DNA from: Crocosphaera subtropica ATCC 51142
Lineage (GTDB): Bacteria; Cyanobacteriota; Cyanobacteriia; Cyanobacteriales; Microcystaceae
Reading direction: 5' to 3'
Assembly: GCF_000017845.1 (NCBI RefSeq)
Contig: NC_010546.1
Coordinates: 510,001 to 542,000 of the forward strand
DNA length: 32,000 nucleotides
In this document: positions 1 to 32,000 of the stretch, piece by piece
Layout: each line of letters opens with the position of its first letter
Numbering within the stretch: position 1 is the stretch's first letter
Program-made: the position numbers and the translations under genes
Notes under the pieces: generated by a model
What the model saw: the letters and a program-made list of their open reading frames with translations, nothing else
What the model was told of the DNA's origin: nothing
Database searches by the model: none

Positions 1-569
1 CCCTTTCTACGGCCGAAATCATGGAATTAGCCATTGCGATAGAAGGTCATCCTGATAACGTAGTTCCTGCGTTGTTAGGAAATTGTCAATTATCCGTAGG
101 AGAAGCCGAAAACTGGGAAATTTGTCAAATTCCTTGGCATTCTGACATTATTCCTGTGGTGGCGATTCCTGACTTTGAATTATCCACAGAAGAAGCTAGG
201 GCAGTGTTACCGAAAACCTTATCCTATGGGGATGCTATTTTCAATATAGCTCGCATGGGATTATTAATTAGGGCTTTAGAAAGCGGTAACGAACAATGGT
301 TAAACAAAGCCATGGCCGATAAACTCCATCAACCCTATCGTCAAGGACTGATCGAAGGCTATGAATTTGTGCAAGCATCAGCCCTTAAAGCAGGGGCTTA
401 TGGTATGGTCATTAGTGGTGCAGGACCGACCCTATTAGCCTTAACCCATCCTGAAAAGATTCAATCGGTAGAAAAGGCTATGAAAAATGCCTGGACACAG
501 TTGGAGATTGTAGCAGACGTGCGATCGCTTTCTATCGATACCCAAGGAGCAAACGTTAATGCTCATTAG
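1..569 (+). CDS. thrB: Homoserine kinase, C-terminal part (5'-partial; the ORF runs off the window edge)
   Basis: The reading frame stays open upstream of the ATG at 21 (..LSTAEIMELAIAIEGHPDNVVPALLG). 'EGHPDNVxPALLG' and the GHMP-kinase motif-3-like 'ISGAGPTLLAL' are typical of ThrB. Contains a HIP1 site at 521-528. Confidence 0.8.
   Translation, partial: LSTAEIMELAIAIEGHPDNVVPALLGNCQLSVGEAENWEICQIPWHSDIIPVVAIPDFELSTEEARAVLPKTLSYGDAIFNIARMGLLIRALESGNEQWLNKAMADKLHQPYRQGLIEGYEFVQASALKAGAYGMVISGAGPTLLALTHPEKIQSVEKAMKNAWTQLEIVADVRSLSIDTQGANVNAH
521..528. repeat. HIP1 octamer GCGATCGC
   Basis: Exact palindromic match read in the sequence. Confidence 0.95.
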
Positions 570-642
570 GGTGTAAGGAACTTTTTAACCTTAACATTAC
601 TCATTTAATTTTGACTTAGCTTAACTTAATAAATTAGCCTTA

Positions 643-1392
643 ATGGTTAAAGTTAATAATGACATGATACAACAAGAGCTTTTTAAGCAATATAAAAAAG
701 AAATCGAGAGACTAAATTGCGAGTCGCCTAAAAGTTTGAATCTTTGGAATGCTATTTATTTTTTTATTCCATGGTACAGAAGCGTCCAACCTGGTGCTAA
801 TCCATTAGATGATGAAATTCCTTGGATTAGTTTTGCTGCTATTGCTTTTCTAAAAAAAAAGTTGAATAAAAAAATGCGAGTTTACGAATATGGTGTAGGG
901 GGGTCTACTATTTTTTTTGCCAAAAGAGTAAAAGAAGTCATTTCTTGTGAACATGATCCTCATTGGGGAAAAAAAGTTATTAAGCGTTTAAAAAAACTCA
1001 ACTATAAAAATTATAATATTGAAATTCGAGAACCGATTTTAAATTCTGAAGGACTAGATAGAAATCCATCAGATGTTAACTCTTATATTTCCAGTTCTCC
1101 TGATTTAAAAAATTACAGTTTTCAAGACTATGTTGAAAGCATAGAACAATATCCTGATGAATATTTTGATGTAGTTTTAATTGATGGAAGAGCTAGACCC
1201 TCTTGTCTGAAACACACCTTAAATAAGATTAAGAAAAATGGATATATTATTCTAGACAATGCGGAGAGACAAAATTATTCAGAGGCTTGCGCTATGGTAG
1301 ATAATAAAAATTATCCTAGATGGGATTTTTATAGTCCAGGACCTTATAATCTCTATTTTTGGAAAACTTGTATTTGGAAAAAGAGTAATTAA
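643..1392 (+). CDS. Class I SAM-dependent methyltransferase (polysaccharide O-methyltransferase-like)
   Basis: 249-aa ORF. Gly-rich SAM-binding strand 'VYEYGVGGSTIFFAK..EVISCEHD' and later 'DVVLIDGRAR...NGYIILDN'. The same layout recurs in the N-terminal domain of the 8054-11140 protein. Family-level call only. Confidence 0.6.
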   Translation: MVKVNNDMIQQELFKQYKKEIERLNCESPKSLNLWNAIYFFIPWYRSVQPGANPLDDEIPWISFAAIAFLKKKLNKKMRVYEYGVGGSTIFFAKRVKEVISCEHDPHWGKKVIKRLKKLNYKNYNIEIREPILNSEGLDRNPSDVNSYISSSPDLKNYSFQDYVESIEQYPDEYFDVVLIDGRARPSCLKHTLNKIKKNGYIILDNAERQNYSEACAMVDNKNYPRWDFYSPGPYNLYFWKTCIWKKSN

Positions 1393-1408
1393 TTAAGAGA
1401 AAAATGAT

Positions 1409-3235
1409 ATGACAGCAAGTTATTATGATCGGTCATTTGCCTTAAATAATCTTGATTTAAAACTAAAAGAATACTTGGATTTTGGTCGTGGTTTTTTTAT
1501 AGAAGCAGGAGGCAATGATGGTATTGCACAATCGAATACGCTCTATTTTGAAAAACATTGGAAATGGAAAGGTATTTTAATTGAACCCATTCCTGAACTT
1601 GCTGAAAAATGTAAAATTAACCGACCTAATTGTATTGTTGAAAACTGTGCTTTAGTACCATTTGACTATGATAAATCTGATATTGATATGTATTATTGTA
1701 ATTTAGTATCAATGGTCAAAGGCGCGCAAAAAACAGAAGAAGCAGAATTACAACATATTCAAAGAGGGTGTGAAGTTCAACAAATCAAGTCTTATGAATT
1801 AAAAGTACCGGCTAGAACATTAACCTCTATTCTCGATCAGTATGGAGTTAAAAATATTGATTTATTATCTTTAGATGTAGAAGGATTTGAGTTAAATGCT
1901 CTAAAAGGTCTTGATTTTGAGCGTTATCAGCCTAATTTTTTATTGATTGAAGCACGTTTTCGGCAAGAAATTGATGATTTTTTAGCTCCTTTATATGAAC
2001 CGATTGCCAATCTATCTCATCATGATGTTTTGTACAAGTCAAAGAAAAAAATTAAAGAAGAAAATAATTTTCAACTATATACCCCTGTTGTTTTTATTAT
2101 TTTTAAGCGTCCTGATGTAACTCAAGCAGTCTTTAATAAAATTGCTCAAGCAAAACCACCAAAGTTATTAGTAATAGCAGATGGTCCTCGTTCTACTGAA
2201 GAAGCTCATCTCTGTGAAGAAACTCGTTCAATTATTAATCAAGTAGATTGGGAATGCGAAGTCTTAACTAATTATTCTGATAATAATTTAGGGTGTAAAA
2301 AGAGAGTGTCTAGTGGGCTAGATTGGGTTTTTTCTGAGGTAGAAGAAGCAATAATTTTAGAAGATGATTGTCTTCCTTCAATATCATTTTTTCAATTCTG
2401 TCAAACCCTTCTAAACTATTACAGAAATGATGAACGAATTTGGTTAATTAGTGGTAATAATTTTCAAGGGGGACAAATAAGAACTGATTATAGTTATTAT
2501 TTTTCAAGATATCCTCATAATTGGGGTTGGGCAACCTGGAGAAGAGCTTGGAAACATTTTGATCTAGAGATGAAATTTTGGACACAATGTAAGGAACTGA
2601 AACTTCTTGAAACAATTTTTGAAGATCCTTATGAACAAGACTACTGGTTAGATATTCTAGAAAAAACTCATAATAATTTAATTGATAGTTGGGCTTATAT
2701 CTGGGGGTACACTTGTTGGATCAACAATGGTTTAACCATACTTCCTGAAGTAAATTTAGTTTCTAATATAGGGTTTGGGGAAGATGCTACTCATACAAAA
2801 GATATTAATAATCCTTTGGCTAATATTTCAGTTAGTAATATTATAAATATTGAACATCCACCTTACTTATGTCGACATCTAGAAGCTGATGCTTATAGCT
2901 TTAATCATATTTTTGGAGGTCAACAAATGAAGCAATTAATTAAACAGCTACAAGAAGAACTGAATCAAGCACACAACACAATTCAGAAACTTAGTGAGGA
3001 AAATAGTCAAACTAAAACTCAGTTACAAAATAGACAAACTGAGCTAGAGCAAAATGATATTAAAATCAAACAAACCCAAAATCAACTAATATTAATTAAT
3101 AGTCAATTGCAACAAATGCAAACCCAACTACAACAAGCCCAAGCACAGATAATAGCAATGGAATCTAGTAAATTTTGGAAACTACGGACCCAATGGTTAA
3201 AACTCAAAAAAAAATTAAGGTTGTCTGTAAAATAG
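1409..3235 (+). CDS. Tri-partite enzyme: FkbM-type methyltransferase, then GnT-I-like GT-A glycosyltransferase, then coiled coil with SKFWKLR tail
   Basis: aa 1-205 carry FkbM motifs 'FIEAGGNDGIAQSN' and 'LLSLDVEGFELNALKG'. aa ~224-500 form a GT-A with 'VVFIIFKRPDVT..LLVIADGPRS' and an EDD metal motif (nt 2360-2368, 'ILEDDCLPSISFF'). aa ~505-583 are Q-rich heptad-like sequence. The terminal 25 aa are MESSKFWKLRTQWLKLKKKLRLSVK. Confidence 0.75.
   Translation: MTASYYDRSFALNNLDLKLKEYLDFGRGFFIEAGGNDGIAQSNTLYFEKHWKWKGILIEPIPELAEKCKINRPNCIVENCALVPFDYDKSDIDMYYCNLVSMVKGAQKTEEAELQHIQRGCEVQQIKSYELKVPARTLTSILDQYGVKNIDLLSLDVEGFELNALKGLDFERYQPNFLLIEARFRQEIDDFLAPLYEPIANLSHHDVLYKSKKKIKEENNFQLYTPVVFIIFKRPDVTQAVFNKIAQAKPPKLLVIADGPRSTEEAHLCEETRSIINQVDWECEVLTNYSDNNLGCKKRVSSGLDWVFSEVEEAIILEDDCLPSISFFQFCQTLLNYYRNDERIWLISGNNFQGGQIRTDYSYYFSRYPHNWGWATWRRAWKHFDLEMKFWTQCKELKLLETIFEDPYEQDYWLDILEKTHNNLIDSWAYIWGYTCWINNGLTILPEVNLVSNIGFGEDATHTKDINNPLANISVSNIINIEHPPYLCRHLEADAYSFNHIFGGQQMKQLIKQLQEELNQAHNTIQKLSEENSQTKTQLQNRQTELEQNDIKIKQTQNQLILINSQLQQMQTQLQQAQAQIIAMESSKFWKLRTQWLKLKKKLRLSVK
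3158..3232 (+). repeat. Copy 1 of the conserved SKFWKLR basic amphipathic tail (C-terminal)
   Basis: Encodes MESSKFWKLRTQWLKLKKKLRLSVK. DNA core agtaaattttggaaactacgg at 3167-3187. Confidence 0.9.
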
Positions 3236-3353
3236 ACTTCATAGGCCTAACTTTGAATTCAATTCGATTAAAATCTTAAATACTTTATGAATTAATTACT
3301 TTAATATTTAACTATATTCGTTCAAAATTCTATGCAATGAGGAGTTCCAAAAA

Positions 3354-4331
3354 ATGACAAATCATTTTGAAAAATTACAACAAGAAATTGATCAACAAAC
3401 GGAAATTATTCAACAAGCTGAAAACGTTATTCTTGAATTACAAGACAAGTTACTGTTAGCTCAAGAATTAATTAGTGCAAGGGAAACGAGTAAATTCTGG
3501 AAACTGCGACAGAAGTGGTTTCACTTCAAAAAGAAATTGGGATTAGTTCAAGATGAACAACAAATCAATTGGCGTGAACAACTTGCCCTACCATCCCCTC
3601 TTGAGTTACCCAAAATGGTTGTTAATATGCCAGAAGTATACTTTTCCTCTGAGAAATATGATTCTGCTCAAGAGTATATACAACCTGATCTTGACCCCTC
3701 TCCTGTAGATTTACATTTTCAATATCTTCAATCTCAAGTTAAACCGTTTACCTTAGTTGGCACTGAAAGGATGCAAAGCCTTTATAATTTATCTCAACGA
3801 ATTGAAATAGAAAAGATTCCTGGAGATGTGATTGAATGTGGTGTGTGTAATGGGGGAACTGCAGCAATTCTTGCTCACTTTGCTACTAGGTCATTCAATT
3901 ATAATCGTACAGTTTGGCTCTTTGATTCTTTTGCAGGAATGCCAAAAACGACCGAAGAAGATGAAGAAGAAGCTAAAAAATATATTGGCAAAGATGTGGG
4001 GGACTTCAACAACGTTTTAACTATTCTTAATCTTGTCAATAGTGATATGACTAAAGTCAAAATTATAGAAGGATGGTTTGAAAATACGTTTCCAAAAGTT
4101 CATATTCCAGAAATTGCTTTACTTAATATTGATGCTGATTGGTATGCTTCAGTTAAATTTTGTCTTGAGACTTTTTATGATTTTGTTGTTCCTGGTGGTT
4201 TTATTTCCTTTGATGATTACGGACATTGGCCAGGATGCCGTAAAGCAGTTGATGAGTTTTTTAAGGAACGACAGTTATCTTATAAGCTCCATGAGGTAGA
4301 TTATACAGCGCGATGGATTCAAAAAGTTTAA
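3354..4331 (+). CDS. TylF/MycF-family (macrocin-type) sugar O-methyltransferase with an N-terminal coiled coil and SKFWKLR module
   Basis: aa 1-64 are a coiled coil plus 'RETSKFWKLRQKWFHFKKKLGL'. The rest carries TylF-like motifs 'GDVIECGVCNGGTAAILA', 'LLNIDADWYASVKFCLE' and 'GGFISFDDYGHWPGCRKAVDEF'. GAGGAG Shine-Dalgarno-like sequence upstream of the ATG. Confidence 0.75.
   Translation: MTNHFEKLQQEIDQQTEIIQQAENVILELQDKLLLAQELISARETSKFWKLRQKWFHFKKKLGLVQDEQQINWREQLALPSPLELPKMVVNMPEVYFSSEKYDSAQEYIQPDLDPSPVDLHFQYLQSQVKPFTLVGTERMQSLYNLSQRIEIEKIPGDVIECGVCNGGTAAILAHFATRSFNYNRTVWLFDSFAGMPKTTEEDEEEAKKYIGKDVGDFNNVLTILNLVNSDMTKVKIIEGWFENTFPKVHIPEIALLNIDADWYASVKFCLETFYDFVVPGGFISFDDYGHWPGCRKAVDEFFKERQLSYKLHEVDYTARWIQKV
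3480..3545 (+). repeat. Copy 2 of the SKFWKLR tail, here placed near the N-terminus
   Basis: Encodes RETSKFWKLRQKWFHFKKKLGL. DNA core agtaaattctggaaactgcga at 3489-3509. Confidence 0.9.
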
Positions 4332-4391
4332 TACTATCTTACTTGCAACTAACAACAATTTAACAACTTAGAGGAACTATTAATTAAAATT

Positions 4392-5075
4392 ATGCCTACA
4401 ATAGATTGGCTCAAACAAGAGTTTGATTATGGATACGATAGTGGTGATGTTTTATCGTTAGTCCCTAACGAAACCAGAATACAAGAAGAAAAACGAATTG
4501 GAGGTTCATATAGAGAAGTTTTTCTCAAAGCTATTCTGCCTAATCTCAAGCCCGATTCAAAAGTCTTAGAGTTAGGCCCCGGAAAAGGTTCTTGGTCAAA
4601 AGCAATTTTGAACTATATTCCTGATGGAGAATTGCAAGTGCTTGACTTTCAAGATGTTAAGCCATGGCTCAAACCAGCAACTTATGGAAGAAGATTGACT
4701 TGTCATATAGTTGAAGATAATTCTTTCTCTAAGTTAGCAGATAACTATTTTGATTTTTTTTGGTCTTTTGGTGTTTTATGTCACAATAATGTGGAAAATA
4801 TTGCAGAAATTCTAAAAAACTCTCTACCAAAGCTTAAACCCGGTTCTCTTGCTATTCATCAGTATGCTGATTGGAATAAATTAGATACTTATGGCTGGGA
4901 AAAAGGAGGGGTTCCACTTTTCTTTCAACAACAGTCTGATGATCAGATATGGTGGCCTCGCAATAATCGAGCAACGATGGAATCGATTGCTCAACAAGCA
5001 GGATGGAGTGTTATTGTTGCTGACCTGGGACTACTTCAGCGAGATTCAATGATTGTTTTACGTCGTCTTGAATAA
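4392..5075 (+). CDS. Class I SAM-dependent methyltransferase
   Basis: 227-aa ORF. Motif I 'VLELGPGKGSWS', acidic strand 'LQVLDFQD', 'FDFFWSFGVLCH' and 'LKPGSLAIHQY'. Family-level call only. Confidence 0.55.
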   Translation: MPTIDWLKQEFDYGYDSGDVLSLVPNETRIQEEKRIGGSYREVFLKAILPNLKPDSKVLELGPGKGSWSKAILNYIPDGELQVLDFQDVKPWLKPATYGRRLTCHIVEDNSFSKLADNYFDFFWSFGVLCHNNVENIAEILKNSLPKLKPGSLAIHQYADWNKLDTYGWEKGGVPLFFQQQSDDQIWWPRNNRATMESIAQQAGWSVIVADLGLLQRDSMIVLRRLE

Positions 5076-5108
5076 ACTTTTTATCACTGTTACGAATGAA
5101 AGAATACT

Positions 5109-7733
5109 ATGAAATATCTTAATTTAGGCTGTGGTTCTCACTTTCATCCTGACTGGACAAATGTTGATTTTGTCTCTACCCAAGAAGGAATCATAGCCCA
5201 TGATTTACGGCAAGGAATTCCCTTTGAAGATGCTTCTTTTGATGTGGTGTATCACTCCCATGTTTTAGAACATTTTTCTCAACGAGAAGGGAAACGATTT
5301 TTAGAAGAGTGTCATCGGGTTTTACGTCCTTATGGTTTAATTCGGGTGGTTGTCCCTGACTTAGAACAAATTGCCAAACTATACCTCAAAGCTTTAGAAA
5401 AAGCGAGTCAAGGGTCATTAGAATGGGCTGCAAATTATCATTGGATTCTCCTAGAAATGTTTGATCAAGTTGCCCGTCATCAATCTGGGGGTGAAATGGC
5501 GGCCTATTTAGCTGATGAAACCATTCCTAATGAGTCTTTTGTTATCAAACGCATTGGTGCGGAAGGAGAAAATTTAATTAAGCTGTTACGTCCCCTAAAA
5601 AGTCAGTTACAGCCTCCTTTATCTTTTAATCCTGAAACTGATGATCTTGAAGAAACAGCCTTAAAAATTGGTAAATTTCGTCTTGGGGGAGAAGTTCATC
5701 AATGGATGTATGATCGTTATTCTTTGCAACGTCTTTTAACTAAAACAGGTTTTTCTGATTTTAAAGTATGTCAAGCCAATGAGTCGAACATCCCTGATTT
5801 TAAGCAATTTGGCTTAGATGTTCAACCAGATGGTCGAGTGCGTAAACCCGACTCTTTATTTGTAGAAGCGATTAAATCTCGTCCCAACCAATGGCAACAA
5901 GCTTATATTCCCACTATGGAAAATACACAAACCCTTAAAATCCTTCAATTAAATACCGTTGATATTGCTGGAGGAGCAGCAAGAGCGGCCTATCGCTTAC
6001 ACAAAGGACTCCAACAAGCTAAGCAACATTCTCTAATGTTAGTGAATAAAAAATATTCAACGGATGAAACGGTTTGTTTGGTGCAATCTTTACCTGATGC
6101 AGAAACCTCTCAACAAATAGGAGCAACTACATTACAAACCTTTTATATCAATGAAAATCGGACTAATATTTCTAATACCTTATTCAGTTTTCCCTATCCT
6201 GGTTGGGATGTCAGTCAAGTCGAAGAAGTCCAAGAAGCTGACATTATCCAATTACATTGGGTCGCTATGTTTCAATCTCCTCAAACTGTAAAACAGTTGA
6301 GTAGCTTAGGAAAGCCTATGGTTTGGACACTCCATGATATGTGGGCTTTTACAGGAGGGTGTCATTACGCAGCAGGATGTGAGGGTTATCAATCAAGTTG
6401 TGAAAATTGTCCCCAATTAAAAGAGGATACATTTGGTTTAGCGCAAGCCATTTTACAAGATAAATTAGATATTTTATCAGGTCTAAATCTGACTATTGTT
6501 ACTCCTAGTCATTGGTTAGCTGATTGTGTGCGTAAAAGTGCTTTATTTAAACATCAGCGTATTGAAGTCATTCCAAATGGTATTGAAACGGATATATTTA
6601 TTCCCATTCCTAAAGCAAAAGCCAAAGAAAGTTTAGGCATTAAACCCAATACCTTTACGTTACTCATTGGGGCAGATAACGGTAATGAAAAGCGTAAAGG
6701 ATTTGAGGAAATGTTAAAAGCTCTTTCAGTTTGTCTTGAAGATGAAAAATTTTCTCAGGCTGTGCAACAAGAACAAGTGAAATTATTATGTTTTGGATTA
6801 CCTAATGACGAACTTAATTCCCTTGATATTCCTGTTGTTTCATTAGGGCAAATTAATTCCGATGAAAAATTAGCAGAAGTGTATTCATCAGCTGATATTT
6901 TTGTCTTACCTTCTCTAGAAGATAATCTCCCCAATACTATGTTAGAGTCTATGAGTTGTGGCACACCAGTTATAGGTTTTGAAGTCGGTGGTTTGCCAGA
7001 TGTGGTTAAAGAAAATGTAACGGGTAATTTAGTCCCTTTGGAGAATTCGTCTGCTTTAGCACAGGTGATTTTAAGTTATTTTAGAAGTCCTCAAAAAGTA
7101 GAAGATATTGGTAAAAATTGTCGTCAACTGCTCGAAGAAAACTATTCTCTCTCAGTACAAGCACAAGCTTATTTAAAGCTGTATCAAGATTTATTAGCCC
7201 ATCAAACACCTTTAAGTTATGCTGATTCTAAACAACGGTTATCATCTGAAGCTTCTTTGTCGTCTTTAGATACAACCCTAGAAGGAATTTATGTACCGAT
7301 TGAAACAGAATTTAACTCTATTTCTGGATCTATCTTTGAGTCTGTTTTACGTTATGCTTTATCACAGAAATTAGCGGAAGCTCAAGACCAAGTTAAAAAC
7401 CTTTTAGTAGAAAAACATAATCATATTCAACTGATTGGAGAATTGCGTGAAGAAGTTAAAGAACTAACAGTACAATTACAACTAAGTCAAATTGAAAAAG
7501 AATCATTACAACAGATTATTGATCAAAGAGACTTAACCATAGAAGATATTAAAGAACAACTGCATCGTAGTGAAAACAATCGACTCGATTTGTTACAGAA
7601 AATTGATCAACTACAAGAAAATCTTAATATCAGTCAAGCCACTATTGAAGGAATGGAAAGTAGTAAGTTTTGGCAATTAAGGATGCGCTTGGTTGCTCTT
7701 AAACAATTCCTTAAATTGAAAAGAACAGATTAA
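5109..7733 (+). CDS. Fusion: class I (Methyltransf_11-like) methyltransferase, then GT4 (GT-B) glycosyltransferase, then ~95-aa coiled coil with SKFWQLR tail
   Basis: N-terminus 'YLNLGCGSHFHPDWTNVD' and 'FDVVYHSHVLEHF'. GT4 part 'LKILQLNTVDIAGGAARAAYRLHKGL', 'WTLHDMWAFTGGCHY' and the EX7E region 'EDNLPNTMLESMSCGTPVIGFEVGGLPDVV'. Coiled coil from nt ~7368. Tail MESSKFWQLRMRLVALKQFLKLKRTD. Confidence 0.8.
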   Translation: MKYLNLGCGSHFHPDWTNVDFVSTQEGIIAHDLRQGIPFEDASFDVVYHSHVLEHFSQREGKRFLEECHRVLRPYGLIRVVVPDLEQIAKLYLKALEKASQGSLEWAANYHWILLEMFDQVARHQSGGEMAAYLADETIPNESFVIKRIGAEGENLIKLLRPLKSQLQPPLSFNPETDDLEETALKIGKFRLGGEVHQWMYDRYSLQRLLTKTGFSDFKVCQANESNIPDFKQFGLDVQPDGRVRKPDSLFVEAIKSRPNQWQQAYIPTMENTQTLKILQLNTVDIAGGAARAAYRLHKGLQQAKQHSLMLVNKKYSTDETVCLVQSLPDAETSQQIGATTLQTFYINENRTNISNTLFSFPYPGWDVSQVEEVQEADIIQLHWVAMFQSPQTVKQLSSLGKPMVWTLHDMWAFTGGCHYAAGCEGYQSSCENCPQLKEDTFGLAQAILQDKLDILSGLNLTIVTPSHWLADCVRKSALFKHQRIEVIPNGIETDIFIPIPKAKAKESLGIKPNTFTLLIGADNGNEKRKGFEEMLKALSVCLEDEKFSQAVQQEQVKLLCFGLPNDELNSLDIPVVSLGQINSDEKLAEVYSSADIFVLPSLEDNLPNTMLESMSCGTPVIGFEVGGLPDVVKENVTGNLVPLENSSALAQVILSYFRSPQKVEDIGKNCRQLLEENYSLSVQAQAYLKLYQDLLAHQTPLSYADSKQRLSSEASLSSLDTTLEGIYVPIETEFNSISGSIFESVLRYALSQKLAEAQDQVKNLLVEKHNHIQLIGELREEVKELTVQLQLSQIEKESLQQIIDQRDLTIEDIKEQLHRSENNRLDLLQKIDQLQENLNISQATIEGMESSKFWQLRMRLVALKQFLKLKRTD
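7653..7730 (+). repeat. Copy 3 of the SKFW(K/Q)LR tail (C-terminal, most divergent copy)
   Basis: Encodes MESSKFWQLRMRLVALKQFLKLKRTD. DNA core agtaagttttggcaattaagg at 7662-7682. Confidence 0.85.
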
Positions 7734-7770
7734 TAAGAAATAAAACCCGTGTAACCGAGTTTTATCCTAA

Positions 7771-7974
7771 TGTCGTCAGAATACCACATCTTCTCAAAAA
7801 GTTGGGAAAGATAGAGAATGGACTTGCCCAGAATGCCATACACATCACGATAGGGACATAAACGCCTGTTGGAATTTGCTTCAATTCTCTGATTCAAAAA
7901 TACCGTTGGAAGAACGGAAATCTACGCCTAACCAAACTGTTGAAATGCAGTGCATCAAGAGCGTTAGTTCTTGA
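7771..7974 (+). pseudogene. Decayed 3' fragment of an IS200/IS605-family tnpB (OrfB, RuvC/Zn-finger C-terminus)
   Basis: My hand translation of this frame gives [39 protein letters not shown]...[11 protein letters not shown]. 'REWTCPxCxxxHDRDINAxxN' is the hallmark TnpB C-terminal zinc-finger/RuvC-III motif. Only ~67 codons remain, the first CxxC appears to be deleted, and a stop lies immediately upstream (7768-7770). Confidence 0.65.
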
Positions 7975-7984
7975 GGGTAGGAAG

Positions 7985-8011
7985 CCCCACTCTCAACGGA
8001 GTAGGGTGGGG
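7985..8011 (+). other. GC-rich hairpin just 3' of the tnpB remnant (IS right-end or omega-RNA-scaffold-like; possible bidirectional terminator)
   Basis: ccccactct (7985-7993) pairs with agggtgggg (8003-8011). This gives a 9-bp stem with one G-U pair and a 9-nt loop. It lies between convergent stops at 7733 (+) and 8054 (-). Confidence 0.45.
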
Positions 8012-8053
8012 TACTTCACTTCTATAGTCTAACCATGATTTTTAATGTTAGAG

Positions 8054-11000
8054 TCATACGTCATCAATGGGTAAACCTAACTTTTGTTTCACACTAAACC
8101 ATTTACCCCGTAATTTCCAGAATTTACTGGTTTTCATTGCTTCTATTTCAGTAGAAGCCACTTCTAATTGCTGTTGTAAACGAGTAATTTCGCCACTATA
8201 ATAAGTAGAATTTTGAGACTGTTGACGACATTCTTCTAATGCTTGTTGATACTGCTGAACTTGATGACGAATATTGGCTAATTCTTGTTGGGTTTGTTCA
8301 ACAAGATTGTTCGCTTGTTTAACTAAACTTTGTTGTTTTCTTAAGGCGTTCCAAATTGGTGGAGTTAGTTCTGTTTTCTCCTGTTTAATCTTATTTGCAG
8401 TTTTCAAGAAAACATCTGCCATAATATCTGCCATCTTTGACCAAGAAAATTGTTGAATTTGCTCAAATCCTGCCTTAATTAATTGTTGCCGAATCTCAGG
8501 ATTTTGCACTTTATAAAGGGCATCCATTAAGTCACATTCATTAGATTGTTCAACATATAAAGCAGCATCTCCTGCGACTTCAGGAATGGAAGAATGGCAA
8601 CTGGTAATCACAGGACAACCACAGGCCATTGCTTCTAAAATAGGTAAGCCAAATCCTTCATATTTAGATGTACAAATATAAACCAATGCACCTGAATAAG
8701 CTCTTTTTAATTCTTCATCTTCTAAGGGTAATACATGGGTAGTGACATCTTGAGAAAGCTGAACTAATTCGGGTTCTAATTCTGATTTTCCTCCCACACA
8801 CACAATAGAAAATTCTTTTTTATTAACCAGTTTTGAGAAGGTTCTAAATAAATAAATAGCATTTTTATAACTATTAACTCCCATTCTTTCCCCTACTAAC
8901 AGCACATAAGGTTTATCAATATTGTACTTCTGTTTAAAATTATCAATTTCTTGATCACTCGCTGGAGAAAAAACTGATTTCAGTCCACAATGAGCAACTG
9001 TTACGTTATCAGGTGAAATATGGGGAAAGAACTTGGTTAAATCATAGGCTGTATTTTCAGATATGGTAATGTAGCTAGAAGCGTGCATAATACCATAGTG
9101 TTTTTCTCGCCAACCAACATTATCTAAATCTACTCCCATCACCTCTGGAATCATATCATAGCCCATAAAAACTGATGGGGTAGATAGGGGTATGGTGTAA
9201 TAAGTTGAAATGAATAAATCGGCCCCCTTTTCATCACAAATTTCCTGGAGCATTCGAGAATCTACATCAGTTTGGGTATAGTCAAAAGCGGGAACAGGAC
9301 GATAGCGAATATTGGGAATTCTGGGGGCTGTTCCTGCACGATCTAAAACAATGATATGCTGATAAAATCCATTTTCTGACCAGCATTCTAATAAGCTTTT
9401 CCAAACTTGTGCAATACCAGAATTAGCAAATTGGAAGAAGACTCCATCAATAACAATTTGAGGAAATGGTTTTTTAAGACTCATCGTTTTTTCTTGAATT
9501 TCTTGAGAAGTTAGAAAATGCCATGTTTGATCATTTGTATTTCTTTGCATCAAAGGAACAATACCACAAATATCAGCCGGTTCAGCAATGGTATTGTCGC
9601 TTACCCATGATAAATAATCTTTGAGAAATACGGGAAAATCTGTTGCTTCTTGCAAATCTTTCCATTCTTGCAGAGCATTTTCATAACCATAATAGCTTTC
9701 TTTAAAGTCTAGTTGATCAGGAGTCACATAAGCAAAATGCTGAAAAAGTAACCCATATTTTTCAGTTTCTTTGTGTAAAAAGGGATTAATCTTTGCTACA
9801 TCTTGAATTTGACCATCGGGTTGAGAACGGACTAATCTTGGGGGTTCATGAGCTTCCCAACTATCTCCTGGTTGAAAACGCCACACTCTTAACCATTCTT
9901 GATGAGGATTTTGTGTGTAACAATAACGACTACTAATGATCAGTTTTTCTCCTACAAAATACCAGCACCAAAAATAAGCAGATGTTTTCTCAGGATGCTT
10001 ATTAAATAGTTCTTTTGCTTGAATAATTTGCTCCACTGTCCATAACTCATCGACATCAATTTGCCACAGAAGACAGTCTTCTTTAATATTAGTTAAAGGC
10101 GCATTAACCATTTCTCGTTTACCGTCCCAAAACTGCCCTTTTTGTTTGCGGTAAATGGTAATATTATCGGGATATTGCTGTTGTAAATTATCTAAATATT
10201 CCGTTGTTCCATCAACACTACATCCTTGATTATGAATCTTCTCTAAAATTTCTCCTCCTGCTGCTAAACTCCAAGCTGTATCATGTCTTAATTCTGCTAC
10301 TCCTTCAATAATATGCCAATGCCATTTAAAAGGAAGTTGTCGTAAAACATTAATATGATATTCAATGAAAGGCTGTCCATTTAAAACAATGGTAAAAAAG
10401 TGAATGGGTTGCTCCTCTAAGGGGGTGACTGGAGGTTGATAAATAGACAAAGAATCAACTCTGATAAAAATAGAATAACCATTACGAAGGGTAGGATTAT
10501 GCTGAATCAATTTATAGTTAGGATCAGATAATAAGCGATGATGACTTTGCCAATTTTTGTAAGTACAAATATCATCTAAAAGAATAATTTTTGCGCCGTA
10601 AACTTGATCTAATTCTACCGCTCCTGTAAACTCAGATCCATCAATTAATACCAGATCAAATTGTTGTATATTATTTTCTTGTTTGATGATTTCAATACCA
10701 TTTTCAGCCACTTCAGCATCTTTGACGTAATCAATATCTTGACGCAACCAACCTAAAACTCTATCTAGGGGATATTCATTCAAGGGTGTTTGATAAGAGT
10801 CATAAAATTGAGTAACCGTTGCTTCATCAGGAAATTGATTAATTGCAATGGAAGAGACATTATAACATTTAACAAATGAATCATTAAGATAATAATTTTT
10901 TAAAGCATTAAAACGAGTTTGAGAAACTTCCATACAAAATAAAGTAGGTTGGTTGGGATTTTCTCTTAACCCTTTAACAAAAGCTTCTGTACTTCCTTGT

Positions 11001-11140
11001 CCTGAAGACGAACCTATTTCTAACACAGTTTTAATGTGACTATAACGAGCAATTTCTTGAATCGCTTGATAAAAATCGTCATTTTTGATTTCAGGATCAA
11101 TAATAAAATTAAGTTCTGATTTTGTTGTGTTAGTTGTCAT
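8054..11140 (-). CDS. Four-part giant enzyme: class I methyltransferase, then GT-A-like domain, then GT4 (GT-B) glycosyltransferase, then coiled coil with SKFWKLR tail
   Basis: N-terminus 'VLEIGSSSGQGSTEAF' and 'DLVLIDGSEFTG'. The middle has 'FFTIVLNGQPFIEYHINVL' and a DxD-like 'QIDVDELW'. GT4 part 'IVIDGVFFQFANSGIAQVWKSLLE' and 'SKYEGFGLPILEAMACGCPVITSCHSSIPEVAGDAALYV'. ~70-aa Q-rich coil. Tail MKTSKFWKLRGKWFSVKQKLGLPIDDV. Confidence 0.8.
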   Translation of the reverse strand: MTTNTTKSELNFIIDPEIKNDDFYQAIQEIARYSHIKTVLEIGSSSGQGSTEAFVKGLRENPNQPTLFCMEVSQTRFNALKNYYLNDSFVKCYNVSSIAINQFPDEATVTQFYDSYQTPLNEYPLDRVLGWLRQDIDYVKDAEVAENGIEIIKQENNIQQFDLVLIDGSEFTGAVELDQVYGAKIILLDDICTYKNWQSHHRLLSDPNYKLIQHNPTLRNGYSIFIRVDSLSIYQPPVTPLEEQPIHFFTIVLNGQPFIEYHINVLRQLPFKWHWHIIEGVAELRHDTAWSLAAGGEILEKIHNQGCSVDGTTEYLDNLQQQYPDNITIYRKQKGQFWDGKREMVNAPLTNIKEDCLLWQIDVDELWTVEQIIQAKELFNKHPEKTSAYFWCWYFVGEKLIISSRYCYTQNPHQEWLRVWRFQPGDSWEAHEPPRLVRSQPDGQIQDVAKINPFLHKETEKYGLLFQHFAYVTPDQLDFKESYYGYENALQEWKDLQEATDFPVFLKDYLSWVSDNTIAEPADICGIVPLMQRNTNDQTWHFLTSQEIQEKTMSLKKPFPQIVIDGVFFQFANSGIAQVWKSLLECWSENGFYQHIIVLDRAGTAPRIPNIRYRPVPAFDYTQTDVDSRMLQEICDEKGADLFISTYYTIPLSTPSVFMGYDMIPEVMGVDLDNVGWREKHYGIMHASSYITISENTAYDLTKFFPHISPDNVTVAHCGLKSVFSPASDQEIDNFKQKYNIDKPYVLLVGERMGVNSYKNAIYLFRTFSKLVNKKEFSIVCVGGKSELEPELVQLSQDVTTHVLPLEDEELKRAYSGALVYICTSKYEGFGLPILEAMACGCPVITSCHSSIPEVAGDAALYVEQSNECDLMDALYKVQNPEIRQQLIKAGFEQIQQFSWSKMADIMADVFLKTANKIKQEKTELTPPIWNALRKQQSLVKQANNLVEQTQQELANIRHQVQQYQQALEECRQQSQNSTYYSGEITRLQQQLEVASTEIEAMKTSKFWKLRGKWFSVKQKLGLPIDDV
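8057..8137 (-). repeat. Copy 4 of the SKFWKLR tail (C-terminal)
   Basis: Encodes MKTSKFWKLRGKWFSVKQKLGLPIDDV on the minus strand. The SKFWKLR codons are at 8108-8128 (plus-strand ccgtaatttccagaatttact). Confidence 0.9.
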
Positions 11141-11180
11141 AATTGTAGTTACCTAAATAATGATTAAAAGATTGGAGAAT

Positions 11181-12068
11181 TTAAGATATAGATTTTTTTA
11201 ATTGTTCCTGTAATTTGTGATTTTCTTTTTCTAGGGTTTGATATTTTTCTTCTAACATTGAATACTGCTCTTGAAAATAATCTCTACTTTCTTCAGTAGC
11301 AGCTAACCATTCCCTTAAATTAATCACAAACTCTTGATATTTCAAAATCCTTCGTTTCATCCAGTAGGGAGTTTGATACAGGGGATGTTGATTTTGAATA
11401 CGATAAGATTCAGGAACAGAAATTTTAATTTGACTAGATAATCCCCCTAAATAGTAAGAACTAATTAATCTAGGATAATAACTTAATTTAACGGTTTCAT
11501 GACTAGCTAATCTTAAAAACCATTCGTAGTCTGATGATATTTGATAATTCTCATTAAAAAATCCCACCTTCGAGAAAAAAAGGTCAGCCTTAGAAAAACT
11601 TGCTTGATGAGGAAGACAACCACAAACTAATTCATCAAGAACCTTTTCTGGAGGAGGGGGATTAACATTAATTAAACGCCCCGAAGGATAACGAACTTCT
11701 AAATCTCCATAAATAAATTCAGAAGAAGGATGTTCTATTATATAGTTGGCCACATCAGAAATGACACGATTATCAACAAAATAATCATCAGCATTAATAA
11801 AGCAGAGAAAGTCTCCAGTTGAATACCTGATTGCCTTATTCATTGCTGAATAAATACCCTCATCAGGTTCACTAATAAACTTAGCAATTTTTCCTAGATA
11901 TTTTTCAATGATTGAGATTGTGTTATCTTGAGAATCACCATCAATAATAATATATTCAAGGTTAGAATAATCTTGATTCACAACACTCTGTATTACTTTC
12001 TCTATGAAGTTCTCAGCATTCCTACAAACAGTAATGACTGAGATTCTTATTTTGTTTGAGTTAAGCAT
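11181..12068 (-). CDS. GT2-family (GT-A) glycosyltransferase with a short C-terminal coiled coil and no SKFWKLR tail
   Basis: 'ISVITVCRNAENFIEKVIQSVVNQDYSNLEYIIIDGDSQDNT' and the 'FINADDYF' DxD region. C-terminus 'EQYSMLEEKYQTLEKENHKLQEQLKKSIS'. Lies 40 nt upstream of the 8054-11140 gene on the same strand, so probably co-transcribed. Confidence 0.8.
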   Translation of the reverse strand: MLNSNKIRISVITVCRNAENFIEKVIQSVVNQDYSNLEYIIIDGDSQDNTISIIEKYLGKIAKFISEPDEGIYSAMNKAIRYSTGDFLCFINADDYFVDNRVISDVANYIIEHPSSEFIYGDLEVRYPSGRLINVNPPPPEKVLDELVCGCLPHQASFSKADLFFSKVGFFNENYQISSDYEWFLRLASHETVKLSYYPRLISSYYLGGLSSQIKISVPESYRIQNQHPLYQTPYWMKRRILKYQEFVINLREWLAATEESRDYFQEQYSMLEEKYQTLEKENHKLQEQLKKSIS

Positions 12069-12310
12069 TGCTCCAAGGTTAGTTTAGCTTTGTCATATCA
12101 TGTTCAGATGAATGAATATTTGTCAACTGTAAATGTTGGTTTGTTCTACAAGCTTGAAGCCATTAAGTATTGGCCCGCCCTAGCTTTCAGTAATAACAAA
12201 GAGAAGGGAACTTATTGGTTAGCTCCTACCTCATTAAGATAAAAAAGACTGACTTTCTTAATAAATGTTTCATCAGTTATGTAAAGTTAGGATATGCTAT
12301 TGGGAGTTAA
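12069..12310. promoter_or_regulatory. Divergent intergenic region that presumably carries promoters for the minus-strand pair and the long plus-strand operon
   Basis: 242-bp AT-rich non-coding gap between divergently oriented start codons. No confidently assignable -35/-10 pair. The call rests on gene geometry only. Confidence 0.3.
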
Positions 12311-13285
12311 ATGATTGTGAGGAGTGTTTTCATGGATTGTAGCTCAATCATCAAACAGATAGAAGATGATCGCAACATCTGTGCTGGAGATGATCCTAGA
12401 CGGTTAGAACATTTTGGCTTTAAAGTATATTCTCAATCTGATGAAGATGGGATCATAGAAGAAATTTTTAATCGAATCGGTATTAAATCAAAGATTTTTG
12501 TTGATTTTGGTGCCGAAAGAGGAGAAGAGAATAATAGTCGCTATCTTTTAGAAAAAGGATGGACTGGTTTATGGATAGAAGCGTCCCCAGATTATGCACA
12601 ATACCTTCGTTCTCTTCATGAGGAAGCGATTAGGGAAGGTCGGTTAAAGTTTATTGAAGCTGCAGTTACCGCAGAAAATATTAATGAGTTAATGAGTCGG
12701 GCTGGTATTACAGGAGAAATTGATTTTCTTTCAGTGGATATCGATGGTAATGATTATCATGTTTATGATGCTATTTCGGTGATACAACCAAGGGTGGTTT
12801 GTTTAGAGCATAATCACTGTTACCCACCACCGAAAGAATGGGTTATGCCTTACGATCCTAACCATCGTTGGACAGCAGGGTCTAGTTATTATGGTGCTTC
12901 CATTGCTTCCTTTGAAAAGCTGGCCCGAAGTAAAGGCATGATCTTAGTGGGTTGCGGTTTATATTCCCCGAATGGATTTTATGTACGAGAAGATTTAGTT
13001 AATGATAATTTTTCTGGACCATTTAATTGTGAAAGATTTTTTAACCGATTAGATTATGAGAAAATTGTTAGTTTTCCTCGTAAAGAATTGAAACAAACCG
13101 AAGAAATTGAAGTCCCTCAAACCCAAGAAATAACAGAAGAAGATTATAAAACGAAGTGGATAGAAGCTGAAAAGCAACTTAAGGAAGCACAAGAAGAAAT
13201 CGAAGCGATGAAAACCAGTAAATTCTGGAAGTTGAGATCGCTTTGGTTTAAGTTTAAGAAAAATTTAGGTTTATCTACTCAATAA
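12311..13285 (+). CDS. FkbM-like methyltransferase with a short coiled coil and SKFWKLR tail
   Basis: 'FVDFGAERGEENNS' and 'FLSVDIDGNDYHVYDA' resemble the two FkbM signature strands, but are divergent. Tail MKTSKFWKLRSLWFKFKKNLGLSTQ. An alternative in-frame start at 12332 (MDCSS) has a better-spaced GAGGAG at 12319-12324. Confidence 0.65.
   Translation: MIVRSVFMDCSSIIKQIEDDRNICAGDDPRRLEHFGFKVYSQSDEDGIIEEIFNRIGIKSKIFVDFGAERGEENNSRYLLEKGWTGLWIEASPDYAQYLRSLHEEAIREGRLKFIEAAVTAENINELMSRAGITGEIDFLSVDIDGNDYHVYDAISVIQPRVVCLEHNHCYPPPKEWVMPYDPNHRWTAGSSYYGASIASFEKLARSKGMILVGCGLYSPNGFYVREDLVNDNFSGPFNCERFFNRLDYEKIVSFPRKELKQTEEIEVPQTQEITEEDYKTKWIEAEKQLKEAQEEIEAMKTSKFWKLRSLWFKFKKNLGLSTQ
13208..13282 (+). 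repeat. Copy 5 of the SKFWKLR tail (C-terminal)
   Basis: Encodes MKTSKFWKLRSLWFKFKKNLGLSTQ. DNA core agtaaattctggaagttgaga at 13217-13237. Confidence 0.9.
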
Positions 13286-13357
13286 GATTATAAAAATTTC
13301 GCTCATCACTGTTTCTTTAATGCCAATCGTTTAAAATTGCCATCAAAATAAGGAATT

Positions 13358-14797
13358 ATGAAATCTACAACAGCTAAACAAAAAAATAATCACAAGACAA
13401 ATCAAAATTATCTTTTTCCTCCTGAAATTTGGAGAAAAAGGAACCTATTATACTATCAAGATATAGAAAGATTCTATCGATTTTATGTTAACTCTAATTC
13501 TAAGGTTTTAGAAGTAGGTTCAGGAACGGGTTATTTATTAGCCTCTGTCAATCCTGAGTATGGCTTAGGAATTGATATTAATGAGCAAGCCATAGAATAT
13601 GCAAGATATCGCTTTCCTGATTTAGATTTTATCTTGGAAGATGGGGAACATTATAATTCTAATCAAAAATTTGATTATATTCTTTTCGCTAATACCGTTA
13701 GTTATCTTCATGACCTACATAAAACCTTTAGCAATTTAGCTAGTTGTTGTCATCCTAACACTCGTTTAATTTTAACTTTTCATAATCCGGCTTGGGAAAT
13801 TATTCTAAGACTAGCCACTTTATTGAAACAAAGGACACCAATTGATAACTTAAATTGGTTAAGTTATGAAGATATTAGAAATATTCTTAATTTGAATGGA
13901 TTTGAAGTTATCTGTCATCATAAACAAATGCTACTACCGAGGCGTATTTTTGGCTTATCTTGGCTATTAAATAAAATAATTGCGCCCCTTCCTTTGATTA
14001 ATCAACTATGTTTAACCGAATCCATTATTGCTAGACCAAAAATTAATCAAACTGATACAGTCAAGCAACATCAAACCTTAACTTGTTCTGTCATTATTCC
14101 TGCCCGTAATGAAGCTGGAAATATTGAAAGTTGTGTCACCCGAATGCCTCCTTTGGGAAAACACACGGAAATTATTTTTATTGAAGGTCATTCAAAAGAC
14201 AATACTTGGGAAGAAATTCAAAGAGTACAAGCAAAATATGGTCATCAATGGGACATCAAAATTTGTCAGCAAACCGGTAAAGGGAAAGGGGATGCGGTAC
14301 GTCAAGGGTTTGCGATGGCAACAGGGGACATTTTGATGATTTTGGACTCTGATTTAACCGTTAGACCCGAAGATTTAACCCATTTCTTTGATGCCTTGGC
14401 TTCAGGTGCTTGTGAATTTGCTAATGGTTGTCGTTTAGTGTATCCAGTTCATCCTCAAGCCATGCCTTGGTTGAATCGCATGGCCAACCGATTTTTTGCT
14501 TGGTTACTCTCCTATTTACTAGGCATAAAAATCAAAGACTCTCTTTGTGGAACTAAAGTATTATTTCGTCATCATTATCAACAGATTGCGGAAAACCGTT
14601 CCTACTTTGGAGATTTTGACCCCTTTGGGGATTTTGACTTATTATTCGGTGCAGCAAAACTGGGTTTACAGATGAAAGATGTGCCAGTTAGATATGACCC
14701 CAGAACCTATGGTTCGTCTAATATTCAACATTTTAAGGAGGGAATCGTTCTTTTAAAAATGTGTTTATTTGCAGCGAAAAAGATAAAATTCCGTTAA
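13358..14797 (+). CDS. Bifunctional class I SAM-methyltransferase / GT2 glycosyltransferase (polyprenyl-phosphate sugar synthase-like, DPM1/GtrB/ArnC type)
   Basis: N-terminus 'VLEVGSGTGYLLA' and 'FDYILFANTVSYL'. C-terminal half 'CSVIIPARNEAGNIESCV', 'GKGDAVRQGF' and 'ILDSDLTVRPED'. The polyprenyl-phosphate acceptor is inferred from motif style and the neighbouring GT-C genes. Confidence 0.7.
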   Translation: MKSTTAKQKNNHKTNQNYLFPPEIWRKRNLLYYQDIERFYRFYVNSNSKVLEVGSGTGYLLASVNPEYGLGIDINEQAIEYARYRFPDLDFILEDGEHYNSNQKFDYILFANTVSYLHDLHKTFSNLASCCHPNTRLILTFHNPAWEIILRLATLLKQRTPIDNLNWLSYEDIRNILNLNGFEVICHHKQMLLPRRIFGLSWLLNKIIAPLPLINQLCLTESIIARPKINQTDTVKQHQTLTCSVIIPARNEAGNIESCVTRMPPLGKHTEIIFIEGHSKDNTWEEIQRVQAKYGHQWDIKICQQTGKGKGDAVRQGFAMATGDILMILDSDLTVRPEDLTHFFDALASGACEFANGCRLVYPVHPQAMPWLNRMANRFFAWLLSYLLGIKIKDSLCGTKVLFRHHYQQIAENRSYFGDFDPFGDFDLLFGAAKLGLQMKDVPVRYDPRTYGSSNIQHFKEGIVLLKMCLFAAKKIKFR

Positions 14798-14805
14798 CTA
14801 TTAGC

Positions 14806-14828
14806 ACGACCTATGATGATTAGGTCGT
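14806..14828 (+). terminator. Perfect 8-bp hairpin 9 nt after the stop codon (intra-operon stem-loop; no U-tract)
   Basis: acgaccta (14806-14813), tgatgat loop, taggtcgt (14821-14828). It is followed by taatgag rather than a T-run, so it is weak as an intrinsic terminator. Confidence 0.25.
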
Positions 14829-14876
14829 TAATGAGATTCCTCGGTTACTCGAAATGACAATTAAAAAATATAAAAA

Positions 14877-15605
14877 ATGACTGAAATAATCCTACAAGAA
14901 CATAGATTAACCTGGGAAAAAAAGCCTATTTTACGAGCTTTGTACAGGACTTGGTATCAAGAAATGACCGCTCAACTCTCCCCTGGAGAAACCTTAGAAT
15001 TAGGCGGCGGTAGTGGTAATTTTAAAGAATTTGCTCCTAATGTTACTTCAAGTGATATTGTTCCGCTTCCCTGGATTGATGTAGTAGCCGATGCTCAAGA
15101 TATGCCATTTCAGGATCAATCTTTTGACAATATTGTGATGTTTGATGTCCTTCATCATATTGAAAATGTCACCCTCTTTTTTAACGAAGCTTTACGCATT
15201 CTTCGTCCAGGTGGGAGAATTATTATGATGGAGCCTTACATCTCACCCATTTCTTGGCTCATCTATCATTTCTTACATCCAGAACCTGTTAACTTTAAAC
15301 AAGATCCTTTAATCTTTGTTGAACCCTCTCCCAATCGTCAACCTTTTGATGCCAATCAAGCCTTTGCGACGACTTTATTTGAGCGAAAGTTCTCCCAGTT
15401 TAGAGATAAGTATCCCCAATTTTTAAAAGTTTATCATCGTCGTTTGTCATTTTTTATTTATCCTTTAAGTGGAGGCTTTGAAAAACCATCATTGGTGCCA
15501 ATGTTTTTATATAAACCCTTATTAAATTTAGAAAAGATGTTATCTTTTATGAGTCGATTACTTGCTTTTCGCATTTTAGTTGTTTTAGAAAAAAGGGAAG
15601 TTTAA
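14877..15605 (+). CDS. Class I SAM-dependent methyltransferase (Methyltransf_11-like)
   Basis: 'TLELGGGSGNFKEF', 'FDNIVMFDVLHHI' and 'LRPGGRIIMMEP'. Confidence 0.7.
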   Translation: MTEIILQEHRLTWEKKPILRALYRTWYQEMTAQLSPGETLELGGGSGNFKEFAPNVTSSDIVPLPWIDVVADAQDMPFQDQSFDNIVMFDVLHHIENVTLFFNEALRILRPGGRIIMMEPYISPISWLIYHFLHPEPVNFKQDPLIFVEPSPNRQPFDANQAFATTLFERKFSQFRDKYPQFLKVYHRRLSFFIYPLSGGFEKPSLVPMFLYKPLLNLEKMLSFMSRLLAFRILVVLEKREV

Positions 15606-15608
15606 ACC

Positions 15609-16463
15609 GTGAAATTTTCCACAGAAGGTAAAATTAAAATTGCTCGTTTACTTAGTCGTTTGATTGTGACTATTCGTTCTTGGTTTGGTTTATCTCCTGT
15701 AACAAGGGTGAAACGTCGAGGGATTAAATGGTTTCTAGATTTACGAGAAGGAATTGATCTGGCTATTTATTTAAACGTCTATGAACCAGAAACCCTTAAT
15801 TCTTTTAAATCTCTTATTAAACCTGGGGATGTTGTCTTAGATATTGGGGCAAATATTGGTGCGATGACCCTTCCTTTAGCTCAAGCAGTAGGAGAAACGG
15901 GTCAAGTAATTTCCTTTGAACCAACAATTTGGGCCTACGAAAAATTACAACGAAATTTAGTCCTTAACCCTCAATTAATCAATCGTGTTCAAGCCGAACA
16001 AATTATGTTATTAGATAGAGGAGAAAATCCTCCCGCTTTAGTTTATTCCAGTTGGGATTTAACGGCTGAAGTTGATAATAATCCGAGTATTCATCCCCTT
16101 CATCAAGGAAAATTAATGACAACAGATGGCGTTAAAGGTATTTCTTTAGATGAATATTGTGAACAACAGAGAATAGAACAAATTGACTTAATTAAATTAG
16201 ATGTGGATGGTTATGAACTAACGGTATTAAACGGGGCAAAGAAAACTTTAAGACAGTATCGCCCAAAAATAATTATGGAAATGGCTTTATATGTACAAGA
16301 AGAACGCGAACAAATTGATGAATTACTAATAACTTTACAAGAAGCTGACTATCAATTAGTACAGTTAACTAACAGTCAGCCTATTGCCATGAATCAAACC
16401 GCATTAGAAAAGCTGTGTCATAAAGCTGGTGGCATCAATGTTCTTGCTATTCCTAAGCCCTAA
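15609..16463 (+). CDS. FkbM-family methyltransferase
   Basis: GTG start 3 nt after the upstream stop. 'VVLDIGANIGAMTLPLA', 'VISFEP' and 'LIKLDVDGYELTVLNGA'. Confidence 0.8.
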   Translation: MKFSTEGKIKIARLLSRLIVTIRSWFGLSPVTRVKRRGIKWFLDLREGIDLAIYLNVYEPETLNSFKSLIKPGDVVLDIGANIGAMTLPLAQAVGETGQVISFEPTIWAYEKLQRNLVLNPQLINRVQAEQIMLLDRGENPPALVYSSWDLTAEVDNNPSIHPLHQGKLMTTDGVKGISLDEYCEQQRIEQIDLIKLDVDGYELTVLNGAKKTLRQYRPKIIMEMALYVQEEREQIDELLITLQEADYQLVQLTNSQPIAMNQTALEKLCHKAGGINVLAIPKP

Positions 16464-16475
16464 AGGAGATTAATT

Positions 16476-17291
16476 ATGTCAATTATACAGCAAGTTTTAC
16501 TCTGGATTTATGCTCTATTTAAAAAAACAGGTTTATTAGAAACAGCTTGGTTTAAAAAAATTTTTTATTGGGCTTACTTTTTTTATAAAAAACACATAGA
16601 AGATCCTTTTTTCGGATTAACTCAACAATATCCTGAACTTTTTATAGGAGGTCATATTTTAGATGTGGGGGCTAACATTGGTTATACAGCAACTTTGTTT
16701 AGTCAAGTTATTACCCCAGGGTTTCAAGTTTATGCCTTTGAACCCGAAATAAAAAATATTGATAGTTTACGAGAAATTCTGAATATTTATCATTTAATTG
16801 GTAAAGTTATTCCCATTCAAGCTGCTGTTGGTGCTAAAAAAGGAACCATAGAATTATGGCATAACGAAAGCCATCATGCTGATCATCGAATTCTTACCGA
16901 TACTTATAAAGCCTCTGGTGTTGCTGTTCAAGAAGTTTCTCAAGTTGCATTATTATCCATTGATGAATTTGTTCGAGATGAATTAAATAATGCTGCGATT
17001 AAGTTTATTAAAATTGATGTCCAAGGGTATGAATTTCCTGTTTGTTTAGGTATGGAAAAAACTTTACAAGCTAATCCTGACGCTGTAGTTGTTTTGGAAT
17101 ATATGCCTTCTGCAATTACTGAATTGGGATTTATGCCTCAAGAAATATTGGTATTTTTTCAGGAGCGAGATTATTTTATGTATGTTCTTACTCAACGAGG
17201 AAAATTATTAAAGGCTGATTTAGCAATTATAGAACAAGAAATAAAGAAAAAGACCTATATTGATTTAGTTTTTACTCATCAATTAATTTAA
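16476..17291 (+). CDS. FkbM-family methyltransferase
   Basis: 'ILDVGANIGYTATLF', 'VYAFEPE' and 'FIKIDVQGYEFPVCLG'. Adjacent paralogue of the preceding gene. Confidence 0.8.
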   Translation: MSIIQQVLLWIYALFKKTGLLETAWFKKIFYWAYFFYKKHIEDPFFGLTQQYPELFIGGHILDVGANIGYTATLFSQVITPGFQVYAFEPEIKNIDSLREILNIYHLIGKVIPIQAAVGAKKGTIELWHNESHHADHRILTDTYKASGVAVQEVSQVALLSIDEFVRDELNNAAIKFIKIDVQGYEFPVCLGMEKTLQANPDAVVVLEYMPSAITELGFMPQEILVFFQERDYFMYVLTQRGKLLKADLAIIEQEIKKKTYIDLVFTHQLI

Positions 17292-17303
17292 TAACAGATA
17301 AGC

Positions 17304-19193
17304 ATGAACTTACAAACATTATCTTTACCTTTAAAAATATCTAATCAGAGCTTATATTTAATTATTAGTTTAGGTATTGGAATAACTTTTTATTTTCTAA
17401 TTCTTTTGTTTGGATTACCTGAACTTCTTAATCAGTTTTTTCTAGAAACTAATAATTTAACTATTTTTATCATTACTATTTTTGCTGTTCTTTATTTTGC
17501 CTATTTACCCAATGGTTGGATAGGTATATTAACGAGTTTTACTGCTACTTTAGTTTTATTTTCATTACAACTTTCTCAACAGTGGCAGAGTTTATTACCT
17601 AGTAGTATTGGTAATGGCTATATTTTTAGTGGTTTATTACCTCTCAATGATGCCAATATCTACTATACAAGTGCTTTACGTTTATTACAGGGTGAAACTT
17701 TTACTGATACTGGTTCCCTTCGTCCTTTATCTCATGGTGCGATCGCTACAATTTTAGGATTAACTCAGGAAAACTTACAGATAACTTTAGCAATTATTGT
17801 GTTAATTACTGCTATTAGTTGCTTTTTTCTAGCCCGTGAAATCAAGAAATATCAAGGAACAATTGGATCAGCTATAATCCTAACTTTAATGTTTGCTTTT
17901 ATTAGACCCTATATTGGTTCAGTAGCCACAGAAAACTTAGGTCTTGCTGTGGGTGCTTTGGCAACGGCGGCAATGTGGCGTGGGTTACATAGTCAAAAAC
18001 TTAAAATTTGTTTGTTTGGACTTTTTTTATTGACCATAGCTTTAAATATTCGTGCAGGTGTTTTCTTTATACTACCTCTTTTTCTTGCTTGGAGTGTGTG
18101 GTTCTTTAAAGAAAAATCTCAGTTATCTAGTCCTTTTGTATTCGGAGGAATTAGTGTTATTTTATTAGGTTTTATTTTAAATTCTTTAGTTTTTAAATTA
18201 GTAGCTTTACCGGGTATCCAACCTAATGGTAATTTTGCTCATGTTTTGTATGGTATGACTGTTGGAGGAAACTGGACCAGTATTTTAACTGATCATCCGG
18301 AAATACACAATTCACAACAGAGGTATCAAATAGCATTTGAAGCATTATTAAATAATCCATTAGCTTTACCTAGAGGTTTTCTTCGTGCGTGGGATCAGTT
18401 TTTTTTACAGGATTTTGCTTTTTCATTTTTACGCAGCAATTCTATTAATTTTAGTTTACAAATTCTAAGTTTAGTAGCTATTTTTTACTGTTTACATCAA
18501 TGGCGTACTGCTATGGGTTCCTTTATGCTAATGGGACTTTTTGGTGTCTTATTATCATTACCTTTTGCTCCACCTTGGGACGCTGGTACACGGATTTATG
18601 CAGCAACCATACCATTTTTTGCTCTGTTTCCAACTGTAGGGTTAACATATCTCTGCCGAAAGTTTAAGCTATCAGTCTTGACAAAAACTTCTCAAATAGA
18701 TGAGTCACCTCAACTATTAATTAATTTTAGTATGGGATTAATTATATTTATGATTGTCGGAACAATGATTACAAAAATAGTTAGCCACACTCCTAAATTT
18801 TCAGAAATTATTTGCCCCCAAAGTTTAGAAACTGCCTACTTTTTCAATAGTGCTGGCTCATCGATTAATGTTGTAGCTAATAATGTTCAGAAAAAAAGTT
18901 ATATTCCAATAGCTAAAGTTAAAGACTTTAAAGAATCTTTTGTTATATATAAATCAGATAAAAACTTTAAACAGTTTTTTGATTATATGGACGAATTACA
19001 ACCCAATAGGAGTCTTATTAGTAAAATTAATCTAGCGAATAATCAAGGAATTTGGGTGATAACTGATACAAATATTATTCCTAAAGATAAGGGGATTATA
19101 GGAGTATGTGGTAAATCAATAAAATTGCCTCATGATCATTGGTTTCATGGTAAGTTATTTTTTGCTGATTCAATGAAGTTAGTTTCAAAGTAA
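17304..19193 (+). CDS. Polytopic integral membrane protein with a ~130-aa C-terminal soluble domain; candidate GT-C-fold enzyme of unassigned family
   Basis: About a dozen hydrophobic segments. The first long loop carries an acidic motif 'LPLNDANIYYTSALRLLQG'. The hydrophilic C-terminal region starts at about aa 495. No confident family signature. Confidence 0.4.
   Translation: MNLQTLSLPLKISNQSLYLIISLGIGITFYFLILLFGLPELLNQFFLETNNLTIFIITIFAVLYFAYLPNGWIGILTSFTATLVLFSLQLSQQWQSLLPSSIGNGYIFSGLLPLNDANIYYTSALRLLQGETFTDTGSLRPLSHGAIATILGLTQENLQITLAIIVLITAISCFFLAREIKKYQGTIGSAIILTLMFAFIRPYIGSVATENLGLAVGALATAAMWRGLHSQKLKICLFGLFLLTIALNIRAGVFFILPLFLAWSVWFFKEKSQLSSPFVFGGISVILLGFILNSLVFKLVALPGIQPNGNFAHVLYGMTVGGNWTSILTDHPEIHNSQQRYQIAFEALLNNPLALPRGFLRAWDQFFLQDFAFSFLRSNSINFSLQILSLVAIFYCLHQWRTAMGSFMLMGLFGVLLSLPFAPPWDAGTRIYAATIPFFALFPTVGLTYLCRKFKLSVLTKTSQIDESPQLLINFSMGLIIFMIVGTMITKIVSHTPKFSEIICPQSLETAYFFNSAGSSINVVANNVQKKSYIPIAKVKDFKESFVIYKSDKNFKQFFDYMDELQPNRSLISKINLANNQGIWVITDTNIIPKDKGIIGVCGKSIKLPHDHWFHGKLFFADSMKLVSK
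17739..17746. repeat. HIP1 octamer GCGATCGC
   Basis: Exact match. It is the first one after position 528. Confidence 0.95.
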
Positions 19194-19211
19194 ATTTTAT
19201 CTATCTAAATT

Positions 19212-22200
19212 ATGAAAACATTTATTATCATAGATCATTCTCTTTGTAATCTTCAAGGACATCATTACGAATGTAGTTTATCCGTAGCTGAATCAGCAGC
19301 CAGACAAGGATATGAGCCTATTATTGTTGCTAATAAGGCTTTTCCAAAAACATTATATCCTAATAATATTAAGGTTATTCCAGCTTTTGAGGTTGATTGG
19401 TTTGATAACCCAGTTTCTTCTAAAGAAAAAAATAAGATATTAGATTTCTTTGACTTTCTAGAAAATCATCCTTTAGAAAAATTATCAGAAAAAATTAATC
19501 ATAAATTTCAATTTTACTTTAGATATTGGGAATTAACACAACCTAAACTTAAGGCTCTTTTAGAAAAAATTAAAGGAAGTACCTCAAGATTACTTAATTG
19601 GATACAACAAGATATTGATTTATTACGTTCTATTCCTTTTTCTAATACGTTATGGGGAATATTTAAAATTATTTGGGGATTGGTTAGATATATTTTAGCT
19701 ACATTTTTAAGAAAAGTAAACAAAGCATTAATTAAATTATTAACGCCAAAAAATGAAAGCTTTAAAGACACACTATCTAACATTTTCAAGGAAATTAAAC
19801 TAACGTCAGAGGATGAAGTATTTATTCATACAATTGGTATTAAACAAGTCGAAGATGTCTATCATTACTTAGCTTCTGCGGATCTATCTAAAATGCCTCG
19901 ATTTCATATTCTCTTACGTCGAGATATTGATGATCCTTTAGTCGTTTATGCTCCAGGAATGGGATTAAAAGCAATTTTTGATAACTGTTATAACTCTCAA
20001 TTATGGCCAGATAAAATACAGTTTTATACTGATACTGATGATTTAATTCAACGCTATAATAGTTTAAGTAACGTCAAATTATACAAAATACCTATTCCTT
20101 TTAGGCAAGAAAAATTAACACAAATAGTAGAGAAAGCAGATAAAAATAAACCTGTTCATCTTGTTTATTTAGGGGATGCAAGACCAGAAAAAGGCTATCA
20201 TTATTTACCTAATATTGTTGAATATTTATGGACAGATTATATTCAACCTGGCAAAATTAAGGTAACGATTCAATCTAATTTTAGTATTGAAGGAGGAGAA
20301 GGGTTAATTCCTCAAGCTCGCTTAGCTTTAGAAAGATATCCAGACAGTAAAGTAAAGTTAATTAAAACAGCTATGTCTGCTGATGATTATTATCAACTTT
20401 TAGCAGAAGCTGATGCTTTAATTTTACCTTATGATACTAATAGTTATCGCTTCCGAACTTCAGGGGTATTAACCGAAGCTTTAGCAGCAGGAAAACCCGT
20501 TATTGTTCCTCAAAATAGTTGGTTAGGAAAACAAGTAGACTCATCAAGAGCAAGTCTTTATGAAAATTCTGATGAAATACCTAAAAAAGTTATAGAAATT
20601 GTCGAAAATTTAGATCGATTTTCAGAGTCAGCTAGAAAATTTTCTAAAAGATGGCTTGAACAAAATTCTCCTGATAGTTTAGTTAAAACTTTACTAGATG
20701 GTAAAGATAATAACTACGTTGATTATATAGAAGAAAATAAAGTAGAAAGTGATATCAATCATAAAAAAGTTATTAATAATATACCGAAATTATTACCTAA
20801 AATTCTGTTAGTAATAGAAAGTGATTTTTTATTAGATCAAGAAGCCGATAATAATTCTTTCTCTAACTATCTTGAATATTTAGGACTTTGTGGTTATGAA
20901 GTTTATGGATTATTCTTTACCAATAAGCAAGAACGAAAAGGAGAAAATTACGAACCTTTTTATCATCAAGTCTATCCAGTCATCGATCGACTGTTTCAAG
21001 AATTTTCAGTTAACCTAAAAGAAAGATGGATTATTGATTATGGTTCTCCTGATTTGATTCCTGATAATTTCAGTCTAAAAGAATATATTAAAGAGGTTTT
21101 AAATAATAAAAATAGTTTCAAAAGAAATTTGATTGAACGATATAATTTAAGTATTCCATCAGATTTAAGTCAATTACTACAAACGAATCAATTTGATGTT
21201 ATTTTTCTGAATTCTATTGTTAGTTACAGTATTATTGATCGATTCAATATAAAACAATCTTCAATAATTTGTGAAGTTCCTGAAATTGCATCTTATCAAT
21301 ATGCTGTGAATAATCATCGAGATATTGAGCAAGAAGACTATCAATTAGAATGTCAATTATTGAATCAATGTGATGCTTTAATTTTTCACCACCAATATGA
21401 ACTTGAAAAAATAAAAGAAACTATCAATAAACCTCAAGCATATGTTATTTCGGGTAATGAGAATTCAAACCAAACTGACTATTATCAAACAATGGATCAG
21501 GTGTTTAAGGCTTTACTGAATGATCGGGCTATACCCTTAAAAGCAACAGGTGAAAAAGTAGCTATTTTATATCCTTGGGGAGATATTTTAGAGCGTAAAA
21601 GTGGCGCAAGCAAACGGGTTGGCTTACTCATTGATTATTTAAAATTGCAATCTTATCAGGTTCGCTTATTTACCACAGGAGATGCCAAAGATTTTAGAGA
21701 AGATGGTGTACATTATACTTATTATCAACAATCTTATCAAGATTATTGTCTAATTAATGACCTTTATAAAGATGCTTATCAATCATGGTTTGATGCTTTA
21801 AATTTTGAGACTGAGCAAAATAATCAAACTTCGGAAAACTCAAAATTATCAGACCATTGGCTACCCTGGATATACTATCAATATCGCTTTGATTCAGGAT
21901 TTATTGATTATGTTAAAAAAATAGCAGAATGGGCAGATACTGTTATTTTAGAATATCCCTTTTGGGCTTTAACTGTTGGAGAGATTTGTCATCAACTTCA
22001 AACTCAATTACTGATTACAGCACATGATATTTTAGCCCAACAACTCGATTTAGAAACCTTAATAGGAAAAATTGCTTTAGCAGAAGAAATAAAAGCCCTT
22101 AAACAAGCCGATCATCTTATTTGTGTTTCTGAAACTGACCAAAATTTTTTAAAGCAATATCAACTATCATCCACTGTTATTCCTAACCCCATTAATTTAG

Positions 22201-22817
22201 AGCAAGATACCTCAGATGACTTATTATTAGAAGTTGCGTTACCCAAAATCAATAGCCCTTTTTGTTTGTTTGTGGGCAGTCAACACCAACCCAATATAGA
22301 AGCGGTAAAAATTATTCAACAAATAGCCAAAGATTTTTTAACTGATTATCCTGATATAGCTTGTCAGTTTGTCATTGTGGGTAGTTGTTGCGAACCTGAA
22401 GAGAAAAATAATTTTATTGCTTTAGGAAAAGTGAGTGATCAAGAACTATCCGCATTATATTATCGTGCCAGCTTAATTCTATCCCCCATTCTATCAGGCA
22501 CAGGAACCTCCTTAAAAATCGTGGAAGCTATGGCCTATGGAAAACTGGTTCTAGGCACTAACGTCGCCTTTCGAGGCTATTCGGTAGAGTCTGGGGAACA
22601 ATGTCTTATTTGCGATCGCCTAGATGACTATAGCCATATCATTACTCAATGGTTAAACAATAGTCAAAAAAGAGAAAATATCGAAAAAAATGCCCAAGAA
22701 TTTGCCAAAAATTATGATTATCGTAACTTATATTATTCCTATAAACAGCTAATTGAAAAATCGGATAAACTCATTAGGGAACTTCCAGAAATCAGTCAAC
22801 GTCAGCAACAGCATTGA
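19212..22817 (+). CDS. 1201-aa protein with two GT-B (GT4/GT1-like) glycosyltransferase modules separated by a long linker
   Basis: Module 1 has 'VHLVYLGDARPEKGYHYL' and 'ILPYDTNSYRFRTSGVLTEALAAGKPVIVP'. Module 2 starts near aa 782 with 'KVAILYPWGDILERKSGASKRVGLLIDYL', then 'FCLFVGSQHQPNIEAV' and 'GTGTSLKIVEAMAYGKLVLGT'. Confidence 0.7.
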   Translation: MKTFIIIDHSLCNLQGHHYECSLSVAESAARQGYEPIIVANKAFPKTLYPNNIKVIPAFEVDWFDNPVSSKEKNKILDFFDFLENHPLEKLSEKINHKFQFYFRYWELTQPKLKALLEKIKGSTSRLLNWIQQDIDLLRSIPFSNTLWGIFKIIWGLVRYILATFLRKVNKALIKLLTPKNESFKDTLSNIFKEIKLTSEDEVFIHTIGIKQVEDVYHYLASADLSKMPRFHILLRRDIDDPLVVYAPGMGLKAIFDNCYNSQLWPDKIQFYTDTDDLIQRYNSLSNVKLYKIPIPFRQEKLTQIVEKADKNKPVHLVYLGDARPEKGYHYLPNIVEYLWTDYIQPGKIKVTIQSNFSIEGGEGLIPQARLALERYPDSKVKLIKTAMSADDYYQLLAEADALILPYDTNSYRFRTSGVLTEALAAGKPVIVPQNSWLGKQVDSSRASLYENSDEIPKKVIEIVENLDRFSESARKFSKRWLEQNSPDSLVKTLLDGKDNNYVDYIEENKVESDINHKKVINNIPKLLPKILLVIESDFLLDQEADNNSFSNYLEYLGLCGYEVYGLFFTNKQERKGENYEPFYHQVYPVIDRLFQEFSVNLKERWIIDYGSPDLIPDNFSLKEYIKEVLNNKNSFKRNLIERYNLSIPSDLSQLLQTNQFDVIFLNSIVSYSIIDRFNIKQSSIICEVPEIASYQYAVNNHRDIEQEDYQLECQLLNQCDALIFHHQYELEKIKETINKPQAYVISGNENSNQTDYYQTMDQVFKALLNDRAIPLKATGEKVAILYPWGDILERKSGASKRVGLLIDYLKLQSYQVRLFTTGDAKDFREDGVHYTYYQQSYQDYCLINDLYKDAYQSWFDALNFETEQNNQTSENSKLSDHWLPWIYYQYRFDSGFIDYVKKIAEWADTVILEYPFWALTVGEICHQLQTQLLITAHDILAQQLDLETLIGKIALAEEIKALKQADHLICVSETDQNFLKQYQLSSTVIPNPINLEQDTSDDLLLEVALPKINSPFCLFVGSQHQPNIEAVKIIQQIAKDFLTDYPDIACQFVIVGSCCEPEEKNNFIALGKVSDQELSALYYRASLILSPILSGTGTSLKIVEAMAYGKLVLGTNVAFRGYSVESGEQCLICDRLDDYSHIITQWLNNSQKRENIEKNAQEFAKNYDYRNLYYSYKQLIEKSDKLIRELPEISQRQQQH
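22612..22619. repeat. HIP1 octamer GCGATCGC
   Basis: Exact match. Confidence 0.95.
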
Positions 22818-22927
22818 TGTTTAACTTAGATTGTATTTTCTAAGACAAAAATCCCTTAATCTCACATTAGCTCTCGTAAACTAATTCGAGGTTAAGGATT
22901 AAAGTTGCTGACTCCTTATCAAATAAG

Positions 22928-22956
22928 TTGACAAACTCTCTAGTTGTGCTTAATAT
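22928..22956 (+). promoter_or_regulatory. Candidate sigma70-type promoter for the 23050-30705 sub-operon
   Basis: TTGACA (22928-22933), a 17-nt spacer, then TAATAT (22951-22956), ~94 nt upstream of the ATG at 23050. A second perfect TATAAT sits at 23021-23026 with only a weak -35. Confidence 0.45.
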
Positions 22957-23049
22957 TTTACGAATGCCATCATTAACCTTAACAAAACAATTAATTGGAT
23001 TGTATCAAGGAAAGCACAACTATAATAGAAAGCGATTAATTAGTATCTT

Positions 23050-26000
23050 ATGAAAGTCCTGATTGCTGATTTTGATTTATTTAGTAAGGTTGGCGGTGGT
23101 CAAACCTTTTATCGCAGTATCATTAAAAAAAATCCTCAAATTCAATTCTATTATATAGCAGAAAAAGAACCGTTAAACAGTCCCAGACCGACGAATGCAA
23201 CGGCAATTCCCTATAAAGAGCAATTTTTAATTAGTGACTTTAAAAACTTTTTTGAAGTAACCCCTCCTAAATGGGTAGAACGGGCTTTTGCCATGGCTAG
23301 TAATATTGCTGCCTCCGCTGAAGGTCAGCAATTTGATATTATTGATGTACCAGATTATGAACAATGGGGCATCTTTTTACGACCAGCTTTAAAACAATAT
23401 GGCATCAAATTTAACCGTATTGCTCTCTCAATGCACGGAAAAATATCGAAAACCCTTCGCTTAGATTGGTTTGACTGGGGACAGGCTAACATTCCCCTCG
23501 ATCTACAGGAAAAAATGCAGTACAAGGTGGCTGATATTCGCTACGGAATTAGTAAAAGTTATCTTGATGAATGGCGAGAGGATATTGAAGAGTTAGAAAG
23601 TTATTATTATAATCCGCTTCACTTTTTTGATTTGCCTAGACCGACTCAATGTTTACCTTCCACTGAGTCACCTACGCTGAACTTTATAGGACGCACAGAA
23701 AAGCGCAAAGGCCCTGATATTTTCATCGATTTAGTATGGTGGTTGCCAGAAACTAGCTATAGCAAAGCGCAGATTATTGGTCCTCATAGTTATAACTATA
23801 ATAATACGAAATCCTCTCAAACTTATCTACAAGAGATGATACAGCATCGTCAGAGTCATTTGAGGCTCTGTCCCCCCATGAAACGGGAAGAATTAACAGA
23901 ATTATTCGCCAGTAAATCCCTCACGTTTCTCCCTTCAAGGTACGATACTTTAAATTTAGTTGCCCTAGAATCTTTATTCTCCGGTTGTCCAACGGCAGTA
24001 GGAAATGGAGCAGGAGTGTGTCGTTTTCTAGAAGAAACCTTCCCAGAGGTTCCTTTTATTACTATCAATATTGATGACATTTATGCCTGTCTTCCTCAAC
24101 TAGAAACTGTTTTAGATAACTATGAAGATTATCGACAACATTTAGTTGACCAGTTATCAAAAGCTAATTTAGAAGTTAGTGATCCTAACTTAGAAGATAT
24201 CTATAATAGTTCTTCGGCTTCTCACCTAGAAATCCAAGATGAACTAGCTCAATGGTATAGTCAGTTACTCTCTTATTGGGAATCAGGTCAAAAAGGGTTG
24301 AGTTTGTCAAAGATTCCTGCGGTAAAAGCAGTGAAAAAACAGATTAAAGCTCAAATCAAACCTACTTATAAACAACTGAAAAAGACCTTAGCTGAAACTA
24401 AATCTAAACTAAAACAGCCCCTCGAAGAAACGAAAACCGCCCAAACTTTAAAGTCGCCTCAATTATTTGAACGTTATAAATATACGTTCAATGCCTCAGA
24501 ATTGAATCAAAAAGATTTAGGTAATAAAGTTAAAGAATGCTGGAAACTTGCCTCAGCCTTTGGGTCAGAAGAACAGGGATGGCGTGACAAGCTAAAAAAT
24601 GGCTATCGCATTGATCGGGTTCGGGCCTGGCGAGAAATTGCCCGTTTAGAAGAATTACGGGGCAATGAATTAGTAGCAGCAACCTACAAATTAAGGGGGT
24701 TAAGACTTTTAGACGGCGATCGCTTTGGGGATCTTCCCTATGTTCTGAGGGTATTACAGGATAAAGGTTTTACCCGTGAAGTGGAAGTTATCGATGCTAT
24801 GTACGGGAAAACCGGACAACGGGAAGAAAAGTGTTACAATTTCATCGAAAAAGCCCGTCAAGATAACTTACATAATCAAGCATGGGATTACGAAATCTTT
24901 GATGATCGTCGCCATAAGTCTGAGTATCGAGTTAGCGTAATTGTTTCTTTGTACAACGCAGCCGAGAAATTACCTTTATTCCTAAACACCCTACAACATC
25001 AAACCTTGATGCGCTCAGGGGAAGGGGAAATTATCTTAGTGGATAGCGGTTCTCCTGGGGATGAATACAAGGTCTTTAAACAACTGGCTGAGGAGTTAAA
25101 GTTACCCATTCTCTATGTGCGATCGCAAGCTAGAGAAACCATTCAAACCGCCTGGAACCGAGGAATTTCTTTAGCCAAATCCCCTTATTTGTCCTTCTTA
25201 GGAGTCGATGAAACTATCTTACCCGATGCCTTAGAAACCTTAGCTGATGAGTTAGATAAAAATCCAGACATTGATTGGGTCATTGGCCATAGTTTAGTTA
25301 CCAATGTGGATAAAAAAGGCAATTGGGTCAACGATATCATGCCCTATGATCGTACCCCCTATCATCAGGATTTAGTGTATCTAGAAACCTGTTATTTATC
25401 TTGGGTTGGAGCCTTATATCGTCGTTCCATTCACGATCGCTTTGGTTACTATGATGGCACATTCCGAGGAGCAGGGGACACCGAATTTAAGAGTCGACTG
25501 TTACCCCATATTAAAAGTAAAGTCATCGATCGCACGCTAGGGGTGTTCTGGAATTATCCCGACGAGAGAACCACCCAAAGTCCAGCAGCCGAAATTGAGG
25601 ACATGAGAGCTTGGTATGTGCATCGAACTTTAGCTGGGGTTCGTTATGCTTTTGCTCATCGCACCCCAGAAGAATTAGAGCAGCTAATTTACTTATGTTT
25701 GGCCTATCGTAAATCCTATTGTGGTCATACCAGTAGTGATTTGGAATATGCCTATAATCTCAGTTTGTATTTAAAAGAAATTCATCCCCAATCAAAAGCC
25801 CTGCAGTATCTTAAAGGAATCGAAACCTTATTACAGGCGTATCGTTCTTTAGATTGGATGCCTAAATTGTCTCGGTTTTCTCCCCTAGCAAAAGTTCTCC
25901 AAACCCGTAATTTAGCTAAACAAATCCAAGAAGAACATTTAGCGACCTGGAAAGAAGAGAAGAGTTTAGGCTTAAAACCAGATTATCGAATTTTCAACGA

Positions 26001-26061
26001 TAATCGCCACGAACAACACGCATTTTTATGGTTAACTAAAGTGGAGAAATCAGAATCATGA
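23050..26061 (+). CDS. Fusion of an N-terminal GT4 (GT-B) and a C-terminal GT2 (GT-A) glycosyltransferase joined by a helical linker
   Basis: N-terminus 'MKVLIADFDLFSKVGGGQTFY', 'LNFIGRTEKRKGPDIF' and 'FLPSRYDTLNLVALESLFSGCPTAVG'. C-terminal part from about aa 625: 'YRVSVIVSLYNAAEKLPLFLNTLQHQT', 'ILVDSGSPGDE' and 'FLGVDE'. Confidence 0.75.
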   Translation: MKVLIADFDLFSKVGGGQTFYRSIIKKNPQIQFYYIAEKEPLNSPRPTNATAIPYKEQFLISDFKNFFEVTPPKWVERAFAMASNIAASAEGQQFDIIDVPDYEQWGIFLRPALKQYGIKFNRIALSMHGKISKTLRLDWFDWGQANIPLDLQEKMQYKVADIRYGISKSYLDEWREDIEELESYYYNPLHFFDLPRPTQCLPSTESPTLNFIGRTEKRKGPDIFIDLVWWLPETSYSKAQIIGPHSYNYNNTKSSQTYLQEMIQHRQSHLRLCPPMKREELTELFASKSLTFLPSRYDTLNLVALESLFSGCPTAVGNGAGVCRFLEETFPEVPFITINIDDIYACLPQLETVLDNYEDYRQHLVDQLSKANLEVSDPNLEDIYNSSSASHLEIQDELAQWYSQLLSYWESGQKGLSLSKIPAVKAVKKQIKAQIKPTYKQLKKTLAETKSKLKQPLEETKTAQTLKSPQLFERYKYTFNASELNQKDLGNKVKECWKLASAFGSEEQGWRDKLKNGYRIDRVRAWREIARLEELRGNELVAATYKLRGLRLLDGDRFGDLPYVLRVLQDKGFTREVEVIDAMYGKTGQREEKCYNFIEKARQDNLHNQAWDYEIFDDRRHKSEYRVSVIVSLYNAAEKLPLFLNTLQHQTLMRSGEGEIILVDSGSPGDEYKVFKQLAEELKLPILYVRSQARETIQTAWNRGISLAKSPYLSFLGVDETILPDALETLADELDKNPDIDWVIGHSLVTNVDKKGNWVNDIMPYDRTPYHQDLVYLETCYLSWVGALYRRSIHDRFGYYDGTFRGAGDTEFKSRLLPHIKSKVIDRTLGVFWNYPDERTTQSPAAEIEDMRAWYVHRTLAGVRYAFAHRTPEELEQLIYLCLAYRKSYCGHTSSDLEYAYNLSLYLKEIHPQSKALQYLKGIETLLQAYRSLDWMPKLSRFSPLAKVLQTRNLAKQIQEEHLATWKEEKSLGLKPDYRIFNDNRHEQHAFLWLTKVEKSES
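24716..24723. repeat. HIP1 octamer GCGATCGC
   Basis: Exact match. Confidence 0.95.
25119..25126. repeat. HIP1 octamer GCGATCGC
   Basis: Exact match. Two 7/8 variants lie nearby at about 25433 and 25527. Confidence 0.95.
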
Positions 26062-27218
26062 AACAACTTAAAGAATGGTTGAAAGCCAAACTCAGTAAAG
26101 CCTTAGCCCCAGAAATTGACCAACAATTAGGACTGAACCAGAAACTTGAAGAAGTTCGATTGTATGGCATTTCCCCTTGGTATCAAGGTAACTTTTGGGA
26201 ACCCCCTGTCCAATTAGCTTTAAGAGACTTATGTCGTCCTGGGGATGTGGTTTTTGATGTGGGGGCAAATTTCGGCGGTTTAACCACGGTTATGTCTCGT
26301 ATGGTAGGGCCAAAAGGAGTGGTTTGTTCTTTTGAAGCCAGTCCCCGCATTGTGGATAAATGCCAGCGTAATATTGTCCTCAGTGGCTGTAGTAATGTGC
26401 AGTTATTTCATGCTGCGGTTTATTACAAATCCTACAGTAAAGTGCCTATTTATTTAGGTAGTCATCTTAACGATAGTATTTACGCCGAACAATCGACAGG
26501 AACCCAAGGTTATGAGGTGTCAACCATTGCTTTAGATGATTTTGTTGAATATACAAAATTAGTCCCTAATTTAGTGAAAATGGACATAGAAGGAGCAGAA
26601 TTTGATGCCATTAAAGGCATGGCTAAAACCATTGAATCCGCTAAACCCCATTTAATTTTAGAAACCCAACCAGAAGATACTCGCTGTTTAGATTTCTTGC
26701 TAGAAAAAGGATATATTTCCATTGATTTAAACACCTATCAAACCATTGAAAATGCTCAAGATTATCCCCCAGGGGTAGGGATACGCAATAACCTTTACAT
26801 TCATCAAGACCGTTTATCCCAAGTGCCTTATAATCCTCCTTTTGGGTTTCAGGAAGTGACAACATTAGAGGCATCGGATTTTCAGGGCAAAGACAACGGT
26901 TCTATTGGTTTAAAAACCCCTTTAATTTTGGATAAAGGACGTTATTTAATTGATGTTGCTTTTACTGCAAAAGGAATGGATAATGACTTAACCTGTGGAG
27001 TCAAAATAGGCAAGCAACCAATTTTTCGTTACCATGCTTACAGTAATTTATTGGCTTCTAGTTATCGTGACTGGGTGATTCATCTTTCTGAAACCTCAAA
27101 AATTGACCTTTATTTCGATTTTCTTAACGAAACCTTTGACGATACCCTCTTGGTTCAAGGCGCAAAAATTACTGAAATTACAGACTTTAAAAATGCCAAT
27201 ACCAATCTTTATTTCTAA
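26058..27218 (+). CDS. FkbM-family methyltransferase with a ~120-aa C-terminal extension of unknown function
   Basis: The start overlaps the upstream stop (ATGA), which suggests translational coupling. 'VVFDVGANFGGLTTVMS', 'VCSFEAS' and 'LVKMDIEGAEFDAIKG'. The C-terminal extension 'GRYLIDVAFTAKG...VIHLSETSKIDLYFDF' has alternating beta-strand-like character. Confidence 0.75.
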   Translation: MKQLKEWLKAKLSKALAPEIDQQLGLNQKLEEVRLYGISPWYQGNFWEPPVQLALRDLCRPGDVVFDVGANFGGLTTVMSRMVGPKGVVCSFEASPRIVDKCQRNIVLSGCSNVQLFHAAVYYKSYSKVPIYLGSHLNDSIYAEQSTGTQGYEVSTIALDDFVEYTKLVPNLVKMDIEGAEFDAIKGMAKTIESAKPHLILETQPEDTRCLDFLLEKGYISIDLNTYQTIENAQDYPPGVGIRNNLYIHQDRLSQVPYNPPFGFQEVTTLEASDFQGKDNGSIGLKTPLILDKGRYLIDVAFTAKGMDNDLTCGVKIGKQPIFRYHAYSNLLASSYRDWVIHLSETSKIDLYFDFLNETFDDTLLVQGAKITEITDFKNANTNLYF

Positions 27219-27256
27219 AATTCTTTTCTTATCATATTTCAAACTTATTTAACATT

Positions 27257-29083
27257 ATGCTTATCCCACTCGTTAGTTTTCTGCTAGGATTTGTTCTATT
27301 AGGACTTTCTTTTCTTTCTTATACTAATCATCCTAGCCTAAAACGTTTTCCCTCTGTTTATCAATTAACGATTCAACCTTTGTTAATGGCCGGTATTAGT
27401 TGTATTGCTATTACCTTAATGTTAGGCATGGTAGGTTATTTTGGTTATATTGCTGCTACTCCATTAAGAACTATACGAATAGCTTTAGGTATTATTGGCA
27501 TTTTTCTATTAAGTATTAGTTTTTTGAGGAAAATTAATTTTAAAATGAATCGTCAGCTAAACCTTCTTAATCCACCAGGAAATCACCTGTTATCTATGGG
27601 GTCTGTAGTTAAAATTACAATGGTTTTAACTATCTTATCAACATTAGTTTTAACTTCGATCTTTTTAATTAGCTTTTTTGATGCCAACTACGGTGGGGAT
27701 GCTTTTATGTATCATATCCCTTTTGCTGCTAGAATTTGGGGCATTATTTCGCCAGAACAATTTACTTTTGAAAAAAATATTGAGCATCGTTTTTTAGGAT
27801 TTCCTTTACTTGCAAATTGGTTACAAGGCTTTTTCTGGAATACGTTTCAGCGACCAGAAGCAACCAATTTATTATGTTATTTTAGCTTATTAACTTTCAT
27901 TGCCTATTTAACATTTTATATAAAAATACCTTTTTATCTTGCTTCTCTTTCCCTGTTAGCCATACCAATGGTTCATATGCACGCAGCGAGAAGTTATATT
28001 GATTTACCCGGTAATGTTTGTATTTCTATACTTATCCTAACTACCTACTTTTTATATACTAATAAAGTTAAATTTAATAAACAAACTGCCATTATTATCT
28101 TTATTTCATCGGCAACGGCAGCTAACATGAAATTTCAGTTAATTCCAGTGGTTTTCTTGATTTTATGTTTTATTTTACCTAAGATTATTCTTCCATTGTG
28201 GAAAGCTTATCGTCACGATCAAGATAGATTAACTAAATTATCAAAAACTTTATTCGTTTGTTTCTTAGCTAGTTTCATTATCTTTCTAACCCCTATTAAG
28301 AACACGATTATTTATGCTAACCCATTTTATCCAGTTAAAGTAGAGATTGCAGGAATCGTTCTTAATCATAATGAAGCACCTCCTGACTTTATGCACGAAA
28401 ATATTAGAAAACTTCCTCGCCATTTGCGTTGGGGAAGATCCGTATTAGAAATTGATGTTTTTGATAGTAGAAGACCTTGGCCTTGGACTCTAGGCATGGA
28501 CTTTATTTCTTGGGATGAAGAAAGATTTGGTTTAGGAGGCTATTTTGGGGGATATGTTATCTTTAACCTTTTATTATTCGTTTATTTATGTTGGCAAAAC
28601 TTCGATCTTGAGTCTAGGGTAGCTGCAATCATAATGGGTTTAATGACCTTATTTACCCCCTTATTACCCCAAGCTTATGAATTAAGATACTATATGTACT
28701 GGATGATGGTTTTTGTGAGTTTAAACTGTTACTTAACCTGTCGTCTAGCTAAACAAAAACCCTCTCAAAAATTGATTAATCCCAGAAACTTAGGTCTAGT
28801 TGCTGCTGTTTTTATGGTGATTTTCATTACCAAAACTCGCTACTTTTTTACTATTCCTGAGTTTGCTTCTTTCGATGAACAAGTTAAAAGAACGGATATT
28901 ATTGATCAGGATATTCTCAGAAGTATTAAAGATGGAGAAAAAGTTTGTATTGTTGGAAAAGCACCTCATCCATTTTTATATACTTCCTATTTTCATCCTC
29001 CTTATGAATACTCGGTTAAAGCTGAATTTGATGTACCAGAATTTGTTGAAGAAGGATGCAAAGGGAGGAGAATTCTTAGATAA
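27257..29083 (+). CDS. Polytopic integral membrane protein, candidate GT-C-fold glycosyltransferase (family unassigned)
   Basis: More than 12 hydrophobic segments. An early loop carries 'FFDANYGGDAFMYHIPFAARIWG' with acidic residues. The hydrophilic C-terminal part is ~70 aa. No confident family signature. Confidence 0.4.
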   Translation: MLIPLVSFLLGFVLLGLSFLSYTNHPSLKRFPSVYQLTIQPLLMAGISCIAITLMLGMVGYFGYIAATPLRTIRIALGIIGIFLLSISFLRKINFKMNRQLNLLNPPGNHLLSMGSVVKITMVLTILSTLVLTSIFLISFFDANYGGDAFMYHIPFAARIWGIISPEQFTFEKNIEHRFLGFPLLANWLQGFFWNTFQRPEATNLLCYFSLLTFIAYLTFYIKIPFYLASLSLLAIPMVHMHAARSYIDLPGNVCISILILTTYFLYTNKVKFNKQTAIIIFISSATAANMKFQLIPVVFLILCFILPKIILPLWKAYRHDQDRLTKLSKTLFVCFLASFIIFLTPIKNTIIYANPFYPVKVEIAGIVLNHNEAPPDFMHENIRKLPRHLRWGRSVLEIDVFDSRRPWPWTLGMDFISWDEERFGLGGYFGGYVIFNLLLFVYLCWQNFDLESRVAAIIMGLMTLFTPLLPQAYELRYYMYWMMVFVSLNCYLTCRLAKQKPSQKLINPRNLGLVAAVFMVIFITKTRYFFTIPEFASFDEQVKRTDIIDQDILRSIKDGEKVCIVGKAPHPFLYTSYFHPPYEYSVKAEFDVPEFVEEGCKGRRILR

Positions 29084-29145
29084 TGTCAGCAAGATTTAAG
29101 CTCAAACTTGTATACAATTCTTTTTTCTATCTTACCTTTTAACTA

Positions 29146-30705
29146 ATGCTAAAAATCGAAAAATCGTCTGGCTTCTATCTTGTTATTATTTTAATCCTGA
29201 CTTTCCTCTTGAGGGTAGTCTTTTTAGGAAGCATTCCTAATGGTTTTTTTACCGATGAAGCATCTAATGCTTACGATGCTTATTCAATTCTTCATACTTT
29301 GAAAGATCAATATGGAGAGTTTTTACCTTGGTATTTTAAATCAGCTAATGATTACCGTGAAGGACTCTATATGTACCTCATGGTTCCTTTTATTAAAGTA
29401 TTTGGACTCAACCCTTTTGGAGCAAGAATTACCTCGGCGGTTATTGGAACCTTAACAGTTTTTATTGTTTATCATCTGGCTAAAGAACTTTTTAATCAAA
29501 AAATTGGTTTATTATCTGCTTTATTTTTAGCCATATTACCTTGGCATATCCATTTTAGTCGTATCACATTTCGAGCAATTTTAGTCCCTTGCTTATTTTG
29601 TTTAAGTTTATTTTTATTTCTTAAAAGTTTTAAAAATCCTAAATGGTTAATTGTCTCAAGTATCTTATTTTCCCTTAGCATATATACCTACAATTCGGCT
29701 AGAGTTTTTATTCCTTTATTTTTGTTAGGATTAGCTAGTATCTACTGGGAACACCTTTGGAAACATCGTTATTACACATTTTGGGCTTTTATTGCTTTCT
29801 GTATTCTGTTCATTCCTCAACTTATTTATCAACTCTCTCCTGAAGGAATGGCAAGAGCTAATACGGTAGGAATTCAAACAGATTTCAACAAAATTATTAG
29901 TGATTATTTTTCTTATTTTAGTCCTAATTTTTTATTTTTTGAAGGTGATCCCAGTCCTCGCCATAAAATTAATAACATGGCAGGACTTTACGCATTTCAA
30001 ATTCCATTACTTTTGATAGGTCTTTTACTTCTACTAAAAGAAAAAAGCTCGTCTAAGTGGGTATTATATCTTTGGCTAATACTATATCCCATTCCTGCTG
30101 CTTTTATCTCTCCAGAGAGTGCTGTTAGAACTTTAGGAAGCACTCCATTATTCGCCATAATTTCTGGTTATGCTGTTGCTGAAATCACCGACTTTTTGAA
30201 AGGAATCTGGAAACAGATAATTACATTTTTGCTTATAGTAATTATGTTTGCTAACTTAGTGATATACTGTCAGCGATATGTGTTTGAATATCCCCGTTGG
30301 CATACTGATGTTTGGCTATCGACTTTAGGAGAAACCATTAGCTATGCTGATCGAACTTCCAACGAATGTATTATTTATAGTAGTAATGTTTACGGAACTT
30401 ATGCCTATATTTTGATTCCATTTTTTACAAAAATGCCTCCGAGTCAATATCATCAGTATGGGGTAGATATTGTTGAGAATAAGTTAGATATGGGAAGATG
30501 GAAAATACAAGACTTAAACAATATGGACGAACTTAATACTAATTGTCTATACCTTTTAAGTGGTGATCCTAATGCTAATAAACCCAAAGGAAAGGATGGG
30601 GAAATTTTAGAAGCTAAAGGTTATCAAGAAAAGTTTATTCATTCTTTTAAAGATATTAATAATGTTGAATTTTATCGTTTGGTTGAAATTGAGAAGAAGT
30701 CATGA
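29146..30705 (+). CDS. ArnT/PMT-like GT-C glycosyltransferase (GT39/GT83-type, polyprenyl-phosphate-sugar dependent)
   Basis: After TM1, the typical first-loop motif 'GFFTDEASNAYDAYSILHTLKDQYGEFLPWYF'. Then 'LLSALFLAILPWHIHFSRITFRA' and many further TM segments with a soluble C-terminal region. Confidence 0.7.
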   Translation: MLKIEKSSGFYLVIILILTFLLRVVFLGSIPNGFFTDEASNAYDAYSILHTLKDQYGEFLPWYFKSANDYREGLYMYLMVPFIKVFGLNPFGARITSAVIGTLTVFIVYHLAKELFNQKIGLLSALFLAILPWHIHFSRITFRAILVPCLFCLSLFLFLKSFKNPKWLIVSSILFSLSIYTYNSARVFIPLFLLGLASIYWEHLWKHRYYTFWAFIAFCILFIPQLIYQLSPEGMARANTVGIQTDFNKIISDYFSYFSPNFLFFEGDPSPRHKINNMAGLYAFQIPLLLIGLLLLLKEKSSSKWVLYLWLILYPIPAAFISPESAVRTLGSTPLFAIISGYAVAEITDFLKGIWKQIITFLLIVIMFANLVIYCQRYVFEYPRWHTDVWLSTLGETISYADRTSNECIIYSSNVYGTYAYILIPFFTKMPPSQYHQYGVDIVENKLDMGRWKIQDLNNMDELNTNCLYLLSGDPNANKPKGKDGEILEAKGYQEKFIHSFKDINNVEFYRLVEIEKKS

Positions 30706-31556
30706 AGATATTGATAAGTTTCTTCGGGAGATTCTTCAGGTAAAAAATGTCCACAATTGACAGCTTTTCCTTGAACATTGGTTGCTCTTTTTTGCCAACT
30801 TGTAATCACATCATAGGTTTTTTCGATCACCCCTTTGTTTCCCCATAAAACTAACAAAGGACATTCTATTTTTTTGTCCATATCTGTGCGATCATGTTCT
30901 AAATCAATGGTTGCAGATGCTCGATAATCTTCACAAGTTCCATGAACTGTATTGGGATCACGAAAACATCTTAAATATTCTGCCATTGCTTCTGAAGAAA
31001 AAGGACGATCCGTTTTACTCCAACTTTGTAAACAATGAGTCAAGAAAAAGTCAGGATTTTGATTAATTAGGGTTTCAGGAAATGGAAACGGTTGAATTAG
31101 AAAAAACCAATGATAATAAACTTTGGCAAATTCTTGGTCTGTTTCGCTGTACATTTGATAGGTTGGTGCAATATCTAATAACGCTAGTTTTTTGACTTTG
31201 TTAGGATAGTCTAGAGTTAAACGATGAGCAACCCTTCCCCCGCGATCGTGTCCTACTAGGTAGAATTGATCATAACCTAATTGTGCCATAACTTCTATTT
31301 GATCCTGTGCCATGACTCGTTTAGAATAGTTATAATGATCCGTCATTCCTATCGGCTTATCACTGTCTCCATAACCCCGTAGATCAGGTATAATTACTGT
31401 GAATTCTTGAGCTAAATTTGGGGCAATTTTATGCCACATAACATGGGTTTGAGGATAACCATGTAATAATAATAGTGGGTATCCTTTTCCTCCTTTAACG
31501 AGATTAATTTTGACTTCTGAGGTTGTTATCGTTAGCTTTTGAAAATTGTTCAACAT
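30672..31556 (-). CDS. Alpha/beta-fold hydrolase of the haloacetate dehalogenase / epoxide hydrolase-like subgroup
   Basis: 'LLLLHGYPQTHVMWHKIAPNLA..FTVIIPDLRGYGDS' and the Asp-nucleophile elbow 'LVGHDRGGRVAHR'. C-terminal 'NCGHFLPEESPEE'. Its 3' end overlaps the convergent 29146-30705 ORF by 34 nt. Confidence 0.75.
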   Translation of the reverse strand: MLNNFQKLTITTSEVKINLVKGGKGYPLLLLHGYPQTHVMWHKIAPNLAQEFTVIIPDLRGYGDSDKPIGMTDHYNYSKRVMAQDQIEVMAQLGYDQFYLVGHDRGGRVAHRLTLDYPNKVKKLALLDIAPTYQMYSETDQEFAKVYYHWFFLIQPFPFPETLINQNPDFFLTHCLQSWSKTDRPFSSEAMAEYLRCFRDPNTVHGTCEDYRASATIDLEHDRTDMDKKIECPLLVLWGNKGVIEKTYDVITSWQKRATNVQGKAVNCGHFLPEESPEETYQYLHDFFSISTKR

Positions 31557-31651
31557 TTTTACAATATTGATCTAGGTCTTCACTTCATAATAGGTTAGAT
31601 TACCTTAGATAAGTTTAAATAATCAATATTCTTTACTATGAGTTGATAATT

Positions 31652-32000
31652 ATGGCCATTGAAATTGAACGTAAATTTTTAGTAATTAATGATAATTGGC
31701 GTTCTTTAGGAATAGGAAAAGTTTATAAACAAGGCTATATTGCAACAGCTGATAAAATAACAACCATTCGAGTCAGAATTATCGGCAATGAAGCTTATCT
31801 GACGATTAAAAGTAAAACCGAAGGCATTAGTCGTCAGGAATTTGAATATCCTATTCCTTTAGAGGATGCAGAAATTATGTTAAATACGTTGTGCGATCGC
31901 CCTTTAATTGAGAAGGTTCGCTACACAATCAATCAGGAAAAGTTAATTTGGGAAATTGATGAATTTAAAGGGGACAACGAAGGACTTATCTTAGCAGAAA
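31652..32000 (+). CDS. CYTH-domain protein (triphosphate tunnel metalloenzyme / class IV adenylate cyclase-like), 3'-partial
   Basis: Not in the supplied ORF track because it runs off the window. My hand translation from the ATG at 31652 gives MAIEIERKFLVINDNW...IRVRIIGNEAYLTIKSK...RQEFEYPI...WEIDEFKGDNEGLILAE. The 'EIERKFL' signature and downstream charged strands are typical of CYTH. Contains a HIP1 site at 31893-31900. Confidence 0.8.
   Translation, partial: MAIEIERKFLVINDNWRSLGIGKVYKQGYIATADKITTIRVRIIGNEAYLTIKSKTEGISRQEFEYPIPLEDAEIMLNTLCDRPLIEKVRYTINQEKLIWEIDEFKGDNEGLILAE
31893..31900. repeat. HIP1 octamer GCGATCGC
   Basis: Exact match. Confidence 0.95.

Follow-up and report, generated by a model that had tools for sequence, protein, structure and literature searches.

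The window analysed here, 32,000 nucleotides from Crocosphaera subtropica ATCC 51142, a marine nitrogen fixer and, as the first-pass annotation had supposed, a cyanobacterium, spans the genes cce_0511–cce_0529. Within it lies an island of ~30 kb (positions 643-30705, cce_0511 to cce_0528), bordered by thrB and a hydrolase gene and encoding 18 proteins, 12 of which carry a methyltransferase (MT) domain. The MT domains are interleaved with, and partly fused to, a similar number of sugar-transferase modules. An ORF check found the earlier ORF coordinates to be exact and left no other ORF of 100 aa or more in the window; no intergenic gap exceeds 321 nt, and the stop codon of cce_0525 is overlapped by the start of cce_0526. 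A literature search retrieved no publication naming the island genes or methyl sugars in ATCC 51142; for CCY 0110, a close relative, the released EPS has been described as containing nine monosaccharides, with no mention of methyl sugars. The island encodes the following proteins (GT, glycosyltransferase; motif, the terminal SKFWKLR motif described below):

643-1392, plus strand: cce_0511, stand-alone class I MT-like protein of a 3cvo-like family
1409-3235, plus strand: cce_0512, FkbM MT (1496-1969), GT13-like GT-A (about 2075-2908), coiled coil (2921-3166), motif (3167-3232)
3354-4331, plus strand: cce_0513, N-terminal coiled coil and motif (3363-3557), TylF-type O-MT (3747-4325)
4392-5075, plus strand: cce_0514, stand-alone class I MT (Methyltransf_23, 29.9 bits; cut-off 27)
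5109-7733, plus strand: cce_0515, MT (5109-5426), GT4 (5970-7196), coiled coil of about 95 aa and motif (7365-7730)
8054-11140, minus strand: cce_0516, cation-dependent-OMT-like MT (10436-11140), GT-A (9521-10408), GT4 (8402-9421), coiled coil and motif (8057-8344)
11181-12068, minus strand: cce_0517, GT2 (WcaE-like; Glycos_transf_2, 87.6 bits) with a short C-terminal coiled coil
12311-13285, plus strand: cce_0518, divergent FkbM-like MT (12428-13030), coiled coil and motif (13079-13282)
13358-14797, plus strand: cce_0519, MT (13433-13945) fused to a DPMS/ArnC-like GT2 (14084-14761)
14877-15605, plus strand: cce_0520, stand-alone class I MT (Methyltransf_11, 54 bits)
15609-16463, plus strand: cce_0521, FkbM MT (Pfam, 79 bits)
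16476-17291, plus strand: cce_0522, FkbM MT (Pfam, 79 bits)
17304-19193, plus strand: cce_0523, polytopic membrane protein, about 10 TM segments (hydropathy), possibly GT-C
19212-22817, plus strand: cce_0524, 1201 aa, two GT4-type GT-B modules (Glyco_trans_1_4 in two stretches)
23050-26061, plus strand: cce_0525, GT4 (Glycos_transf_1, 39.9 bits), helical linker, GT2 (Glycos_transf_2, 75.3 bits)
26058-27218, plus strand: cce_0526, FkbM MT (Pfam, 69 bits) and an unassigned 150-aa C-terminal domain
27257-29083, plus strand: cce_0527, polytopic membrane protein, about 12 TM segments (hydropathy)
29146-30705, plus strand: cce_0528, GT-C glycosyltransferase of the ArnT/PMT type (PMT_2, 52.4 bits; STT3, 22 bits)

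Methyltransferase domains of the island

All twelve SAM-dependent MT domains claimed by the first-pass annotation are supported, ten by Pfam, one by AlphaFold and Foldseek (cce_0516) and one by a family profile (cce_0511); the profile annotation that it had proposed, run on the window, placed ten of the twelve above the Pfam gathering score. The extreme MT density that it described also stands: in 80 loci that were picked from other genomes by their homologues of cce_0516 (8054-11140) and searched with the same queries as the window, the median number of MT domains is 1 and the largest is 6, as against 12 in the window. These 12 domains come from at least five families, and sequence reading finds the glycine-rich SAM-binding motif I (E/DxGxGxG-like) kept in every one of them.

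The FkbM set comprises the N-terminal domain of cce_0512 (FkbM, 76 bits), cce_0518, cce_0521, cce_0522 and cce_0526. Four of these lie above the TIGR01444 cut-off of 37.7, with 46.6 (cce_0512), 111.6 (cce_0521), 87.9 (cce_0522) and 105.2 bits (cce_0526); cce_0518 has no TIGR01444 match and only a partial match to PF05050 (25.5 bits; cut-off 22.7). The TylF assignment of cce_0513 was likewise upheld, with 152.9 bits to PF05711 (cut-off 23) and with MycF and NovP as its nearest solved structures (PDB matches 4cdz, 7.7e-28; MycF, 1.3e-23; NovP, 1e-22; CalS11 much weaker, 1.2e-4). While cce_0513 is a clear member of the TylF/MycF/NovP/CalS11 deoxysugar O-MTs, it differs from them in its N-terminal coiled coil and motif, in its location in a polysaccharide-type locus and not an antibiotic cluster, and in that a relative's version is fused to a GT-A module.

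For cce_0511, Methyltransf_31 (21.7 bits) and Methyltransf_24 (18.3 bits) both score below the Pfam cut-off. A Methyltransf_24 match occurs in 22 of 35 relatives, and the family profile built on these 35 finds 3cvo in the PDB (E=1.5e-12), a structure described as an ‘MT-like protein’; the family counts 6368 cluster representatives. The N-terminus of cce_0516 has no Pfam match. AlphaFold2 models of this protein reach a pLDDT of 91.5 (aa 1-540) and 93.6, and every one of the best 50 Foldseek PDB matches of the aa 1-540 model is a class I SAM-methyltransferase or a construct of an MT domain. These matches are mostly cation-dependent O-MTs (SafC, 2hnk, COMT), together with the tRNA 5-hydroxyuridine MT TrmR (E about 5e-7, probability 1.0). 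Motif I of the cce_0516 N-terminus, LEIGSSSGxGS, is invariant across 18 homologues, and counts for the MT+GT-A didomain are 892 proteins and 443 genome loci.

Many of these domains might act on non-carbohydrates (lipids, small metabolites or proteins) or be inactive paralogues, in which case MT density would say little about a glycan. Such a reading would fit the substrate-agnostic nature of the generic Methyltransf_11/23/25 domains, the divergence of cce_0518 and cce_0511, and the fact that 3cvo has no known function. We consider it quite improbable, as motif I is retained throughout, four or five MT domains share a polypeptide with GT modules, and PKS, NRPS and lipid genes are absent from the island. 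Moreover, the cassette cce_0519–0522 is 89–93% conserved in another Crocosphaera, which argues for function.

Glycosyltransferase modules and their fusion to methyltransferases

The island holds 10–13 GT modules: nine reach the Pfam gathering score, a tenth was recognised by its fold, another is weak and two more are putative. Set against 12 MT domains, this gives a ratio of about 1:1, so that the earlier proposal of MT domains outnumbering about ten GT domains is not borne out. The GT4 module of cce_0516 was assigned from Pfam, and the model of its GT-A module returns Foldseek matches to TarS, SunS, SpsA and ArnC (E from 1.7e-6). In cce_0512, the GT-A module shows weak matches across its EDD motif to GNT-I (E=0.004) and POMGnT1 (E=0.011). 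Scores for cce_0515 are 42.7 bits (Methyltransf_11) and 76 bits (Glycos_transf_1), and the N-terminal GT module of cce_0524 (aa 308-476) scores 27.8 bits. Homologues of cce_0517 and cce_0516 form a conserved pair in Moorena, Cyanothece and Crinalium at 62–64% identity.

Four MT domains in the window are covalently joined to GT modules, and a fifth, of the TylF type, is joined to GT-A in a Crocosphaera MAG (L085). On the strength of these fusions, the sugar hydroxyls of a glycan are the most likely MT substrates. The L085 locus contains 8–9 MT domains in 20 kb within a flanking context that differs from that of the window, and it presents the same modules recombined, as GT-A-motif-TylF and GT-A-motif-MT. 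Orthologues in L085 are 80% (cce_0514), 92% (cce_0520) and 75% (cce_0524) identical. The domain identities and their arrangement, the MT–GT fusions and the conservation in Crocosphaera are direct observations.

GT–MT fusions that make methylated rhamnans include Geobacillus WsaE (S-layer glycan) and A064R of chlorovirus PBCV-1, where two GT modules and an O-MT domain are united in a single polypeptide and the O-MT methylates the sugar just added. The architecture of cce_0516 (MT+GT-A+GT4) follows the same logic, with no detectable sequence relationship. However, the WsaE and A064R systems use one MT for terminal or single-position methylation, whereas the island has its 12 domains from five or more families.

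A putative coiled coil and a terminal motif shared by five enzymes

Five MT-bearing enzymes (cce_0512, cce_0513, cce_0515, cce_0516 and cce_0518) have in common a putative coiled coil and the motif AMxxSKFWKLRxxWFxxKxxLGL, a combination found in 11 cyanobacterial loci at 1–4 copies per locus. In all five, the MT domain lies at the end opposite to the motif. The putative coils are proline-free, Q/E/L-rich stretches of 39–95 aa in three proteins and about 10–70 aa in two, and aa 505-587 of cce_0512 give coiled-coil-type NCBIfam matches (SMC and helix-rich families). All 48 aa by which cce_0515 and its L085 orthologue differ in length map to the coil or its immediate surroundings: the coil itself (aa 765-831) accounts for 44 aa, a low-complexity linker just upstream (aa 700-716) for 3 and the C-terminus for 1. 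The catalytic parts are collinear, a pattern that a spacer would be expected to show. The motif is Trp/Phe-rich with a charge of +5 to +8. Its hydrophobic moment, at the 13th–80th percentile of the background, is unexceptional, and for this reason membrane tethering by the motif is treated as putative.

This layout resembles that of WbdD (E. coli O8/O9a, Klebsiella O3/O5), Klebsiella O7 ORF6 and O12 WbbB, the coiled-coil terminator/polymerase proteins of ABC-transporter-dependent O-polysaccharide synthesis. The common plan has an MT at the N-terminal end, then a long coiled coil (putative in the island proteins) and last a short basic/hydrophobic segment at the C-terminus, with GT modules fused in some cases; WbdD-type enzymes are recruited to a membrane-associated complex, membrane binding being putative for the island proteins (PMC3482155; PMC11231755). 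Coil length is likewise variable in the WbdD and O7 ORF6 paradigm (PMC11231755). In contrast to WbdD-type proteins, those of the island have no kinase domain, and sequence homology of the island proteins to WbdD was not detected.

The likeness extends to function if the MTs are chain terminators or caps only, with the five WbdD-like proteins adding a methyl group or a methylated terminal sugar at non-reducing ends; the product would then be end-capped and not polymethylated. A coiled-coil protein does hold the terminating activity in every characterised ABC-transporter-dependent system (PMC11231755), and both the MT domain in five of five coil-and-motif proteins and the coil length differing between orthologues would agree with such a role. 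We nevertheless regard it as unlikely, given that known clusters have one terminator each as opposed to five here, that seven more MTs carry no coil, that the GT modules are found with the MTs on one side of the coil, unlike in WbbB or O7 ORF6, and that wzm/wzt are absent from the island and its vicinity.

Membrane proteins and the proposed product

In cce_0519, the MT domain (Methyltransf_23, 55 bits) is fused to a GT2 (Glycos_transf_2, 82 bits; AglJ, 92.9 bits) with PDB matches to DPMS (2.5e-15), ArnC (3.7e-9), GpgS (about 6e-6) and GtrB (5.8e-5). Many polyprenyl-phosphate GT2 enzymes have a TM helix, but none is predicted in cce_0519. Among the membrane proteins, cce_0528 is named ‘glycosyltransferase family 39’ by NCBI. 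The UniRef name of cce_0523 is ‘RgtA/B/C/D-like’; Pfam and PDB searches with this protein gave no match, and its GT-C status was not reproduced. Nor was that of cce_0527, for which PDB and hhalign searches were negative and whose 402 homologues are mostly cyanobacterial, with PMT_2 in only 1 of 28. Together, the MT-fused DPMS/ArnC-like GT2 and the PMT_2 GT-C suggest a periplasmic decoration branch. The combination recalls the ArnC/ArnT, GtrB/GtrC, RgtE/RgtA-D and DPMS/PMT pairs, cce_0519 matching DPMS, ArnC and GtrB and cce_0528 supplying the GT-C partner. It departs from ArnC/ArnT- and GtrB/GtrC-type pairs in the MT fusion and missing TM helix of the synthase, in two additional membrane proteins (cce_0523 and cce_0527), and in that no small GtrA/ArnEF-like flippase was found among the window ORFs.

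Such a GT-C enzyme could instead move a methylated oligosaccharide onto a surface protein, for example a pilin or an S-layer protein. This would be in keeping with the weak STT3 and Agl23-type matches of the PMT_2 protein cce_0528, with AglJ (archaeal S-layer N-glycosylation) and DPMS as best matches of the cce_0519 GT2, and with the absence of polymerase and chain-length genes. Protein glycosylation is rather improbable, however, as the island contains no target protein gene, PMT_2 also includes the lipid A/LPS-modifying ArnT and RgtA-D, and large GTs of several modules are characteristic of polysaccharide synthesis.

The first-pass annotation had also pointed to the polymethylated polysaccharides of mycobacteria (MGLP/MMP), a likeness that breaks down for each of the defining features open to checking. 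What the island would share with them is repeated glycan O-methylation by dedicated SAM-dependent MTs beside GT genes. An intracellular product of this kind would fit the high MT density, the absence of export genes from the island and the weak similarity of the cce_0519 GT2 to GpgS (NF010496, 54 bits; cut-off 262). Yet the mycobacterial pathways are cytosolic, use about 2–3 MTs and a hydrolase-based replication step, and have neither membrane proteins nor coiled-coil modules (PMC9883506). The island, by contrast, combines coiled-coil modules with three polytopic membrane proteins, one of them a GT-C with an outward-facing active site; its GT2 is nearer to DPMS and ArnC than to GpgS; and an MmpH-like hydrolase, an acyltransferase and GH57 are absent, as is any glycoside hydrolase in the Pfam search. 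Neither a GpgS (GT81) initiator nor the ManT, MeT1, MeT3 and MmpH set was found in the island, whose architecture is unrelated to that cluster (PMC9883506). We consider an MGLP/MMP-like polysaccharide very improbable.

Twelve MT domains lying amid, and partly fused to, about as many GT modules make a heavily O-methylated cell-envelope glycan most likely. We give a somewhat better than even chance to the reading that the island is a cell-envelope glycan assembly locus of shuffled GT–MT modules, with a product O-methylated on many residues and a periplasmic branch; sugar hydroxyls as the substrates, how heavily the product is methylated, its enzymes' tethering to the membrane and where in the cell the product ends up are what we infer. 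The cytoplasmic multi-domain enzymes (FkbM+GT-A; MT+GT4; MT+GT-A+GT4; GT4x2; GT4+GT2) would extend a lipid-linked glycan at the inner membrane face and O-methylate sugars during their addition, thereby placing methyl ethers on many residues and not at the end alone. The shared coiled coil and basic-aromatic terminal motif may hold the five MT-bearing enzymes at a common site, in a tethered layout like that of the WbdD-type enzymes. In the second branch, cce_0519 would make a polyprenyl-phosphate sugar, to be transferred on the periplasmic side by one to three GT-C-type membrane proteins. Profile searches of 20 ORFs and the flanks found no wzm/wzt, wzx/wzy, initiating phosphoglycosyltransferase or sugar-nucleotide genes in or adjoining the island; initiation, sugar-nucleotide supply and export would be encoded elsewhere in the genome, and an ABC transporter could be too, as in other cyanobacteria.

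A bolder version of this cell-envelope reading, which has a fairly small chance of being correct, is a scaffolded ‘methyl-glycan factory’ in which the five tagged MT enzymes co-assemble, possibly as length-graded rulers, and act with the seven free MTs to yield a surface polysaccharide methylated on most residues. If true, the product would be a hydrophobic cyanobacterial counterpart of the polymethylated polysaccharides, made via an unrelated membrane-linked route, and the SKFWKLR tag would be a previously undescribed cyanobacterial module organising glycan enzymes.

As a separate observation at the DNA level, the motif-coding stretches of cce_0518 and cce_0516 are 92% complementary over 38 nt (inverted repeat I2).

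Extent and gene content of the island

An exact-sequence match identifies the window genes as cce_0511 to cce_0529 of the Crocosphaera subtropica (formerly Cyanothece sp.) ATCC 51142 chromosome, with 20 open reading frames of at least 100 amino acids in all. In contigs reaching beyond the window, thrB lies upstream; a CYTH gene, a 2Fe-2S thioredoxin-like gene and DndB lie downstream. The flanking thrB and the hydrolase/CYTH/DndB context therefore delimit a glycan island at 643-30705, comprising 18 genes. These form three transcription blocks (643-7733, +; 8054-12068, −; 12311-30705, +) with mostly very short gaps.

Features of the window (coordinates, strand where assigned, content; MT, SAM-methyltransferase domain; GT, glycosyltransferase; family names from Pfam unless stated otherwise; segment, shared coil/motif segment)
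21-569: thrB, C-terminal part (TIGR00191, 172 bits)
643-1392 (+): cce_0511, MT by family profile
1409-3235 (+): cce_0512, N-terminal FkbM MT; probable GT-A; segment 3167-3232
3354-4331 (+): cce_0513, TylF MT; segment 3363-3557
4392-5075 (+): cce_0514, generic class I MT
5109-7733 (+): cce_0515, N-terminal generic class I MT; GT4; segment 7365-7730
8054-11140 (−): cce_0516, MT and GT-A by fold; GT4; segment 8057-8344 (−)
11181-12068 (−): cce_0517, GT2
12311-13285 (+): cce_0518, FkbM MT (weak, partial); segment 13079-13282
13358-14797 (+): cce_0519, N-terminal generic class I MT; GT2
14877-15605 (+): cce_0520, generic class I MT
15609-16463 (+): cce_0521, FkbM MT
16476-17291 (+): cce_0522, FkbM MT
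17304-19193 (+): cce_0523, polytopic membrane protein
19212-22817 (+): cce_0524, two GT4 modules
23050-26061 (+): cce_0525, GT4 and GT2
26058-27218 (+): cce_0526, FkbM MT
27257-29083 (+): cce_0527, polytopic membrane protein
29146-30705 (+): cce_0528, PMT_2 (GT-C)
30672-31556 (−): alpha/beta hydrolase

A 4-nt overlap (26058-26061) links the cce_0525 stop codon with the beginning of cce_0526; cce_0528 and the hydrolase gene are convergent, their 3' ends overlapping by 34 nt (30672-30705). Base composition is uneven inside this single island: G+C is as low as 0.29-0.31 at 17000-22000 (cce_0523 and the initial half of cce_0524), as opposed to 0.36-0.40 at 23-27 kb.

The window contains neither tRNA genes nor Rfam families nor repeat boundaries, and scanning for promoters and terminators in the two gaps where the coding strand switches returned consensus-level sites only. 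A mobile element or defence system was considered and rejected, as integrase, tRNA and repeat boundaries are lacking and the GT4-conflict matches underlie stronger generic GT4 matches. The island lacks genes for an initiating transferase, a flippase/polymerase, an ABC transporter and sugar nucleotides, and therefore cannot act alone; PKS/NRPS and lipid-synthesis genes are likewise absent from it.

Methyltransferase and glycosyltransferase modules

The high MT density is genuine and, measured against the loci compared, exceptional. The twelve domains claimed in the first-pass annotation all stand: ten exceed the Pfam gathering score, the other two are recognized by fold or family profile, and the glycine-rich motif I is kept in every one. 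By comparison, 80 loci from other genomes, anchored on cce_0516 homologues and searched with the same twelve queries, hold a median of one and a maximum of six MT domains, a count biased towards relatives of the window's own domains and thus a lower bound for these loci. NCBIfam concurs on all five FkbM proteins except the divergent cce_0518, which has no match there.

Sub-threshold in Pfam, cce_0511 belongs to a family whose profile (35 members) matches the solved "methyltransferase-like protein" 3cvo (E=1.5e-12), and 22 of the 35 members match Methyltransf_24. The family is very large and uncharacterised (6368 cluster representatives at 50% identity), with the MT-like 3cvo as the sole solved relative of cce_0511.

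The N-terminal 570 residues of cce_0516 have no Pfam match. A homologue search returned 892 relatives and separated two independent modules, residues 1-235 and 245-540. Fold comparison was needed for the N-terminal domain, since a PDB profile search by sequence alone yielded MT matches of which none was significant (E 0.12-0.6). An AlphaFold2 model from 36 sequences (pLDDT 91.5) has class I SAM-methyltransferases or MT-domain constructs as all of its 50 best PDB fold matches (E about 5e-7, probability 1.0). Most of these are cation-dependent O-methyltransferases, and the tRNA 5-hydroxyuridine methyltransferase TrmR is among them. The SAM-binding motif LEIGSSSGxGS and a DGSEF motif are invariant. 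The second module, also without a Pfam family, was modelled separately (pLDDT 93.6, pTM 0.91) and matches GT-A folds (TarS, SunS, SpsA, ArnC, GtrB, WrtF and heparosan synthase; E from 1.7e-6), with an invariant DxDE motif.

This MT and GT-A didomain (residues 1-540; window 9521-11140, −), neither half of which has a curated family, recurs in 892 proteins at 443 genome loci in many phyla. Didomain sequences from Cyanobacteria, Geobacter, Roseomonas, Nitrospirota, Bacteroidota and Verrucomicrobiota share about 50-65% identity, and the fusion partners vary (GT4, GT9, FkbM, radical SAM or TPR domains).

Nine GT modules have Pfam support. In cce_0512 the middle region is probably a GT-A module of GT13-like type, judging from matches to GNT-I (E=0.004) and POMGnT1 (E=0.011) across an EDD motif. 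UniRef names cce_0523 and cce_0527 "RgtA/B/C/D-like", a naming that could not be reproduced: PDB sequence and profile searches with either protein found nothing, hhalign comparisons with cce_0528 and cce_0523 stayed below 1% probability, and PMT_2 was matched by one of the 28 cce_0527 homologues tested. The island thus totals 10-13 GT modules against 12 MT domains, a ratio of about 1:1, and the earlier claim that MT domains outnumber GT domains does not hold.

In cce_0526, the FkbM domain is followed by a 160-residue C-terminal domain (residues 226-386; window 26733-27218) without a family match, which could be a carbohydrate-binding or beta-sandwich module.

Module shuffling and a shared, putatively coiled-coil tag

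MT and GT are covalently fused in four proteins (cce_0512, cce_0515, cce_0516 and cce_0519). A related locus on a contig of an uncultured Crocosphaera sp. (L085) carries 8-9 MT domains in 20 kb and is flanked differently, by an RND efflux gene and thiC. Its upstream part consists of island modules reassembled: one protein joins the cce_0512 GT-A, the coil and motif described below and the cce_0513 TylF domain, and another combines GT-A, coil and motif with a class I MT. That GT-MT units are shuffled in this way is the strongest argument available for each MT serving a step of glycosyl transfer. As for cce_0513, its TylF sequence is nearest to enzymes that O-methylate deoxysugars (MycF, 1.3e-23; NovP, 1e-22; CalS11 much weaker, 1.2e-4).

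The four-gene cassette cce_0519-0522 (13358-17291) is 89-93% identical at the protein level to L085 positions 10001-13898; cce_0524 and cce_0523 are 75% and 49% identical to their L085 counterparts. Neighbours of the cassette are only 49-80% identical, and the flanking genes differ, a pattern that suggests either exchange of the cassette or strong constraint on it. Beyond Crocosphaera, shared synteny is limited to the cce_0516-cce_0517 pair and, locally, cce_0513-0515 or cce_0519-0520.

All-against-all BLAST revealed a segment of 60-120 residues common to five island proteins: it is N-terminal in cce_0513 and C-terminal in the other four, cce_0512, cce_0515, cce_0516 and cce_0518. A putative coiled coil, proline-free and rich in Q, E and L, precedes the motif AM(E/K)(S/T)SKFWKLRxxWFxxKxxLGL. 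The encoding DNA appears as inverted repeats, the pair 8112-8149/13196-13233 being 92% complementary. Every motif-bearing window protein also has an MT domain; in relatives the motif may be internal, between GT-A and MT domain. Neither Pfam nor NCBIfam has a family for the tag, and the literature searched yielded no paper on the motif. A profile search with a 46-residue motif alignment against 5.8 billion proteins found only three short proteins, the word index being ill-suited to so short a query. The wider distribution therefore rests on the comparison loci, 11 of which, all cyanobacterial, carry one to four copies (L005-L009, L016, L023, L024, L034, L038 and L082); L085 also has four.

The catalytic parts of cce_0515 and its orthologue align collinearly, and the whole 48-residue length difference falls in or immediately beside the coil (44 residues in the coil, three in the linker just upstream and one at the C-terminus). 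The motif segment is strongly basic and Trp/Phe-rich; its hydrophobic moment is not exceptional and gives no support for a classical amphipathic helix. Tethering or co-assembly of the tagged enzymes is adopted as a working hypothesis.

WbdD-type proteins combine a catalytic head, a coiled-coil ruler and a C-terminal membrane helix with a recruitment site (PMC11231755; PMC3482155). In overall layout the tagged proteins, with their putative coil, match this arrangement, and they also resemble Klebsiella O7 ORF6, a protein with cyanobacterial orthologues according to PMC11231755. In contrast to WbdD-type systems, the island has no ABC transporter nearby. The main rival explanation is that several WbdD-like proteins perform methyl capping or termination.

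Candidate product and a possible periplasmic branch

A modular, membrane-associated pathway to an extensively O-methylated envelope glycan is the most likely reading, and is favoured with modest confidence. The proposed analogy to the mycobacterial polysaccharides MGLP/MMP was not borne out, as a GpgS-level match, an MmpH-type hydrolase and a cytosol-only machinery are all lacking. In the literature searched, no paper names the cce_05xx genes, and methyl sugars are not reported for ATCC 51142 or CCY 0110. The released polysaccharide of CCY 0110, a close relative, is described as containing nine monosaccharides, sulphate and peptides, with no mention of methyl sugars; the methylated glycan, if made, is therefore probably not bulk released EPS.

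Crocosphaera is a major marine nitrogen fixer whose surface glycans influence aggregation, grazing, phage attack and carbon export. A glycan with many methyl ethers would, if confirmed, be unusually hydrophobic and degradation-resistant. The components are of known kinds; what sets the island apart is its 1:1 MT:GT design, the tag on five enzymes and the two modules that have no curated family. With at least five MT families, four fusion architectures and shuffled variants in relatives, the island is a compact natural GT-MT library usable for studying regiospecific sugar O-methylation. Two widespread elements without a curated family, the MT and GT-A didomain and the cyanobacterial coiled-coil/SKFWKLR tag borne by several enzymes of one locus, could carry the WbdD "molecular ruler" concept over to assemblies of several enzymes.

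From sequence comparison, cce_0519 and cce_0528 may form a periplasmic branch. The cce_0519 GT2 is nearest to dolichol-phosphate mannose synthase (2.5e-15), ArnC (3.7e-9) and Synechocystis GtrB (5.8e-5), with a weaker match to GpgS (about 6e-6), and its top NCBIfam match is AglJ. Together with the PMT_2 protein cce_0528 it resembles synthase/GT-C pairs such as ArnC-ArnT, from which it differs in that the synthase is fused to an MT and the island has no flippase gene. Homologues of cce_0527 occur in Crocosphaera, Aphanothece, Synechocystis and reduced Rhopalodia endosymbiont genomes, so that cce_0527 and cce_0528 may be a conserved unit merely adjoining the variable part. The Rhopalodia homologues, from the diatoms' nitrogen-fixing endosymbionts (spheroid bodies), are 58-59% identical to the 12-TM protein cce_0527, which hints at a core envelope function.

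What the first reader, a model, noticed from the sequence alone, without database searches (positions are those of the whole stretch)
2921..13285. Five unrelated glycan-modifying enzymes share a coiled coil plus 'SKFWKLR' basic amphipathic tail, a candidate shared tethering/assembly tag
Directly visible in the translations. The aligned tails are: IIAMESSKFWKLRTQWLKLKKKLRLSVK* (1409-3235) | ISARETSKFWKLRQKWFHFKKKLGLVQDE.. (3354-4331) | IEGMESSKFWQLRMRLVALKQFLKLKRTD* (5109-7733) | IEAMKTSKFWKLRGKWFSVKQKLGLPIDDV* (8054-11140, minus strand) | IEAMKTSKFWKLRSLWFKFKKNLGLSTQ* (12311-13285). The consensus is [ST]-S-K-F-W-[KQ]-L-R-x-x-[WL]-[FLV]-x-[FLV]-K-[KQ]-x-L-x-L. It is always immediately preceded by a Gln/Glu-rich heptad-like segment. 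The catalytic parts differ completely: FkbM+GT-A, TylF, MT+GT4, MT+GT-A+GT4 and FkbM-like. The module therefore behaves as an autonomous add-on. Even the DNA core agtaaattctggaa is nearly identical in three copies. None of these five enzymes has an obvious transmembrane segment. The tail alternates Trp/Phe/Leu with Lys/Arg, as in-plane membrane-targeting helices do (MinD/FtsA-type, or the membrane-binding C-terminus of E. coli O9a WbdD). My inference is that the tail anchors soluble methyl- and glycosyltransferases on the cytoplasmic face of the membrane. The coiled coils would then zip them into a homo- or hetero-oligomeric assembly line. I do not know of a named domain family for this tag and cannot search for one here.
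Basis: partly seen in the sequence, partly recalled or inferred. Interest (0 to 1): 0.85.

Follow-up and report, generated by a model that had tools for sequence, protein, structure and literature searches.

The report
Shared coiled-coil foot tag on cyanobacterial glycan enzymes
Five unrelated sugar-modifying enzymes in this cyanobacterial gene cluster carry the same short, highly conserved helix after a coiled coil; the motif is widespread in cyanobacteria, absent from Pfam and NCBIfam, and most likely docks these soluble enzymes at the membrane where a surface polysaccharide is built.

Summary
Exactly five copies of [ST]-S-K-F-W-[KQ]-L-R-x2-[WL] occur in the window. Each scores 54-65 bits against a tag HMM; the next best segment scores 7 bits. 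Each abuts the only heptad-like segment of its protein. Four copies are C-terminal and one (3354-4331) is N-proximal.

The module is not covered by Pfam, NCBIfam or PDB sequences, and the motif strings were not found in the searchable literature. It is nevertheless common:
- 907 cluster representatives out of 1.84 billion proteins match it.
- At least 540 genome sites match; the best 80 are all cyanobacterial.

It is fused to GT2, GT4, class-I and FkbM methyltransferases, sulfotransferases and radical-SAM enzymes. It clusters at up to 7 copies per 20 kb. In 48 of 80 related loci it lies within 10 kb of wzm/wzt ABC exporter genes, often in the order wzt > MT-tag > GT2-tag, which mirrors E. coli wzm-wzt-wbdD-wbdA.

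AlphaFold2 predicts a long helix, a break at the conserved [ST]-S, then a 15-16-residue basic/aromatic helix.

My best reading is a WbdD-like "stalk and foot" module for membrane tethering and assembly. Direct lipid binding is inferred, not shown: the hydrophobic moment is unremarkable, and the extreme sequence conservation hints at a specific partner. I rate it a new variant of a known kind, of moderate to high interest.

The parts
1409..3235 (+). Enzyme A (608 aa): FkbM methyltransferase, a weak GNT-I/GT-A-like middle domain, a coiled coil and a C-terminal tag
   Evidence: Pfam FkbM at residues 33-187. Weak GNT-I hit E=0.006 and POMGnT1 hit E=0.02. Tag HMM 61.7 bits.
2912..3148 (+). Coiled-coil stalk of A (about residues 502-580)
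   Evidence: Heptad scan gives 502-590. NCBIfam shows only coiled-coil-type chance hits at 505-587.
3149..3232 (+). Tag of A: IIAMESSKFWKLRTQWLKLKKKLRLSVK
3354..4331 (+). Enzyme B (325 aa): N-terminal coiled coil, tag, linker and TylF O-methyltransferase
   Evidence: Pfam TylF at residues 132-324. Tag HMM 60.7 bits.
3471..3545 (+). Tag of B, which is N-proximal and not a tail: ISARETSKFWKLRQKWFHFKKKLGL. It is preceded by a heptad segment at residues 1-38 (3354-3467).
5109..7733 (+). Enzyme C (874 aa): class-I methyltransferase, GT4, a long coiled coil and a C-terminal tag
   Evidence: Pfam Methyltransf_11 and Glycos_transf_1/Glyco_transf_4. Tag HMM 53.9 bits.
7644..7730 (+). Tag of C, the most divergent copy (the W/F of the second turn is replaced by L/V): IEGMESSKFWQLRMRLVALKQFLKLKRTD. 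The upstream proline-free helical stretch spans about 7317-7643.
8054..11140 (-). Enzyme D (1028 aa): unassigned N-terminal 240 aa, a weak GT2-like domain, GT4, a coiled coil and a C-terminal tag
   Evidence: Pfam GT4 at residues 574-892. Weak GT2 hit E=0.022. Tag HMM 65.2 bits.
8147..8362 (-). Coiled-coil stalk of D (residues about 927-998 of a predicted single helix spanning 927-1003)
   Evidence: AlphaFold2 model of the last 106 aa: helix 5-81, pLDDT 94.7. Heptad scan 937-1006.
8057..8146 (-). Tag of D: IEAMKTSKFWKLRGKWFSVKQKLGLPIDDV. Predicted break at T-S, then helix K..L, ending at G-L-P.
12311..13285 (+). Enzyme E (324 aa): FkbM-like class-I methyltransferase fold, a short coiled coil and a C-terminal tag
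   Evidence: Pfam FkbM 25.5 bits. AlphaFold2 pLDDT 93. Foldseek top hits are SAM-dependent methyltransferases.
13136..13198 (+). Stalk helix of E (the part of predicted helix 276-302 that lies upstream of the tag)
13199..13282 (+). Tag of E: IEAMKTSKFWKLRSLWFKFKKNLGLSTQ. Predicted helix break at S303, then helix 304-318.

Best explanation
The coiled coil plus tag is a portable 'stalk-and-foot' module of cyanobacterial glycan assembly. It is the functional counterpart of the C-terminal region of E. coli WbdD.

Proposed mechanism:
- The heptad segment oligomerises into a stalk.
- The conserved E-[ST]-S makes a hinge.
- The following 15-16-residue helix (K-F-W-K-L-R-x2-W-F-K-[LVF]-K-[RK]-x-L, capped by G-L-P) is a strongly basic (+5 to +7), Trp/Phe-rich foot.
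- Because several enzymes of one cluster share the foot, they would be concentrated on the same surface. Their different stalk lengths (about 27 to about 110 residues in this window) would hold catalytic domains at different distances from it.

Shown here: the motif, its modularity, its spread, its gene-cluster context and the predicted helix-break-helix.

Inferred: membrane contact, oligomerisation and any ruler role.
For: Anatomy:
- Five copies, each abutting a heptad segment, with no transmembrane segments.
- AlphaFold2 predicts helix - break at the invariant Ser - terminal helix in two independent models, with pLDDT 85-95 across the tag.

Spread and placement:
- 907 representative proteins match at E<=1e-3. 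Most matches end at the C-terminus, with a median of 16 residues after the Arg.
- In the 80 related loci there are 135 C-terminal, 25 internal and 8 N-proximal copies.
- Fusion partners are glycan enzymes of many families.
- Up to 7 tags occur per 20 kb, and 55 of 80 loci hold 2 or more.

Genomic context:
- Wzt (ABC_tran+Wzt_C) and Wzm are the commonest untagged neighbours, present in 48 of 80 loci.
- In 30 of 41 cases the gene after wzt is tagged. The order wzt > MT-tag > GT2-tag occurs 14 times, mirroring E. coli O8 wzm-wzt-wbdD-wbdA.

Convergent tails: homologs of E's catalytic domain that lack the tag usually end in other short basic/aromatic tails, such as PSLWQRLRRRLSA and PWWRRLFGG. The median net charge of their last 20 aa is +4, and 69% reach +3 or more against 5.8% of background windows.

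Against: - No direct evidence of lipid binding.
- The hydrophobic moment of the foot is moderate (0.15-0.42 on the Fauchere-Pliska scale) and not above shuffled controls (p about 0.18, and 0.78 for C).
- The invariant R and K lie in the centre of the aromatic face, not at its edges.
- Near-invariance of residue identities across 280 unique tags is unusual for generic membrane-targeting helices.
- The tag's own hydrophobic positions follow an a-d-a-d-a heptad pattern, so it could also be a continuation of the coiled coil.
- This window and its Crocosphaera relatives hold no wzm/wzt in the sequence available.
- B has the stalk at the N-terminus with nothing at its distal end, which does not fit a pure ruler.
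Confidence: 0.6

Rival explanations
1. The tag is primarily a specific protein-protein docking peptide. All tagged enzymes would bind one common receptor (for example a membrane protein of the export or polymerisation machinery) or bind each other's tags, building a multi-enzyme complex. Membrane proximity would then be indirect. This overlaps with the best explanation and could be true together with it.
For: - Extreme conservation of residue identity: S 99%, K 98%, F 97%, W 100%, R 99%, W 98%, K 90% across 280 unique tags, and in contigs from 30% to 68% GC.
- One conserved face and one variable face on the helix: conservation moment 0.22 against 0.12 in shuffles, p about 0.056.
- Fixed length to the C-terminus.
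- Multiple tags per locus, and tandem tags within single proteins.
- WbdD's membrane-proximal region is itself a polymerase recruitment site (PMC11231755).
Against: - No single untagged neighbour family is universal. Wzt or Wzm occurs in 48 of 80 loci and in none of the Crocosphaera-type loci.
- Related enzymes in other bacteria use non-homologous basic tails at the same position, which argues for a generic surface rather than a specific receptor.
- No multimer modelling was possible.
Confidence: 0.25
2. The tag is only a structural end-piece of the coiled coil, such as a trigger, capping or register-setting sequence that fixes oligomeric state. It would have no targeting role.
For: - The tag's hydrophobic positions are F2, L5, W9, [LVF]12 and L16, a canonical 3-4-3-4 heptad spacing.
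- The tag always follows a heptad segment.
- Internal copies occur between domains.
Against: - AlphaFold2 places a helix break at [ST]-S, and the register shifts by one residue there.
- The e and g positions are basic with no acidic partners, which disfavours homomeric packing.
- Additional aromatic residues at the b positions would be solvent-exposed.
- Tag-less homologs replace it with basic tails joined by Pro-rich linkers and no coiled coil.
Confidence: 0.08
3. The likeness is a chance, low-complexity or recent-duplication artefact, or the tag is a secretion/sorting signal.
For: The short AT-rich DNA core is identical in three copies.
Against: - 0 matches in 300 shuffles, and an HMM score gap of 54-65 bits against 7 bits.
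- Synonymous sites have diverged.
- There are hundreds of independent occurrences.
- The host enzymes need cytoplasmic SAM and nucleotide sugars. They have no signal peptide and no transmembrane segment.
Confidence: 0.02

Closest known systems
C-terminal region of E. coli O8/O9a (Klebsiella O3/O5) WbdD: coiled-coil molecular ruler, membrane-associated amphipathic helix and WbdA recruitment site
   Same: - Shared architecture: catalytic (methyltransferase) domain, extended coiled coil, then a basic/hydrophobic membrane-proximal end.
- The gene lies directly after wzm-wzt and before a glycosyltransferase in many related loci.
- Wzt carries the Wzt_C carbohydrate-binding domain.
- E. coli O8 WbdD has NSRSWRITQPLRWLSLQRQL immediately after its coiled coil. 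hhalign aligns the tag to exactly this stretch (S-K/R-x-W-K/R-L/I ... W-L-x-L).
   Different: - The tag HMM does not detect WbdD, and hhalign probability is only 4.8% (P=0.0084).
- WbdD continues for about 100 more residues, whereas the tag is about 24 residues and usually ends the protein.
- The catalytic domains share only generic class-I methyltransferase similarity (27% over 113 aa).
- Here the module sits on many enzymes per cluster (GT2, GT4, FkbM, TylF, sulfotransferase), not only on the terminator. It also occurs N-proximally and internally.
- This window lacks wzm/wzt.
WbbB (Klebsiella O12) and ORF6 (O7) single-polypeptide terminator - coiled coil - polymerase proteins
   Same: Internal tags sit between a coiled coil and downstream GT2 modules, for example in L019 (tag at residue 515 of 2112) and L028. 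This corresponds to terminator - ruler - membrane-proximal polymerase architectures (PMC11231755).
   Different: No sequence relation was tested. No conserved junction motif is reported for these proteins in the papers read.
MinD/FtsA/MreB-type membrane-targeting amphipathic helices
   Same: A short terminal helix, rich in Lys/Arg and large hydrophobic residues, on otherwise soluble proteins.
   Different: In those helices the pattern is conserved but the residue identities are not (from general knowledge). The tag is nearly invariant, its hydrophobic moment is unremarkable, and it is always coupled to a coiled coil.
Docking domains of modular PKS/NRPS or dockerin-type assembly tags
   Same: A short, portable, conserved terminal module shared by several enzymes of one biosynthetic cluster.
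   Different: No cognate partner module has been identified. There is no evidence of pairwise specificity.

Membership tests
WbdD-type coiled-coil terminator/scaffold of ABC-transporter-dependent glycan assembly | Catalytic terminating domain (methyltransferase, with or without kinase) at the end of the coiled coil distal from the membrane | tested here: met
   A, C and E have a methyltransferase domain N-terminal to the stalk. The commonest tagged family in related loci is MT+CC+tag of about 429 aa, found in 35 loci. B, and tagged proteins that carry only glycosyltransferase domains, do not fit this feature.
WbdD-type coiled-coil terminator/scaffold of ABC-transporter-dependent glycan assembly | Extended coiled coil | tested here: met
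   Heptad scan. AlphaFold2 predicts single long helices of 27 and 77 residues. Oligomeric state was not tested.
WbdD-type coiled-coil terminator/scaffold of ABC-transporter-dependent glycan assembly | C-terminal membrane-associated amphipathic helix | tested here: inconclusive
   A terminal helix is predicted, with net charge +5 to +7 and rich in W/F/L. Its hydrophobic moment is not above shuffles.
WbdD-type coiled-coil terminator/scaffold of ABC-transporter-dependent glycan assembly | Genetic linkage to wzm/wzt, with the Wzt C-terminal carbohydrate-binding domain | tested here: inconclusive
   Met in 48 of 80 related loci, and 30 of 41 genes directly downstream of wzt are tagged. Not met within this 32-kb window or in its Crocosphaera relatives.
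WbdD-type coiled-coil terminator/scaffold of ABC-transporter-dependent glycan assembly | Sequence homology to the WbdD post-coiled-coil region | tested here: inconclusive
   The tag HMM gives no hit on E. coli O8 WbdD. hhalign aligns the tag to the junction motif, but with probability 4.8% and P=0.0084.
WbdD-type coiled-coil terminator/scaffold of ABC-transporter-dependent glycan assembly | Recruits the polymerase; coiled-coil length sets glycan chain length | not testable with these tools
   Requires interaction assays and stalk-length mutants.
Generic C-terminal membrane-targeting sequence (MinD/FtsA type) | Short terminal helix with a clear hydrophobic moment and a conserved pattern but variable residues | tested here: not met
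   Hydrophobic moment 0.15-0.42, p about 0.18-0.78 against shuffles. Residue identities are 90-100% conserved.
Any catalogued protein family or domain (Pfam-A, NCBIfam, PDB sequences) | A curated model or solved chain covering the tag | tested here: not met
   No model covers the tag in the full-length proteins or in the isolated tails. The PDB profile search finds only a chance 14-residue match at E=1.3. The motif strings are absent from the searchable literature. InterPro member databases other than Pfam and NCBIfam were not available.

The most novel reading that the evidence does not exclude
The tag is a cyanobacteria-specific address label. Cyanobacteria have two cytoplasm-facing membrane systems, plasma membrane and thylakoid, so a generic basic amphipathic tail would not discriminate between them. 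On this reading the near-invariant S-K-F-W-K-L-R-x2-W-F-x2-K foot binds a dedicated plasma-membrane receptor or lipid. It thereby assembles a heteromeric, height-graded enzyme 'assembly line' for surface-glycan synthesis. The tag DNA may also serve as a recombination point for shuffling enzyme cassettes.
Probability: 0.15. Interest if true: 0.8.

Novelty: new variant of a known kind. Interest (0 to 1): 0.6.

Why it matters
Little is known about how cyanobacteria assemble O-antigen or exopolysaccharide, even though these glycans control grazing, phage susceptibility, adhesion and biotechnological EPS yield.

What a sequence-defined tag for the membrane-proximal end of the machinery would give:
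1. A one-line search handle for finding glycan assembly enzymes, including ones with unrecognised catalytic domains.
2. A testable candidate for peripheral targeting to the plasma membrane rather than the thylakoid.
3. An extension of the WbdD 'molecular ruler' idea from a single terminator to whole sets of enzymes with different stalk lengths.
4. A portable module for tethering engineered enzymes.

A Pfam-style family could be built from the alignments made here.

Tried and rejected
- Word-indexed protein searches with short queries (tag profile; WbdD C-terminus) returned only short fragments. They were of little use for judging architecture, so the exhaustive HMM search was used instead.
- The PDB profile search found nothing.
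- Literature searches for the motif strings found nothing relevant. The search for the WbdD-type string 'SWRIT' was swamped by the word 'miswritten'.
- The supplement of PMC11231755 has no SKFW string.
- Hydrophobic-moment analysis did not separate the tag from shuffled sequences, so I do not use it as support.
- Recent gene conversion among the five copies is rejected, because synonymous sites have diverged.
- Presence outside cyanobacteria:
  - The three loci not labelled cyanobacterial (L004, L024, L051) are 75-97% identical in protein to cyanobacterial loci, so they are mis-binned or unlabelled.
  - Only one of 72,556 plasmids holds the tag, and it is from Nostoc.
  - A 68%-GC contig with two tags plus wzm/wzt (L081) could not be assigned to a phylum.
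- The tag HMM found nothing in the E. coli O8 locus.


Full report
1. OBSERVATION

The window carries a large glycan-biosynthesis cluster from a relative of Crocosphaera. It is 77-91% identical in nucleotides to loci of a Crocosphaera sp. MAG and of C. chwakensis CCY0110, and its GC content is 34%.

A six-frame regex scan finds exactly five copies of [ST][ST]KFW[KQ]LR and no others. An HMM built from 20 tags scores the five at 54-65 bits, while the next best six-frame segment scores 7 bits. The strict regex never occurs in 300 shuffles of the window.

Each copy abuts the only heptad-like segment of its protein. None of the five proteins has a segment hydrophobic enough for a transmembrane helix; the highest 19-residue Kyte-Doolittle mean is 1.45.

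- The copy in ORF 3354-4331 is N-proximal. The order is coiled coil, tag, linker, TylF domain. It is not a tail.
- The 'GT-A' assignments in A and D rest only on sub-threshold hits.
- The N-terminal 240 residues of D have no family hit.

The identical 14-nt DNA core in three copies is real. However, synonymous sites differ among the copies, so the similarity is maintained at the protein level and does not come from recent duplication or conversion.

2. WHAT THE MODULE IS

From 280 unique instances the consensus is L-x2-A-Q-x-R-I-x-A-M-E-[ST]-S-K-F-W-K-L-R-x2-W-F-K-[LVF]-K-[RK]-x-L-G-L-P-x-[DEN]. S, K, F, W, R, W and K are 90-100% conserved. Several of these columns were partly fixed by the selection pattern used to collect the instances.

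The upstream heptad register has a = L-13 and I-6, and d = M-3. The tag's own 3-4-3-4 pattern is F2, L5, W9, [LVF]12, L16. These two registers are offset by one residue at E-[ST]-S.

AlphaFold2 places a helix break exactly there in two models:
- Enzyme E, built with a 65-sequence alignment: mean pLDDT 93, helix 276-302, break at S303, helix 304-318.
- The last 106 residues of D: pLDDT 94.7, helix 5-81, break at T82-S83, helix 84-99.

The terminal helix ends at the conserved G-L-P. The module is therefore a long helix, a hinge, and a 15-16-residue basic/aromatic helix.

3. HOW COMMON IT IS AND WHAT ACCOMPANIES IT

No Pfam-A or NCBIfam model covers the tag, in the full-length proteins or in the isolated tails. 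No PDB sequence matches it. The motif strings do not occur in the searchable literature.

An exhaustive HMM search of 1.84 billion cluster representatives finds 907 proteins at E<=1e-3 and 180 at E<=1e-10. Most matches end at the C-terminus, with a median of 16 residues after the Arg.

The 78 long representatives carry these domains:
- GT2 in 22
- class-I methyltransferases in 14
- GT4 in 12
- FkbM in 5
- sulfotransferase in 4
- radical SAM in 2

A scan of one genome per species gave at least 600 pattern matches, of which 540 were confirmed. The best 80 loci are cyanobacteria of many orders. The three loci not labelled as such are 75-97% identical in protein to cyanobacterial loci. Only one of 72,556 plasmids holds the tag, and it is from Nostoc. 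A 68%-GC contig of unknown phylum also has two tags, and 13% of the long representatives are Arg-rich. Restriction to cyanobacteria is therefore likely but not proven.

4. MODULARITY

- The catalytic domain of E has 1,643 homologs. Only 6 of the best 120 carry the tag.
- The Crocosphaera ortholog of C is 68% identical over the enzyme, but its stalk is 50 residues shorter and its tag is of the D/E subtype. An 86-nt stretch of that tag is 88% identical to the tail of E in the window.
- In the 80 related loci there are 135 C-terminal, 25 internal (domain - coiled coil - tag - domain) and 8 N-proximal copies. Some proteins have two tags in tandem.

5. GENOMIC CONTEXT

Tags are strongly clustered. 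55 of 80 loci have 2 or more within 20 kb, with a maximum of 7. In 50 of 53 multi-tag loci all tagged genes lie on one strand.

Clustering the ORFs of the loci shows that the commonest untagged neighbours are Wzt (ABC_tran + Wzt_C), Wzm (ABC2_membrane) and GDP-mannose dehydratase. 48 of 80 loci hold wzt or wzm within 10 kb. In 30 of 41 cases the gene after wzt is tagged, and 14 loci show the order wzt > MT-stalk-tag > GT2-stalk-tag. This mirrors the E. coli O8 locus wzm-wzt-wbdD-wbdA, which I fetched for comparison.

The window itself and its Crocosphaera relatives hold no wzm/wzt in the sequence available. Instead the window holds three polytopic membrane proteins, one of them PMT_2/GT-C-like. 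The export route of this particular glycan is therefore undetermined.

6. MECHANISM

[quoted passage not shown] The cyanobacterial module has the same layout and, in many genomes, the same gene neighbourhood.

An independent argument for surface tethering comes from E's enzyme family. Homologs without the tag mostly end in other short basic/aromatic tails. The median net charge of their last 20 residues is +4, and 69% reach +3 or more against 5.8% of background windows. This looks like a convergent solution at the same position.

I therefore favour a stalk-and-foot tether and assembly module (confidence 0.6).

Caveats:
- The foot's hydrophobic moment is not better than shuffles.
- The invariant Arg and Lys lie in the middle of the aromatic face.
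- Residue identities are far more conserved than in generic membrane-targeting helices.

These points keep a specific docking function as a live rival or an additional role (0.25), whether to a common receptor or between tags. A purely structural coiled-coil cap (0.08) fits the heptad spacing. It does not fit the predicted hinge, the basic e/g positions, or the coiled-coil-free basic tails of homologs.

7. RELATION TO KNOWN FAMILIES

E. coli O8 WbdD has NSRSWRITQPLRWLSLQRQL directly after its coiled coil. hhalign aligns the tag precisely to this stretch, but with only 4.8% probability and P=0.0084. The tag HMM does not detect WbdD. The catalytic domains share only generic class-I methyltransferase similarity. 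Homology is thus unproven; the resemblance is architectural and positional.

I file the module as a new variant of a known kind. It is a WbdD-like membrane-proximal module, here sequence-defined, short, portable, and shared by many enzymes per cluster.

8. VERDICT

The feature is real, widespread, and absent from Pfam, NCBIfam, PDB sequences and the searchable literature. Interest 0.6.

Noticed in passing
window 11181-12068 (-): A sixth enzyme, a GT2 of 295 aa, ends in a heptad-like segment (residues 259-295, ...LEEKYQTLEKENHKLQEQLKKSIS) but has no tag. It could pair with the stalks of tagged neighbours.
   Followed up: partly
L005 13945-16416 versus window 5109-7733 and 13192-13277: The Crocosphaera MAG ortholog of enzyme C has a stalk 50 aa shorter and a tag of the D/E subtype. 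Its tag DNA is 88% identical over 86 nt to the tail of E in the window. This suggests stalk+tag modules are exchanged between genes, and that tag DNA may act as a recombination point. That locus also lacks the window's D and E and the genes at 13358-19193.
   Followed up: partly
L082 43456-44733 (-) (E. coli IAI1, O8 WbdD): Immediately after its coiled coil, WbdD(O8) has NSRSWRITQPLRWLSLQRQLLRQ. This resembles the tag (S-K/R-x-W-K/R-L/I ... W-L-x-L) with a 2-residue insertion. Some proteobacterial homologs of E end in a related ...PLRSALRSTRRLL.
   Followed up: partly
P0017, P0020, P0024, P0030, P0042 (representative proteins): Some proteins carry two stalk+tag units in tandem. An example is P0017: ...IEAMKTSKFWKLRTKWFKLKRSLGL-(24 aa)-...IEAMKTSKFWQLRTQWFKLKKFVGLKTD.
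   Followed up: no
window 643-1392, 1409-3235, 3354-4331, 4392-5075, 5109-7733, 12311-13285, 13358-14797, 14877-15605, 15609-16463, 16476-17291, 26058-27218: The cluster has an unusual density of methyltransferase domains. Eleven ORFs have FkbM, TylF or class-I methyltransferase hits; the hits for 643-1392 are below Pfam's cut-off. This implies a heavily methylated glycan.
   Followed up: partly
window 17304-19193, 27257-29083, 29146-30705: There are three large polytopic membrane proteins. Two have no Pfam or NCBIfam match. The third is PMT_2/STT3-like (GT-C). No wzm/wzt, wzx or wzy was recognised in the window, so the export and polymerisation route is unknown.
   Followed up: partly
L081 9129-10183 (68% GC metagenome contig): A 60-aa 'protein' consisting only of stalk+tag starts 3 nt after a 289-aa GT4 ORF in another frame. 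This is probably a split gene. The same locus has a second tagged GT2, plus wzm, wzt and a methyltransferase. Many of the short database hits may likewise be gene fragments.
   Followed up: partly
window 26058-26061 and 30672-30705: The start of ORF 26058-27218 overlaps the stop of 23050-26061 by 4 nt, an ATGA-type coupling. The convergent ORFs 29146-30705 (+) and 30672-31556 (-) overlap by 34 nt at their 3' ends.
   Followed up: no
window 21-569: This is the C-terminal part of homoserine kinase ThrB (TIGR00191, E=1e-50). It marks the upstream border of the glycan cluster, and the same junction is present in C. chwakensis (L017 8170-8739).
   Followed up: yes
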